A DNA stretch of 62,834 bases, filler included, from Candidatus Hydrogenedentota bacterium (lineage in GTDB: Bacteria > JBFMHD01): assembly GCA_040752395.1 (NCBI GenBank). It is 4 parts of 4 records of this genome, joined end to end, with 100 filler letters (N's around TTAATTAATTAA, not from the genome) between each part and the next. Parts side by side here need not be neighbours in the genome. Positions count along the whole stretch, not along the records: positions 1 to 29,498 come from JBFMHD010000008.1; positions 29,599 to 40,626 come from JBFMHD010000081.1; positions 40,727 to 51,748 come from JBFMHD010000082.1; positions 51,849 to 62,834 come from JBFMHD010000083.1. One strand, 5' to 3'. The position numbers and the translations under genes are program-made. Below the pieces are notes generated by a model. It did not search any database. It saw only the letters and a program-made list of their open reading frames with translations, and had not been told where the DNA came from. Below, one piece after another: positions 1 to 62,834 of the stretch; position 1 is the stretch's first letter; the number at the start of each line of letters is the position of its first letter.

Positions 1-34
1 AATTCTGGTAATCGTTTAATAATCCTTCACTCAT
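1..34 (-). CDS. 5' end of a CDS running off the window (MSEGLLNDYQN...); possibly the element's tyrosine recombinase
   Basis: ATG at 34 preceded by AGGAGG. Product is inferred only from its position downstream of the primase-like gene. Confidence 0.4.
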   Translation of the reverse strand, partial: MSEGLLNDYQN

Positions 35-41
35 ATTTTCG

Positions 42-138
42 CCTCCTTTGAGAAACTTAGAAGTAAGAAGTAAGAGGTGAGAAGTATCATCTTAAAATTT
101 TTAATTTTGAGTTTTGAGTTTTCAATTTTTAATTTTTA
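42..138 (-). repeat. Modular heptamer repeat array (AGAAGTA and TTTTGAG/TTTTAAT units) ending in an SD
   Basis: agaagtaagaagtaagaggtgagaagtatca matches the module at 15377-15404. Confidence 0.75.
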
Positions 139-159
139 TTATACCCCCCTCTAGTCCAG

Positions 160-252
160 GTGGCGAAGTGGCGAAGTTCATTTTTCGCCCTATTTTGTTT
201 GATACTGTTATAATTAACTTGTTCACCACGGGTTTGGCGAAGTGGCGAAGTT
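160..252. repeat. Two tandem pairs of TGGCGAAG (iteron-like), putative element origin
   Basis: tggcgaagtggcgaagtt at ~162-179 and ~235-252 with an AT-rich spacer, directly downstream of the ATPase gene. Confidence 0.5.
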
Positions 253-268
253 TTTTTCCTGCTTATTT

Positions 269-2219
269 CTACTTTTTCAGCACTTTTTCAAGTTCTTCAG
301 GACGAAGAAGACCGCTGATTGTTCCTTCTGTTTCTGCATTCCTTCGACATAAACTGAAATAACATCGTTTCCCTTGTGCGCCCTGGCGCTGCTCTAAATA
401 ATCTTCATGCAAAAGCTCTTTCAAGTAGCGGCGAATTGAACTTAACAGCCAGCCTGTATATTCCTGCATGTCGCTCAAAGAGACATTTTCTTTTTCTTTC
501 TCTTTAATAATCTCCTTGATGAACGTAAGTAGTTCTCGGCTTCTTCGATGTATCGGTGCAAGTGTCTCTGATAGTATGTCTTTTGCAAGTTCATACGCAA
601 ACCTGTAATCATTTATGTCTGCGACAATGTACGTTTCACCGTTTATCGTTTCCTGTTTTCTCTGATACTGGTGCAAAAATGCAAACGTTTCAATTAGTGC
701 AAGAAATCTCATACAGTCTCGGCGAAGGCGCAGCTGGTTCTTTGGAAACTTTATCTCTCGCACATACGGTATCCGCACCTTCCTACTTTCAAGCACACGC
801 TGAATATTATGGTGTTTCCGAATAATCTGGTCAAGGTTTTCGTCTTTTGATTTGGATTCAGGTAAATAAGTCCGATCTTGCACTGTAAATATTCTTTCTG
901 TCTGCGCTTCACTTTCGTCAATGTATAAATCAAACATACGCGTCTCATTCTCGGGATGAATCTTTAACTCGGTTGATGTCTCCACATAAGAGATCGGACC
1001 GAACACAGTCTTTTTCACGGTCTTAAACTCGTTCGTTTTCGGGTCACGGACAGGAACAGCAATCTCCAGCTTTTCCTCGCTCTGCAAACTCCTGATTGAA
1101 TAGTCGCTTGCTTCTGACCCATGTCGCTCAAATATCACAAGGATTTTATGCGCAAGACCATTCTTTGGCATGTAGTATAATCCCTTGGCTGATACGTCTG
1201 TGAAGTTTTGGATTTCTTCGTCCGGGAAAAGACGAAGCACTTGTTTCACTAAATGCAATTTACCGCTGGCACTATCGCCCTTGACTATTATCGATAACGG
1301 ATTACGGAGTTTTCTCGAAGTGAATGCCATATATAGCATCATCCGGTTTTGCTCCTCGCCTGCTATACCGATCTTTCCGAGATCTTCGCTAATTATTTTT
1401 ATAATATCTTTTTTCTTCAGTTCTTCTATCGCTTCGCTGCGCTCCAATTCACTAATCGCTTTTGGTTCTTCGCCCTCTTCCTGTTCTTTATCCATTTTCA
1501 GCATCTTTATCCGAATATCTTCAAGATGTCCTATTAAACTCTCAATCTCTTTTCGTATAGTTCCTCTATCTTCGCAGAACGTACTCATCAGTTGATTGAT
1601 TAGTCCGTTCCTTGAACGTGATACATACAAATCAACAGTGTCTATATGAGTAATTCCGTCCTGACTAATACGAAGATTGACCTTGAGCTTGTTCATCGGA
1701 TAGGGAGTCAGTCCAATCACTCGATACGTCCGTACTCCGATTTGACGGATAATCTCACCGCTTGGGTCTATCTCATCTTTTCTCAAACGATATTCTTCCA
1801 GTTGATCGATTAGTTCAGCAATACTATCATTTTTCGGTTCAATAACAGGATGACTATTCAAAAATATCCAGCGTTCAGTCGGTGACGAAGTTTTTTGCAG
1901 CCGATAACCGATTATATCCACTACTTGAGTGTCCTGATTGATAACAGGGAAGGTGAGACATCCATTGAATTTTTCTCCGCCTTTGTCAGTGAGAATGCCT
2001 ATGTCAAAAGCAATATCGCGGTTCTCTCCTTTAGCGGCGATGAGCTTTTTGATTGAAACCGTCCGCATATCCAATCTTGAGTGCTTCAATATGTTCTTTA
2101 GTAATTTCAGATGCGCTTAAAAGAAAGCGCCGAGCTTTCGGTGTCTTCTTGAATGTCTCGTGATAATGGTCAACTACTGAGTGCAAAATATTTTGTTGCA
2201 GTATAGTATTGTTATTCAT
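269..2219 (-). pseudogene. DNA primase-like/P-loop ATPase (replication protein), split by a 1-nt frameshift near 2056
   Basis: N-terminal ORF (VVDHYHETFK..KIGYADG, DnaG-like N-terminal region) joins ORF 269-2089 (SIKKLI..GCLTFPV; Walker A-like GDSASGK; C-terminal wHTH-like segment) if one T in GGTTTCA is removed. Confidence 0.7.
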
Positions 2220-2438
2220 CGAGATTACCTCCTTTATGAAACATGACAAATGCAATATTGTGGTGCAACTAACTTTATTTTATTAACCGTCCAAGAGGTG
2301 AAATAATTATTTTACAATCAAGGGAATTAATTGTAAAGTTTACCCGTTGTTGAAGTCATACCAAGCTTATTTGGGAGGGCTTCGGGGGGCTGTCAGCTTC
2401 TACTGGCAGTCCCCTGCCTTTTTACAGGCGGTTGTAAA

Positions 2439-2627
2439 TTACTTGTTTTTTTTCAAATACTCCTCAACTGCTATTCTAACTATTTCGCCCATTGTTGCAG
2501 GTTTTTTCTTTGCCTTGTTTTCCAAATTATGTACCTTATTTTTTTGAGCATGTTTAACGAGGCGAGTATACAGGTCATTCGGGAAAAAGAAGGTAAGGCG
2601 CTGTTCCGAGATTTTAGACATAATCAA
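2439..2627 (-). CDS. Small ribbon-helix-helix (CopG/Arc-like) DNA-binding protein
   Basis: RLTFFFPNDLYTRL..MGEIVRIAVEEYL strand-helix-helix pattern; GAGG upstream. Confidence 0.6.
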   Translation of the reverse strand: MIMSKISEQRLTFFFPNDLYTRLVKHAQKNKVHNLENKAKKKPATMGEIVRIAVEEYLKKNK

Positions 2628-2662
2628 ACCTCAATTACAACATATATATGAATATATGAATA

Positions 2663-2690
2663 ATTATAATGAAAATTACGAAAAAGTCAA
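2663..2690 (-). promoter_or_regulatory. Sigma70-type promoter for the RHH gene
   Basis: TTGACT-N16-TATAAT on the minus strand; ATATATGA direct repeats just downstream (possible operator). Confidence 0.55.
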
Positions 2691-2783
2691 GGGTAAAATT
2701 TCAACTATATTTTCGTTAAGACAGGTATATTTGCACGTTTTTTGCTAATTATCTCACAGAAGACAAGATTTGAATGTATTGTT

Positions 2784-2928
2784 GATGGCAGGCACAACCA
2801 TAAAATTTTGTGCCTTCCTTCTGCAAGTCTGATGACAGCTTTGCTGGCATCAGACTTGCTCCACACCTCGCTGGGCACAGACCTTGCAAACAAAAAAACT
2901 AAGAAAAGCAAGGACTGTGCACAGCGAG
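2784..2928. other. Three consecutive stem-loops (structured RNA or ssDNA origin)
   Basis: aggcacaa/ttgtgcct; gcaagtctgatg/catcagacttgc (12 bp perfect); ctcgctg-gcacag-ccttgc/gcaagg-ctgtgc-cagcgag. Confidence 0.6.
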
Positions 2929-2993
2929 AACGATTGTGTTTTTGTATTTGACTTTTTTAATCAATCGGCTATTATTTTTTTGAGTGAATAAAT

Positions 2994-3179
2994 ATGGGTA
3001 AGTTAATTCAGTTCCCGAAGATTAGACGAGATTATTCAACAGAATACAGCACAGACGGTAATTTAGCATTAAATCCTGACCTGTTCACCACAAGGCAGGA
3101 AAGCGCTATGCGGGGTCCTGTGTGGCGTAGGCGTTTCTACTCCCCAACCACAGGACGATTCACGCAGGCGGATAAATAG
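2994..3179 (+). CDS. Small ORF ending in a degenerate Rhs core motif
   Basis: NPDLFT..RFYSPTTGRFTQAD resembles NPYxFTG..RYYxPxxGRFxxxDP; TTGACT-N16-TATTAT upstream at 2948-2975. Confidence 0.5.
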   Translation: MGKLIQFPKIRRDYSTEYSTDGNLALNPDLFTTRQESAMRGPVWRRRFYSPTTGRFTQADK

Positions 3180-3480
3180 ACGATTGAGCCAAGACCGTCT
3201 TCGTGAAGATAAACAGTTGCAAGATAGCCACCATACATTAGTCCTGGTGAATCGACCCAGGTTTTGAAGGCTAATGGCTCGTCTATGCCAGGACCATGAA
3301 TATACCATTTGATAACTTCGGAATCGGATGCATTTACTTCTTCGATAACATCTTCATTGTCATAAAACAATAGTGTCTTACGACCATTAATTGAGGTTGA
3401 TATACGTTTGCCTGTAGCTGAATATTCATACTCGATAATAGTATCGCCTTGCTCGATACGGATCAGATTGTTATCTAATA
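3170..3480 (-). pseudogene. Rhs/YD-repeat protein internal fragment
   Basis: EYEYSATGKR, YIHGPGIDEPLA and YLHEDGLGSI are Rhs-associated core motifs; no credible start codon. Confidence 0.75.
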
Positions 3481-3649
3481 ATTCAAAATTCAAAATTAAA
3501 AATTAAAAATTAGAAGACAGGATATTATACTGCTTCCATGAAACGTGAGACACTTTAAAGGGGATGAAAAGAGTGGTGGTTAGCGACAAATAGATTTATA
3601 ATTCCATATATATCAATGATTTGTATTTTATTGTTTTGAAGTTGGGTAA

Positions 3650-3683
3650 AATAAATAGCCGGGGTGGGGAACCCCGGCATTTT
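3650..3683 (-). terminator. Intrinsic terminator after dnaK
   Basis: GCCGGGG/CCCCGGC stem followed by a T-rich tract on the minus strand. Confidence 0.7.
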
Positions 3684-3723
3684 GGTATGGGAGTGTGGGG
3701 ACTATGTGTGAGTGCAAATTAAA

Positions 3724-5673
3724 CTATTTTTTATTCTCATCATCAACTACTTTGTACTCAGCATCAACTACATCACCGGTGTCTTTTGTCTCTTCTTTTT
3801 TTTTCTCTTCTTTCTGAGGTTCTTTGTAAACCTCTTCTTGTTGCTGTTGTTTGGCACCTGATGCTCTATACACCTCTTCTGAGAACCTGTGCAATACATT
3901 ATTCAGAGCATCCATTCTTGATTTAATAAGATTTATGTCATCTTTGTCAAGAACTTCTTTTAAATCTTTTATCTTTTCTTCAACCTCTGTTTTAATATTT
4001 GATGAGACTTTATCACCGAGCTCTTTCATAGTTTTCTCAGTCTGGTAGATCAAACTATCAGCATGGTTTCTTGTTTCGATCAGTTCTTTTCTTCGCTGGT
4101 CTTCAGCCTCGTGCTCCTTTGCTTCAGCAACTCGCTTTTTAATCTCCTCTTCAGTTAACCCGCTTGATGCTGTGATGGTTATCTTCTGCTCTTTTGATGT
4201 TGCCTGGTCTTTTGCTGTAACTTTTAATATGCCATTAGCATCTATATCGAACGTGACATCAATTTTAGGTATCCCTCTTGGTGCAGGCGGTATCCCTTCA
4301 AGATGAAACCTTCCAAGTGATTTGTTGTCACGCGCCATGGGTCTCTCACCCTGCAACACATGGATCTCCACGGTGGTCTGATTATCTGCTGCTGTTGAGA
4401 ATGTTTCTGTTTTCTTTGTCGGGATGGTCGTGTTTCTTGGTATAAGAACAGTCGAGACACCACCAAGTGTCTCAACACCAAGTGAGAGAGGCGTTACATC
4501 AAGTAATAAAATATCCTTAACCGCAGATTTAACCGTTGGATCGGTTGATAATATAGCACCCTGTATAGCAGCTCCAACAGCTACCACCTCATCAGGGTTT
4601 ACACTTTTATTCGGCTCTTTCTTAAAGAATTCCTGTACCCTTTGCTGAACCAATGGCATCCGCGTAGCACCGCCAACAAGTATTACCTCATCAATATCAT
4701 CTTGTGTCAGCCCTGCGTCATCTAATGCTCGCTGACAGGGACCAATACTCCTTTCAATGAGATCAGAAACCAATGCCTCGAGTTTTGCTCTTGTTAGTGT
4801 CATATTAAGATGTTTTGGTCCCTCTTTGCCGGGCGCAATAAACGGGAGGTTTATCTCTGTCTGCATTGTTGTCGATAACTCGCATTTTGCTTTTTCACAA
4901 GCTTCTTTTAATCTCTGTAAAGCCATTGGGTCTTTTCTTAAATCGATCCTTTCCTGTTTATAAAACTCATCCGCGACATAATCAATGAGCCGCTGGTCTA
5001 AATCATCACCGCCAAGATGTGTATCACCATTTGTAGATTTTACCTCAACAACTCCCTCTCCTATCTCAAGGATCGATATATCAAATGTTCCGCCACCAAG
5101 GTCATAAACAGCTACTGTCTCGTCTTTCTTCTTATCAAGTCCATAAGCAAGTGCAGCTGCTGTTGGCTCATTTATTATTCGCTTAACATCAAGCCCGGCA
5201 ATCCTGCCCGCATCTTTGGTTGCTTGACGCTGACTGTCATTAAAATACGCTGGCACAGTAATAACCGCCTCTGTAACTTGTTCACCAAGATAATCCTCAG
5301 CTGTCTGCTTCATCTTCTGAAGAATCATAGCAGATATCTCAGGTGGGGAATAAACCCTGTCTTTTATCTTAACATGCGCATCATCATTTGGGGCACGAAC
5401 TACTTTAAAAGGAATCCTTTTCATCTCTTCCAGCACCTCATCATATCGCCTGCCCATAAATCTCTTAATCGAATAGACTGTGCTCTCAGGATTGGTTATG
5501 GCCTGACGTTTCGCAACCTGACCAACTACCCGCTCATCATCTTTTGTATAAGCCACAACCGAGGGCGTGGTACGACTGCCCTCAGAATTAGCTATAACTT
5601 TAGTATCTCCTCCCTCCATTATCGCTACACATGAATTAGTCGTCCCTAAATCAATTCCAATAATCTTTCCCAT
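3724..5673 (-). CDS. dnaK: Chaperone DnaK (Hsp70)
   Basis: [31 protein letters not shown]. Confidence 0.98.
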
Positions 5674-6043
5674 AATTTATACCTCCTGATAGAATACTTT
5701 CTAAATATCTTTTTAAAACTAATAACTCAAAGGGTTTCCTGAATAAATGCTCAATCCCTAATCTCAATGCTTCATCATAAAAATCTATATCAATCTCACC
5801 TGTCATTAACAAATATCTGATATCAACTCTGTGTAACTCTTCTTTTAATTTCCTTATAAGTTCAATACCGTTAAAATCAGGCATATCATAATCTGATATA
5901 AGAACCCTGACAGGTCTTCTTCGAACAATATATATAGCTTCTTCTCCACAAGAAGCTGTATCAATAAGATACCCATCCTTTTCAAAAACCTCTTTTAATG
6001 TCTCTCTTAATTCTTTATCATCATCTACAATTAGTAAGTCCAT
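5651..6043 (-). CDS. Single-domain response regulator
   Basis: [20 protein letters not shown]. Confidence 0.9.
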
Positions 6044-6062
6044 AACAGCTACCCCTGTTGTT

Positions 6063-6155
6063 TAGCACAATCCTAATTTTACCCACCCCCTCATATAATA
6101 TACACAGCTTTAGATAGGGTGAGTAGTAAGGTCTTTTAGGGACCAGATTGTGCTA
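6063..6155 (-). promoter_or_regulatory. Putative three-way-junction leader RNA upstream of RR-dnaK
   Basis: P1 UAGCACAAUCU/GGAUUGUGCUA, P2 GGUC/GACC, P3 UACUCACCCU/GGGGUGGGUA with G-U pairs on the mRNA strand. Confidence 0.4.
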
Positions 6156-6255
6156 TATGTTTACGCAATTAATAAGCCAATATTTAGTATATCTATTTCT
6201 AATAATACTAATGTTTTATAAAAATAACCATTGTCATTTTGTCAACTACCTTTCT

Positions 6256-6954
6256 TTAATTGCCACTATGACTTTTAATAAAAATTAAAAACTGAGTACC
6301 TTTTCCCTGTTCACTAAAAACTTTGATGCTTCCAGCGTGTTCCTCGATAATTCTTTTGGTAGCAGCAAGTCCAAGCCCGGTGCCGTTTTCCTTGGTAGTA
6401 AAAAAGGGGTCAAATATTTTATTTAAGTTCTCTTTCTTTATACCACAACCCGTATCAATAATCTCAATAACAGCATCTTTTTCTCTTTTGTATATTTTGA
6501 TAAATATGTCACCATTAGAATGTGTAGCTTGAATCGAGTTTAAGATAACATTAATAATAGCCTGTTTCATCTGATTTCTATCAACATTGACGATTAATTT
6601 AGCTTTAGAATATATCGGTAAAATCCTGATATTTTTTCTTGTTGCTTCTGGTTCCAGAAATATTAATATTTCTTCAATTAAATGATTCAACTCAATTTTA
6701 ACAGGTTCTAATTTATAGCCGCGAATAATTTTAAGAAAATCATTTAAGAGTCGATCAAGTCTGTCAACCTCTAATTTTATTCTATCAAGTCTTTTTATGG
6801 TCTTCTCGCTTTCTTGCTGTTCCTTGCAATCTTCAATAAGCAATTGGATATTTAGACCGATGGTGCTCAACGGGTTTTTCAGCTCATGAGCCAGCTCACC
6901 TGCTATCTGTGAGAGAAACATTAACTTTTCTTCAAATTGCTCTTTCTCAGCCAT
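6256..6954 (-). CDS. Sensor-less histidine kinase (HisKA + HATPase)
   Basis: LAHELKNPL, NVILNS, DTGCG, PFFTTK, GTGLGL. Confidence 0.92.
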   Translation of the reverse strand: MAEKEQFEEKLMFLSQIAGELAHELKNPLSTIGLNIQLLIEDCKEQQESEKTIKRLDRIKLEVDRLDRLLNDFLKIIRGYKLEPVKIELNHLIEEILIFLEPEATRKNIRILPIYSKAKLIVNVDRNQMKQAIINVILNSIQATHSNGDIFIKIYKREKDAVIEIIDTGCGIKKENLNKIFDPFFTTKENGTGLGLAATKRIIEEHAGSIKVFSEQGKGTQFLIFIKSHSGN

Positions 6955-6988
6955 CTCTATATTTCACACCTAAAGGTGCTCACCACTA

Positions 6989-8935
6989 TTATTTTACCAG
7001 TATCATCATTTGCGTCAAATTGTTTTGCAACAATTCACTATGCGGAAATTTATTAAGACCGTGTAAAAATGTTTCTTTAGCCTTTTGGTAATCACCCAGA
7101 TAGACATACACCACCCCAAGATTTTTATAATTTTGCGGTGTCTCATCATACTTCAGTAGTAGTTCATAATATCGGGCTGATTCCTTCATCCTCTTTAATT
7201 GAAATAATGTAAAACCTAAATTCTCATAAAGTTTTGGTTCTCTAAAACCTTTTATTCTTGCATCAAATAATAGTTCAACACTCTGTTCATACTTTAACAT
7301 AGTATTATATACTCCACATAGATTGATGTTCCCATAATCCCATAGTGGGTCGAGATAATAAACTTTTTTAAACTCTATTGCTGATTTCTCGTTTTTGCCG
7401 ACATCTCTATAGAATTCTGCGAGATTGCCTCTGTTCCTTATGTTTGTATGGAACAATTCGATATTTCTTTTAAAATAAAATTCTATCTTCTGATAATATT
7501 TGTTTATATCTACCTTTTTCATACAATTACCTATCCTATAATTATAAACCTCGTTATTCTTAGATATACTCACAGCCCTGTTAAACTCTTTCAATGCATT
7601 ATCAAACATATTATTATCTTCAAAATAGATACCCCTGTAATCAGAGATATCAGCGACAACAGCACCTGTGCATAATACTGCCATCACTATAAATGCTATA
7701 ATCATTTTTAAAATACCTGTTTTTTTAGTGTATATGTCCGCGTTATGATCTGCTGTAATTATCCCTAAAGAAAAAGAGAAAATAAGTATCGCAGCGTATT
7801 GATGCAACGGGAACCCAAACATTGCAGTAGCTCCTATCCCGACAATGGATAATATAGCAAACCTGTTTATCTCGTCCTTTTTATTGTAAGCCCGCATAAT
7901 TGATAAAATAATCGAGCTTATAATAAGCGAAAAAATAAAAATTCCTGTCTCGACGAGATATTGTAAAAAATCATTGTGAGCATTATCAACCCTTAGATGC
8001 CCGGATAATTCACGCTCATTAGCTAAAGCATATTCAGGATATAAAAGTGGAAAACTTCCTATGCCGGCACCAAAAATATTCTCTCTTATACCGTCAAGCG
8101 TTGATTTAAAGATTAATAATCTAACGAGGTTTGTACCCCGTTTTAGCTGGAATATTGTCTTAAAGGTGGGCAGACTTAAATACATTATTAAAAAAACAAA
8201 AACAAATACAATCAGAGAAACTATCAACGATTTTTTATTTTTTAGACAAATTAACGGATATAACGTAATTATAGCCAGGATGCCAACAAAACTCGAACGC
8301 GTCCTGCATAGATACAGGGTGTATAAAATAATCACAGCAGAAATAATACCCCATAATCTGAGATACCTTTTTTTATGGATAAAATATAAGCAAAAAGGGA
8401 AAACACCTGTTAAAAACTCGGCAAATAAATTTTTATTCCCTATACTTGATGTAAGAACAATACTTTTATAAGAAACAAACTCAAGCCCATAGTACTGTAA
8501 CAGACCATACGATGCGCAGATAATAGCAGAGATGGTTAAAGCAAACACAGATTTATTTTTATTAAGAGTAAAAGCTGATGATAAAATAATACCAGAAGAA
8601 AAAATAAAAATAATCATACTTTTACCTATATATTCAGGATTGTTTGTTTTATAAGATGTTAAACAAGCTAATAAAAAAGAGAGAAGAATCATAAATAGTT
8701 CTCTTTTTATATAACTTCTCCCAACAACAGAAAAAATAATAGCTACAATAATTAAACCTAATACTTCTTTTATTAAATATTGATCAGCACCAGCTACTGA
8801 AAATATCCCATTCTGCAACTCATCAAAACTGTGATTTCGAAAGCCAGTTATCCCCATAAAAAATAAAGGTATAGCAAAAATAAGATATATTAATAGACCT
8901 TCTATTATTTTCTTGTTTGTCAGCTTAAATTTCAT
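6989..8935 (-). CDS. O-antigen ligase (Wzy_C)-family membrane protein with C-terminal TPRs
   Basis: Multiple TM helices, GNKN, TRSSFVG, GAGIGSF, AHNDFLQ; TPR-like tail. Confidence 0.85.
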   Translation of the reverse strand: MKFKLTNKKIIEGLLIYLIFAIPLFFMGITGFRNHSFDELQNGIFSVAGADQYLIKEVLGLIIVAIIFSVVGRSYIKRELFMILLSFLLACLTSYKTNNPEYIGKSMIIFIFSSGIILSSAFTLNKNKSVFALTISAIICASYGLLQYYGLEFVSYKSIVLTSSIGNKNLFAEFLTGVFPFCLYFIHKKRYLRLWGIISAVIILYTLYLCRTRSSFVGILAIITLYPLICLKNKKSLIVSLIVFVFVFLIMYLSLPTFKTIFQLKRGTNLVRLLIFKSTLDGIRENIFGAGIGSFPLLYPEYALANERELSGHLRVDNAHNDFLQYLVETGIFIFSLIISSIILSIMRAYNKKDEINRFAILSIVGIGATAMFGFPLHQYAAILIFSFSLGIITADHNADIYTKKTGILKMIIAFIVMAVLCTGAVVADISDYRGIYFEDNNMFDNALKEFNRAVSISKNNEVYNYRIGNCMKKVDINKYYQKIEFYFKRNIELFHTNIRNRGNLAEFYRDVGKNEKSAIEFKKVYYLDPLWDYGNINLCGVYNTMLKYEQSVELLFDARIKGFREPKLYENLGFTLFQLKRMKESARYYELLLKYDETPQNYKNLGVVYVYLGDYQKAKETFLHGLNKFPHSELLQNNLTQMMILVK

Positions 8936-10497
8936 TGTTTTTTTAAATACTCTAAAAATTCGACCACTTGTTTTCTTTTTGGTGACAGGCGATATGCGGA
9001 TTTTACTTTAGAGGCAGCTTCTCCTTTTAATCCCTTTTTATATAATTCTACAGCGAGGTTCAATCTTGTTGCATCTTCATATGGGCTGTATTTTATCGCA
9101 TCTTTAACCAAATCGAATATCTCCTCATCCTTTTTAAGATATGTGCATACCACACTTAAATTGGTTAACAGGTCTGGATTATAGGGAGTTAATTTTAAGG
9201 CTTTGCTATATGATTCATAAGATTTTTCCAACATATTTGCTTCTTTATACAATGTTCCAAGCCTGTAATAAACAAGCCCTGCCTCTTCCTTGATATATAC
9301 GATAATTAAAAAAATTAACAGGATAAATGATAAGAATAAAGAAATTATATTATATTCAAGTATCCTGATTTTTTTAAAATTCATTAATGAAAAGAGATAA
9401 AAAAAAGTCTGAGTTGTAATTATCTGTAATGGGAAATTAAATAAGCTCTGAATTAATAGTGCAATAATACCATATATATACCCCCCTTTTTTCATAAATA
9501 CAAAAATCAGAAACGTTACAAAAAAAGAGATGCCTATTATGCCGGTTTCTGCAAAGACCTGCAAAAAATCATTATGTGCTTCATTGGTCTTTAGCTCAAG
9601 ATATCTGCCTTCTTTTTTGTGAATATCATAAAGCGGATATACGACTACAAAGTTATCTATCCCTACCCCTTTATTAAAATTATTTTTTATAAGTTCAAGC
9701 GTTGAGATATAAGCAAGTAGCCGAAACCCTTTCTCTACATCGGTTATCGTTTCTTTGATCTGGGACGAAATATTTGTAAAATTGAATCCAAAAACCAAAA
9801 TCACTCCTGCAATTAAACCAATCAATACTCTTTTATTAATTATTTTTCTATATCCGAAAATTAAAAATAATAAACTGATACTAATCCCGAGCTCGGCCCC
9901 GCGGGATCGCGTTAGAAAAATTGTAAATAAACCCAGAAGACCACTTATAACATAAATCACCTTTTTTGTTTCAAGGGCGGTGCATAATACCACAGGTACA
10001 ATACTAATTAAAAAATCAGCTGTAAAATTGGGGTTGCCAAAAACAGTGATAACATCGCCTTCCCAGTTTTGTAATACACCGAATTTTAATATCTTATCCC
10101 AACCATAATACTGTAAAATCCCGATTGCTGATACTATGAAAAGAAATATCGCTAAAAGAAATAAAATTTGTCTTCCGAGGCTGTTAGTATTTATATTGGC
10201 TGTAAGTAGCCCGGCATATAAAAAAATCGATAACCAGCTTATAATAGTTACAGCAGATATTTTATAATTTATTGACCAGAAAAGCGAAATTATCATCCAT
10301 ACAATAAATAAAAAAAATACTATGTTAAAATTAAAATACAATCTTTTTTTACTTATTAAAAGATAACCAATAAGAATTAACACACTGATAACAAAAAGAG
10401 GCATCTTTATAAAGTGTGCTTCAGGAGTCATTGAATCAAGTGAGAATACAAGTAAAAACAATGGTAAAAATAAAAGCGTCTTTTCAATAATATTCAT
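8932..10497 (-). CDS. O-antigen ligase (Wzy_C)-family membrane protein with TPRs
   Basis: FGNPN, TRSRGA, GVGIDNF, AHNDFLQVFAETG. Confidence 0.85.
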   Translation of the reverse strand: MNIIEKTLLFLPLFLLVFSLDSMTPEAHFIKMPLFVISVLILIGYLLISKKRLYFNFNIVFFLFIVWMIISLFWSINYKISAVTIISWLSIFLYAGLLTANINTNSLGRQILFLLAIFLFIVSAIGILQYYGWDKILKFGVLQNWEGDVITVFGNPNFTADFLISIVPVVLCTALETKKVIYVISGLLGLFTIFLTRSRGAELGISISLLFLIFGYRKIINKRVLIGLIAGVILVFGFNFTNISSQIKETITDVEKGFRLLAYISTLELIKNNFNKGVGIDNFVVVYPLYDIHKKEGRYLELKTNEAHNDFLQVFAETGIIGISFFVTFLIFVFMKKGGYIYGIIALLIQSLFNFPLQIITTQTFFYLFSLMNFKKIRILEYNIISLFLSFILLIFLIIVYIKEEAGLVYYRLGTLYKEANMLEKSYESYSKALKLTPYNPDLLTNLSVVCTYLKKDEEIFDLVKDAIKYSPYEDATRLNLAVELYKKGLKGEAASKVKSAYRLSPKRKQVVEFLEYLKKQ

Positions 10498-10740
10498 ATT
10501 AATCTTTGAACCTTTATAAAACTCTGAATTTTAGTATCCACATATACTTTTTTAAAGATTCAAATAGGTATCAAATAAAATGTCAAGATATAGAATTAGA
10601 GGTCTCTTTTAAAACCCTGTTTATCGCATCTAAAGATGCTCACTACATTTTTTATTTTTTGTAATTTCAATATAATCAATATAATGTAAAAAGGGTCACA
10701 AGACCAATTCTTTAGACTTTAAAGCCGTCTTTAAAAAATA

Positions 10741-10769
10741 TTGACTGAATATTTTTACTATGATATAAT
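10741..10769 (+). promoter_or_regulatory. Sigma70 promoter of the MNT-HEPN operon
   Basis: TTGACT-N17-TATAAT with extended -10 TG. Confidence 0.65.
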
Positions 10770-10796
10770 AAAGTATAATTTACAGAGGATGTTAAA

Positions 10797-11099
10797 ATGG
10801 GAGTTGAAGAGAATAAATATATAGTTGACTTAAAGAATATAATACTGAATTTTCTAAAAGATGAAAATGTAAAAGTTATACTTTTGGGTTCACGAGCAAG
10901 ATTAAATAACTATAATAATTCAGATATAGATATATGTATCGTACCGTATAATGACTTTAACCAAAATAAAATTACTTTATTAAGAGAAAAACTAGAAGAT
11001 TTAAGTATTCCTTATAAAGTAGAAATAATTAATTTTAATGAAGTTTCGGAAGATTTTAAAAGAGAGATTTTAAAAGAGCATATAATATGGAAAGATTGA
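10797..11099 (+). CDS. Minimal nucleotidyltransferase (MNT antitoxin)
   Basis: LLGSRAR..SDIDI motif. Confidence 0.88.
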   Translation: MGVEENKYIVDLKNIILNFLKDENVKVILLGSRARLNNYNNSDIDICIVPYNDFNQNKITLLREKLEDLSIPYKVEIINFNEVSEDFKREILKEHIIWKD

Positions 11100-11476
11100 A
11101 ATTAAAGTATCAGGATGCTAATAGGACTTTAAAAACACTTGAAGAGATATTAAGTGAGCCATTTTCGATAATTGTAAGAGATGCTACTATACAGAGGTTT
11201 GAATTTACTTTTGAGGCAGTATGGAAGTTTTTAAAAGAATATTTAAAAGTCAACGAAGGGATAATCGTAAATTCCCCGAAATCATGTTTTCGCGAGATGT
11301 TTTCATTGGGTTTTTTATCAGAAGAAGACACTGTAAAATTTTTAGATATGACTGATAAAAGAAATGCCACTTCGCATACTTATAAAGAAATGGTAGCAGA
11401 AATGATATTTAATAGAATAAATGAATATTTTTTATTAATGAAAGAGTTATTAAGTAAAATTAGTAAAAAAATTTAG
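11087..11476 (+). CDS. HEPN protein, HI0074 family
   Basis: DATIQRFEFTFE; Rx4H motif RNATSH. Confidence 0.88.
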   Translation: MERLKLKYQDANRTLKTLEEILSEPFSIIVRDATIQRFEFTFEAVWKFLKEYLKVNEGIIVNSPKSCFREMFSLGFLSEEDTVKFLDMTDKRNATSHTYKEMVAEMIFNRINEYFLLMKELLSKISKKI

Positions 11477-11499
11477 ATAAGCAGTATCTACGAATTTTA

Positions 11500-12351
11500 T
11501 TACTCTCTGCCGAGATTTAATTTATGTCTTAAGGTATAATAGAAACTGCGTTTAAAAGGATGAACTAATTTTATAGTATCTTTATGTTTTTTCACAATAA
11601 TAATATCGTCTTCCTGAATAACACCTGATCGTTCCTGTCCATCAGCTGTAAGTATAACCGTATCTGCCCGCTGTATCTCAGCTATTTTTATCTCGCTGTT
11701 ACCTGAAACCACTATAGGCCTGTTATTCAACGAATGGGGACAGATGGGTGTTATAACTATAATGTCTAACTCTGGATGTATCACGGGTCCGCCAGCTGCA
11801 AGGTTATAAGCAGTAGAGCCGGTTGGCGTGGAAACTATAACACCGTCAGCGAATATTCTGTTAACAAACCATTCATCAACAAATATAGCTACTGAAAAGA
11901 TACGTGCATCAAAGGTTCTTGAGATTACAATATCATTTAATGCTGTGAATCGTTCTTTTATCTTATTATTTTTGTCAATAATTTTCGTATCAAGAAATAT
12001 ACGTTTCTGAATAAAATATTCTTTATCAATAAATTTTTTTACAGCTTCGTTTGCTTCTTTTAACGTTATCTCTGTTAAGAATCCGAGGCTTCCTGCGTTT
12101 ATGGGTAATAATGGTATATTTTTATTTTTTAATGTTCTTGCTGCACGCAGTAGCGTCCCATCACCACCAAATATAACCACAACATCCAGACCATCCAACT
12201 CTATTTTATTTCTTCTTTTGTTCTTTAAGTCTATCTCACTCATTACTTCATACCCGCTCTTTTTTAAAATATTAATAACCCTGGATAAGGTCTGTCTTAT
12301 AATCTTTATTTTATTCTCATTAATAATAATTCCTGCTTTTTTCCTCATCAA
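11500..12351 (-). CDS. nadK: NAD+ kinase
   Basis: GGDGTLL, GSLGFL, TPTGSTAY, PICPH. Confidence 0.95.
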   Translation of the reverse strand: MMRKKAGIIINENKIKIIRQTLSRVINILKKSGYEVMSEIDLKNKRRNKIELDGLDVVVIFGGDGTLLRAARTLKNKNIPLLPINAGSLGFLTEITLKEANEAVKKFIDKEYFIQKRIFLDTKIIDKNNKIKERFTALNDIVISRTFDARIFSVAIFVDEWFVNRIFADGVIVSTPTGSTAYNLAAGGPVIHPELDIIVITPICPHSLNNRPIVVSGNSEIKIAEIQRADTVILTADGQERSGVIQEDDIIIVKKHKDTIKLVHPFKRSFYYTLRHKLNLGRE

Positions 12352-12366
12352 CTAAATACCCCCTAT

Positions 12367-14244
12367 TTACGAAGTTGCATTCGTGGTCATAAATTCTTTT
12401 ACGGTTTCAAGTATTTTATCTTGTGTTAAACCGTATCGTTTTCTTATTTCATATAAATTACCATGTTCAATAAATTTATCCTTTAACCCGATTAATTTTA
12501 TTTTCACCCCATTTTTTACGATGCTATGAATATAATGTTCTACCCGACTACCAAACCCACCAGTTAACACGTTCTCTTCAACAGTAATAAATACCCTATG
12601 ATTCTTAACCAATTCTTTTATCATATCTTCATCAATTGGTTTAACAAATAACGCATTCACCAGCGTTGCATCGATACTTTCCGAAACAGAGATACATTCA
12701 TTGGTAATGCATCCTGTGCTTAAAATACATACTTCTTTACCGCTCCTTTTTATTTCCCACTTTCCGATCTTGATGGTTTTAAATTCATTATATTTTAACA
12801 ATGAGTTACCTGGTGCGAAATCACGTGGATATCTTACAGCAAATGGTTTAGAAGAAGCGACTGCTGTGTGTAATAAGTTCTGGAGTTCAATCTCATTTGA
12901 CGGAGCTGATATTATAATTTCAGGGATGCAATTAAGATATGATAAATCAAATGTTCCCTGGTGAGTTGCTCCATCTTCTCCAACAATACCACCCCTATCC
13001 ACAGCAAAGACTACGTGCAAATTCTGCAGAGCGACATCATGCAGTATCTGGTCAAAGGCTCTCTGCAAAAACGTAGAATATATTGCTACAATGGGTATAA
13101 GTCCTTCGCAACTCATTCCAGAAGCAAATGTTACAGCATGTTCTTCAGCGATACCTACATCGAAAAATCGCTCAGGGAACCTATCTCTAAACTCTTCGAG
13201 TCCGCAACCCCTGGTCATAGCAGCTGTTACAGCAATTATTTTATCATTATTGGAAGCTTCCTCACATATCCAGTGTGAAAAAACTTTTGTATATGTTATT
13301 TTATTTGTTTCTGTAAAACTTTTGCCGTTAGTTATTATAAAAGGGCCTGAGCCATGAAAGGTCTCCGGGTCTGCCTCAGCAAAATTATAGCCCTTGCCCT
13401 TTCTTGTAACACAATGAACTATTATTGGACCTTTAACAATTTTTATCCGAGCTAAAAGTTCTATCAGACCCTGGAGATTATGACCATCAATAGGACCATA
13501 ATAATGGAATCCAAGTTCCTCGAATAACACGCCGGGAATAAAAAAATTTTTTAAACTCTCTTCTATTCTTTTAAGTAACGGGTGCGCTCTGCCACCTATA
13601 ACAGGGAGTCTTTTTATAAGTTCTTCCATATCATCCCTGATTTTTCTATATATAGGGATTGTAATCAGTTTGTTAAAATATTGAGAGAGTGCACCGACAT
13701 TTCTTGAGATCGACATCTCATTATCATTAAGGATCACTATTAAGTCTTTTTTTAAAGAGCCTGCCTGGTTCATAGCTTCAAAAGCCATTCCACCTGACAT
13801 AGCACCATCACCGATCACAGCTATAACTTTAAAATTCTCTCCTCTTAAATCACGGCTACATGCCATGCCAAGCGCAGCACTTATTGATGTACTCGAATGA
13901 CCGGTACCAAAAGCATCATACACACTCTCGCTCCTTCTTGGGAACCCAGACATCCCATCGATAAGTCTCAATGTATCAAAGTCCTTATTCCGGCCTGATA
14001 TGATCTTATGAGCATAGCATTGATGACCAACATCCCAGATTATTTTATCATCAGGCAGATTAAAGATATAATGTAGTGCAACTGTTAGTTCTATTACTCC
14101 TAAAGATGGTGCAAGATGACCTCCATTCTTGCTTACCACCTCAATTATACGCTCCCTGATCTCATCACACAACTGGTTCAAAGCTGCAATATTGAGATTC
14201 TTTAACATTGATGGTTCGTTAATCTTATCAATAAGTCGTTCCAT
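12367..14244 (-). CDS. dxs: 1-deoxy-D-xylulose-5-phosphate synthase
   Basis: GGHLAPSLG, WDVGHQ, GHSSTS, GIAEEHA, DGATHQG. Confidence 0.97.
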   Translation of the reverse strand: MERLIDKINEPSMLKNLNIAALNQLCDEIRERIIEVVSKNGGHLAPSLGVIELTVALHYIFNLPDDKIIWDVGHQCYAHKIISGRNKDFDTLRLIDGMSGFPRRSESVYDAFGTGHSSTSISAALGMACSRDLRGENFKVIAVIGDGAMSGGMAFEAMNQAGSLKKDLIVILNDNEMSISRNVGALSQYFNKLITIPIYRKIRDDMEELIKRLPVIGGRAHPLLKRIEESLKNFFIPGVLFEELGFHYYGPIDGHNLQGLIELLARIKIVKGPIIVHCVTRKGKGYNFAEADPETFHGSGPFIITNGKSFTETNKITYTKVFSHWICEEASNNDKIIAVTAAMTRGCGLEEFRDRFPERFFDVGIAEEHAVTFASGMSCEGLIPIVAIYSTFLQRAFDQILHDVALQNLHVVFAVDRGGIVGEDGATHQGTFDLSYLNCIPEIIISAPSNEIELQNLLHTAVASSKPFAVRYPRDFAPGNSLLKYNEFKTIKIGKWEIKRSGKEVCILSTGCITNECISVSESIDATLVNALFVKPIDEDMIKELVKNHRVFITVEENVLTGGFGSRVEHYIHSIVKNGVKIKLIGLKDKFIEHGNLYEIRKRYGLTQDKILETVKEFMTTNATS

Positions 14245-14247
14245 TGG

Positions 14248-14273
14248 CTCACCTCTGAAAAAGTTCGGAGTTA
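14248..14273 (-). repeat. Minimal repeat module supplying the ispA stop and the dxs SD
   Basis: TAACTCCGAACTTTTTCAGAGGTGAG, same as the 22151-22175 module. Confidence 0.6.
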
Positions 14274-15125
14274 GTGTGTTCTCTCAAGAACAAAATCAAT
14301 CAATTCATTTAAGTCAGTGGTCTTTAGGTTAGTGGGCAAACTCTCTTTTGCTTCTTTGATGTATTTTTTAGCTTTTTCTTTTGCTTTATTCAAGCCAAGA
14401 ACACTTACAGCTGTCTTTTTATTATTTTTAATATCACTTTTTATGGGTTTACCAATCTCTTTTTCCTGACCAGTTTCATCAAGTATATCATCAACGATCT
14501 GAAAACAAAGCCCTAATTTAATCCCTGATTCTTTAGCATCTCTAATCTCGTTGCTTGTTAATCCTTTTAATATAGCTGCTCCAGCTACTGCTACCATAAT
14601 CATTTTTGCAGTTTTATTAAGATGTATAGCTTCGATCTCATCAAAAGTGTTAAGTTCTTCTTCGACACCAAATAAATCAAGTAATTGCCCTCCTACCATG
14701 CCGTGTATCCCAGCTGCCGAAACAAGCTCTTCTTTTAATCTGTTTTTTATATCTTTTATTTCGATCCTCGATATCATTTTAAAGGCAGTATTCAAGAGAT
14801 TTATTCCTGCAAATATTGCTTTTTCTTCACCAAATACTTTATGAGATGTCGGTTTTCCTCTACGTAGCTCATCGTCATCCATACACGGCAAATCATCATG
14901 TATCAAGGAATATGTATGTATTAATTCAACAGCTGAAGCAAAATATAAAACATCATCTGTGAGTTTATCTTTTAAAGAAGTATTTAAAACAAGTAATGGT
15001 CTTAATCTTTTGCCACCTGCTTTTAAACTATAAAAAGATTCGTCAAAAAAAGTTTTAGTAGCTAATTCCCTAAATTTTTTATATAAAAACTCTTCGAAAT
15101 TTTCTTTAAGTTTATCATTGTTCAT
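14271..15125 (-). CDS. ispA: Farnesyl/geranyl diphosphate synthase
   Basis: GGKRLRP, HDDLPCMDDD, FQIVDDILD. Confidence 0.93.
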   Translation of the reverse strand: MNNDKLKENFEEFLYKKFRELATKTFFDESFYSLKAGGKRLRPLLVLNTSLKDKLTDDVLYFASAVELIHTYSLIHDDLPCMDDDELRRGKPTSHKVFGEEKAIFAGINLLNTAFKMISRIEIKDIKNRLKEELVSAAGIHGMVGGQLLDLFGVEEELNTFDEIEAIHLNKTAKMIMVAVAGAAILKGLTSNEIRDAKESGIKLGLCFQIVDDILDETGQEKEIGKPIKSDIKNNKKTAVSVLGLNKAKEKAKKYIKEAKESLPTNLKTTDLNELIDFVLERTH

Positions 15126-15361
15126 TGATTATTTTCCAGAAATTCGTCTCGAGCTACTTCTTCTTCGGCTTTCAGTTTATCAACAAGTATTTTAACCTTT
15201 TCTTCAACTTTATCAAGCTCCTTTCTGCAGAACTGATAGAGAGTAACGCCTCGCTCGAATTTAGTAATGGATTCTTCTAATGCTATCTCGCCGCTCTCAA
15301 GCTCCTCAACAATTTTTTCAAGTTCAGCAAATGCTGATTCAAAAGTCTGTTTCTCAGCCAT
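15122..15361 (-). CDS. xseB: Exodeoxyribonuclease VII small subunit
   Basis: FESAFAELEKIVEELE..LEESITKFERG; synteny. Confidence 0.95.
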   Translation of the reverse strand: MAEKQTFESAFAELEKIVEELESGEIALEESITKFERGVTLYQFCRKELDKVEEKVKILVDKLKAEEEVARDEFLENNQ

Positions 15362-15364
15362 AAA

Positions 15365-15556
15365 TCCTCCCCTAAAAAAGTAAGAAGTAAGAAGTGAGAA
15401 GTATCAGGACAGGCTACAGGCTACAGCCGGCTGGAGCCCCTATGAAAAGTCTTGAGTCTTGAGTCTCGAGTCCTGTTTTGACTCACGACTCTTTTCATAC
15501 TTTGTGCCTCTGTGCCTCTGTGCCTTTCCTTTCAATCTTTCAATCTTTCAATCTTT
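15365..15556 (-). repeat. Modular repeat array between xseA and xseB
   Basis: (TTTCAATC)3, (GTGCCTCT)n, (GAGTCTT)n/GACTC palindrome, GGCTACA + CAGCCGGCTG, (AGAAGTA)n, then SD GGAGG. Confidence 0.9.
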
Positions 15557-16904
15557 ATAACCCTTTTTTATCTTGTATTTTTGATAAAATGGTACCGTCA
15601 GAAACCCTTACTAAAATATCATCATCTTTTTCTACGCTATGAATACTTTTAATTAACTTTCTATTCTTATCTTCTACAATTGCATAACCACGATTCAAAA
15701 CATTCACCGGGTTGAGTAGCTTTATCCCTTGATTACTCTTTTCTAATGATTCTCTCTTTTTGTCAATAAACCTTCTATAATTATTAACAATCTTTTCCCT
15801 TAATACAAATAAATTATCTTTTTTTGTAGGAAGAAGTTTAAGCGGTGAATAAGCATTAAGGACTTTTATATAGTTATTTATTCTGTTATTTTTTAAATTT
15901 AATGAATTGCCGATCATATATCTCAGTCTGTTGATATTTTTTACCAATGCTTCATCTCTGTCACGTATCAATAATAAAGGCTGAACAAAATACCTGCATC
16001 CTTTTATATCTTCCATAACCTCTTCATAATAATTAATTCTATTATTCATAGATTTCATACCTCGATCGATTATTTTATTAAGATTTTTTATAAGCTCGTT
16101 TCGATCAGGCGTACAAATCTCAGCTGCCTCAGTCGGTGTTGCTGCTCTTCTGTCTGATACATAATCAACAATGGTCCAGTCGATCTCATGACCTACAGCT
16201 GAAACAACCGGTATCTCAGTCTCAAAAATCTCACGAGCAAGCGTCTCGTCATTAAAACACCATAAATCTTCCATCGATCCGCCGCCACGACCGATAATGA
16301 TAACATCTATGTTTTTAAAACTACGTGCTAATCTTAATGCTCTGATAATGTCCTCTGCTGCTCCTTCGCCCTGAACAAGTGCAGGAAAGAGATAAACCTT
16401 TACCCATGGTGCCCGCCTCTTTATCACACGTAAAATGTCCCGTATAACAGCCCCGGTTCTTGCTGTAATCACCCCTATCGTTTTTGCAAAACCTGGTATG
16501 GTTTTTTTATGTTCTGGTTCAAAAAGCCCTTCTCTTCTTAGTTTCTCTTTTATCTCTAAAAATTTTTTGTATAACTCTCCTTCACCAGTAGTCTGTATCT
16601 CCTGAATAATCAGAGAATATGTTCCACCCTCAATATAAACATCAAGCCTACATCTCGCAAAAACCTCCATCCCATCTAAAAGCTTGAATTTAAGCTTACT
16701 AGCTTCTCTTTTAAAAATTACAGCACGTATCTGTGAACGCCTGTCTTTTAGATTAAAATATATATGTCCTGAGGTATGATATTTTAAACTTGAGACCTCG
16801 GCTTTTACCCAGAAATCATTGAAAAATTGCTCTCGTTCAATATAAACTTTTAAAAAATGGTTTATCTGCGTAACTGTATATACTTTTCTTTCTTCAAGAG
16901 TCAT
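15555..16904 (-). CDS. xseA: Exodeoxyribonuclease VII large subunit
   Basis: SGHIYF, GRGGGSMEDLW, SAVGHE. Confidence 0.97.
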   Translation of the reverse strand: MTLEERKVYTVTQINHFLKVYIEREQFFNDFWVKAEVSSLKYHTSGHIYFNLKDRRSQIRAVIFKREASKLKFKLLDGMEVFARCRLDVYIEGGTYSLIIQEIQTTGEGELYKKFLEIKEKLRREGLFEPEHKKTIPGFAKTIGVITARTGAVIRDILRVIKRRAPWVKVYLFPALVQGEGAAEDIIRALRLARSFKNIDVIIIGRGGGSMEDLWCFNDETLAREIFETEIPVVSAVGHEIDWTIVDYVSDRRAATPTEAAEICTPDRNELIKNLNKIIDRGMKSMNNRINYYEEVMEDIKGCRYFVQPLLLIRDRDEALVKNINRLRYMIGNSLNLKNNRINNYIKVLNAYSPLKLLPTKKDNLFVLREKIVNNYRRFIDKKRESLEKSNQGIKLLNPVNVLNRGYAIVEDKNRKLIKSIHSVEKDDDILVRVSDGTILSKIQDKKGL

Positions 16905-16920
16905 ATTTTTCCTATCAATT

Positions 16921-16981
16921 TGAGCAGTCTGGCGAGTTTTTCGTCGGACCGCTCATCCTGAAGTCCGAAGTGCTGAAGGAC
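16921..16981. repeat. GC-rich intergenic palindrome (REP-like)
   Basis: tgagc-gtctggcga/tcgtcggac-gctca stem plus tcctgaa..gaagga. Confidence 0.4.
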
Positions 16982-17003
16982 CTCAAGAGAAATGGCTGGA
17001 TCT

Positions 17004-17858
17004 CTATTCGCAGAATGTCGACTGACACTTGTATAACTCCAGGGTGTTTTTCATAAGCATTGCTACTGTCATAGGACCAACACCCCCAGGTACAGGAGTT
17101 ATAAACTTCACCTTTTCTATTACTTCATCATAATCAACATCACCACATAGCTTACCATTAAGTCTATTCATTCCAACATCTATAACACAGGCCCCATCTT
17201 TCACAAAATCTTTATTTATCATCCTTGGCCTTCCTATAGCAGCTACTAAAATATCAGCTCTTTTACATACGTCTTTTAAATTATTAGTTTTAGAATGACA
17301 GATTGTCACAGTGGCATTCTCTCTAATCATTAGATGAAACAACGGCTTCCCCACTATATTACTTCTGCCTATAATAACAACTTCCCTCCCTTGAATCGTG
17401 ATATTATATCTTTTTAATAACTCAATAATACCTTTAGGTGTGCAGGGTTCTATAGTATCCAGTCCGGCAAATAATCGCCCCATATTATAAGGATGAAACC
17501 CATCAGCATCTTTTTGCGGCAAGATACTCTCTATAACCTTCTCTTTATCAATATGTTCTGGTAGTGGCAATTGAACTAATATCGCGGTAACATTTTTATC
17601 GTTATTAAGACTATTAATAAATTCGAGTAGTTTTTCATAAGATATATTTTTATCAAATTTATGTATTCTTGATTCTATTCCTATATTACAAGCAACTTCA
17701 TTTTTTTTCTTAACATAAATTGCCGAGGCAGGGTCTTCTCCCACGAGTATCACGCTTAACACCGGCTTTTTATTTAATTTAGCTATCTCTATTTTAATTT
17801 TCTGTATTATTTCTTCGTGTAATTTTTTACCATCAAGAAGAGTAAATGTATAAGACAT
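17004..17858 (-). CDS. folD: Methylenetetrahydrofolate dehydrogenase/cyclohydrolase
   Basis: LVQLPLP, KDADG, GRSNIVGKP, TPVPGGVGPMT. Confidence 0.97.
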   Translation of the reverse strand: MSYTFTLLDGKKLHEEIIQKIKIEIAKLNKKPVLSVILVGEDPASAIYVKKKNEVACNIGIESRIHKFDKNISYEKLLEFINSLNNDKNVTAILVQLPLPEHIDKEKVIESILPQKDADGFHPYNMGRLFAGLDTIEPCTPKGIIELLKRYNITIQGREVVIIGRSNIVGKPLFHLMIRENATVTICHSKTNNLKDVCKRADILVAAIGRPRMINKDFVKDGACVIDVGMNRLNGKLCGDVDYDEVIEKVKFITPVPGGVGPMTVAMLMKNTLELYKCQSTFCE

Positions 17859-17942
17859 TTATCACCTACTTATCAATTGTAAACTATCGTTCTGATGCGC
17901 GAGGCATTCTTCTCAAAACAAGACCCTCACACATGGATGGGC

Positions 17943-18206
17943 TCACTTCGTTTCTATCTGAAGTTTTATAGCAGTCCTTTCTTTTTCATCTACCATAAGG
18001 TCAATAAATGCAGGACGACATATAACATCAAGACCATTGGGTGCAAGGAACCCGCGCGTAATTATGATTGCTTTAATCGCTTGATTCAAAGCACCTGCCC
18101 CTATAACCTGTACATTCACTTTTTCACCTTTTCGAAGGCTGATTGCCATGGCACCGGCTACTGAGTTCGGGTTGGATTTAGCTGATACTTTGAGTAAAAT
18201 TTCCAT
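17943..18206 (-). CDS. spoVS: Stage V sporulation protein S family
   Basis: LKVSAKSNPNSVAGA, IGAGALNQAIKA. Confidence 0.93.
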   Translation of the reverse strand: MEILLKVSAKSNPNSVAGAMAISLRKGEKVNVQVIGAGALNQAIKAIIITRGFLAPNGLDVICRPAFIDLMVDEKERTAIKLQIETK

Positions 18207-18270
18207 ATAAAGAAGCTACCTCCTTTAGTGTATACTTATCCTCGGAGAAAATGGCTATGGTATATAAAAA

Positions 18271-19080
18271 TCAGTCTGATGCTTTGTAACTAAATCTCGC
18301 TATATCTACTGCTTTTTTTGAGTTTTTGTCAAGTGAAACATTTATACCCTGAATTATGCTCTTGCCTTTTGCTACCTCCAGCCTTTCTGGTAGATTTAAT
18401 ATTATCCTTTTAAATACAATGCTTGTTTCCATGCCGATAACTGAGTCCTGTGGTCCCACCATGCCGATATCAGTAATATAAGCTGTTCCACCTGGCAAAA
18501 TTCTTTCATCAGCTGTTGGTATATGTGTGTGTGTTCCAAAGAGAAGTGAGACCCTGTTATCAAGATAATGGCCCATCGCTACTTTTTCTGATGTTGCCTC
18601 AGCATGGAAATCAACAATTATGTAATCAACTTCTTTTATGTTTTCAGTCTCCAGTATTTCATCGATCTTTCTAAATGGGCAATCCACATTATCAAGAAAC
18701 ACCCTGCCAAGCAGATTTATAACAGCGATTTTTTTATTATGAATATTAAGCACAAGTTGTCCCCGGCCTGGTACCCCTGGTGGATAATTTGCGGGTCTTA
18801 ATAACCGCGACTGTTCATCAAATAATTTCAGTGACTCTTTTTTATTAAACGAATGATTGCCGCCGGTAATCACATCGACACCGATATTTAAAATTTCAAG
18901 TACAGTCTCCTGATTCAGTCCCATGCCACCTGCCAGATTCTCGCCATTGGCTATGATTAAATCAGGATTGAACTCTTTTGATATCCTTTCAATATTATAA
19001 GTTAAGGCTCTTCTACCTGGTTTGCCTATAATATCACCAAAAACAGTAATTCTGAAAATATTATCATCGTGCATATTCAA
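18271..19080 (-). CDS. ymdB: YmdB/TIGR00282 metallophosphoesterase
   Basis: [27 protein letters not shown]; follows rny. Confidence 0.93.
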
Positions 19081-20629
19081 TAACCCTTGTTTCTCTTATT
19101 ACAGTTACTTTTATCTCGCCTGGGAACTCGAGGTCTTTTTCAATTTTTTTAGCGATATTTCTTGCGAGTTCAATAGCGCCCTCATCATCTACCTGTTCAT
19201 TAGATACTATAACTCTAACCTCTCTGCCTGCCTGTATAGCGTATGCCTTTTCCACGCCTTCAAACGATTGAGCGATCTTTTCTATCTCTTCAAGGCGTTT
19301 GAGATATGTTTCTAAGTTTTCTCTTCTTGCGCCTGGTCTTGCTGCTGATATAGCGTCAGCTGCGGAAACAAGTATAGCTTCAACAGTTTTAGGTTCCTCA
19401 TCATAATGGTGTGCGGAGATAGCATGGATCACAGCAGGTGATTCATTATATTTTTTTGCGATCTGTGCCCCGATCAAGGCATGTGGTCCTTGAACCTGAT
19501 GGTCAACAGCTTTACCTATATCATGCAATAAGCAGGCTCTTCTTACAATAGAAGCATCAGCGCCGACCTGTGATGCTACCATTCCACCAATGTATGCGAC
19601 CTCAAGAGAATGCTGTAATATGTTCTGGCCATAACTTGTTCTGTATTTCAATCTGCCGAGAATTTTTATAAGTTCTGGTGCTAAATTATGTATTCCCAAA
19701 TCGTATGCGGCTTTTTCGCCTTCTTCCCGCATCCCTTCTTCTATCTCGGTCTTTGATTTTTCTACAACCTCTTCTATCCTGCCAGGATGTATCCTGCCAT
19801 CTGCGATGAGTTTCTCGAGCGATCTTTTTGCAACCTCTCTTCTAATAGGGTCGAAAGCAGAAATGATAACAGCTTCTGGTGTATCATCGACGACGAGGTC
19901 AACGCCTGTTAGTTTCTCGAACTCCCTTATGTTTCGGCCCTCTCTTCCTATGATTCTCCCTTTCATCTCTTCAGCAGGTAAATTAACAACAGAGACCGAT
20001 GATTCTGCCACGTGTTCAGATGCATATCGTTGTATAGCGAGAACCACTGCTTCGTTGGCTTTCTTCTTTGCAACGGTTTTAGCCTCTTCCTCGATCCTTT
20101 TAATCCGTTGTGCTGCCTCTTTCTTTGCTTCTTCTTCTACCTGTTTTAAAAGTATGTTTCTTGCCTCGAACTCACTTAAGCCTGATACCCGTTCTAATTC
20201 ACGAATATATTTTTCACTCATTTCTTTAACCTGTCTCTCTTTTGTATTAAGCACCTCCTCTCTGATGTTCATATCCTTGTCTCTTTTTAACAGGATATCT
20301 TTATCTCTTAATACATCCTCTTCCTTGCGTTTTAACGAGATCTCAAGTTCAGCTACTTCCCTCTTTTTTTTCTGTAGCAAATCTTCTGTACGACTCCGCT
20401 CTTTCTGAATCTCGTCATACGCTTCAACTACTTTCTCCTTCTTTATCACCTCTGCTTCCCGCCTGGCATCTTCTAAAATCTGTTTCGCTACCTTTTTTGA
20501 AGATATTAATTTTTGACTATCAAGATATTTGGAAATAAAAAAACCAAGTATAAATGAGATGACAGTTATCGCTACTGACACTAATATAACATTTTCCTGA
20601 AAAAGATTCTGTAATAAAGTTTCCATCAT
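19064..20629 (-). CDS. rny: Ribonuclease Y
   Basis: N-terminal TM, coiled coil, KH ([12 protein letters not shown]), HD (LLHDIGK). Confidence 0.97.
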
Positions 20630-20637
20630 CCGTTAAA

Positions 20638-20944
20638 CCTCCTCTGAAAAACATTCTAACTCTAATAATATCAAATAGAAGCAAGAGGCAAGAAGCAAGA
20701 TAACGGAAGAAGTGAGAGGTGTCAGGACAGGCTACAGGCTACGGACTACAGCCGGCTGGAGCCAAAAGCCAAAAGCCAAAAGCCTGCTGAAAAGTCTTGA
20801 GTCTTGAGTCTTGAGTCTCGAGTCCTGTTTTGACTCACGACTTGCGACTTGTGACTCTTTTCATACTTTGTGCCTCTGCGCCTCTGTGCCTCTGTGCCTT
20901 TCCTTTCAATCTTTCAATCTTTCAATCTTTGTGCCTCTGCGCCT
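20638..20944 (-). repeat. Modular repeat array upstream of rny, supplying its SD
   Basis: Full module series ending in TTTTTCAGAGGAGG, 8 nt before the ATG. Confidence 0.92.
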
Positions 20945-20964
20945 GACTGTCGTATTTAATACAA

Positions 20965-21101
20965 AATAGGGAGTTTTTATTTCTTGATTGATATGGCCAG
21001 TGTAACGCTGGACCTTTAACAAAAATCTATCTGAAAATTTTAATCTATAACTAAGGCGATGAAGCCTGTTTCACAACCAAGATAACCAAAAATTCCCTTT
21101 C
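20965..21101 (-). ncRNA. ssrS: Probable 6S RNA (short)
   Basis: Closing stem GGGAAUUUUU..UCUUGGUUG / CAAUCAAGA..AAAAACUCCC, central bubble with CCAG/CUGG hairpin, inner CCUU/AAGG stem; promoter upstream; located upstream of rny. Confidence 0.5.
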
Positions 21102-21106
21102 TTTTG

Positions 21107-21137
21107 ATTATATAATACATTATACTGAATCTGTCAA
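21107..21137 (-). promoter_or_regulatory. Sigma70-like promoter upstream of the 6S-like RNA and rny operon
   Basis: TTGACA followed 17-19 nt later by TATATAAT. Confidence 0.5.
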
Positions 21138-21193
21138 AAAAAATTATTTGCAGATCCGTCGGGGCTTCTGACCCTCTCTACATTTTCTATTTT

Positions 21194-21649
21194 TCAATTT
21201 TTTATTTCCGGAATTACTTCAAGATACCTATCTATTTCTCTCTTAAACTTAGAATAAACCTCAGAGATGTGGTCCATTAAGGGCTTTAATTTTTCCCACT
21301 CTATAAGAAAACCATAAGCATGCGTAAAGAAATGACGAAAGACCCGATATTCATCTATCTTATCTGCGATTTCCCTCGATATAAAATTATGTTCAACGGA
21401 TAAACTCAATAAATCCCTGTGCCATGTTGGTGTGTCTGGTATTGGTATGTTTTTGTGTGATAACAGTTGCTTTAAAATATTTTCCATTCCTGTATAAGCA
21501 TTTTGGAGATATCCTCCTATCCCTACAATGACTACGAGTTGCTTGAAGGGTATATCTTTCACCTTTTCTATTTCGCTCAAAACTTTTGTAATATTTTCCA
21601 TCTCCGCGTAAACTTTTTCTTTTACACTAGCCATATAACACCAGCCCAT
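21194..21649 (-). CDS. HEPN toxin (HepT-like); likely start at MASV
   Basis: YTGMENIL, WHRDLL, FRHFFTHAY (Rx4H). Confidence 0.85.
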   Translation of the reverse strand: MGWCYMASVKEKVYAEMENITKVLSEIEKVKDIPFKQLVVIVGIGGYLQNAYTGMENILKQLLSHKNIPIPDTPTWHRDLLSLSVEHNFISREIADKIDEYRVFRHFFTHAYGFLIEWEKLKPLMDHISEVYSKFKREIDRYLEVIPEIKN

Positions 21650-21893
21650 CTTTTTCTATAAGTCTATTAAATGAACAATCTATGCTTAAATCAATAACGT
21701 CCACTGGAGAAGAGAGACCCCTGTCTAATTCTGCCCAGAATTTAAAAAATAATTCAGGTGCTAACCCAATTACACCTATATCTATATCTCGTGCATCCGT
21801 CCTTTCCTTTGATGAGCCGAAAAGAATTACTTTCTCTAATTTATACTTTTTAGCGTACGTTAATATTACATTTTTGTCGTTTTCAGATATCAT
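21627..21893 (-). CDS. MNT antitoxin
   Basis: LFGSS..ARDIDIGV..PVDVIDL. Confidence 0.85.
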   Translation of the reverse strand: MISENDKNVILTYAKKYKLEKVILFGSSKERTDARDIDIGVIGLAPELFFKFWAELDRGLSSPVDVIDLSIDCSFNRLIEKDGLVLYG

Positions 21894-21905
21894 TGTATGC
21901 TATAT

Positions 21906-22226
21906 CTCCTCTGAAAAACGCTGTAACTCTAATAATATCAAGTAGAAGCAAGAAGCAAGATAACGGAAGAAGTGAGAGGTATCAGGACAGGCTACAGGCT
22001 ACGAACTACAGCCGGCTGGAGCCCCCTATGAAAAGTCTTGAGTCTTGAGTCTCGAGTCCTGTTTTGACTCACAACTTGCGACTTGTGACTCTTTTCATAT
22101 CATCTTTAGTTTTTCATCCTTTGTGTAGAGCGCAAACCGCGCTCATGACGACTCCTTCGAAAAAGTTCGGAGTTCGGAGTTCGGGGTTCGGAGCTATTAT
22201 TACGAACTCCTAAGTTCTAACTCCTA
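21906..22226 (-). repeat. Modular repeat array upstream of MNT, supplying its SD
   Basis: (GGAGTTC)n/GAACTCC palindrome, internal SD+ATG, GTAG hairpin, GAGTC/GACTC and CAGCCGGCTG modules, terminal CAGAGGAG. Confidence 0.92.
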
Positions 22227-22310
22227 TGACAAGTTAAAAGTAAAGAAAGCGAAAATATACACTTCCCTGCCGTATCTTTTAATCTTTGAATCTTTGAACC
22301 ACTCAACTAT

Positions 22311-25300
22311 CTACTTTATCACTGTCACTTTCTTTATTACTCGCTCTCCGCGGTCATTCGTTATCACTATAATATATACACCGCTTGCTACGTCCTTGCC
22401 ACTCTTGTTCTTTAAATCCCACCGGGCTATGCCTAAGTTCAAAATAAAAAACTCATCCACAAGCTCACCTGCTATGTTGAATATCCTGATATTACAATTG
22501 GTTGTGAGATTTAGAATCTTTATACCGAACCGGTTGTCTGTGGTCGGAAGATTAGCTGTTGGTACACTGGGTTTCCATGGGTTGGGATATATTATTACGT
22601 TATTCAGGTTAGCTGCAGTCGCACCGCCAAGAGCAAAGATAGTAAGATGTGGGGTCGAATACCTAACAAGATTTAATGCTACATCAACCTCAGAATTATA
22701 TAATACCTCCCACTTTTTATTAGCCTCATCAAGATACATCATCTTTAGTAATTGCTCATCGACCGAACCAAGCTCAGCGTCAAGATACGGTAATACTATT
22801 GTCAGCTCTTTGCCTGAATTAAAAGTACTTATTACCTCATCTTCTAATGTTTTTACTATTATCTCCCAGGGTCTGTAATTAGAAAGTAAAGTTATACCCC
22901 GAGCCTGGGCTGAGGCATTAGCTACTGAAACCGTTTCAACACTTAAATCTACCCGTTTTATCTCAATTATAAACGGCATATCTATAATATTTTCAGGATA
23001 AGATATCTCTGCCTGTAAACCAGTTATTGTATCTATATATGAATAGCTACCAGCAACCCTGTGTGAATGATAAACAGTTGCACTGAAAGTATCAAAATAG
23101 GTGTTTAAATAATTAAAACTAAATACCACGGTCTCACCGGGAACTAAATTCGTATCAGAAACAAGATTGCGCCATTCCACTATATATCCTTTTGAATAAT
23201 AGAATACATCAGGTTTACGCTCTGTGTCCTGACTGTTCCCTGTTAGTCTATGCACATCCATTCTGTAATCATCAAGCCAGCCACTATCAAGCATTAATCC
23301 ACTAAAATATCCTTTAATAACTACGTTTATGTCTTTGTTAGTTATCTTATTTAGATACTCGTCATCTCCATATACTTCAAACCAGAATGTATCAAACTCC
23401 TGCTCAACTACGGTAATTTCATCGCTTCTACCATAAGCATATCCTTTATCAATAACATAATAATACCCACCATCTTTATTCAGTGTTGTAATTGTATTAG
23501 CTAATCCATTCTCGATATATAACTCTATTTCAGGGATAGAAGAGGCAGGCTGTACAGTTGAAAAATCATAAGGAACAACAGTTATGGTATCATCATAATC
23601 CACCACTGCACCAAATTTATCTACTAAAGTTATGCTCATTGCGAACCCGGTTCCTTTTCTTACAAGTAACGGTATAGAGATTAAAAACGTATCTTTTTCT
23701 GCACAGAAATAGAGTGTAGTTGTTGTTCCCACATCATCTATTGTTATAACTGATGTTCCTTGTGTATTTGATGATATATAAAATTCAGTAACACCGTGTT
23801 TTTCACCAACACTATGTGTAGGTTGGGTCGGTTGAATAATTGAATCTTCTAAGCTGGAGGAAGAGACTGTGACCCATTTTCCATTTATGCCAACACCCTC
23901 GGCATTCCTTAAAATTATATATCCTATTCTGCTATTACCATCTGCTGCGATCACAGGTTCTATCTGTATCTCTGAGGTACTTGAATCAGGTAATCGATCT
24001 AAGCCGGCTGCAAAGATCGAGAAATGATTACTCGTAAAAGTTATCTTGTTGTTCAGGGTATCAACAACACCGAGAAATGGTTCCCATTGCGATGTTGACT
24101 GATTATACCAGTATGGTCTTAGACTTGCTTCTGTCGCATCTGATAACCCGTCACCATCAGAGTCCACGCCAGATATCCGCTGTTCTTCTGGAACATCATT
24201 TGCCGAATAATATAAGATTATAGTTATATCATTCGAGAAATTGACTGAAGGATAGAACTCACGAGCAGCACCGGTTAATACAAGAGTATCTCCTGTTACA
24301 GAGGGGACATTTGTAGGTTTACGGGTGCCAATCGTTACGCCTTCAGCCAGTGTTTCGCCATCAGGAACTAAAACCGTTGGTCTACCATTCTCGAATAAAA
24401 TCCCGCCCTGTGAGGTTACTAATGCTTCATTGATAATATCCGTAGCCCGACCCTGCGTAACTTTTGATGAATTTATGGTCAATTGCACAAGTGAATCACC
24501 TGTTGGGTTCCAGTCTGCAAAAAATTCATTCACATTCGGGTCATTCTTTACAATTTGTTGAGGATAAGGAACCGCGTCTGTTGAATTATTATAATACCTC
24601 ATATATAAATTAAAATTACAACCATCAAAACTTGACGGCGTAGTATCATTCCCACCAAACGCATAAGTACCCCAGGAGAACACATTATTATCATCATAAG
24701 CATAAAGAATGACCTCATCTGTGCCTGACCACGTGGGATGAAACGCTACACCATTTGTATTATGACTCACTTTAACAAGGTGAGCATCAGATAAACTCCC
24801 GATGCCTGTATCAGGTATTGTTCCTAAATCTTTTATCACATAAACCCAGCCTGTAGTAAAGTTGCCTATAACAGGTGGGACACCAGTAGCATCAAGTATA
24901 GTACAGACAATCTTTGTGCCAGTCGAGTTCCAGCGAGGATTGATACATCGATATTTTGTACCTGGCGGGTTCCATAATTTTGTAAGTCTATCCATTGTTT
25001 TTTTAGCATTTAATGGTGATAATTGCTGGATATATAAATCCCCACCAAATGATACAACACATGTGCCGTTCCGTTCATCAATCTCGTAGAAAGGTGATGC
25101 GGGTGGATAATCCAGGGTGTCTGAATAAAGGCTCGAAACCCGCTGAGTATTTGCCTGTTCCTGGTCCGTAACACCATCAGAAATCTGCCAGAGCTCAGGT
25201 CCGCGCCATGGCGGACTCGGCTTTGTACCAACTAAATCATCTGCTGCAACTACAATATTGCCTCCACTTGTCCACTCTACATTCGAATGCGGCCAGATAA

Positions 25301-28300
25301 CCCATGAAGAGTTTGTAAGCTTCTGAATATTTGAGCCATCTGCATTCATAGCATATACACCATAGGAATCACCATTTATACGTTTAAGATATACTATCCT
25401 GCTGCCATTTATAGAATATCGTGCTCGAGATATAAAATCTTTGGTAGCACCGCCACCATCTGCATATAAACCACTGAGATCAACTGTCTGACCAAAATTA
25501 CCACCTATCGTTGTCTCGTTTACGTTCGTATATGCATAAAACTCTATGGTGTCTTTTTCCTGCACAGTACCATAACCTGACATCGTTGCAGTAATAACAG
25601 AGTATCCTGTTGTAGTAGATGATACCCTGAACTTTGTCTGGCCATAAGAATCACTAACATTGCTTACAGTAGTAATATTATCAAGTGCTCCTCTTGAACT
25701 GGATATCGAAACTGTAACACCTTGAACAGGCATTGTCTCTATATCGATAACCGTTACAGTAACCTCAGCATAATCGTTACCATCTGCAGCTGCGTTTGTT
25801 GCTGATACTTTAGATTTAGTGGTATCCGGTGAACATTGCACTCTGGCTGCATCACGGTCAGTATCAGTTGCATCATCCGGGTCACAATAGTACGCATAGA
25901 TTGTATCGCCATCCTGTACCTCAAATAAGCCATTATTTATCACAGGTGTATTATCATCATACATCCTTATGCCTTTACCGGAATTGTTAAACTCACCTGC
26001 ATCTGCTGCTATCTCTGTTAAAACAGGATATTCAGTATCTCCATTTGCATTATCTATCAGCGTTACTGTTATCGTCTCAACAACAATGTTGTTCTTATTC
26101 TGATTATAGTCTATAAGATAAAGATAAATACTATCACTAATCATATACCCAACTACGTCCTGCATACTTGCATTCTTAAATTCTATATCACCAACGTAGC
26201 CTGTAAACTCTTCTTGTGCACTGATATTATTTGCGACAACAACAGGCGATGGCGCTACATCGCACTGAACCGTAATGACCTCTACTGTGTTATCTGAAAA
26301 CGCAACTGTATCAGCGCCATCTGTTAAACTACCTCTTATCCTGCCATCGTCACCTACCTCATAAGGGTCGATAACCCAGCCACTCATACTCGAATTTAAG
26401 AAATAACCAGCACCTGTTAAATCTATCTCAATCGGGCCTGTATAATTGATGTCAATATTGTTATAACCATCCCGTGCTTCAACATTCTTCTGCGCTTTTT
26501 GCTGAACAATCTTGCTGCCTGTTGCTGGATATATGACTATCTTGTTCGCTATGACATTAATATCAGGTGTATCAGTTGACGAAGAGTTTAACGGTGTAGA
26601 AACAAGTTCTTGAGCATTTTGTACCAGCACTATGGATGACGCAAATGCATCGATCTTGTTTCTATCAGTCACTGTTGTATCTAAATTGTATGCTACGAAA
26701 AATATCGAATCACCACCATTGTCTATTCTGTGATTTATATCAAAGGTTATATAACCACCACTAAAGTTCGAAGAATAAAATAACGAATCCGAGGCTGAAC
26801 TAAATGAACCGTTGCCATCTTTATCTACATATAAATGAACTAATTCTACATTGTTGTTATCAGTATTTGCTGCCTGGATCTGGATATAATCAACTGTCCT
26901 GGAATCACCTGTGGCATTGGATATCGTAAACTTTAGAACTAAAACATTGGTCTCTCCCGGGTCCGCACCTACCCCATTATTCATACCATTTACATTGTTC
27001 GCTGCGGCTGTTATAAGATTGGTATATTGAACATAAACCGTATCTTCATAGCTCAAAACACTGGATGAATAGATTGATAACACCTCGGCTTGCGTATCCT
27101 TGACTGTAATCGTTGCATAACCTGATGATAGATCACCATTGATCGAGGTCACATTTGGGCCCGGGGTTGGCGAAGCACCTGATAACGTAGTCGCGGAGAA
27201 ATATGCACCAGTCTTCGGCGTTAGAGAGATAGTTAAATTAAGATTATACCCCTGCTGAGATGCTTCATAGTTTTTGAGCGTATCTCGATTACCATATTTA
27301 TCTATGGCTTCAATCGAGATCTCTTGTGTTGCATTCAACGCTAAAATAGTTGAATCCGGATACATATTCACTGTATCTGCAGCTACCTCGATCGCCGCGG
27401 TACCTGCTGAGTTTAAAACAAAATCCTCGATACTGCCACCTGTGGTCCCGATATCATAAGCCTCGATCTCTAAATCCAACAGAGTACCATCTGTTACAAA
27501 AGTGTCTATATGATAAGCTATATAATATCTTCGGGTTGAGACCCCAGGAATGGTTTCAGCAAGGTCCGAAAACGTTATATAATTAGTTGAAAAGGTATCT
27601 ATTGCTGGCGTTAAGAGTATATCACTACTCCATGGCTCATAGACACTGTCATTATCATCTTTGTAAAGGTTTACATCTATAATATCAACGTTGCTTGCGT
27701 TTAAACTGTGGATGGTTAAACTATCAAATGTTCTGTCCTGCGAGGAATTGTTTATAACCACAAAGTTCAGTATCAACATAGCGGTCTCACATGGACTTGC
27801 CCAGTTCTGACCAACACTCGTTACCCCAGCATCCATAATACTTGAGATAAGTGTCGCAGAATCATAACTGCCAGCAACCTCTATCGCATATACTTGCAAC
27901 GGGTCCGGTGCAAACCTGTCATTATAATCATAGATAACAGGTCTTGTATCAGAAACAGTAACAAAATTATTCTGTACCCCTAAATCACCTGTTGTTGTTC
28001 CTTTATCCTGGATTATACTATACCAGAGTGTATCACTGCTATTTGCATAAATAGTTTTATTCCCAGGCTCTGTAATAGTAAACTCTGATGTTTTATCAAC
28101 ATTGTTTATTTTCAAAACAAGATCAGAATCACCAGGTGTAACATACGCATCTGCGCCGCCACTATCACAACTTAATACCAATGCTGCTTTAAAACTCTCA
28201 CCAACTGTTAATGTCCCGAGATTAATCCGCGTCAGGCCATCTGAACGATATAGCCATAAAACAGTATTCCTTACCACTGCTTTATTCTGAATCGTTATAT

Positions 28301-29498
28301 TAGCTATCTGATAAGGTATGGTCTCAGAGCTATTCGGGTCATCAACCCCGGGTACATTCGAATTTAAGACACTATCCTTTGCACTAATATAACTTGTATC
28401 ACTGAACTCAAGCCGAAAGACACTCACTGAAACCGTGTCATCCACTATATCTGCTTCAATATAAACAGCAACGCTCTCACCACCACTTATATATAACCCG
28501 CTTAAATTAAATTTAACAGTATCTCCGCTTGTCGGGATATCAGCCTGGGTTAAACTTGCGTACTGTTCCGCAGTTGCTTCGTTCTCTACCCTTAACCCTT
28601 TCACAATATGGCTCGGGATAACTGAAGCGCCTGTGCCATCCTCGAATTTGATTGTCAATGTCTGAACCTGTATATTATTTACTGGTGTATCTGGCTCCTG
28701 ATAATTAAGCATAATAATCTTCATTAATTTTGCAGACGTATGACTCTCAGAGACTTTGCCTATACCATAATCACCAAACGATAACCTGACCTGTTCAGCT
28801 GGTGATTTGCCTGTGATATTTCGTGAAGATGTAAACCTTAGGTCATTCGGTGCATTCCCACCTGCTACATCAATACTATTACCTGAACCTAAATCAATCG
28901 CTGTAATCTTGGTAGTATCAGCTACGCCGAGCTTTAGACTCGTAGCACTCGGTTGTGTCTTTATATCGATATAAATCTCCATCTCTTTAAAATTACCCTG
29001 AGTGATTGTAAATGCTGTCATTGTAGTGAGATCAAGAGTTATCTCACTACCACTTGCTTCTATCTGATCTGAACTCTTGTCTGCATATACTTCAGCTCCA
29101 TATTTTGCTACTATCCGTGAGAGCACAGAGGACGGGACTACAGCGTTGCCGGTAGAATCCTGTGTGGTTATCTTTAAACTGGTGATTTTATCAGTATGCG
29201 ACCCTAAATTGGTATTGGTATATTTTAACTTCATCACATATATGTCCTGCTCACCTTTGCTAAGCTCGGTATCAGCAGCTGACCAGGTGTCTGTCATCTC
29301 AACCAGAACCGCTGAATCATACACAGTAAGATATAACTGATATGAAGAGGGTGCTGCAACATCAAAGTAGTTATCTCCATTAAACGCGATCTTTACCTGA
29401 AACGTATTTCCCCCAAGCACACAATCAGCATCAGGACCCGCCATCCCAAACGTGCTCGCTACACTATCGCCATAATATACATCCAGAGTCTGACCACT
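22311..29498 (-). CDS. Very large secreted/surface protein, 5'-truncated by the contig end: Ig-like/Big repeats, TolB-like propeller segment, C-terminal T9SS-type-A/FlgD-Ig-like domain
   Basis: Frame is open to the gap at 29498; AADGNDYAEVTVTV Big_1-like repeat; C-terminal YPNPW..IFNIAGELV..WDLKNKSGKDVASGVY. Confidence 0.85.
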   Translation of the reverse strand, partial: SGQTLDVYYGDSVASTFGMAGPDADCVLGGNTFQVKIAFNGDNYFDVAAPSSYQLYLTVYDSAVLVEMTDTWSAADTELSKGEQDIYVMKLKYTNTNLGSHTDKITSLKITTQDSTGNAVVPSSVLSRIVAKYGAEVYADKSSDQIEASGSEITLDLTTMTAFTITQGNFKEMEIYIDIKTQPSATSLKLGVADTTKITAIDLGSGNSIDVAGGNAPNDLRFTSSRNITGKSPAEQVRLSFGDYGIGKVSESHTSAKLMKIIMLNYQEPDTPVNNIQVQTLTIKFEDGTGASVIPSHIVKGLRVENEATAEQYASLTQADIPTSGDTVKFNLSGLYISGGESVAVYIEADIVDDTVSVSVFRLEFSDTSYISAKDSVLNSNVPGVDDPNSSETIPYQIANITIQNKAVVRNTVLWLYRSDGLTRINLGTLTVGESFKAALVLSCDSGGADAYVTPGDSDLVLKINNVDKTSEFTITEPGNKTIYANSSDTLWYSIIQDKGTTTGDLGVQNNFVTVSDTRPVIYDYNDRFAPDPLQVYAIEVAGSYDSATLISSIMDAGVTSVGQNWASPCETAMLILNFVVINNSSQDRTFDSLTIHSLNASNVDIIDVNLYKDDNDSVYEPWSSDILLTPAIDTFSTNYITFSDLAETIPGVSTRRYYIAYHIDTFVTDGTLLDLEIEAYDIGTTGGSIEDFVLNSAGTAAIEVAADTVNMYPDSTILALNATQEISIEAIDKYGNRDTLKNYEASQQGYNLNLTISLTPKTGAYFSATTLSGASPTPGPNVTSINGDLSSGYATITVKDTQAEVLSIYSSSVLSYEDTVYVQYTNLITAAANNVNGMNNGVGADPGETNVLVLKFTISNATGDSRTVDYIQIQAANTDNNNVELVHLYVDKDGNGSFSSASDSLFYSSNFSGGYITFDINHRIDNGGDSIFFVAYNLDTTVTDRNKIDAFASSIVLVQNAQELVSTPLNSSSTDTPDINVIANKIVIYPATGSKIVQQKAQKNVEARDGYNNIDINYTGPIEIDLTGAGYFLNSSMSGWVIDPYEVGDDGRIRGSLTDGADTVAFSDNTVEVITVQCDVAPSPVVVANNISAQEEFTGYVGDIEFKNASMQDVVGYMISDSIYLYLIDYNQNKNNIVVETITVTLIDNANGDTEYPVLTEIAADAGEFNNSGKGIRMYDDNTPVINNGLFEVQDGDTIYAYYCDPDDATDTDRDAARVQCSPDTTKSKVSATNAAADGNDYAEVTVTVIDIETMPVQGVTVSISSSRGALDNITTVSNVSDSYGQTKFRVSSTTTGYSVITATMSGYGTVQEKDTIEFYAYTNVNETTIGGNFGQTVDLSGLYADGGGATKDFISRARYSINGSRIVYLKRINGDSYGVYAMNADGSNIQKLTNSSWVIWPHSNVEWTSGGNIVVAADDLVGTKPSPPWRGPELWQISDGVTDQEQANTQRVSSLYSDTLDYPPASPFYEIDERNGTCVVSFGGDLYIQQLSPLNAKKTMDRLTKLWNPPGTKYRCINPRWNSTGTKIVCTILDATGVPPVIGNFTTGWVYVIKDLGTIPDTGIGSLSDAHLVKVSHNTNGVAFHPTWSGTDEVILYAYDDNNVFSWGTYAFGGNDTTPSSFDGCNFNLYMRYYNNSTDAVPYPQQIVKNDPNVNEFFADWNPTGDSLVQLTINSSKVTQGRATDIINEALVTSQGGILFENGRPTVLVPDGETLAEGVTIGTRKPTNVPSVTGDTLVLTGAAREFYPSVNFSNDITIILYYSANDVPEEQRISGVDSDGDGLSDATEASLRPYWYNQSTSQWEPFLGVVDTLNNKITFTSNHFSIFAAGLDRLPDSSTSEIQIEPVIAADGNSRIGYIILRNAEGVGINGKWVTVSSSSLEDSIIQPTQPTHSVGEKHGVTEFYISSNTQGTSVITIDDVGTTTTLYFCAEKDTFLISIPLLVRKGTGFAMSITLVDKFGAVVDYDDTITVVPYDFSTVQPASSIPEIELYIENGLANTITTLNKDGGYYYVIDKGYAYGRSDEITVVEQEFDTFWFEVYGDDEYLNKITNKDINVVIKGYFSGLMLDSGWLDDYRMDVHRLTGNSQDTERKPDVFYYSKGYIVEWRNLVSDTNLVPGETVVFSFNYLNTYFDTFSATVYHSHRVAGSYSYIDTITGLQAEISYPENIIDMPFIIEIKRVDLSVETVSVANASAQARGITLLSNYRPWEIIVKTLEDEVISTFNSGKELTIVLPYLDAELGSVDEQLLKMMYLDEANKKWEVLYNSEVDVALNLVRYSTPHLTIFALGGATAANLNNVIIYPNPWKPSVPTANLPTTDNRFGIKILNLTTNCNIRIFNIAGELVDEFFILNLGIARWDLKNKSGKDVASGVYIIVITNDRGERVIKKVTVIK

Positions 29499-29598
29499 NN
29501 NNNNNNNNNNNNNNNNNNNNNNNNNNNNNNNNNNNNNNNNNNTTAATTAATTAANNNNNNNNNNNNNNNNNNNNNNNNNNNNNNNNNNNNNNNNNNNN
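29499..29598. other. Artificial contig linker
   Basis: N44-TTAATTAATTAA-N44 (stops in all frames). Confidence 0.98.
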
Positions 29599-29665
29599 GA
29601 GTCCTGTTTTGACTCACGACTTGCGACTTGTGACTCACGACTCTCGACCCCTAACCCCTAACCGC
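29599..29665 (-). repeat. Partial modular repeat array at contig end
   Basis: gagtcctgttttgactcacgacttgcgacttgtgactc plus (CCCCTAA)2. Confidence 0.85.
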
Positions 29666-29688
29666 CGCCCCCTAATATACCCCATCCC

Positions 29689-30429
29689 CTAATATCCTTT
29701 GTGCCTTCTCCTCCTGTGTTCTATCAATTCATACATCTCTTCTATAGCTTTTGGTAATCCGACAAATACCGCTCTTGAGATGATACTGTGGCCGATATTT
29801 AATTCATTAATACCCTCAATTGCTGTGATGCGCGCTGTATTCTGATAATTCAAGCCGTGGCCTGCATTAACTATAATGCCTGCTTTTAAGCCGGTTTTAC
29901 AAGCTTTAAGAATACGATTATATTCTTCAAAAATCGCATTTCTTGTTTTTGCTTCTGCATATTTGCCGGTATGCAGTTCTACACAATCCGCTCCAATCTC
30001 TTTACAGAGTTTAACAATACTGCAATCTGGATTAATAAAGATACTCACTCTTATACCTTTATCCTGTAATTGAGGTATAACTTTATTTAATCTATTTAAT
30101 TCTTTTTTTACATCAAGACCGCCCTCTGTTGTTATCTCCTGTCGTTTTTCAGGTACTATACATACATCATCTGGTTTAACCCTTAATGCAAATTTTACTA
30201 TTTCTTTTGCTAAAGACATCTCAAGATTAAGTTTTTTATTTATTTCATTTCTGATTCTTATAACATCTTCATCCTGGATATGTCTTCTGTCTTCACGAAG
30301 ATGAACGGTTATCCCTGCAGCTTTACTTTTTTCAACAATCCGTGCAGCTTCTAAAACATCTGGTTCTCTGCCACGTCTTGCCTGTCTTAGTGTAGCTATA
30401 TGATCAATGTTAACACCAAGTAAAACCAT
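29689..30429 (-). CDS. pdxJ: Pyridoxine 5'-phosphate synthase
   Basis: LGVNIDHIATLR, HLREDRRHI, NAGHGL, NIGH. Confidence 0.97.
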   Translation of the reverse strand: MVLLGVNIDHIATLRQARRGREPDVLEAARIVEKSKAAGITVHLREDRRHIQDEDVIRIRNEINKKLNLEMSLAKEIVKFALRVKPDDVCIVPEKRQEITTEGGLDVKKELNRLNKVIPQLQDKGIRVSIFINPDCSIVKLCKEIGADCVELHTGKYAEAKTRNAIFEEYNRILKACKTGLKAGIIVNAGHGLNYQNTARITAIEGINELNIGHSIISRAVFVGLPKAIEEMYELIEHRRRRHKGY

Positions 30430-30435
30430 AGCTCT

Positions 30436-30500
30436 GACTCCTTCGAAAAACGCTGTAAGTATAATAATTTTAGGCTTCAGCCGGCTGAAGCCCGTAGTCT
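30436..30500 (-). repeat. Short repeat array supplying the pdxJ SD
   Basis: Perfect 20-bp palindrome ggcttcagccggctgaagcc plus TTACAGCGTTTTTCGAAGGAG. Confidence 0.85.
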
Positions 30501-30512
30501 AAAGTCAACATA

Positions 30513-31460
30513 TCATCTCTGGTTTTTCATAATCCTTATTTTTTCTGGTTTAATTGAAAGAACTTTTATATTTTCAGGGCTCTTTTTTACAATTACAGAA
30601 ACTAATGTCCCTGGTTTCTTTATATCATCCTGCAAAGATATAATAAAATCATCGTTGGTTAGTTCTTTAATAATCGTACTTGGTCCTTCAATCTGGAGTT
30701 CCACTGTATCAGTTGATAATTTATACAGGTTATCGTCTTCAAATTCTATATAATCCTGAATAAATCTATTAATTATTCTTTCTTTAACGTTTATAATCAC
30801 TCTTACTTCATCTTTATCAGACATTATAAACTCATTTGGTAACAAAAGTTTTAGATTAGTTTCGAAATTAGATTTTATTCCTTCAATTGAGAGACTGAGA
30901 GTTTTTAATTCCTCAATTTTATTTATGATATTTTCTGGTCCTTCAATATATACTTTGGATGGGATATTCACTATGGATTCTATTTCATAATCTTCATTAA
31001 CATCGCCTTTTATATCTGATTTAACAGCGACGGTCTTTTTTAATTTTTTAGCCAGAACTATTTTAACTTCCTGTGGGTTTATCTCCTGAACACTCATATT
31101 TTCAAGGAATCCAAAATCATCAGCGGAGAGTTTATATAAAAACGAGCCGGGTTTATTTCTATTAATGTTCAATTCTATTTCAGGTGATTGTGCACTGTAT
31201 TTTTTTAAAATATAAAGGGGTCCCTTCGCGTTTATTCTCACCTGTTTTATTGTTCCTTGAGTAACTACCAGATTGGGTGAATAATCCACAAACCTGAGGT
31301 TCACGTTTATTGTATATTCGGCCTCCTCATTAACAGCCACGATTGACCATGTAATAAAAGCAAGAAACAAACAGGTAATTATAACGCCGATATTTTTATT
31401 TAAAAATTCAGCTGTTTTTCTTTTGATTTTCTCGAGTGAATATAAGAAAGCCATAGCCAC
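30513..31460 (-). CDS. cdaR: CdaR/YbbR-domain protein
   Basis: N-terminal TM and YbbR-like repeats (PSKVYIEGP); follows cdaA. Confidence 0.85.
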   Translation of the reverse strand: MAMAFLYSLEKIKRKTAEFLNKNIGVIITCLFLAFITWSIVAVNEEAEYTINVNLRFVDYSPNLVVTQGTIKQVRINAKGPLYILKKYSAQSPEIELNINRNKPGSFLYKLSADDFGFLENMSVQEINPQEVKIVLAKKLKKTVAVKSDIKGDVNEDYEIESIVNIPSKVYIEGPENIINKIEELKTLSLSIEGIKSNFETNLKLLLPNEFIMSDKDEVRVIINVKERIINRFIQDYIEFEDDNLYKLSTDTVELQIEGPSTIIKELTNDDFIISLQDDIKKPGTLVSVIVKKSPENIKVLSIKPEKIRIMKNQR

Positions 31461-31461
31461 C

Positions 31462-32238
31462 TTATTCTTCTTGTAAATGTAAATACATATACATCATTTC
31501 TTTAAGCATTTCAGCATCAATATCACGTGAGGTAATATTGCCGCTAACAGCAACAGAGATGGTTCCTGTTTCTTCAGAGACAACTATAACCAGAGAATCA
31601 GTTTCATCAGACATCGCTATTGCTGCTCTATGTCTCGTACCATATTCTTTTTCGAGGTTTTCATCCCTGCTCACGGGTAATATACAGGATGAAGCAAGTA
31701 TCATATCCTCGCGCACAATTATAGCACCATCATGTAATGGTGTAGTTTGCGTAAAGATAGTGATAATAAGTTCAGCGGAAACCCTGGCATTCAAAATAAC
31801 ACCAGAGCCTGATTCTATATATGAATCCAGCTGAACACTCCTTTCGATAACGATTAATGCACCTATTTTTTTTCTTGCCATAACTTTAACTGCTTTGACA
31901 ATCTCTTCAACCGCGGTTTTTCTCTCTCTAATCATCAGATTCCATAATTTCCGCTGACCTATTCTTGTTAATCCCTTTCTTATCTCGGGCTGGAAAATTA
32001 CAGCCAGCACTACCACACTCACAGACCAGAACTCCTTGAACAATGCCATAACAGTCTTGAGTTTAATAAAAAATGATAATAAAAGTATCAGAATAATTAT
32101 TAAAAATCCTTTTAATAAAGCTACCACACGCGGCGTTTTAAAGAGAGAAAGGATATAATAATAAAATAAAACTACTATTAGGATATCCAGCAAATTTATC
32201 CAGAAATTATCAAAAAAATATCTAATTAAATCAAACAT
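31462..32238 (-). CDS. cdaA: Diadenylate cyclase CdaA
   Basis: Three TM helices, FQPEIR, PLHDGA, GTRHRAA. Confidence 0.95.
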   Translation of the reverse strand: MFDLIRYFFDNFWINLLDILIVVLFYYYILSLFKTPRVVALLKGFLIIILILLLSFFIKLKTVMALFKEFWSVSVVVLAVIFQPEIRKGLTRIGQRKLWNLMIRERKTAVEEIVKAVKVMARKKIGALIVIERSVQLDSYIESGSGVILNARVSAELIITIFTQTTPLHDGAIIVREDMILASSCILPVSRDENLEKEYGTRHRAAIAMSDETDSLVIVVSEETGTISVAVSGNITSRDIDAEMLKEMMYMYLHLQEE

Positions 32239-32257
32239 ATGGTGTGAGGCACACTTT

Positions 32258-32944
32258 TTAAATTAATCCTTTCCGTTTTAATCTTATCTGTTCTGAATAA
32301 GTATAATGTATAATTAAATCTCTGTCAGAATCTTTAATAGAAATATATTCTAATATTACCTTATACTCTTCTTCACTTTCTTTATCACATCTGATTATAT
32401 TAGATACTATATTTTCAAGAGGTGTTTCCTGACCTGGCAGTATAAAACTCAATAATAATTTTTTGTTTTTCTGAAATGGTTTTGATGTTTTTAAAGCAGC
32501 TCCGCCTCCACTTATATTTATGATTTTGCATGGGAGCTTTTCAAGTAAATCAATCTCTTTTTCTTCATCCCATTCTGCAGCCTCTGCATTAATCATTGTA
32601 TCAACCCTTACATAAGACCTGAACTGGAGTTTATAGATATTAAATGGGTTCATTACATATAAAAATGGTTGCGGTTCTTTCTGTGAAGCAACAAGCCGTG
32701 TCTCGAACTCGTAATTACCGTCTTTGGTATGATATCTTGCAAAAAGAAAATTGCCTATTTTAAAAGGTATCAATTCATCATCTTTTTTAGGATATTCTAT
32801 AATAAGCCCAAGTCTTGTCTTTTCAAGAACCTTACTCACATATTCACCCTTGAATTTGCCTTTACTGATTATTATATTTAAGTCTGACTCGATTGGAACA
32901 TCCAGCTTTCCTTTAAATTTTAACCGTTTGCTTTTAACCTCCAT
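32258..32944 (-). CDS. YcgR-like PilZ-domain c-di-GMP receptor
   Basis: RSYVR and NISGGG PilZ motifs; N-terminal YcgR-like barrel. Confidence 0.88.
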   Translation of the reverse strand: MEVKSKRLKFKGKLDVPIESDLNIIISKGKFKGEYVSKVLEKTRLGLIIEYPKKDDELIPFKIGNFLFARYHTKDGNYEFETRLVASQKEPQPFLYVMNPFNIYKLQFRSYVRVDTMINAEAAEWDEEKEIDLLEKLPCKIINISGGGAALKTSKPFQKNKKLLLSFILPGQETPLENIVSNIIRCDKESEEEYKVILEYISIKDSDRDLIIHYTYSEQIRLKRKGLI

Positions 32945-32951
32945 AAATTAA

Positions 32952-34511
32952 TCACCCCATTATCTCAATTACTGGTATCACTATATTTACCTCTGTACCT
33001 TTACCCTTTTCAGATATTATCTTTATCTCTCCACCCATAGCATCAATTATTTTTTTACAAACATATAGTCCGAGACCGGTGCCACTTTTCTTGGTAGTAA
33101 AAAATGGTTCAAAGATTCTCTCCTTTGTTGCCTCCTCAAATCCTTCACCTGTGTCTCTAACAGATATTTCGAGCCTGTCACTAAAAGAAGTTTTAAAATT
33201 CACTTCTATATTGCCACGAGAAGTAGCATCCAAACTATTCTGTATAAGATTATATATTACCTGCAATATTCTATCTTTGTCTATAAAAATATTTTTTATT
33301 GTATCCGTCCTACATATAATATCTATGTTCTTAACAATGGCATCTTCTTTAAAAAAATTAATAATATGGGTAGTAATCTCTCTGGTATTTACGTATTCGG
33401 GATTTAAAATTATGGGTTTTGAAAAATATAAAAGATCCTGAAGAAGCCGATTGAGTCGCTCAATCTCTTTGTTAACTATTTTTATGTTATTCTTGATGGT
33501 TTCTTTGTTATCTATATTTTCCTCGATAAGCTGAATAAATCCTGATATCAATGATAATGGGTTTCTTATTTCGTGCGTAACAGAAGCAAGCTTTTCATAT
33601 AAAAACGAGACTCTGCTCTCCCTTTCAAATTCAGTTTTAATTTTTTTAATGCTTGTTATATCCTCAAAAAAGATTAATACCCTTTTAAAATCTCTGTAAC
33701 TCATATGATTTATATTAATACTTAATACCTTCTTATTATTCTCTCTATCACTAATCTCTATCTCTTCCTTAATAACTTCCTTGCCCTTAGACTCTACAAT
33801 AATATTTATAAACTCGATGTATCTTGCTTTATCAAGTTTTAATATATTATCAAACTCTTTATCCATAGATAGTATCTTGTAAGCACAGGAATTAATCTCT
33901 TTTATGTTATATTCCTCATCAATAACAATTATACCACAGGATACATTCTCAATCACTGCTTCAACCTGTTCTTTTGTTCTTTTAAGTTTTTCTATGAGTA
34001 TGGCATTTTGTATAGCGATCGCAGCACTTTCAATAATCTCTTTTAATATTTCTATCTGCTCTGCTCTTTTTTCTTTATCAAGGGTATAATTGTTTAAATT
34101 AATTATTCCCATAGTCTTTCCAGCTATGTTCAAGGGTAATGATATAAATGAATTATCCTTATACCTTTTTCTCTTAGTAGGTTTAAATCTATCATCTTTT
34201 GTTATATTATCCACAACCACTGGTTCACCTGATTCAAAAACTTTGCCGCATATTCCCTCACCCGGTCTGACTCTTGTTTTTTTAATAATATCATCCTTTA
34301 TTCCTCGACCGCTCTGTATCTTTAGACATCCACTCTCTTCATCAAAAATCATAATAGAGCCACATTCAGCACCCATTAAATCCATAACAAAATCAAGGAG
34401 CAAATTACAGAGCATATTTAAATCAAGAGTGGAATTTAATGCCCTGATAATCTCTTGAAGCACCTTATATCTGATTACTATCCTTTCCTTGGATTCTCTG
34501 TTATTTCCCAA
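32952..34511 (-). CDS. GAF-PAS sensor histidine kinase
   Basis: GEGICGKV GAF; THEIRNPL; DTGEG; GTGLGL. Confidence 0.92.
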   Translation of the reverse strand: MGNNRESKERIVIRYKVLQEIIRALNSTLDLNMLCNLLLDFVMDLMGAECGSIMIFDEESGCLKIQSGRGIKDDIIKKTRVRPGEGICGKVFESGEPVVVDNITKDDRFKPTKRKRYKDNSFISLPLNIAGKTMGIINLNNYTLDKEKRAEQIEILKEIIESAAIAIQNAILIEKLKRTKEQVEAVIENVSCGIIVIDEEYNIKEINSCAYKILSMDKEFDNILKLDKARYIEFINIIVESKGKEVIKEEIEISDRENNKKVLSININHMSYRDFKRVLIFFEDITSIKKIKTEFERESRVSFLYEKLASVTHEIRNPLSLISGFIQLIEENIDNKETIKNNIKIVNKEIERLNRLLQDLLYFSKPIILNPEYVNTREITTHIINFFKEDAIVKNIDIICRTDTIKNIFIDKDRILQVIYNLIQNSLDATSRGNIEVNFKTSFSDRLEISVRDTGEGFEEATKERIFEPFFTTKKSGTGLGLYVCKKIIDAMGGEIKIISEKGKGTEVNIVIPVIEIMG

Positions 34512-35835
34512 TGCAAAATCTCCTGAATATAGCGTTTAAACTTTCTTCAGTATAATCCCGACCAAGCAGCTCTGCAATATATTCATTTGCTCTTCTTATA
34601 TCCTCTGCTAAAATCTCTTCTCCTTTATTTCCCTCTGCATCTTCAACAAATCTCTTGAGACTTGTTTTTGCTTTGTATATAAGTTCCTTCTGCCTGAATG
34701 ATATATAAAATTTTGTCTCAAGTTTATGTTCCTTCATAAATATATTATATATCTTTTCTTTAAGTAAATCTATATTTTTTCTTATCAGGCAGGAGATACC
34801 AAGGCTGTTTTTTGGATATTCTGGCAGTTCTTCGATTAAATCAATTTTGTTCCATACAAATAATCTTTCAGCACGTAATTCCATCTTCATTAATATCCTG
34901 TCGCCATCAGTTATTCCTCTTGTAATATCCAATAGATGTATAATAGCATCTGCTTCTTTAATAACATTAAAACTTTTGTTCATACCGATCTTTTCAATTG
35001 ATTCAGGATTTGGTCTTATACCAGCAGTATCTATCAATTTTGTATAAAGACCGTTTATACTCAAACTCTCTTCTATATAATCCCTTGTAGTTCCTTCACA
35101 TGGATGAACAATTGCTCTGTCTTTGTCCAGTAAGACATTTAACAAACTCGATTTACCAGCATTCGGTATACCTGCTATAGCGACTTTAACTCCGTCAAAT
35201 ACTTTTTCACTATAAAAATGTGATTCCATTAACGATGACAATTTATGCTGTACCCAACCAACTTTTTTAAGAAGAGAGGTAATATCGATCTCATGTATCT
35301 CTTCTTCAGGAAAATCTATTCGGGCTTCTATCTCTGTTCTTATATCAACAAGAACATCCATTATTTTATCAAGATTTTTTTTTAGATCACCTTTTAATAC
35401 TCTTAAACTCGATTTAATAGCTTCTAAATTCGGTGCTTCTGTTAAAGCTGCAACAGATTCAGCCATTGTTAAATCTATCTTTCCATTAAGAAACGCTCTC
35501 TTTGTAAATTCACCTGGTAAGGCATATCTCACGCCATCAAGTCTCAACGCGATCTCAATTGTTTTCTCCACTATAATAGGGTTGCCATGTAAAAATATTT
35601 CAATCATCTCTTCACCTGTATAGCTTAAGCCATTTTCATAAAAAATAAATAATACCCTATCTATTAAATTACTTTTTTCGTATATCTCTGCTAAATAAAT
35701 CTTTCTCGGCTCTATTAGTGAAGTAAATATTTTTGCGATACTTTTAAATTTATTAAGACAGCCATCTCCACTTAAACGTATTATCGAAATTGCGCTCCTT
35801 TTAAGCGGTGTAGCAGGTGCGATTATTACACTCAT
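34501..35835 (-). CDS. mnmE: tRNA modification GTPase MnmE
   Basis: GEFTKRAFLNGK, GIPNAGKSS, DTAG, FCIGK. Confidence 0.96.
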   Translation of the reverse strand: MSVIIAPATPLKRSAISIIRLSGDGCLNKFKSIAKIFTSLIEPRKIYLAEIYEKSNLIDRVLFIFYENGLSYTGEEMIEIFLHGNPIIVEKTIEIALRLDGVRYALPGEFTKRAFLNGKIDLTMAESVAALTEAPNLEAIKSSLRVLKGDLKKNLDKIMDVLVDIRTEIEARIDFPEEEIHEIDITSLLKKVGWVQHKLSSLMESHFYSEKVFDGVKVAIAGIPNAGKSSLLNVLLDKDRAIVHPCEGTTRDYIEESLSINGLYTKLIDTAGIRPNPESIEKIGMNKSFNVIKEADAIIHLLDITRGITDGDRILMKMELRAERLFVWNKIDLIEELPEYPKNSLGISCLIRKNIDLLKEKIYNIFMKEHKLETKFYISFRQKELIYKAKTSLKRFVEDAEGNKGEEILAEDIRRANEYIAELLGRDYTEESLNAIFRRFCIGK

Positions 35836-35837
35836 TT

Positions 35838-36473
35838 CTAATATACTTTTTCTTGCGGTATCACAATAATCCTTCTTCTATGCCCCTCTCCTATACTTTT
35901 GGTTGTAACGCCTTTTATTTCAGATAAATAAATATGCAGATATTTTCTATCACCTGGTGACATAGGCTCAAGTTTGATAGCTCTGCCACTGCTCTTTACT
36001 TTTCTTGCAACATCTTCTGCTAATCTTTTCAAAGACTCATTGCGCTTCTCCCTGTAGTTGCCAACATCAAGTATAACTCTCTTACTTGTTCCCATCTTTA
36101 TAGAAAGAATTGTATTAATAATATATTGTAAAGCTGATAAAGTCTTACCTCGTTTTCCTATCAAAAGAGAGGAATCATCCTCTGTTAGAATATTAATAAA
36201 TGTTCTTTCTTCTTCTCTTATTGTATCGAGTTTTACATCAAACCCCATTTTCTTTAAAATCTCTTTTATTAAATTTTCAGCTGATTCTTCCTCTGTTCTT
36301 TTAAGTTTTATTCTCACTCTTGCTTTTTTATAGCCTACCAGCCCAAATAAACCAGGGGTACCATCATCTAATACTTCATATTCAATCTCGTTTCTTTGAA
36401 TATTTTTACTCTTTAAAAAATCTTCAATTACCTCCTCAACATTCTTTCCCTCTAATATAAACTCATTCTCCAT
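35838..36473 (-). CDS. jag: Jag/KhpB RNA-binding protein (KH + R3H)
   Basis: GLFGLVG, LIGKRGKTL, R3H motif RKYLH. Confidence 0.93.
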   Translation of the reverse strand: MENEFILEGKNVEEVIEDFLKSKNIQRNEIEYEVLDDGTPGLFGLVGYKKARVRIKLKRTEEESAENLIKEILKKMGFDVKLDTIREEERTFINILTEDDSSLLIGKRGKTLSALQYIINTILSIKMGTSKRVILDVGNYREKRNESLKRLAEDVARKVKSSGRAIKLEPMSPGDRKYLHIYLSEIKGVTTKSIGEGHRRRIIVIPQEKVY

Positions 36474-36478
36474 AATAG

Positions 36479-36608
36479 TCCTCCTCTGAAAAACATTGTA
36501 ACTCTAATGATATCAAGTAGAAGCAAGAAGCAAGAAGCAAGATAACGCAAAAACGCAATAACCCAATAACCCAATAACCCAATAGTGTAGAGCGCAAACG
36601 CGCTCATG
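36479..36608 (-). repeat. Modular repeat array between yidC and jag
   Basis: GTAG hairpin, (AACCCAAT)n, (AGAAGCA)n, terminal CAGAGGAGG SD. Confidence 0.92.
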
Positions 36609-38348
36609 TTAACTCTTTCTAAACTGCCCTGATGTTATCATCTGCTGAATTATCTGTAAAATATTTGAAATAGTAAAGTATAAATATAAACCTGATGGAA
36701 AATTCCATAATAAAACAGTCAAAATAAGAGGCATAAATTTCATCATAGCCTGTTGCTGTTTCTGCTCTTCTGTCACGGCTGGTGGCATACCTATCTTAGA
36801 ACTTAAATGCATAGTTATAGCATAAAGTATCGGTAAAATATTGATGTTCCGACCCATAAAATTCGATAATAATGGGATCTCAAAAGGTAAAAGATATACT
36901 GTATCAGGTAAAGATAAATCAGTTATCCATAAGCAAAAATTAGCTCCACGTAATTCAACCGCGTTCCTTAAAGCAACAAAAAGACCAACAAATATAGGTA
37001 TCTGTAATATCAGAGGTAAACAACCTCCCATAGGATTGACACCACTCTCTTTATATAACCTCATTATAGCTTTATTAAACTCATCTTTTCTATCAGCATG
37101 GCGTTGTTTAAGTTCTTGCACTTTAGGTTGTAACTCCTGCATCTTTTTCATAGACTTTATACTATGATGTGTTAAAGGATATAAAACTATACGAACAAGA
37201 ATAGTCAATAATATTATTGCCACACCATAGTTTGGTATTATATTATACAGCCACCTCAATAATATAACCATCCCTCGTGCTATAGAAACAGGAAGAATCC
37301 AGGGTTCTAAACCATCAAGCGGTTTTAATGATTTATCGACTTTGAGTAACTCCTCTGTCCTTTTATCACCTGCATAAATAAATCCAGAATATCTGAATGA
37401 TTCACCTTGTTTTAACTGGAATTCAGGTAACATCAGATAACCCTCTTTCTCATTGTTTTCATCTATAATAATCATCAGACCCGAAGCAACAGGTACAGGA
37501 AACATAGATATCAGAAAGTATCTATTTTCAAGTCCTAATGTTTCGATAGTTCCTCGATAAACCTCAATAATTTTTTTGCCTTTCTTCTTCTCAGGATCTG
37601 TTCGTTTAAATTTACCATCAATCCTGTAAACAAAATTTTCATTATATAAACTTTTTTCTATATAAGAAACCTCATTTTGACCCATACCCCTGCCTAAATA
37701 AAGAAATAAACTTCCATTAATAACACCTTCATCTGTCTTTAACAATGACTGTTTTATTGTTACCTCTTTATCATTTAAGTTAATAATTTCTACATCTGTA
37801 TTTATGAGATATCTATCTTTATCAATAAGATATATTTTTCTTATTAAAAGGTTTTCTGGCAGCGTTGAACCCCCTTTTATTCTTTTAGTAGTATATTCGA
37901 ATATAACACTATCTCCCTCTTCTCGATAATAATATGCATCGCTCATCTGTCCAAAATAAGAAGGGTCTTCAGTAAGTAACATTATAGCTGATCTGTTATC
38001 AATCTCACCAGGACTACCAATCAATCTAACATTCTCCCCTTTCTTTGTTTTATATTTTTTTAAGATTATTTGTTTTATCTTTCCGCCTTTATTTGAAAAC
38101 TCTATATCCATAAGGTCATTGCTTTTATGTACTAAGACCTCGCTATCTGGCAGATTAAAACTCAAAGGTATTATTGGGGTGGTTATTTTTGTTTCCACTT
38201 TAATTGTATCAGTTAATATTACTGAGGTATCATAAGTCTCTTGAAGAGACTTTGGCTGGGTAGAATAATAATACGTTGTCATTACCCAGTTATAAACAAA
38301 AAGAATAATAGTTGAAATAATTATCGCTAAAATTAATCTTTTTTCCAT
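36609..38348 (-). CDS. yidC: Membrane protein insertase YidC (start revised to MEKRL; upstream extension is repeat-derived)
   Basis: NYGVAIILLT, NPMGGCLP, WITDLSLPD; synteny. Confidence 0.95.
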   Translation of the reverse strand: MEKRLILAIIISTIILFVYNWVMTTYYYSTQPKSLQETYDTSVILTDTIKVETKITTPIIPLSFNLPDSEVLVHKSNDLMDIEFSNKGGKIKQIILKKYKTKKGENVRLIGSPGEIDNRSAIMLLTEDPSYFGQMSDAYYYREEGDSVIFEYTTKRIKGGSTLPENLLIRKIYLIDKDRYLINTDVEIINLNDKEVTIKQSLLKTDEGVINGSLFLYLGRGMGQNEVSYIEKSLYNENFVYRIDGKFKRTDPEKKKGKKIIEVYRGTIETLGLENRYFLISMFPVPVASGLMIIIDENNEKEGYLMLPEFQLKQGESFRYSGFIYAGDKRTEELLKVDKSLKPLDGLEPWILPVSIARGMVILLRWLYNIIPNYGVAIILLTILVRIVLYPLTHHSIKSMKKMQELQPKVQELKQRHADRKDEFNKAIMRLYKESGVNPMGGCLPLILQIPIFVGLFVALRNAVELRGANFCLWITDLSLPDTVYLLPFEIPLLSNFMGRNINILPILYAITMHLSSKIGMPPAVTEEQKQQQAMMKFMPLILTVLLWNFPSGLYLYFTISNILQIIQQMITSGQFRKS

Positions 38349-38371
38349 CTTCTTTCGTTGTCTTTCTTTTT

Positions 38372-38402
38372 CGTTATCTTGCTTCTTGCTTCTAAATCTC
38401 AC
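38372..38402 (-). repeat. AGAAGCA module in sense orientation upstream of yidC
   Basis: agaagcaagaagcaagataacg on the minus strand; inverted relative to 36526-36547. Confidence 0.75.
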
Positions 38403-38416
38403 CTATAATTGTTGGC

Positions 38417-38626
38417 TTACCTGACCGGGTCTTCGCCTCCTTCTGAAAACGGGTTACATCTTAATACTCTCCAAAGTGTTAGTAAACCACCTTTTATTAT
38501 ACCGTACTTTTCAATAGCTTCATAACTATATTGAGAGCAGGATGGGATAAACCTGCAAGAGCGTGGTAATAACCCTGAAATATATTTCTGATACCTTCTA
38601 ATCAAACCTAATACAATTCTTTTCAT
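38417..38626 (-). CDS. yidD: Membrane protein insertion efficiency factor YidD
   Basis: [22 protein letters not shown]. Confidence 0.95.
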
Positions 38627-38969
38627 TTATGAAAATTCCTGCTTTATTTAATAAATTTATCAAAATCTCCTCTGCTGTAACAAAATTAGTATTTTTTATA
38701 TCAGGGGATACAAGAATGAGAATGTCAGAGTGAGATTTAATTTTATATTGATTTATCCTGAAAGCTTCTCTAAAATATCGTTTTACCCGATTTCTATATA
38801 CAGCGTTGCCCAGTTTTTTCGGGGTTAAAATTGCAAATCTTGAAATTGATAATCCATTCCCAAGATAATATAATTTTGTATTCTTAATCTGCACTCTTTC
38901 TCCTTTTTCAAATAATCTCTTAATCTCATTCCTTTTAAGTTTGTTGATAGAGAGTCTGGGTTCATACAC
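38598..38969 (-). CDS. rnpA: RNase P protein component
   Basis: [14 protein letters not shown]. Confidence 0.93.
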
Positions 38970-39096
38970 TTATACGTTTTCTCCCCTTTCTTCTTCTATT
39001 GTTTAAGATTTTTCTACCCTGTCTTGTTTTCATCCTTTTTCTAAACCCGTGTTTCTTTTTTCTTCGACGGTTATGTGGTTGATAAGTTCTCCACAT
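38962..39096 (-). CDS. rpmH: 50S ribosomal protein L34 (below the ORF-track cutoff)
   Basis: Translated by hand: [44 protein letters not shown]. Confidence 0.97.
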
Positions 39097-39102
39097 TGCG
39101 AA

Positions 39103-39430
39103 CCTCCTCTGAAAAACATTGTAACTATAATAATATCAAGTAGAAGCAAGAAGCAAGAAGCAAGATAACGGAAGAAGTGAGAGGTGTCAGGACGGGCTAC
39201 AGGCTACAGGCTACGGACTACAGCCGGCTGGAGCCAAAAGCCCAAAGCCTGCTGAAAAGTCTTGAGTCTCGAGTCCTGTTTTGACTCACGACTTGCGACT
39301 TGTGACTCTTTTCATATCATCTTTAGTTTTTCATACCTTGTGTAGAGCGCAAAAACGCAATAACGCAATAACCCAAGAACCCAAGAACCTAATAGTGTAG
39401 AGTGCAAACCGCGCTCATGACGACTCCTTT
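39103..39430 (-). repeat. Modular repeat array upstream of rpmH, supplying its SD
   Basis: Complete module series from AAGGAGTCGTCATG to TTTTTCAGAGGAGG. Confidence 0.92.
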
Positions 39431-39919
39431 AAAGAAGTAAACAACTTTAATTTTTTAATCCATGCCTCTATTTCAGACTTTATGCTGTTAAAAATTTCTT
39501 CGTTGCGTATAACTAATGGTTTCATTTTTAACCATCTTATTTCAAAGGTATATGCCTGGCGAAAAAAAATGCCTGAACTCAAGATATTTTACTATTTCTT
39601 CTCTTATTTCTTTTGAAATAACCGCTGGTCTTTTCTTGGTTGGTACCGTCATTATATCGATTAATTCTTTATGCCAGTAACCGTCCTTTTTTAAACTCTC
39701 GTTAAATTCTACTATAATTCTTTTAAAAATATTTTCAATTCCTGTATAATAAGAATGTAGAAATGCGGCTAAAGCTGATATTTCAACAACACCAGGGACC
39801 TCATTTTTACATTTTTTAATTAAAAGTTTATGTGTTTCAATCAATTTTTCAATTTGGTGTAATTCAAGTTCGATCTGCTTTATAACCTTATTGTTATCCA
39901 ACACGATATAACTCCTCAC
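39415..39919 (-). pseudogene. HEPN toxin with a frameshift in a T8 run and a degenerate active site
   Basis: Removing one T at 39562-39569 gives FRHFFRQAYTFEIRWLKMKPL..SLKESS*, collinear with the 21194 paralog. Confidence 0.8.
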
Positions 39920-40217
39920 TATCGTTTTTTAAATACTCAGTAAATATTGTTTTCTCATCAAGATCAATTAAATCAACCGGCCGTTTTAATACATCAGTGA
40001 TTTTTGCCATTATCTCAAAATATCTTTCTTCAGGTAATCCTGATACAGCGATATCAACATCAGAGTAAACTGAAAATCTGTTTTTCAATATTGAGCCAAA
40101 TAAATATATATCTTTTGCTCCGTAGCCTTTCAATATAGAGATAGTCTTATCGATTTTTTCTTTTATATTCGCTTCTATTTTTAAGTAATTATTTTTATTT
40201 ACACTAATACTTTTCAT
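39894..40217 (-). CDS. MNT antitoxin
   Basis: YLFGSIL..SDVDIAVSGL..PVDLIDL. Confidence 0.88.
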   Translation of the reverse strand: MKSISVNKNNYLKIEANIKEKIDKTISILKGYGAKDIYLFGSILKNRFSVYSDVDIAVSGLPEERYFEIMAKITDVLKRPVDLIDLDEKTIFTEYLKNDSEELYRVG

Positions 40218-40293
40218 TGTTATCTTTTATATTTCCTTTTTCTCAATTCTAATTTCTTATTTTTACATATCATCTCATATAAAAAAGCAGGAA

Positions 40294-40608
40294 TTACAAC
40301 AATCCAGGCGGTAACGGTATGCCGCCTGTAATTTTATTCATACCTTTTGCTGTTTCTTCCTGGATCTGTTTTAATATAGAGTTTACAGCAGTAATAATCA
40401 TGGACTCAAGCATCTCTATATCCTCGGGATTTAAAGCCTCTTTTTTTATTTTTACGTCAAATATCTCCTGAGTACCCCTGGCTTTAATCTCAACCATGCC
40501 GCCACCAACCGAGGCTGTGAATTCCCTGCTTTTAAGTTCTTCTTGAAAAGAAGCAAGTTTCTTCTGCATCTTTTGAAGTTCTTTCATTAAACCAGGCATC
40601 CCTATCAT
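40294..40608 (-). CDS. ybaB: Nucleoid-associated protein YbaB/EbfC
   Basis: QKMQ..GGGMVEI..DIEMLE..TGGIPLP. Confidence 0.92.
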   Translation of the reverse strand: MIGMPGLMKELQKMQKKLASFQEELKSREFTASVGGGMVEIKARGTQEIFDVKIKKEALNPEDIEMLESMIITAVNSILKQIQEETAKGMNKITGGIPLPPGLL

Positions 40609-40626
40609 TGTTCTCTCCCTCGAAAA

Positions 40627-40726
40627 NNNNNNNNNNNNNNNNNNNNNNNNNNNNNNNNNNNNNNNNNNNNTTAATTAATTAANNNNNNNNNNNNNNNNNN
40701 NNNNNNNNNNNNNNNNNNNNNNNNNN
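40627..40726. other. Artificial contig linker
   Basis: N44-TTAATTAATTAA-N44. Confidence 0.98.
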
Positions 40727-40928
40727 TCGAGACTCAAGACTCAAGACTTTTCAGGAGGCTTTTGGCTTTTGGCTCCAGCCGGCTGTAGTCCGTAGCCTGT
40801 AGCCTGTCCTGATACCTCTCACTTCTTCCGTTATCTTGCTTCTTGCTTCTTTCGTTATCTTTCTTTCCGTTATCTTGCTTCTTGCTTCTACTTGATATTA
40901 TTATAGTTACAATGTTTTTCAGAGGAGA
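40727..40928 (+). repeat. Modular repeat array at contig start, supplying the GT4 gene SD
   Basis: Reverse complement of the 20638/39103 arrays; ends GTTTTTCAGAGGAG. Confidence 0.92.
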
Positions 40929-40941
40929 CTAATATACTAAT

Positions 40942-42057
40942 ATGAAAGTATTACAGATAAGTTTTTCTAAATCTTATGGCGGAATGGAAAGATATATGGT
41001 TGAGGTCTCAAAAGGACTGATTAAAAATGGTGTCGAGGTTAAAGCTATATGTAGAAAAGACACAATGCTTGAAAATGCATTATTTGATGAGAATATACCA
41101 TATTTTAGTTTGAATCCTATAAACTATATTGATGTAAGAACTGTGATGAAACTAAAAGAAATCTATCAGAACATTAATCCTGATATTATTCATTCGCATA
41201 CATCCTGTGATCTGGGATTAATTATACCTGCATCCTGGCTCTGTGGTGAAAAACCATACGTTGTTTTTACAATGCATATGGATACCCATTATAGCAAACA
41301 TGATTTATACCACGAGTTACTTTTTAGAAAACTTAAAAAGATATTTGCCATAACTGACAGAGTAAAAAAAGAAGTTATGGATTCCTGGCCAGTAAGTTCC
41401 GGGATAGTAAAAACTTTATATAATGGTTGTGATGTAGATGAGTTTAATAAAAGAGCGGGTAAAGGTGGTTTATTGAGGAAGAGGTTTGATATACCATTAG
41501 ATTACAAAATAGTTGGCATAGTTGGTAGATTAGAAAAACCAAAAGGCCAGGATACTTTTATTGAAGCCTGTGCTTATGTGAAGAGAGAGATAGACAAGGT
41601 TAAGTTTGTAGTTATTGGTGGTGATGATAGAAAAGGGGAACCATTTTTAAATTATTTAAAAGACAGAGTAAAAGAGCTACAGATGAGTGATGATGTATAT
41701 TTTACAGGTAGAGTTGCAAATGTTGCAGGTTTTCTGAAAGATTTAGATATTTTTGTAATGTTAAGTCATTGTGAGGCATTCGGACTTGTGATACTTGAGG
41801 CATTTTCTTTGAAAAAACCTGTGATAGCTACCAGTACCGGCGGTGTGCAGGAGATTGTTTCGGATAGTGTTGATGGGTTACTTGTTCCACCAAATGAACC
41901 ATTTTTAACAAAAGATGCAATTATCAGGTTATTAAATGATGAAACACTACGAAATAAACTATCTGAAAACGGATATCACAAAGTTAAAACCCACTTTGAG
42001 ATGAAGGATAAGATTTACGAGGTTATGAATGAATATAATTTAATTTTACAGGAATGA
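40942..42057 (+). CDS. Glycosyltransferase family 4
   Basis: YGGME, VGRLEKPKG, EAFGLVILEA. Confidence 0.92.
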   Translation: MKVLQISFSKSYGGMERYMVEVSKGLIKNGVEVKAICRKDTMLENALFDENIPYFSLNPINYIDVRTVMKLKEIYQNINPDIIHSHTSCDLGLIIPASWLCGEKPYVVFTMHMDTHYSKHDLYHELLFRKLKKIFAITDRVKKEVMDSWPVSSGIVKTLYNGCDVDEFNKRAGKGGLLRKRFDIPLDYKIVGIVGRLEKPKGQDTFIEACAYVKREIDKVKFVVIGGDDRKGEPFLNYLKDRVKELQMSDDVYFTGRVANVAGFLKDLDIFVMLSHCEAFGLVILEAFSLKKPVIATSTGGVQEIVSDSVDGLLVPPNEPFLTKDAIIRLLNDETLRNKLSENGYHKVKTHFEMKDKIYEVMNEYNLILQE

Positions 42058-42063
42058 TTATAT

Positions 42064-42091
42064 AAGGCACAGAGGCACAGAGACACAAAGT
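42064..42091 (+). repeat. (AGAGGCAC)n module
   Basis: aaggcacagaggcacagagacacaaagta = reverse complement of the 15498-15527 module. Confidence 0.7.
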
Positions 42092-42101
42092 ACAGATTAA
42101 T

Positions 42102-42542
42102 ATGAATCTAATTGATTTTAAAAATCTGAATGTTAAAAAAATAATTTTTTATGGGGTTTTAATCGTAGCTTTAATATTTTTATCCAGATTTTTAATTCCG
42201 TTTCCATTGATAGAGTATTTAGCAAAAAATAATGCAAAATATATCAATCAGGATTTCTTTACTTTTGGTTTTATCGAAGAGGTTGTTGATGGGAAAATGA
42301 GATTGTCTTTTGCAGGTTATGAGTTGTGGTTTACCGCACAAAAACAGCATATCTCGCCAGATGCGGTTGGTAACTGGGCAGGTATAATTGCAACAGTAAA
42401 TGAGAAAAAAGAGAATATAATTAAACTAATTGATGTAGCTTATAGCAGACCGATGAAAGTCAATATCTCTATATTGGGTTTTATTTTTGGGTGCGTATTA
42501 ATGTGGTACTTATTAAAGAATTCTTCATTTATGGTGAGATAA
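42102..42542 (+). CDS. Hypothetical membrane protein (2 TM)
   Basis: Hydrophobic N- and C-terminal segments; operon context. Confidence 0.65.
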   Translation: MNLIDFKNLNVKKIIFYGVLIVALIFLSRFLIPFPLIEYLAKNNAKYINQDFFTFGFIEEVVDGKMRLSFAGYELWFTAQKQHISPDAVGNWAGIIATVNEKKENIIKLIDVAYSRPMKVNISILGFIFGCVLMWYLLKNSSFMVR

Positions 42543-42593
42543 CGAAAGACCACATAAATTTGCAATTTCCAATTTACAATTGGAGCGAAGCGA
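42533..42593 (+). repeat. Small repeat module (GTGAGATAACGAAAG + AATTTNC heptamers)
   Basis: Matches 48132-48146; supplies the upstream gene's stop codon. Confidence 0.55.
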
Positions 42594-42607
42594 CAGGGGG
42601 GTAAGAG

Positions 42608-43054
42608 ATGCCGGATCTTGTAACACATATCGTCTCAGCCTGGGCAATCAAGGGCTGGGATAAACAAAGATTAAATACTGTTTTTTTTATTTTTGGTAAT
42701 ATGTTGCCTGACATCGCAACAAGGGTAATTTTTATACCATTCCCTTCAACATATAAATATCTTTTTTGCATCCATAGTTTCTTTCCATTATTTATCATAA
42801 TATTATTTATAGCTGAATTTATCAATAAGGATGTAAGAAGAGATTTTATTATATGGTCATATCTCGGATGCGTTTTACATCAGGTTATGGATATATTTCA
42901 ATATGGGATAGGTGGTTATGCATTATTTTTCCCTTTTTATAATAGACTTTTCGCGTTCTCGTTAATTAGACTTAATTATTTTTATGTTTTGACAATAATT
43001 TTATTAATTATTATTTTGACATTTTCAAAAATTTATATTAGAAAAGAGCGGTGA
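42608..43054 (+). CDS. Membrane-bound metal-dependent hydrolase (YdjM-like)
   Basis: MPDLVTH, LPDI, HS, HQVMD motifs. Confidence 0.75.
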   Translation: MPDLVTHIVSAWAIKGWDKQRLNTVFFIFGNMLPDIATRVIFIPFPSTYKYLFCIHSFFPLFIIILFIAEFINKDVRRDFIIWSYLGCVLHQVMDIFQYGIGGYALFFPFYNRLFAFSLIRLNYFYVLTIILLIIILTFSKIYIRKER

Positions 43055-43064
43055 TTAAGAAAAA

Positions 43065-43490
43065 ATGTTAAAATTTACAAAAGAAGTTGATGCTGGAATA
43101 AATATCTGTGCGATACTTGCTAAAAATAATAACAGACAATTACAGGCAGAAGTGTTGATTGCGAAATCAGGGTTAACGAAACCATTTTTTCTCAAGATTG
43201 TTTATCCTTTAATAAAGAATAATATTATTTCTAATAGTCGTGGCAAGGATGGTGGCTATAGATTAAAAAAGAAGCCAGCAGATATCTCAATACAATCTAT
43301 CGTGAGGTGTTATGGCGATGTCGAGATTATAGATTGTATGATAGAGAAGAGATGCAGGATCAGACGTAATTGTGAAGCTATCTCATTGTTTTCAGCTATA
43401 AGAAATAATATTATTAATACATTGAAGAGGACAACGATAAAGAGTCTTCTCAGTAATTCAAAGCGACGTGTTCGAATTTCTCCGCGTTAA
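43065..43490 (+). CDS. Rrf2-family transcriptional regulator (three Cys, possible Fe-S)
   Basis: SRGKDGGYRL; CMIEKRCRIRRNC. Confidence 0.85.
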   Translation: MLKFTKEVDAGINICAILAKNNNRQLQAEVLIAKSGLTKPFFLKIVYPLIKNNIISNSRGKDGGYRLKKKPADISIQSIVRCYGDVEIIDCMIEKRCRIRRNCEAISLFSAIRNNIINTLKRTTIKSLLSNSKRRVRISPR

Positions 43491-45006
43491 AAATAGGATA
43501 TAATTGAAAATTCGACACATTCTTTTTACTCGCCCAGAGAATGGTTTTATGCCATAAGAATATTCTCGGCATATCTTCGATTATTTTGTCCTCTATATTT
43601 TGATAAAGAGCTATGGCATTTCTCTTGTTTGTTGTTGATTGTGCCTGAATAATCAAGCTATCTATCTTTGGGTTAGAATAGAACGTCGGGTTACCACCAG
43701 ATGGGATATTTGCGCTGTGGAAAAGTGGATACAGGAAATTTTCTGCATCAGGATAGTCAGCCCACCAGGAATAATAGAATAAATCATAATTACCCTGAAA
43801 TAGATTTTCTTTGAATGAACTGGTTTCACGCTGGGTGATTTTTATTTTTATACCGAGATTGGATAAATACTGTTGTACTGATTCTGAGATACCGAGAACC
43901 TCTTTGCTTTCTGTTTGAAGCAAGACATATTCTTTTTTGAAATCGAATCTTTTCTTTGCAAGTATTTTTTTTGCTTCATCGGGATTATATTGAGGCCAGG
44001 GTTTATTTTCTCGATAACCTGGTAAACCAGGTGGTATAGGACCATTACTTAGAATAGCATTTTCTTGATATAATGTTTTCATTATAGCCTCACGGTCAAT
44101 TCCCATAGAAAAAGCCCGCCTTATTTCAGGGTCAGTAAAGGGTGGCTGTTTACAATTAAAGCCTAAAAAGTATAGATTTAAACCAGCTGTTTTATGAATA
44201 ACACTATTTTTGTCCGCACTCAATACCGGTAGAATAGACCTTGTTATCTCTATTATATCAAGTGCATTATTTTGATATTCACAGGAAAGCGAGAAATCAG
44301 AGACATAAAATTTGAATTCTAGCTTATTTGGTAAATGATTATTTACACCTAAAAAATAATCTTTGTTTCTTACAAGAACAACTTTTTGGCCGGTTATCCA
44401 CTCTGAAAAAATCCACGGGCCAGCTCCAACAGGTTTTCTTCCAAATATTTCAGCTTTTTCAGCCTCTTCAAAAGGTATTATCGATGCATTGGGCATCGCT
44501 AACTTGTAGAGGAATGGCGAGAATGGTTTTGATAGGGTTATAATTAATTCTGTATCTGATAGAATCTGGATACCGCTTATTGTATCTACTTTTTTTGTTT
44601 TAACATCTATACTTCCTTTTATATCCTCTACAACCCACGAACGCGGTGATTCTTTTAATAATCTTATAAATGTTCTCTCTACGTCTTTAGATATTAATTT
44701 TCTGTTATTATGAAAATAGACATTATCTTTTAATATAAATTTATATTTCAAGCCTCTATCATTTATTTCCCACGTATCTGCTATATCTGGTATTATATTA
44801 CCATCTTTATCAGTTCTAACAAGGCAGTTAAAGATACAGCTTACTATTCGTCCACCTGTGACGTCTTTAACGTATGCAGGGTCAAGTGTATTAGGTTCGC
44901 CGAGTATCCCGACCCTGATTGTTGAAGTTATAGTTTTATCTTTTTTACTACAGGATAGCGCGATTAAAATACAAAAAAGAATAAAGAGTAATGCTTTTAG
45001 TTTCAT
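43450..45006 (-). CDS. ABC peptide/nickel substrate-binding lipoprotein (SBP family 5)
   Basis: Lipobox ALSC, TLDPA, PVGAGPW, WWADYPD. Confidence 0.92.
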   Translation of the reverse strand: MKLKALLFILFCILIALSCSKKDKTITSTIRVGILGEPNTLDPAYVKDVTGGRIVSCIFNCLVRTDKDGNIIPDIADTWEINDRGLKYKFILKDNVYFHNNRKLISKDVERTFIRLLKESPRSWVVEDIKGSIDVKTKKVDTISGIQILSDTELIITLSKPFSPFLYKLAMPNASIIPFEEAEKAEIFGRKPVGAGPWIFSEWITGQKVVLVRNKDYFLGVNNHLPNKLEFKFYVSDFSLSCEYQNNALDIIEITRSILPVLSADKNSVIHKTAGLNLYFLGFNCKQPPFTDPEIRRAFSMGIDREAIMKTLYQENAILSNGPIPPGLPGYRENKPWPQYNPDEAKKILAKKRFDFKKEYVLLQTESKEVLGISESVQQYLSNLGIKIKITQRETSSFKENLFQGNYDLFYYSWWADYPDAENFLYPLFHSANIPSGGNPTFYSNPKIDSLIIQAQSTTNKRNAIALYQNIEDKIIEDMPRIFLWHKTILWASKKNVSNFQLYPIFNAEKFEHVALNY

Positions 45007-45011
45007 TTTTA

Positions 45012-45093
45012 CTCCTCTGAAAAACGCTGTAACTCTAATAATTCGGGGTACAGGCTACGGGCTACGGACTACAGCCGGCTGGAGCCCGAAGCC
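45012..45093 (-). repeat. Short repeat array supplying the SBP SD
   Basis: Identical to ~51885-51965; GAGGAG 5 nt before the ATG. Confidence 0.9.
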
Positions 45094-45275
45094 AACATAT
45101 CATTTATTAAATCGGCTAATAAAAATAAATAGTTGACAAATATTTAAAGTTATGGTAATTATTTTACGAAAAATATAATATAATAGTTGTTTAAATATTA
45201 TTATAGAGGGGGTATAACTCATTGAAACGATAACATCGGCAATTTAGTTTTGATCTTTTGGGAAGTGAATATTTG

Positions 45276-48101
45276 ATGAAGAAACGGGGTTTAGTTGTTT
45301 TAGTTTTATTAATTGTTGCTTTACTTTTTAGCGGATTTAAAGAGAATTATTCTTTTATTTATCTTTTTGAATGCGATATCCCTCTTTTACTTAAACAGGA
45401 TAATATTTATTCGCAAAATGATTTCAGGTTTATACTCTGTCGTAAACTATATCCGTTATTGAAATTAATAAAAAACGAGAGAGATTTAAGAGTTGGATTA
45501 ATCATCACGCCACGATTTATCAATCACTGGGAAGAAGTGATGCGTGGTTTTGCCGATGAAAACTATCTTTTATCTTTAAAAGACTTTGACGAATTAAGTT
45601 ATGCTGAAAAAGAAGAGATTATAAAAAGGTTTTGCAGACCCAGACTCGATGTTGATTTAAAATCATTTCCGCGGTATGACGAGATTTATAAAAAGCTACC
45701 AGATAATATTTTGAATGAGATACAGCTCGATAAAACCCTTATTGATTTAACACCAAAGGATTATAAAGACCTTCAAACTTTGTATGCGTTGTCCCAGCTT
45801 GACCCATTAGAAAGAAATTTACCACCAATACAGCCAATAGTTGATAAGGGTTCAGGCTGGAGTGAGAACGAGAAACGTATAATCTGGGATCGTGTTAAAG
45901 AGATAGAAAGAGAATCTTATGATCTTTTAAATCAGCTTATTATATCAGGCCGTGTCGAGTTGATTGCTTCATTTGAATACATCGTACCAACCCAGGTTCT
46001 TTTTAATTATGAAAAACTTGGATTAAAAGATGAGCCAAATGTGCTGATAGATTTAAAAGAAGAGCTTGATAGATTACTTATAAGGTCTAAAAAATATTAT
46101 AAAGAAAAATTTAATGTAGAGCCTCTGGGTCTATGGCCTGGCTATTATTTACCCGAGGGTGCTTTTTTTTCTGATATTTTCAGGGATAATTTTAAATATG
46201 CTCTTTTAGATTCTTCACAGCTATCACATCGCGGTTCCTTGATTTCTTCAGGAAAGAATAAGTTTATTCAAAGGGACAACAATTTTAATAAAAAATATTT
46301 AGATACACCACTTGTTATAGGACAGGGCGTAAATGAGTTTCTTGAATTGGTACACAGAGAATGCGAACTCGACCCTAATAACGTAAAGGTATTGTCATTT
46401 GATTGCAATACAATGGATATAACTGATTTTAATCAGAAGTATTATTTTCTTAAAAAACAGGGGTTTGAGTTCATACAGCCATCTCAAATACTGAATCGCA
46501 GTTCTCAGGATGCACCAATAATCATTCATTCTCTATGGGATGATGAAAAAAATTATCTGGATTGTATTGGCAGAGATGATTTGAATAGAATGTGGGATGC
46601 TGTGTATAAACTCAAAAAAGTATTTGAAGTAAAAAGTAAAGAGATGATTGAAAAAGGACAAAGAAAAACAAGGATTGATATTACAACCCTGAAAAATTTA
46701 TACGAATCGATATTGAGTTTGTTAGATGAAACGTGGTATCTAAAAGTATCAATGCCGCAAGGGTTTACAAAAGATGTGGTAAATTATGTGAATGAGTTTA
46801 AAGAAAGATATGAAAGAGTTTATAAAACATTGACCGATGAAAGTTTGCCTGAAGAAATAGTCTTCCTGTACCCTTTAAAATCTGATGCAGCACGACAGAG
46901 TATTGTTCTTGATATGATCCAGCCTGAACTCGATGGTGAGGTCAGCGCAGGTGAATATTTTGCAGGCGAAAAAAAAGCTGGAAAATTTAGTGATTGTTAT
47001 CTCGGGATCGATAATGAAAGAATTTATCTTGGCATAATTAAGAAAGATGTAAAAGACCCGCTTACACTCGAGATGTATCTATCATGTAATGATATTTTAA
47101 ACTGGGTCTCACAATATTCTGATGGCGTTAAATCAGAGGATAAACTCGGGTTTAGATTGGACATTTTCTGGCCAAGAAACGATAAACCCGAGATAAGGTT
47201 CTTTAAACCAGGACTTAATAATATATGGAACCCCTATATAGATGAGCAAAGAGACGTTAAATCAACTAATAAAACTATTGAGATAAGTATCCCATTTTCT
47301 ATAATATCTGACAAGGAATATGCCCAGATCGGGTTTGTTATGTTTGAAAAAATAAGAAAAATTAAAAATAGAATCCCCAAAACAGGTACAATGCTATTCA
47401 ACGTTGAAAGGAATCCTGAACCATTGATTGAAGGATTTTTCAGGGATTTCCCATCTGATGATCATTCCTTTGGAAACCTGGTTTATCCGCAATTGAGCGA
47501 TATACATAGCGGCCTCTTTGATATATTAAATTTCAGGATTATGATGTATAAGTCTTATTATAAGTTTAAAATCAAAATGAAAGAATTACATAATATATGG
47601 AGATTGACAGGTGGTTTGAGCCAGCCAGTAATTGATATATATTTGGACGTTGATGGCAAAGAAAATTCTGGTTTGAGAGAACTGCTTCCCAAAAGAAACG
47701 CAATATTTACTGATGAATATTTCTGGGATTATGCAATTGTTATAAGTGGTGATGGCGCTTCTTTTTATGGAGTTAATCCAAGAGCTGAACCAGTATATCT
47801 TATTGGACCACGATATACTGTTAATGAGACCGCAAACGAAATCACAGTGGATATACCTCAATATGTTCTACCAGAGGGCGATATATTTGAATGGTCATAT
47901 TTTGTTGGAGTTTTGTGTTACGATCCTTTATCAGAGCACCATATAAGGGAGATAAAAAGAGAATCAGATAACAGATGTTTTGGTGGCGCTAAATATGATA
48001 AAGTATCTAATTATCTCGATATACTTGTTCCTGTAAATAAGAGTCAGGAAGAAATTTTGAATCATTATTATCCACCATTACCGATGTTTAAAGTCTACTA
48101 A
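45276..48101 (+). CDS. Secreted GH57 amylopullulanase-like protein with DOMON-like glucodextranase C-terminal domain; catalytic motifs degenerate
   Basis: Signal peptide MKKRGL; GRVELIAS, GLWP, DLQTLY; C-terminal DDHSFGNLVYP, IDIYLD, WDYAI. Confidence 0.75.
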   Translation: MKKRGLVVLVLLIVALLFSGFKENYSFIYLFECDIPLLLKQDNIYSQNDFRFILCRKLYPLLKLIKNERDLRVGLIITPRFINHWEEVMRGFADENYLLSLKDFDELSYAEKEEIIKRFCRPRLDVDLKSFPRYDEIYKKLPDNILNEIQLDKTLIDLTPKDYKDLQTLYALSQLDPLERNLPPIQPIVDKGSGWSENEKRIIWDRVKEIERESYDLLNQLIISGRVELIASFEYIVPTQVLFNYEKLGLKDEPNVLIDLKEELDRLLIRSKKYYKEKFNVEPLGLWPGYYLPEGAFFSDIFRDNFKYALLDSSQLSHRGSLISSGKNKFIQRDNNFNKKYLDTPLVIGQGVNEFLELVHRECELDPNNVKVLSFDCNTMDITDFNQKYYFLKKQGFEFIQPSQILNRSSQDAPIIIHSLWDDEKNYLDCIGRDDLNRMWDAVYKLKKVFEVKSKEMIEKGQRKTRIDITTLKNLYESILSLLDETWYLKVSMPQGFTKDVVNYVNEFKERYERVYKTLTDESLPEEIVFLYPLKSDAARQSIVLDMIQPELDGEVSAGEYFAGEKKAGKFSDCYLGIDNERIYLGIIKKDVKDPLTLEMYLSCNDILNWVSQYSDGVKSEDKLGFRLDIFWPRNDKPEIRFFKPGLNNIWNPYIDEQRDVKSTNKTIEISIPFSIISDKEYAQIGFVMFEKIRKIKNRIPKTGTMLFNVERNPEPLIEGFFRDFPSDDHSFGNLVYPQLSDIHSGLFDILNFRIMMYKSYYKFKIKMKELHNIWRLTGGLSQPVIDIYLDVDGKENSGLRELLPKRNAIFTDEYFWDYAIVISGDGASFYGVNPRAEPVYLIGPRYTVNETANEITVDIPQYVLPEGDIFEWSYFVGVLCYDPLSEHHIREIKRESDNRCFGGAKYDKVSNYLDILVPVNKSQEEILNHYYPPLPMFKVY

Positions 48102-48131
48102 CTTCCTGGTTCTTACTTCGCTATCACAAGA

Positions 48132-48396
48132 GTGAGATAACGAAAGAAGCAAGAAGCAAGAAACAAGAGGCACAAAGGCACCTGCCTGCGCCGCGCTCCG
48201 CCGCGGCAGGCAGGCAAAAGCACAAAGCATGAAAAACTAAAGATGATATGAAAAAAGTCGTGAGTCACAAGTCGCAAGTCGTGAGTCAAAACAGGACTCA
48301 AGACTCAAGACTTTTCATAGGGGGCTCCAGCCGGCTGTAGTCCGTAGCCAGTAGCCTGTACCCCGAATTATTAGGGTTGAGGAGTTTTCAGAGGGG
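48132..48396 (+). repeat. Modular repeat array upstream of mltG, with an extra CCTGCCTGC..GCAGGCAGG palindrome
   Basis: Shared modules in the same order, ending TTTTCAGAGGGG. Confidence 0.9.
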
Positions 48397-48413
48397 TGGG
48401 TTAACAGTGTGTT

Positions 48414-49391
48414 ATGTATAAATATATTATAAGCGTTATACTTATTATTATAGTTATAACCGGACTTTATGTTAAGAGTAATCTTCAGGCACCTGAAAAT
48501 TTTATTTCTGAAAAAACAGTTTATATAACCCCTGGAGCAAATACAGATCAAATAGCTAAATATCTTAAAATGGAAAATATAATAAAAAATAGATTTATTT
48601 TTAAGATGATTGTAAAGTATAAAGGATATGAAAAAAGATTAAAAGCAGGATACTATCTTATACAGAAAAAGAGTGATGTATTTAGAGTTGTTGATATTCT
48701 TGTTGAAGGGAAAGAATTAGCAAAAAAGATTACAATCAGAGAAGGTTTGACTGTCAAAGAAGTAGTCGAAGATCTTGTAGATAACGGGTTTGGGAGCGAA
48801 GAAGAATATAATAAGATATTAAAAGATGAGAGATTATTAAAAGAGCTAATCCATTTTGCAAAAAGCTATGAAGGATTTTTATTTCCTCAAACCTATTATT
48901 TTAGAATAAATGAGATACCGGAAAATATTATTAAAAGATTATTAGAGGAATTCAGGAAAAGTTTCCAGCCAGAGTTTGAACAGCGGGCTTCGAGCATAGG
49001 GCTGTCGTGTTATGAAGCTATAATACTTGCTTCTATAGTTGAGAAAGAGGCTAACAAAGAAGAGGAGAGACCGGTTATAGCTGGTATATTTTTAAAAAGA
49101 TTGAGATCAGGTCGTAAATTAGAAGCCTGTCCCACCATAAGATATATTTTAAATCCAAAGAGACCAAATCTTTTATATGAGGATTTAGAGATAGATTCAC
49201 CTTATAATACCTATCTTTACCCAGGTTTACCACCCACGCCTATTTGTAACCCCTCGATTAGTTCTATAAAAGCGGTATTATATTATGAAGAGACACCATA
49301 TCTATATTTTGTTTCAGATAATAAAGGGGGTCATTATTTTTCAAGTACTCTTTCAGAACATAACAGATACAAAGTCTTAGTTTCGAAATAA
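48414..49391 (+). CDS. mltG: Endolytic transglycosylase MltG
   Basis: EGFLFPQTY, ASIVEKE, SPYNTY..GLPPTPI. Confidence 0.95.
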   Translation: MYKYIISVILIIIVITGLYVKSNLQAPENFISEKTVYITPGANTDQIAKYLKMENIIKNRFIFKMIVKYKGYEKRLKAGYYLIQKKSDVFRVVDILVEGKELAKKITIREGLTVKEVVEDLVDNGFGSEEEYNKILKDERLLKELIHFAKSYEGFLFPQTYYFRINEIPENIIKRLLEEFRKSFQPEFEQRASSIGLSCYEAIILASIVEKEANKEEERPVIAGIFLKRLRSGRKLEACPTIRYILNPKRPNLLYEDLEIDSPYNTYLYPGLPPTPICNPSISSIKAVLYYEETPYLYFVSDNKGGHYFSSTLSEHNRYKVLVSK

Positions 49392-49544
49392 CTTGCTTTT
49401 TTTGCGTCGTTCTAACTCGAGTCTAAGCAGGTTCTTTACTGCTTTTAATCGTTTATTAAACAATTTTTCAAGAGTGTCTTGTGGTAGATTTAATAATATA
49501 CTTTTCTGTAATTTCCTATTTGTTATTTCTTCACTTATGTTCAT
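49377..49544 (-). CDS. Small hypothetical basic protein (55 aa)
   Basis: Hand-translated MNISEEITNRKLQKS..; no recognisable motif. Confidence 0.25.
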   Translation of the reverse strand: MNISEEITNRKLQKSILLNLPQDTLEKLFNKRLKAVKNLLRLELERRKKSKLFRN

Positions 49545-49772
49545 AGTTTATTAATCGGCATTAAATATTTTACACTTTAACCCTATCACTTATGAACCAT
49601 TATGCTGTGATCCAGACACTCGACTTCAAACTTTTTTGTGTAACTTCTGGTCATTCCCTTTCTTTACCTCTGATGTCTGATGTCTATGGTTATGGTCTAC
49701 TGCCTGAATTGCAGGTGGTATATAAATAAAATATAATATTTAAATACTGATATTAGATGTCGATAATTTAAT

Positions 49773-50549
49773 ATGATATATCAAATACTAATACTCGGGA
49801 TTATACAGGGAGTTACTGAGTTTTTACCTGTATCGAGTGATGGTCATCTTGCGTTTCTGGAACGATTGATGCCGGGTATCACTGAGTTTTCCTGTGAAAT
49901 GAAACTCTTTATAAATGTCTCGTTACATTTTGCTACTTTATTAGCTGTTATATTATTTTTCAGGAATAAGTTGATAGCTATTATAAAGGAGCGCGATTAT
50001 TTATATATTTTGCTTGTATTATTTGCCTGTATCCCAACAGGGATTATTGGGTTAGCGCTTAAAAATTATGTTGAAGAAAAAATGAACGACAAGATGATGA
50101 TATCGCTTTTTTTTTGTATAACAGGTCTTGTTTTATATATAACACGGATACGACAGACTATTTTAAAAAGAAGACCAAATTATTTTATAGCTTTTATTGC
50201 AGGTATATTTCAGGGTATAGCTGTTTTGCCAGGCATCTCACGTTCAGCTATGACTATATCCTGTCTGCTTTTATTTGGTATTAATGAAAAGGAAGCAGGT
50301 GATTTTTCGTTTATTATGTCGATACCAGCGGTATCAGGAGCTGTTTTAGTTGAATCAAGGTACATACTAAGCTGGAATCCGTTTGAAGTGACACCCTTTT
50401 TAGGCTTGACAATTTTTGCAGGAATGGTAGTTGCATTTATATCCGGCTTTTTTTCATTAAAATTTTTATACAGAATACTCGAAGACAAGATATGGTATAA
50501 ATTTTCGTATTATCTTTTTATTATCGCAGCTATTAACGCGATAGTTTGA
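49773..50549 (+). CDS. uppP: Undecaprenyl-diphosphatase
   Basis: QGVTEFLPVSSDGHL, PGISRS. Confidence 0.95.
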   Translation: MIYQILILGIIQGVTEFLPVSSDGHLAFLERLMPGITEFSCEMKLFINVSLHFATLLAVILFFRNKLIAIIKERDYLYILLVLFACIPTGIIGLALKNYVEEKMNDKMMISLFFCITGLVLYITRIRQTILKRRPNYFIAFIAGIFQGIAVLPGISRSAMTISCLLLFGINEKEAGDFSFIMSIPAVSGAVLVESRYILSWNPFEVTPFLGLTIFAGMVVAFISGFFSLKFLYRILEDKIWYKFSYYLFIIAAINAIV

Positions 50550-51748
50550 GGTTTTCAATGAATCGACGCAAAAACATCAGAGAGAAGAGAGAGCCAGGAT
50601 TAATTAGAAAATTTACTAAGGCTCTATTTAATTTTATTTTCTTTACCGCAAAGAATAATGAAATTAATGGTCTTATACTTATGGGTATCGGTATCGTATT
50701 GTTTCTTACTCTGGTCTTTAATATCAATATAGTAGCGATAAAAAATTCCTCGCTTGAATATACAGGTATTATTGGTTCTTCTGTGGCTTATTATCTTTTT
50801 TTATTACTTGGGTGGACCGCATTTTTATTGCCAGCTGGTATCTTTTATACAGGTTATAATGTTTTTATAAATAAACCAATAGAAAAGAAGATATTAAAAA
50901 TTATCGGAATAATTCTTGCTCTTATATATTATTCAAGTCTTCTCTCATTATTGTTTGGAGAGATAAGTTATCCGAGAGAGGAGTTGCAGGGGGTTGCTGG
51001 TGGGATGCTTGGTGCCTTTGTTTCGTTTTATACCGTAAAATATTTCGGTAAAATACTGGGTTATCTTATTATTGTATTTGCCTGTACAGTCTCTATACCA
51101 ATGGTAACTCCGATCTCTTTACGGAGTATCTGGTTATTTATACGTGAGATTGCGGTAAGTATTATCAAGTTTAAGATGGGTATATTTAAAAAATTATATG
51201 TTTATATACGAGATAAGTTAAAAGAAGCTATAAGAAGATTTAATGAAGCAAATCTTAGAAAAATACAAGAAAGTAAAAAAATAGACCTGATACCAGAAAC
51301 AATCAAACACCAGGGGACTAAGGCCAAAGTAATTAAAACAGAAGCTCCGGGAAAAGAGGTTGAGATAGGTGGTATAGAAGAGAAAAAAACAGTAAAAGAG
51401 ATAGAAAAGAAACAAAAAGTAAAAGATATTATAAAAAAAGATATCGATGAATATCAGTTCCCACCAGTTGATTTAATGAACCCACTTCTGGAAGTGGATG
51501 TTTCAGAAACAAAAGAAGAGATCGAACAGAGAGCAAAGAAACTTGAAGAAACCCTACGTCAATATGAGGTAGAATGCGAGGTTAAAGCTGTAAATAGAGG
51601 ACCAACAGTAACACAATTCGAGGTACAGGTAACACCAGGAACAAAATTAAGCAACCTCACTGCACGCTCAGGCGAGATTGCTTATGCTATGGCTTGCTCG
51701 AGTGTTAGGATTGAAGCGCCTATCCCTGGTAAAACCGCTATTGGTATA
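50546..51748 (+). CDS. ftsK: DNA translocase FtsK, N-terminal part (truncated by gap)
   Basis: 4TM domain, YQFPPVDL, GPTVTQFE, RIEAPIPGK. Confidence 0.9.
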
Positions 51749-51848
51749 NNNNNNNNNNNNNNNNNNNNNNNNNNNNNNNNNNNNNNNNNNNNTTAATTAA
51801 TTAANNNNNNNNNNNNNNNNNNNNNNNNNNNNNNNNNNNNNNNNNNNN
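51749..51848. other. Artificial contig linker
   Basis: N44-TTAATTAATTAA-N44. Confidence 0.98.
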
Positions 51849-51868
51849 ACAATGATGATATACCACAT
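51849..51868 (-). CDS. 5' end of a CDS truncated by the contig end (MWYIII..)
   Basis: ATG downstream of the array-derived GAGGAGGTGAT. Confidence 0.4.
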
Positions 51869-51881
51869 ATATTTATAATCA

Positions 51882-52146
51882 CCTCCTCTGAAAAACGCTG
51901 TAACTCTAATAATTCGGGGTACAGGCTACGGGCTACGGACTACAGCCGGCTGGAGCCCGAAGCCTGCTAAAAAGTCTTGAGTCTTGAGTCTTGTTTTGAC
52001 TCACGACTCTTTTCATATCATCTTTAGTTTTTCATATATTGTGTAGAGCGCAAAAACCCAAAAACGCAATAACGCAATAACCCAATAACCCAATAACCCA
52101 ATAACCCAATAGTGTAGAGCGCAACCCGCGCTCATGGGTACTCCTC
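51882..52146 (-). repeat. Modular repeat array
   Basis: GAGGAG+ATG, GTAG hairpin, (AACCCAAT)n, GAGTC/GACTC, CAGCCGGCTG, terminal SD. Confidence 0.92.
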
Positions 52147-52147
52147 A

Positions 52148-52996
52148 TTATATTCCTTTTTTTTGTGCCAAAAAAATAAAAAAGCCGGGGAAATACTGTT
52201 TATTTTTCAAATGATGCATTGCAATTTCATAATATTCCTTTTCCATGTCAATTAATTCTTTAAGCGTTTTTATGGGTTTGAAATGGTTGATAGATGTAGA
52301 AATCAAATCCATCCCCGTATCATCAAGAACTGGCAGCATTTCCTCCAGAGTATGCTGTGTTTCATAGGGATGAAGCACCTGGTCGTAGAACCAGGAGAGA
52401 ATCTGTCTATCATCTTTTACGTGCGACTGTAGTTGACGATAGCGCTTCAACATATCTTCTTCCGTTGCACCGTTAATTTTCATATTATTAAAATATTCAA
52501 GAAAAGGCTGACGGCCGTATTTGTGATACAGCCCGATCATAACGTGTCCGCCGCAGCGTACAAACTTTTCGCAAAGTATCCTTACCGCAAGCTTGCAGTT
52601 ATTTGTGTGGTGAAGCACTCCAAATGAGATAACAACATCGAATGGCTTTAAGGGTTCATATAAAAAAAGGTCTTGTTCACTGAAAGATGTTGAGAGTTTC
52701 ATAGCTTTGGCTACTTCTTTTGCGATATTTATAGCAACGGGGTTGAAATCAATTCCTGTAACGGAAGCATTAAAAAGATAACTGATTGAGTTGCACAGCC
52801 ATCCCGTGCCGCATCCTATTTCGAGAACAGAGACATCCCTGCCGAGCAGTTTAGAAAGACCAGGATAAAGATCATTAGTGGTTCTCTTGTAGACAGCATT
52901 TATTTCTTCTTCCAGGTTACTTCTGCAATTGAAAGGCAGAGATTTATAGAAATTAAGCACCTCAGGATTAGCATACGTTGTTTGTTGCATATACAT
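52148..52996 (-). CDS. Class I SAM-dependent methyltransferase
   Basis: VLEIGCGTG, FDVVISFGVLHH. Confidence 0.9.
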   Translation of the reverse strand: MYMQQTTYANPEVLNFYKSLPFNCRSNLEEEINAVYKRTTNDLYPGLSKLLGRDVSVLEIGCGTGWLCNSISYLFNASVTGIDFNPVAINIAKEVAKAMKLSTSFSEQDLFLYEPLKPFDVVISFGVLHHTNNCKLAVRILCEKFVRCGGHVMIGLYHKYGRQPFLEYFNNMKINGATEEDMLKRYRQLQSHVKDDRQILSWFYDQVLHPYETQHTLEEMLPVLDDTGMDLISTSINHFKPIKTLKELIDMEKEYYEIAMHHLKNKQYFPGFFIFLAQKKGI

Positions 52997-53090
52997 TTTA
53001 ACCAGTCTGATGCAGATTATTTATTGACAATTTGAATAATATAATTAGTATTGTGTCAATATTTATCCTTTTAATAATCTATTCGTATTT

Positions 53091-54230
53091 TTGTTTTTGA
53101 TTTTCTTAAAAGGAGGCGCTTTGATAGTAAAATTAATTGTTATTATATTAATAACAGCTGTTATTTTTGAGATTATTTTTCGGGTACGAAGATATGTAAC
53201 CCATACGCCGCGCGACGCAAGGGCGCTGCTTTCTCTTTACAATGAGGAGAGAGATAAAGCGATTCAGTACTTTAAAGATGAATATAAATTACAGTTCGAT
53301 ATAGACCCTTATCTTTTTATTAAGTTGAAACCGAATCAGAAATATAAAACTATACGGATAAATTCTCTGGGGTTCAGGGATGATGAAATTTCCGAAAAAA
53401 AATCATTGAATGAATACAGGGTATTATTTCTCGGCGGATCTTCCGCATGGGGTGTCGGAAGTATTGACAATAAAATTACACTTCCAAAAATTCTGGAGAA
53501 TAAATTAAATTCGACTTACGCTGACAAAAAACATACAGTTATTAACGCTGCCTGCCCGGGCTATGTATCAGACCAGGAATTGATATTGCTTTTAAGGATG
53601 CTTGACCGATACAAGATTGACCTAGTCATAGATTTCAACGGTTTTAATGACTTTTACACGCTGTATAAAAATCCGCCTGGTTATCCTTGCCATTATTCAC
53701 GAATGTACGCCATATACAAGTTATTAGCTCCTATCAAACGGATAATTGGTTCATCTGAACTGCTTTATTATTTAAATGAGAACATAATCAAACCGTTTAT
53801 TACAGTCGATATTGCTTCTATAACCATAACAAAAATAGAAGATGCAGCAGTACACTATGTTAACAACTGCTTGACAATGTCGCTGCTTGCGAAATCGAGG
53901 GGCATAGATGTAGTTATTGTTTTACAGCCGATTGTGGGTTCGAAAAAAGTTAAAACCGAAGAAGAAAAGAACAATATGACAAGTAATGAAATTGAGCTTG
54001 CGAATAAAATCTATGCCCGTTATAGAGAATATTTCAACAAATTGTCGTTAAATGATAACTTGTCTTTTTTAGATTTAAGCAATGTTTTTGATAATGAAAC
54101 CCGCACTATTTTTATTGACAGGGCTCACTTTACAGGAAAAGATACGGAAACTTTGGCCGATAATATCCTGAAAACAATTAAAGATAAGAAATTAACGGTC
54201 AAAAGTAATTATAGGATTCCAATCACTTGA
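53091..54230 (+). CDS. SGNH/GDSL hydrolase-like membrane-anchored protein
   Basis: INSLGFR, LGGSSAWG, NGFND, DRAH. Confidence 0.8.
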   Translation: MFLIFLKGGALIVKLIVIILITAVIFEIIFRVRRYVTHTPRDARALLSLYNEERDKAIQYFKDEYKLQFDIDPYLFIKLKPNQKYKTIRINSLGFRDDEISEKKSLNEYRVLFLGGSSAWGVGSIDNKITLPKILENKLNSTYADKKHTVINAACPGYVSDQELILLLRMLDRYKIDLVIDFNGFNDFYTLYKNPPGYPCHYSRMYAIYKLLAPIKRIIGSSELLYYLNENIIKPFITVDIASITITKIEDAAVHYVNNCLTMSLLAKSRGIDVVIVLQPIVGSKKVKTEEEKNNMTSNEIELANKIYARYREYFNKLSLNDNLSFLDLSNVFDNETRTIFIDRAHFTGKDTETLADNILKTIKDKKLTVKSNYRIPIT

Positions 54231-54234
54231 CGAT

Positions 54235-55512
54235 ATGAACTACCCAAATATTTTATTAATCAGTTTAGATGAGTTGGTTCCTTCGAGACTCGGGTGTTAT
54301 GGTAATAAAAGAAAAACCTCGCCGAACATAGACGTTATTGCGAGTGAAGGCACAATGTTTTTAAACTGCATAAGTCATGCAACCTATACTTCACCTTCTC
54401 ATATGTCCATTATGACCTCTCAATTGCCTTCCACTCACGGCCTTATGCTGGACAAGAATTACCCTATAACTGACGTTCGGCTGGCAAAAGTTTTAAAAGG
54501 GCTGGGTTATTCGACGGTTGGTTTTACAGGAGGCGGTTTTATAACGGGTTCACTTGGTTTTTCAGACGGGTTTAACCTATATGATGAATACAAGAAACTC
54601 GGTGGCAAGGACGCACCGGTTATTACGGAAAGAACTTTGAAGTGGCTCTTAGAAAATCACAAAAAGAAACAACCGTTTTTTCTCTTTTTCCATATTTATA
54701 CAATCCACTGGCCTTATAATGACAGGTATTATCTGTCTGAACTTTCGGAGAATTCAAGCGAGATTGATAGACAAAAAGCCGCTTATGACGGCGGCGTGAG
54801 GAATGCCGACATTCATTTGGAAAAAATATTTTCTTTTCTGAGAAAAGAAGGGCTGATTGACAATACAATAATCGTGATCTTAAGTGATCACGGCACTGTT
54901 CTTTCAAGACCCGAATATTATTTTGCGAATAACGGTAATTGCCTTTACGATGAGATAATAAAAGTTCCGTTGATTATCCGATACCCGAAGGTTATACCTG
55001 CAAATGTACGCATTGAGAGGCAGTCACGTTTAATCGACGTGTTTCCGACACTGTTAGAACTGATTGATCCGTCATTATTAATCAGAGATGAAATTAATAA
55101 GCTTCATTTGATGGGCAGATCACTCGTTCCTCTTGCTTGCGGTAAACCCGATCTTCATAATCGTGATGCGATAAGCGAGACTCTTTATTGGGGTCCGGAA
55201 AGAAAATCAATACGCACTGAAACCGGTATGAAACTAATACTTACTCCGAATCCGGATGATGTGAGGATAACCGAATTTCCCGATAAAGCCCGCGTTGATA
55301 CCCCAAGATACGAGCTTTATAACATTAATGATGACCCGGAAGAAAAAAAAGATTTATCATCTGATATGCCGGATATTGTCAAAATGCTTGAACAGAAATT
55401 AGAACCCGTGCTGATAAAAGAGAAAGAAACGCTTGCTAAATTGAGATTTCAAATTATACCCAATATTTCAAGAAAAATAAAGAAACAGCTGCGATCACTT
55501 GGATATATCTAA
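54235..55512 (+). CDS. Sulfatase-like / alkaline-phosphatase-superfamily protein
   Basis: PNILLISLDEL, TSPSHMSIMT, HWPY, SDHG, LRSLGYI tail. Confidence 0.85.
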   Translation: MNYPNILLISLDELVPSRLGCYGNKRKTSPNIDVIASEGTMFLNCISHATYTSPSHMSIMTSQLPSTHGLMLDKNYPITDVRLAKVLKGLGYSTVGFTGGGFITGSLGFSDGFNLYDEYKKLGGKDAPVITERTLKWLLENHKKKQPFFLFFHIYTIHWPYNDRYYLSELSENSSEIDRQKAAYDGGVRNADIHLEKIFSFLRKEGLIDNTIIVILSDHGTVLSRPEYYFANNGNCLYDEIIKVPLIIRYPKVIPANVRIERQSRLIDVFPTLLELIDPSLLIRDEINKLHLMGRSLVPLACGKPDLHNRDAISETLYWGPERKSIRTETGMKLILTPNPDDVRITEFPDKARVDTPRYELYNINDDPEEKKDLSSDMPDIVKMLEQKLEPVLIKEKETLAKLRFQIIPNISRKIKKQLRSLGYI

Positions 55513-56445
55513 TTTTGCATGCCGGAACCTGCTCTTTTTTATATATAGTGCATTGATCATAAAAGCAATAAAAAAACTGTAAGACACGAATCTGGTCACT
55601 ATCATTGAACAGATGATCACAGCAGAATCAATCTTTGCTTTCTTGAAAAAGTATATCATTGCTATTTCAAGTACCCCTATGTTGTTGATTGTAATAGGAA
55701 TGATACTTGCCACCCTTGATATTGTGTGCAGAAAAAAAATATCGGTCAGAGTTGGTGAAATACCAAACATCGTAAGTGCAAAGTAAACTCTTATTGTTAT
55801 TATAATAGCACGTATGAGCTTGAGCAGAAAATTATAGACAAGGATTCTTTTGTGATACCTCATTAAAAAAGGCAGGCTGTCAAGAGTATCTATCACAGTT
55901 TCGATTCTATGTTTTTCGAGAATGTACCTTATATATTTCCGCACCGGTGCTGATAAAATAAGCGTTAGAAGAATAAAAAATAATGCTATTACGCAGGACG
56001 TTATCTGTTTGAAAGCCGATGGGAAATCGTAGATGAGGATTCCTATTAATGAAATTATAAGCGACACAATGAACGCAGATAGTTTGTCAATCCCGAGGAT
56101 ACCTATGCTCTGAGTTGGGGGGACGTTGTATTTTTTTAACAGCATAGCGATGGTTGCTTCGCCTATCTGCCCGGGGGTCAATGCTCCGATAAGGATGCTT
56201 GTAAAATATTCATGTGAAAAATCGACAAGTTTTAGTTTCTGGAAAGGCATGAATAATACCCACTGATTTACGGCTCCGATTAAGAAATAAACAACGTTCA
56301 CTATGAAAACTGGTATAAGCATCCAGAGATCGCCGTGGGATAAGATATCCAATATTGAGGACAAACCGATTTTTCTAATGATAAGAAATACTATAAGTAA
56401 TGTCAGAAGTATCTTTAATAATATAATTAATTTCTTATTTTTCAT
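55495..56445 (-). CDS. Lysylphosphatidylglycerol-synthase TM/UPF0104 flippase-like protein
   Basis: TPGQIGE, IPITINNIGVLE; multi-TM. Confidence 0.8.
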   Translation of the reverse strand: MKNKKLIILLKILLTLLIVFLIIRKIGLSSILDILSHGDLWMLIPVFIVNVVYFLIGAVNQWVLFMPFQKLKLVDFSHEYFTSILIGALTPGQIGEATIAMLLKKYNVPPTQSIGILGIDKLSAFIVSLIISLIGILIYDFPSAFKQITSCVIALFFILLTLILSAPVRKYIRYILEKHRIETVIDTLDSLPFLMRYHKRILVYNFLLKLIRAIIITIRVYFALTMFGISPTLTDIFFLHTISRVASIIPITINNIGVLEIAMIYFFKKAKIDSAVIICSMIVTRFVSYSFFIAFMINALYIKKSRFRHAKLDISK

Positions 56446-56500
56446 GAGTAATTTTCAGCATTAACTGATTTATGTAAAATTTAATTTTATATTTTAAATA

Positions 56501-56695
56501 TCCTAACCCGAATAAATCGGAAAAGAAATTTTACCACGGAATAATCGGAAAAACACCAGACACGGGATCATTCCAGCATTATCGGATTGAATTTTATTGA
56601 AATACAGAAAAATATTCCGTGTTTCAGTAATTCTATGTTTCTGTGGTAAAATATTTTTGCTAAAAATGTCAAGATTTTATTTGTAAGGTACTAAA
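56501..56695. repeat. MITE-like palindromic element
   Basis: Inverted arms ttttaccacggaa..cggaa / ttccgtg..ttctgtggtaaaa. Confidence 0.45.
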
Positions 56696-56770
56696 GAGGC
56701 GGACTTATATTTCAGCCGGATGCGTGAGCGGGTACCGGATGTCCGCGATAAACCGTCTCCATTTTTTATC

Positions 56771-58375
56771 TCATTTGGCATAATATAAAAACAAGCGCGA
56801 AAATTTTATGATTGAATAAATTAAAATAAAATAGAATAGAGATGCAAAGCACATTTGGAGCGTTAAACATTTTATAAATAAATTTTTACCAAGATAGGAA
56901 ATTACGTTTGTTATAGTCACTTCATCCTTGATTATAAAAGCATATAACGTATTTAATCCCAGCACCTCGGGAATGGTTTTAACAAAAACGGCCGAAGCGC
57001 CGGTTTTGGCGATTAATTCCTTGATTGAATATATTATTGCGGAAGATCCTCTCGGTATCTGCTCGGCTACTGCGCCTATATACCCGAATATCATTGATAA
57101 AGTCCAGATCGATTTTTCTAAAGCAGGCGGCAGAAATGCAAAAAGAACGGGATAGAGCAGAACAAACACCGGTATTAAAAGAATCTGATATCGAGGACCC
57201 AAACCTGACGTGGCTGAGGCACCGCCGCCTCCTAAAAAAGCCAGAAAAAAATAATAAAGTAAAACGAAGAGCAGATATAACGACGTCTCAGGTTTAGATA
57301 CCATAGCATATATTGATGACAATCTGTAAAAAATTATGCTGAAAATTATGAAGAAACCGCCAGGGAAATAAACATAAAATCCGTGCGACAAAGATATACA
57401 GTCGGATAACCACGCTTTAACGGATTTTTTATTTAAAAAATATTTCAATGTCAGCACCCCGGATAAGCCAAATTTTTTGTCGTCTTTAAGGCTTTTACCT
57501 TCGCCGATTAAAAGATACTTCATTCTGTCTTTTGAAACACGCGACTGCATTGCCACACTGATTTGAGGGTTGCCATATTCATAATATTCCAATCTTAAAT
57601 CATAAGAGCTTCTGATGGGAGAACCGAATACGGCATAATGATAAAAACAAAGCGTCAATATCGGGATTATAAATCCGGATAGAAAATATAAAGAAGCTAA
57701 ATTACGGCTCTTCCATAAAATACAAAGAAAAAGAGCAAAACCATAAATGCTATACTCGTATCGCATCAGGCCCATTAGACCGCTTATAAATCCAAGGAAC
57801 GCAGGGGTGAGATAATCTTTTGTGTTAAACTTCATTCCCCGTTTCTTTATTATGTAAACCGATAACAAAATAACAAAAATGCTGAACGGTATTCTGGCTT
57901 CGCCTACCGCAAAAGAAAAAAAGTACGTGCCGAAACCAAAAAGCATCAGTGTCCTAAATTTCTGGGATAGAGTTATTCGGTAAAAAGATAGAATCCTACT
58001 GAATACCACGAGAGATAAACAGGATAAAGGTATTGATATGAAGATCTCTGATAAATAATTGAAATAAACCAATTGCTTCAGGTATGAGAGATGGGTGAGA
58101 AAAGATCTGAATATCCAATATAAAGGAACCAGAAAAATAACGCTGCCGGGAGCGTGCCCAGCATAAAAGTTGCCTTTATTGAAAGATACTTCGACATATC
58201 CGTATATATCAGGTCTTGATAAGGTTAAAGAGTGGTTGTTAACAATTGAAATGGAAAGGTCAAGTAGATTGAACCAGCCGCCGTTTATCTGTAAGGGATG
58301 AATAAAAAGAAGATAGAACAAATATGAAAAAATGAAGATGTTCAACTCTCTTTTATTGAAAATCCTATTTTTCAT
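56771..58375 (-). CDS. Polytopic membrane protein, probable GT-C glycosyltransferase
   Basis: FYAGHAPG, RYEY, GPRY motifs; many TM helices. Confidence 0.6.
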   Translation of the reverse strand: MKNRIFNKRELNIFIFSYLFYLLFIHPLQINGGWFNLLDLSISIVNNHSLTLSRPDIYGYVEVSFNKGNFYAGHAPGSVIFLVPLYWIFRSFLTHLSYLKQLVYFNYLSEIFISIPLSCLSLVVFSRILSFYRITLSQKFRTLMLFGFGTYFFSFAVGEARIPFSIFVILLSVYIIKKRGMKFNTKDYLTPAFLGFISGLMGLMRYEYSIYGFALFLCILWKSRNLASLYFLSGFIIPILTLCFYHYAVFGSPIRSSYDLRLEYYEYGNPQISVAMQSRVSKDRMKYLLIGEGKSLKDDKKFGLSGVLTLKYFLNKKSVKAWLSDCISLSHGFYVYFPGGFFIIFSIIFYRLSSIYAMVSKPETSLYLLFVLLYYFFLAFLGGGGASATSGLGPRYQILLIPVFVLLYPVLFAFLPPALEKSIWTLSMIFGYIGAVAEQIPRGSSAIIYSIKELIAKTGASAVFVKTIPEVLGLNTLYAFIIKDEVTITNVISYLGKNLFIKCLTLQMCFASLFYFILIYSIIKFSRLFLYYAK

Positions 58376-58498
58376 AATATCGAAGAGCCCGTTGCATGAG
58401 TTAGCAAACAGACTTATACTTTAAAATAACCCTATTTTAAACTACGAATTTTGTCAAAATATATCTTTCAGGTCTCTGAAAAACCCTGTCTTTAAAGA

Positions 58499-59707
58499 CT
58501 ACTGGTGATTCAGCCCCGAAATGACCTCATCCGCTATTTTAGTCCAGTTTAACAGTTTAACGACATAATCCCTACCGGATTCCCCCATCTTTTTTCTCAA
58601 TTCCGGATTATTCAGCATTTTTAATATCGCTTTTGATAATGCCATAGGATCTTTTTCATCCACAAGAAGACCGTTTTCGCCGTCCTTTACGATAAGAGGG
58701 TTACCCGAAACGTTCGTCGCTACGACGGGTTTGCCGCATGACATTGCTTCCACCACAACAACATTTAACCCATCAATAGGTTCTTTAACAGCCGGTGTTA
58801 TGAATATATCCGACATATTGTAATATAAAATAAGGTCTTTCGTGGGCACGATTCCCAAAAATATCACGTATTTTTCAAGATTTAATTCTTTTACGATACC
58901 CTTGATCCTGTTTTCCAAATCTCCACCGCCTATAATTACCAGGACAAAATCATCTCTTTCATTGATTATATAAGGTAGGGCTCTGATTAAATATTCCAGC
59001 CCCTTTTTAGGGACAAATCTCCCGATAAAAAGCAAGACAGTGGAAGTTTCAGGAATGTTTAATTTAGTGCGCTCCCTGACTCTGAGATCGTTATTGGGTT
59101 TAAACTTATCCGGATCACAGCTGTAAATAATTGTCCTGAATTTAGCAGGGGATGCTCCAAGTGCTGCCATTGCGTCTATTAATTCCCGGCTGTTTGCCGT
59201 AAGAAGTTTTGCCTGATTGCAAATGAATTTTGCGGTTAACTTGAAAATAGCATAAACTCTGAAAAGCTGGACGTCTGAGCCTAAAAAAGAGATAGCGAGT
59301 GGAATGCCGGTAATTAGTGATACAACCGCACCGATAAAACCGAACGGTATACCCCATTGGGCATGTATGAAATCAGGCCTGAGTTTTTTGACAAGCACCA
59401 AGAGGTTGACAATGCCGAAAAATATCAAAAAAGGAGCTAAAATGAAATTTACTATTTTAAGTTTCTGATCAAGCATCATCACTCTCGAATAACCGAGTAT
59501 GTGCCATTTTTTAAAAGGGAGGTATTTATACATCACGAATTTTACGGGTATCTCATCATTATTTCTTTTAAAATCATAAATATATGGCGCAAAAACCGTA
59601 ACGTTATGTCCAAGCTTTTTATATGCGATGCTCAGCTCTTCAACGAATATTCCGGCCATATCTCCGTCATATCGCGGAAATGTATGAGTCAAAACGAGTA
59701 TGTTCAT
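58499..59707 (-). CDS. Glycosyltransferase family 4
   Basis: FPRYDGD, GRFVPKKG, EAMSCGKPVV. Confidence 0.92.
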   Translation of the reverse strand: MNILVLTHTFPRYDGDMAGIFVEELSIAYKKLGHNVTVFAPYIYDFKRNNDEIPVKFVMYKYLPFKKWHILGYSRVMMLDQKLKIVNFILAPFLIFFGIVNLLVLVKKLRPDFIHAQWGIPFGFIGAVVSLITGIPLAISFLGSDVQLFRVYAIFKLTAKFICNQAKLLTANSRELIDAMAALGASPAKFRTIIYSCDPDKFKPNNDLRVRERTKLNIPETSTVLLFIGRFVPKKGLEYLIRALPYIINERDDFVLVIIGGGDLENRIKGIVKELNLEKYVIFLGIVPTKDLILYYNMSDIFITPAVKEPIDGLNVVVVEAMSCGKPVVATNVSGNPLIVKDGENGLLVDEKDPMALSKAILKMLNNPELRKKMGESGRDYVVKLLNWTKIADEVISGLNHQ

Positions 59708-59959
59708 ATATTAATTTTATAAAATTAACTCCCATATTACAATATTTTTCTTGCAAATTCATAAAACAGCTGTATTGTAATAACTATGAGTCAGGAAGGC
59801 AAGGATTATTCTAAAATATCTCCAAGGGTAAATAAAGAAGAGAGGCAGAGAAAAGCTTATAAAATACGTCAGATTATAAGTGACTACACTTCAAAAACAG
59901 GTGGTTTTACCTCGCAGACAATGGTCGGTATGTGATATTCAAGATGAATTGAGATAAAA

Positions 59960-60778
59960 ATGAGAATATTTAAAAGAGTTATTATTATAATAGCCGGGCT
60001 GTTTGTCGGTTTTACCCTGCTTGAAATCTTATGTCGGCAGTTTATGTCTGATTATTCAATAGTGCTTCCTATGTACGAGAACGATCCTGAAATCGGGCCT
60101 CTGCTTAAAAAAATCTCTCTCTTAAATGGAGAAACCCTGTATTCATCGTTGATGTAAAGACTAATTCGCTGGGTTTTAGAGGGAACGAGTGGGATCTTCA
60201 GTATGGCGGGAAAAAGATACTTGGGCTTGGAGATTCGTTTACTTTCGGTTCCAGCGTGCAGTTTGAGGACGCCTACCTGAACGTATTCAGCGAATTATGC
60301 AAGGCAAACGGCATTAACGCTATCGCATACAACGGTGGTCAGCCTGCAACAGGAACATACCACCAATATCTTTTATCCAAAAGACTTGTAGGCGTATTGA
60401 ACCCTGACATAATCACTCTCGTTTTTTTTTGCCGGCAATGATTTTATCGATAATTATTACGGGCAGAGCAGGTTTTCCTGCAACGAAGCCGGCTATCTGA
60501 TTACCTCGGGCAAGAACTCTTTTATAATAAAGACAAAAAATTTTATTTATACTAAATCATATTTTTTAAGGATATCAGGGGAAAGCCTGTCTAAAATACC
60601 TGCCGTGCATTTTATCTATCATAACACTTTGTCAAAAAATAAGGGCGGCATATGTGAAAACGATATTTTTTCCGGCAAGGCAAACCCCTTAAAAGATGAC
60701 GCGTTTAGTAAAACCTGCGGTTATATAAATCAAATAAAAAATCTTGCCCATAGCTTTTCAATATTCAATTTGCACTAA
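59960..60778 (+). pseudogene. SGNH/GDSL hydrolase with two homopolymer frameshifts
   Basis: Correcting A7 (60107-60113) and T9 (60422-60430) joins TNSLGFR, LGDSFTFG and FAGND; C-terminal DxxH is not reached. Confidence 0.75.
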
Positions 60779-60813
60779 ACTTTATACATTATCATGAATG
60801 ATATGTCGTTAAA

Positions 60814-62328
60814 TTACAGTTTTGTTTTTGTAACTTCATCATCGGGGATGTTTCTTGGAAGAATATTTTTGACTTTGTATTTTATAAACCCTATTCCCAT
60901 AAGAAAAAGCATGATGAGGTCACGGTAATGGTTTATCTCGGAGAGATATCTTTTAAGCATTACGAATAATGTAAGCTTCTCCTTATCCATTCCCCACCTT
61001 CCGCTCTGAGTGATCGAGAAAAGTCTTTCAGCTATATATGGAACACTCAGTTTCTCAAGGTAAAGCGGATAATCACCGAGTATGCCAGGAAGATAAAAAG
61101 GGCCGTATTTTTTATGTGCCATAGGGTCGCCCCAATCAAAATCCTTCGGAATGATTCTTCTCTCTTTGGCTATTTTTTCAAGGTCTGTGCCCGGATAAAT
61201 CCTTGTTGGCTGGATATGACATTTTGATTTTAATTTGGTTACAAGTTTAAAAGTTTTATCAGCCATTTTATAATCTTCATCAGGAAAACTCACCATAAGA
61301 TTGACTTCGCTGGTTAATCCCAGTTCATAACATATGCGGTCAACCTCGATTATCTTCTCATCTGAAATCTTTTTGCCTATCACTTTATTTCTGATGTAAT
61401 CATCGGCAGACTCGATACCGAAACATACATAAGTGCATCTTGACTCTTTCATTGTCTTAAGCATCTCTCTGTCAACATCATCGGCGCGGATTTCACAATC
61501 CCAGGTAATATCAAAACCTGATTTCATAATAGCGTCGCAAAACTCTAAAATCCTGCCCTTTTTTAGGTTGAAGGTTTCGTCGAAGAAACCGATGTGTTTT
61601 ATCCCGTATTGTTTATTTAATAACTTTATCTGCTCCATAATATTCTCGATTTTTCTAAACCGCACCTTTCCTTGCCAGAAATGGGTACTTGCGCAAAAGA
61701 TGCAGCCGAAAGGGCAGCCTCTGCCTCCAAACACGTTCATTGCGGGACGTTTCTCGCCATTATAGGTATGCACGTAATTATACACTTTAAAATCAGGTAT
61801 CAAATGATATGCAGGATTCGGTATAGTATCAAGATCCGGTATGTAATATCTCTTTGTGTTTATTATAATTTTGTTATTCACTCTGCAACAGACATTTGGT
61901 ATGTTTGAAAAATCTTTTTCCCCGTTTTTTATGGCTTCTGCTATTTTAACCATACTGTATTCAGCTTCGCCCTGAATGATTATATCGAGTTCAGGAAGAT
62001 GCCTCATAGTATTTTTAGGGCAGAGAGTGGGATGCGGTCCTCCTGCCATTACGGGAATCTTTAAATTGTTTTTCAGTGCTTTTACAAGCTCAAAACCCCG
62101 GAACCTCGAGTCAGTGGTGAAATATACGCCCACAATGTCAGGCGATTGCTGCCTAATGGCTGATACTGTCTGTTCAAGGGAAAGATCATATGGAAGCGGA
62201 TCCACAATCGCAGCTTCAAAACCGGCTTGCTCGAGCGCCGCGGCACAGTAAAGCATGCCGTTCGGAAAAACGAGAGGGTTTACTGAGAACCTCCAGCTTT
62301 TATGAGACTGCGCTAGAACGATTTTCAT
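60814..62328 (-). CDS. B12-binding radical SAM protein (class B methyltransferase-like)
   Basis: GGPHPT, GEAE, RGCPFGCIFC, GIES, PGT. Confidence 0.92.
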   Translation of the reverse strand: MKIVLAQSHKSWRFSVNPLVFPNGMLYCAAALEQAGFEAAIVDPLPYDLSLEQTVSAIRQQSPDIVGVYFTTDSRFRGFELVKALKNNLKIPVMAGGPHPTLCPKNTMRHLPELDIIIQGEAEYSMVKIAEAIKNGEKDFSNIPNVCCRVNNKIIINTKRYYIPDLDTIPNPAYHLIPDFKVYNYVHTYNGEKRPAMNVFGGRGCPFGCIFCASTHFWQGKVRFRKIENIMEQIKLLNKQYGIKHIGFFDETFNLKKGRILEFCDAIMKSGFDITWDCEIRADDVDREMLKTMKESRCTYVCFGIESADDYIRNKVIGKKISDEKIIEVDRICYELGLTSEVNLMVSFPDEDYKMADKTFKLVTKLKSKCHIQPTRIYPGTDLEKIAKERRIIPKDFDWGDPMAHKKYGPFYLPGILGDYPLYLEKLSVPYIAERLFSITQSGRWGMDKEKLTLFVMLKRYLSEINHYRDLIMLFLMGIGFIKYKVKNILPRNIPDDEVTKTKL

Positions 62329-62640
62329 TTGAATGCCCCTTAAAAATGTGGTTAATTAGAAAAATAACGCATAAAGAGTAACCCGTAAAACGGGTTGCTA
62401 TCATACCGCAGAGAATGACAGAGGAATCAACATTTATAATGTTAAAAAAATAAATCATGGCAGCTTCAAGAAATCCTATGTTGTTGAAACTTAAAGGTAT
62501 CAAAGTACACGTTCTTGATATTGCCTGCAGAAAGAATATATGAATGATATTTATGGATCTATACTTTCGTACATTTTACCTTGAAAAAATAAAAAGCCCC
62601 CGTATAATATTGACTACAATTAAATAATCAACACTATACA
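62300..62640 (-). pseudogene. Decayed paralog of the 55495-56445 flippase-like gene
   Basis: IFFLQAISRTCTLIPLSFNNIGFLEAAMIYFF vs IFFLHTISRVASIIPITINNIGVLEIAMIYFF; in-frame stop upstream. Confidence 0.7.
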
Positions 62641-62834
62641 GAGGAAACTTCAATGTTTACTACACAGCAAAGTATACAACCACCAAAGAATTTTGACAAG
62701 TATTTAAATCACTAATTAATTTTTGATAGTTTATATCACTTCCCTGTGAACCATAAAAAATTAGAATCATTATTTAATACCTTGAAAATGGCTGCTTAAA
62801 TGAAATCCATTGACTTATTTTCTGCTAAAGTATA

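Follow-up and report, generated by a model that had tools for sequence, protein, structure and literature searches.

Upstream of at least 12 unrelated genes of an uncultured bacterium (Candidatus Hydrogenedentota) stands a single patchwork of short tandem repeats and hairpins, which raises the question of whether the repeat itself carries the Shine-Dalgarno (SD) sequence of the genes that it precedes. The window analysed here, that is the whole stretch of 62,834 nt, consists of four contigs joined by N linkers. An earlier note on this DNA had named arrays at 13 sites; the sequence of each was read, and all 13 coordinates were found to carry modules of a single kit (Table 1). Gene identities were confirmed by Pfam for rny, xseA, xseB, ispA, dxs, pdxJ, jag, the GT4 glycosyltransferase, the SBP_bac_5 binding protein, YceG/mltG and the Polbeta nucleotidyltransferase (MNT), while rpmH was assigned from its reading as a 44-aa basic ORF.

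Arrays do lie inside conserved operons (xseA-xseB-ispA-dxs and yidC-jag), and the gene order around them is the expected one, including rpmH-rnpA-yidD-yidC-jag-mnmE. The genes that they lead (rpmH, rny, dxs, xseB, pdxJ, jag, mltG and those for the glycosyltransferase, the binding protein and the antitoxin) share no common theme, and at pdxJ and YbbR the last codons and stop codons are overlapped by arrays. Contig ends fall at arrays too, as had been remarked: contigs 2 and 3 begin within them and contig 4 begins 18 nt past an array-led start codon. The same array was also found in a separate public assembly (L001), 9 nt upstream of a start codon. HepT/MNT paralogues flanking arrays are only 32–37% identical, and the arrays are, by this comparison, younger than their neighbouring genes.

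Table 1. Arrays (A1–A13) and module fragments in the window, with their genomic context and modules.
Feature	Coordinates	Strand	Context	Modules and terminal motif
A1	35..268	-	before partial gene at window start	other tandem blocks, end of K module, (TACTTCT)n, short core GTTTCTCAAAGGAGG; motif as matched ends 8 nt upstream of ATG at 34
A2 (mini-array)	14245..14270	-	fills ispA-dxs spacer	one CCGAACT unit and TTTTTCAGAGGTG, 5 nt upstream of dxs ATG
A3	15362..15554	-	fills xseA-xseB spacer, stop codon onward	(GATTGAAA)n, (GAGGCACA)n, GAGTC/GACTC hairpin, CCAGCCGGCTG hairpin, (TACTTCT)n, TTTTTTAGGGGAGG
A4	20630..20975	-	before rny	full 3' half with 31-nt tail; GAGGAG 9 nt from ATG
A5	21894..22310	-	before MNT antitoxin gene	CCGAACT hairpin with internal TTTTTCGAAGGAG-5 nt-ATG junction, R hairpin, K module, both periodic hairpins, tail; GAGGAG 12 nt from ATG
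A6 (partial)	29599..29720	-	contig start	(GAGGCACA) unit providing last codons and stop of pdxJ, then (TTAGGGG)n, left arm of GAGTC hairpin
A7	30430..30535	-	before pdxJ	K-module variant providing last six codons and TGA of YbbR; variant CAGCCGGCTG hairpin, variant tail (GAAGGAG)
A8	36474..36608	-	fills yidC-jag spacer	R hairpin, (TTATTGGG)n, (CTTGCTT)n, tail; GAGGAG 7 nt from jag ATG
(CTTGCTT)n / CGTTATCT module fragment	38349..38416	+	yidD-yidC spacer, antisense to yidC	without SD tail
A9	39097..39430	-	before rpmH	most complete copy: R hairpin, octamers, K module, both hairpins, pyrimidine blocks, tail; GAGGAG 7 nt from ATG
A10	40727..40941	+	contig start, before GT4 glycosyltransferase gene	GAGGAG 14 nt from ATG
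(GAGGCACA)n fragment alone	42058..42101	+	between GT4 and next ORF	without SD tail
A11	45007..45100	-	before SBP_bac_5 gene, divergent spacer	end of K, CCAGCCGGCTG hairpin, TACCCCGA joint, tail; GAGGAG 5 nt from ATG
A12	48102..48413	+	before mltG/YceG	antisense (CTTGCTT)n piece at 48132-48165, G+C hairpin, K module, both hairpins, degenerate tail (CAGAGGGGTGGG) 13 nt from ATG
A13	51867..52147	-	methyltransferase stop codon to partial gene at contig start	R hairpin, octamers, K module, both hairpins, TACCCCGA joint, tail; GAGGAG 14 nt from ATG

Three hairpins of the arrays are of a 'periodic' kind (GAGTC/GACTC; GGCT..CCAGCCGGCTG..AGCC; GGAGTT/CCGAACT), their arms being mirror-image heptamer runs in which the unit numbers of the two arms vary independently. 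Modules are freely present or absent, unit number is variable and the 5' borders differ at each locus. The order of what is present is nearly constant: 258 of 266 within-array module pairs agree with a single master order, taken from the same arrays on which concordance was scored, and none of 10,000 order shuffles equalled that. Module matches in the arrays were 80 in sense and one in antisense. The claim that order and orientation track the downstream gene holds except for two short antisense pieces, in the yidD-yidC spacer and within A12, both opposite to the neighbouring gene; with these and one tail-less fragment, the placement rule is not absolute. The arrays are oriented by gene and not by strand: a single contig has both orientations. 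When whole arrays were folded as RNA, the z-scores were modest (-0.6 to -3.3; one array at +1.1).

Searches of the window with the terminal motif GTTTTTCAGAGGAG, allowing up to two mismatches, gave 11 matches (seven of them exact) where 0.61 were expected, a number reached in none of 100 shuffles. Ten of these immediately precede a start codon and are on the same strand as its gene, which bears out the statement that a terminal GAGGAG precedes the named genes. The distance of 'a few nt' given for the MNT gene was in error (Table 1). The eleventh match (54557) lies inside a gene and was set aside as chance.

In eight copies the motif is the end of a common 31-nt tail ending in GAGGAG. The eight tails scored at E≤1.2e-8 in the window, where the next match had E=0.07, so that no decayed tail copies were found in that search. 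Pairwise, the tails differ at 0–7 of 31 positions; three are identical, and at two variable sites all four combinations are present. Identity runs without a break up to GAGGAG(G) and ends there, the 4–14 nt before the ATG being locus-specific; the SD is thus part of the repeat, as the earlier note had proposed. In front of xseB, dxs and the window-start gene, a short T-rich-plus-SD core follows other heptamers, without the 31-nt tail. The array genes have the strongest SDs of the window: averaged over the 12 array genes, the pairing energy was -10.3 kcal/mol, compared with -4.1 over the 40 remaining genes (Mann-Whitney p=4e-6), although the start codons of these 40 are those of the longest ORFs, which may understate their SDs. 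Only about seven of the 40 reach a pairing energy of -8 kcal/mol or stronger, most having a weak SD or none; the CAGAGGAG form was absent from those strong-SD genes that were read. For four of the 12 array genes the SD-to-ATG distance is 12–14 nt, longer than expected of a functional SD, and SD exposure was neither higher nor lower than with shuffled upstream sequence. The SD of the arrays is probably used by the downstream gene.

Arrays at unrelated loci have exact stretches of 39–82 nt in common, compared with no more than 12 nt in any of 66 control pairs; the longest is common to A11 and A13. Joints between modules are shared as well, e.g. TACCCCGA plus tail in A11, A12 and A13, with a near-identical joint in L001. 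Because of these stretches and whole module junctions, it follows that the arrays were copied between loci as composites, in line with the earlier proposal. The best-matching partner array changes from module to module. Growth by nested accretion is only suggested, by SD-like tails within arrays and the internal SD-5 nt-ATG junction of A5.

The arrays were compared with the nearest lineage, a candidate phylum of 25 genomes. The relatives considered are distant (best identities: Rny 58%, YidC 38% full-length, Dxs 53%). The 25 genomes are rich in dispersed, genome-specific heptamer hairpins: one unit has 153 matches in genome G003 and another 58 in G015, and reversed-pattern controls gave none. 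The hairpins occupy operon spacers, from the stop codon to the native SD. At yidC-jag, tandem arrays with differing units are present in 8 of 17 genomes, always between the stop codon and the native SD context, and 7 of 17 have empty, repeat-free spacers of 7–49 nt; this junction is thus empty or differently filled, rather than holding a fixed identical array, and its native SD context is conserved with or without an array. Hairpins of the relatives at the same gene junctions are simpler and without the GAGGAG ribosome-binding site, and in G003 only 2–3 of 17 pattern matches were at heptamer arrays.

No mobilising enzyme was seen anywhere in the window, in agreement with the earlier note, and neither a four-helix-bundle gene nor a Y1 gene is within it. 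In the nearest phylum, only the first of these two is tied to heptamer arrays. Of the 25 genomes, 22 contain four-helix-bundle genes (TIGR02436), which the family's database note describes as flanked by heptamers, with as many as 38 matches in a single genome; in all eight loci read, these genes were flanked by heptamer arrays. A limited literature search found no paper on such flanks. In G003 the same unit flanks a four-helix-bundle gene and forms gene-less hairpins. Y1_Tnp genes, present in 17–18 of the 25 genomes, were not tied to the arrays: eight loci had one heptamer array in 18.9 kb (0.05 per kb), compared with 1.07 per kb at four-helix-bundle loci.

On balance we lean slightly towards regarding the arrays as copies of a lineage-specific, high-copy, non-coding mosaic repeat whose composite gained an SD tail and then spread to gene starts. 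The mosaic is built from tandem 7–8-nt blocks and the three periodic hairpins, the latter being of the same kind as the gene-less heptamer hairpins in operon spacers and four-helix-bundle flanks of the nearest phylum. In this organism the hairpin composite would have gained its unique tail, which is 31 nt long, rich in A and U and terminates in GAGGAG(G), and the entire composite would then have been propagated to many gene starts by a presumed copying mechanism and enzyme. The array is probably transcribed within the leader or inter-cistronic RNA, and ribosomes probably bind at its tail to start on the gene that follows. Copies may later have drifted by slippage in unit number, deletion between short homologies and exchange between copies. 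An SD within the repeat, composite copying and sites in conserved operons support the earlier reading as an SD-carrying mobile mosaic; the lack of a mobilising gene in the window speaks against it. Active mobility is inferred, as is targeting of initiation regions as opposed to selection or conversion.

Conversion is nevertheless a minor possibility to be weighed. Ectopic gene conversion or template switching between leaders, rather than insertion, could have spread the arrays and kept them alike, seeded by shared heptamer blocks and pre-existing SD-like purine runs and needing neither an element-specific enzyme nor targeting; the SD would then be a homology anchor and not cargo. The reticulate similarity, the four combinations of tail variants, the independent unit numbers of hairpin arms and the window free of a mobilising gene are all consistent with this, and homogenisation would predict the lack of decayed tails. 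A ready SD anchor would, however, usually be missing, because most non-array genes have a weak SD or none. Homology would be needed on both sides, yet the 5' borders differ, and a first copy in a repeat-free spacer, such as the empty yidC-jag sites, is left unexplained. The chance is slimmer still that the arrays are conserved as a shared cis-regulatory leader that places many genes under one post-transcriptional control, e.g. as an RNA-binding-protein site, an RNase Y or RNase III processing site or a ribosome standby site, with spread being secondary. Such a leader would fit the strict orientation and position and the near-identical, undecayed tails. It has a precedent in the start-proximal heptamer repeats of Beggiatoaceae, proposed as regulator sites (PMC4679880), and Nostoc heptamer repeats are reported to affect expression (10.1101/2022.06.06.494920). 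The genes served have no common theme, however, and no fixed array structure is kept, because modules come and go and unit numbers vary; Rfam returned no match to the arrays at gathering score and chance-level matches only at E≤1, and SD accessibility is that of shuffled controls.

It is very improbable that the arrays are of REP/RAYT or IS200/IS605 type, with the R hairpin plus CTAC and the GTAG-containing heptamers acting as sites of a Y1 HUH transposase and with single-strand movement. CTAC does follow the R module, a short G+C hairpin, GTAG occurs within (TAGCCTG)n, and Y1_Tnp genes are common in the relatives; against this, the Y1_Tnp loci are poor in heptamer arrays, the enrichment of GTAG/CTAC in arrays is mild (35 observed, 21.7 expected), the arrays are not inverted REP pairs, their orientation follows the gene and the window has no Y1 gene. 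Scarcely credible, finally, is an origin of the arrays, or of the gene joins across them, in metagenome assembly or binning. Contigs are linker-joined, three contig ends are in or beside arrays and chimeric joins can arise where repeats exceed read length, yet arrays are contig-internal between genes in expected order, the same array recurs in L001 and differences between copies are orderly.

The mosaic repeat that we favour shares features with several known systems. BIMEs/REP elements of enterobacteria combine palindromic units and short motifs in a set order and are extragenic and of high copy number; they lie mainly after genes or between operon genes, leave the SD untouched, occur in alternating orientation and are linked with RAYT transposases. 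The window arrays are likewise a mosaic of palindromic units and short motifs in set order, without the alternating orientation or the RAYT tie. TIGR02436-flanking heptamer arrays differ in having a four-helix-bundle gene. The three periodic hairpins have the form of the mirror-paired heptanucleotide simple-sequence repeats of Xanthomonas and Nostoc (Rehm et al. 2015, PMC4692102). These too are tandem 7–8-nt units in convergent, hairpin-capable pairs, mostly intergenic near gene ends and genome-specific in sequence, whereas the window joins several hairpins and blocks in one order, copies them together and adds a unique non-repetitive SD tail. TAACTGA direct repeats of marine Beggiatoaceae, some Cyanobacteria and Bacteroidetes are oriented toward the start codon in 147 of 170 sets, mostly ending within a few nt of it (MacGregor 2015, PMC4679880). 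Like the window arrays, they precede unrelated and essential genes, ribosomal-protein genes included in their case, without a known mobilising mechanism in that account; they are one unit only and not a mosaic, and overlap the ribosome-site position without SD character (about 10% of repeat spacers also have an SD), whereas a strong SD forms the end of the window repeat.

MIRUs (mycobacterial interspersed repetitive units) are apparently mobile and insert at operon start codons with gene expression spared, via a small ORF coupled to the gene by a -4 overlap (PMC12548453); the window arrays lack a coupled small ORF (ATGA overlap in 1 of 11) and offer an SD instead. In Streptococcus pneumoniae and S. 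suis, the interspersed BOX elements are likewise composites, in which a middle module of varying copy number is combined with end modules; operon transcripts include them, slippage alters them, and certain modules influence how the following gene is expressed (Croucher et al. 2011, PMC3049150). Unlike in the window arrays, the ends of BOX elements are inverted, with a link to an IS element, and heptamer mirror hairpins are absent; as far as that account extends, fixed start-codon orientation or contact and SD cargo go unreported, and ORFs formed in BOX are without good SD candidates.

As the SD lies outside the repeat in the relatives, the SD-carrying repeat is known from one organism only. 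Relative to the simpler heptamer hairpins of related genomes, the GAGGAG ribosome site inside the repeat is new.

The modules described in the earlier note were found, on reading, at all 13 of the named sites. The fullest copy stands before rpmH, and its build is given in the table below, together with the coordinates of other features of the window. The GAGTC/GACTC, GGCT/AGCC and GGAGTT/CCGAACT arms have a period of 7, tandem 7-8-nt units being arranged as inverted pairs. Altogether the arrays amount to 2,855 nt, or 4.6% of the window, with a G+C content of 43% vs 35% elsewhere, and modules of the family occupy 13-16 of the 34 window spacers of at least 15 nt. Of the contig ends, three fall within an array or next to one; the earlier note had spoken of several. 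The composites vary in the number of their internal modules; the R module, as read, is a short palindrome with adjacent GTAG/CTAC that occurs once per array, in a single orientation and in just 4 of the 13 arrays. Array sequence also extends into upstream genes: PdxJ takes its final residues and stop codon from a (GAGGCACA) unit, and YbbR its last six residues and TGA from a ATGAAAAAC... module.

Features of the window and modules of the fullest array
Feature	Position	Description
Linkers, N runs (N-TTAATTAATTAA-N)	29499-29598, 40627-40726, 51749-51848	in the window of 62,834 bases, four contigs
Fullest array copy	39097-39430	before rpmH; modules below read in the direction of the downstream gene
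rpmH array, first module		G+C hairpin, ATG at its start, CTAC at its end
rpmH array, second and third modules		(TTATTGGG/TTATTGCG)n, then ATGAAAAACTAAAGATGATATG
rpmH array, next module		hairpin with arms of GAGTC- and GACTC-heptamer runs
rpmH array, second periodic hairpin		(GGCTTTT)n-CCAGCCGGCTG-(TAGCCNG)n
rpmH array, 3′ end		pyrimidine block, (CTTGCTT)n, then ATTATTATAGTTACAATGTTTTTCAGAGGAG
Antisense array pieces, two	48132-48165	the other in the yidD-yidC spacer
Lone array piece	42058-42101	spacer with (GAGGCACA)n
MNT/HepT pairs, three	10797-11476, 21194-21893, 39542-40217	within 63 kb
606-aa ORF	269-2089	region 269-3493; adjoins the first array
2377-aa ORF	22311-29444	start region heads toward a contig end
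yidC	36609-38402	longest-ORF start, GTG at 38402

The usual module order given in the earlier note was recovered: 258 of the 266 within-array pairs were concordant with a master order, a value equalled in 0 of 10000 order shuffles, and the eight discordant pairs all trace to a single SD-like motif inside the MNT array. As the master order was drawn from the tested arrays themselves, the shuffle test proves only that one consistent order exists. The accompanying claim that orientation follows the downstream gene held for 80 sense module matches and failed for one antisense match. The arrays contain 37 GAGTC/GACTC sites (4.6 expected), and the rest of the window 35 (67 expected); GATC and GTAG/CTAC are also fewer than expected outside the arrays, and the scarcity of all these sites there may reflect restriction avoidance.

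The motif GTTTTTCAGAGGAG, allowing up to two mismatches, has 11 matches in the window against 0.61 expected, a number reached in none of 100 shuffles. Seven of the matches are exact, and ten lie immediately 5′ of a same-strand start codon, the eleventh being within a gene. A profile of the last 31 nt of the arrays, the tail, retrieved eight copies from the window at E≤1.2e-8, the next match having E=0.07; no decayed tail copies appeared in this search. The eight tails differ from one another at 0-7 of the 31 positions, and three are identical. At xseB, dxs and the first gene of the window only a short core (a T-run and the SD) is present, joined to other heptamers, without the 31-nt tail. Each of the 12 arrays that carry an SD tail or core is directed at the start codon next to it. 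From the end of the purine run to the ATG there are 4-9 nt at xseB, dxs, the binding-protein gene, jag, rpmH, pdxJ, rny and the first gene of the window, and 12-14 nt at the MNT gene, GT4, mltG and the partial gene starting at 51866; none of these four far-spaced cases has a second SD between tail and ATG. The near and far groups proposed earlier therefore exist, with the correction that the MNT gene, previously placed in the near group, belongs by its 12-14-nt distance with the far-spaced genes.

Identity between copies is continuous from the tail through GAGGAG(G) and stops there, the bases onward to the ATG being locus-specific. SD pairing was scored against the usual 16S anti-SD tail, the window being without a 16S gene. 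Its mean was -10.3 kcal/mol for the 12 array genes vs -4.1 kcal/mol for 40 others, whose start codons are longest-ORF calls (Mann-Whitney p=4e-6), and only about seven of these 40 pair at -8 kcal/mol or better. The unbroken tail identity and the pairing energies together indicate that the SD is part of the repeated unit, as the earlier note had held. On paper, the array SD is the best ribosome site of the array genes, and would be the one used.

Arrays at unrelated loci have exact stretches of 39-82 nt in common. The longest, 82 nt, links the array of the binding-protein gene with that at 51867; the MNT and GT4 arrays share 60 nt, and the rny and rpmH arrays 59 nt. Among 66 control pairs of random 300-nt pieces the longest match was 12 nt. 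The shared stretches cross joints between modules. Thus, the joint TACCCCGA + tail, in which the pyrimidine blocks are skipped, is common to three window arrays and near-identical in L001, an outside contig from a separate assembly, and the joint GATATG + TTGGCTTC, in which the first hairpin is skipped, is common to one window array and L001. Since module joints are shared between loci, the composites were duplicated after the joints had formed, which bears out the earlier view that they have been copied into essential operons. The 3′ end of the arrays is constant and the 5′ ends are different at each locus, a pattern that argues for a copying process anchored on the gene-start side. Similarity is moreover reticulate, the rny array being nearest to rpmH in one hairpin, to GT4 in the other and to xseB at the 5′ end, which argues that conversion between copies acts too. 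At two variable tail sites all four combinations are seen, and this points to exchange between array copies. The unit numbers of the two hairpin arms vary independently of each other, which fits slippage.

Ordinary bacterial housekeeping genes make up the gene content of the window. Pfam matches confirmed dxs, ispA, xseB, xseA, rny, pdxJ, YbbR, jag, YbaB, the GT4 glycosyltransferase, the SBP_bac_5 binding protein, YceG/mltG, three HepT/MNT toxin-antitoxin pairs, dnaK, folD, spoVS, ymdB, cdaA, mnmE and others; rpmH, rnpA, yidD and yidC were identified by reading ORFs. Two of the MNT/HepT pairs lie directly upstream of the arrays leading rny and rpmH, and one pair is itself array-led. For the 606-aa ORF, neither Pfam at its curated cut-off nor the PDB sequences gave a match; its likeness is to phage/plasmid primase-associated P-loop proteins (PF27228 clusters; atlas score 0.96; structure TM ~0.7), and in the 1-kb 'spacer' after it there is a small ORF resembling a ribbon-helix-helix-type regulator. 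This region is probably an integrated mobile element, rather than the mover of the arrays. The 2377-aa ORF has a weak C-terminal match to a T9SS sorting domain, below the family cut-off. The longest-ORF call for yidC reads through an antisense repeat fragment; its true start is likely the ATG at 38348.

Several other accounts of the arrays were considered. That they travel with the HepT/MNT toxin-antitoxin genes is ruled out by the genes themselves, as the pairs beside three arrays are mutually just 32-37% identical; the arrays are far younger than these neighbours and are not co-transported with them. An integron cassette array (attC) was rejected, there being no integrase among the window ORFs and the arrays lying in core operons with conserved gene order. 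The statement that no mobilising enzyme is visible was upheld for the scanned window ORFs, among which no transposase, integrase, reverse transcriptase or HUH protein was found. The window likewise has no Y1 (RAYT) gene flanked by repeats and no TIGR02436 four-helix-bundle gene (NCBIfam, 13 ORFs; tblastn with eight proteins of relatives, E at least 0.9).

Explanations of the arrays as regulatory or coding sequence were weighed on the same stretch. A promoter inside the arrays was discarded: promoter-like counts were at or just modestly over the shuffle means (29 vs 25.4, sd 4.7; 100 vs 73.9, sd 9.9), and no sigma-70-type site recurred in the arrays or in the tail. Masking of the SD by the pyrimidine blocks was also dismissed, because the unpaired probability of the SD was the same as in upstream-shuffled controls. 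RNA folding displayed the two periodic hairpins, and whole-array z-scores were modest, lying between -0.6 and -3.3 except in one array (+1.1). Rfam gave no match at the gathering score over the window and two chance-level matches only when two arrays were searched at E≤1, and the window has no tRNA genes. A coupled ORF was sought in 11 arrays; an ATGA overlap was present in just one, and no ORF was conserved.

Outside the window, an exact-pattern search for the tail in public genome contigs returned one sequence among the matches listed, L001 (2.2 kb), which carries the same array, its end 9 nt away from a downstream start codon. The bin holding L001 has its own Rny, 52% identical to that of the window, and is without another array; L001 probably stems from an organism closely related to that of the window, having been binned into a different genome. 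The 18-nt hairpin pattern gave just single chance matches in public genome contigs, all in G+C-rich genomes. There were no matches to the tail in JGI metagenome contigs, none to two array modules in viral contigs and none by blastn of an array against plasmids and phages. The best protein identities found anywhere (Rny 54-58%, Dxs 53%, YidC 33-38% full-length) are highest in the 25-genome phylum of the L001 bin (G001-G025), and the window's organism is near or within this small candidate phylum.

The genomes of this phylum are rich in tandem 7-10-nt arrays, frequently in inverted pairs. The units are genome-specific and dispersed, one having 153 matches in G003 and 7 in G004 and another 58 in G015, with 0 matches to reversed-pattern controls in these genomes. 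A constant CAGAGG after the arrays in G003 was found at only 2-3 of 17 pattern matches. In the same genome (L306, G003:C200:2300-2750) a higher-order tandem array follows a heptamer hairpin, its ~60-nt unit of pyrimidine block and heptamers being repeated ~3x. Separately, a (TTCATCC)x4 run lies in the mnmE reading frame ~1.1 kb after yidC at locus L077 (6679-6709); the run recurs at that position in about 10 other Thermodesulfovibrionia/Nitrospirota loci (L070, L078, L084, L086, L108 and others), across many species, and so seems to be a heptamer repeat conserved as coding sequence.

The yidC-jag junction was compared in 17 genomes in which both genes are adjacent. Eight carry tandem 7-8-nt arrays of seven different units in spacers of 63-160 nt, two carry another hairpin or an irregular insert, and seven have repeat-free spacers of 7-49 nt. 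In the relatives, an array extends from the stop codon to the immediate 5′ side of an SD context conserved between species, in filled and empty spacers alike: ...CACAAGGAG... occurs in six genomes, three filled and three empty, and ...TAGGAGGTAAAAA... in four more, a fifth having a close variant of it. Empty sites, which the earlier note had expected in relatives, thus exist, the junction is a repeated target, and the SD of the relatives is native and not cargo. In more distant genomes the spacer measures -4 to 27 nt at 22 of 25 loci; in the window it is 135 nt. The siting between a stop codon and the next ribosome site holds for the window arrays as well, and presence varies among relatives. 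Two sister genomes (L296 in G009, L298 in G010) have the same heptamer unit at this junction, one arm holding ~15 and ~4 copies, respectively, which cleanly illustrates how rapidly an array can grow or shrink. A 49-nt yidC-jag spacer (L281, G013) has three successive SD-like purine runs before jag, two TAGGAGG and one TAGGAGGG.

TIGR02436 four-helix-bundle genes are present in 22 of the 25 related genomes, with up to 38 matches in one, and in 1 of 14 controls. At all eight loci read, in eight genomes, heptamer arrays lie on both sides of the gene, mostly in inverted orientation, and one G003 unit both flanks a four-helix-bundle gene and forms gene-less hairpins at many loci. In relatives, 7-8-nt arrays have a density of 1.07 per kb at four-helix-bundle loci, 0.31 at rny and 0.50 at yidC; eight Y1_Tnp loci hold one heptamer array in 18.9 kb (0.05 per kb). 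Of the array-flanked enzyme genes suggested earlier, these densities and flanks support the four-helix-bundle link in relatives and not the RAYT/Y1 one. AAGTCGT, the unit at one four-helix-bundle locus, recurs in the first hairpin arm of the window, which may be chance.

The window hairpins belong to a known yet unexplained kind, the heptamer mirror repeats, which occupy spacers beside ribosome sites and border four-helix-bundle genes; arms around such a gene are seen in the relatives and are not a feature of the window. In substance, the nearest known counterparts are the convergent heptamer pairs described in Xanthomonas (PMC4692102). In position, the TAACTGA repeats of Beggiatoaceae come nearest; they consist of a single unit, mostly without SD, and 147 of 170 sets point toward a start codon (PMC4679880). 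Direct heptamers aimed at, and ending beside, the start codon are seen in the window too; however, TAACTGA repeats replace the SD and have no SD character, whereas the window arrays end in GAGGAG(G). MIRUs, the closest in strategy, are said to insert at start codons with expression kept via a coupled ORF (PMC12548453); their small ORF, with a stop that overlaps the next start (-4 coupling), is not a feature of the window arrays. BOX elements are closest in build. They have end modules, a variable middle module and inverted ends, with no tie to start codons reported in the pages relied on (PMC3049150); variable internal modules are shared with the window arrays, but the terminal inverted repeats and defined two-sided ends of BOX and MITE-like elements are not, nor is the repeat-flanked Y1 gene of REP/BIME with RAYT. 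What is special to the window's arrays is the fixed order of several hairpins and blocks, the copying of the composite to many gene starts and the A/U-rich, non-repetitive tail with a strong SD. Neither an ordered SD-carrying mosaic nor the four-helix-bundle/heptamer link was found described in the literature searched, supplements apart.

One tentative reading, which we hold to be rather improbable as a whole, is that the arrays are a self-propagating 'gene-start cassette'. Heptamer-hairpin elements tied to four-helix-bundle genes would have captured a ribosome-binding tail and would now spread by self-copying to positions immediately 5′ of start codons, displacing the native ribosome site, so that the host could not lose them from essential operons. 

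Apart from the cassette reading, capture is a plausible origin of the tail, an array abutting the initiation region of a gene having been copied along with that region. In three arrays an internal SD-like run is followed, after 5 nt, by the ATG that opens the first hairpin module, two of them having exactly the same spacer; this junction looks like a fossil of capture and lends at most some colour to accretion. Targeted mobility, accretion and use of the array SD are what we infer.

Heptamer repeats are widespread in bacteria and have been noticed for a long time, but to our knowledge they lack an explanation. In the window they become traceable, as one composite known by its shared joints and copied with its own ribosome site, and the four-helix-bundle link in the nearest phylum offers a concrete candidate partner. 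The arrays also break metagenome assemblies and can mislead the calling of start codons, the yidC start of the window being one case. If the tail is a working ribosome site, the repeat would be part of the expression signals of essential genes (rpmH, rny, dxs), its persistence inside operons would be explained, and a natural set of modular leaders would be on offer. The cassette reading, if true, would represent a new strategy for selfish DNA and provide a first means of tracing how such repeats move in bacteria.
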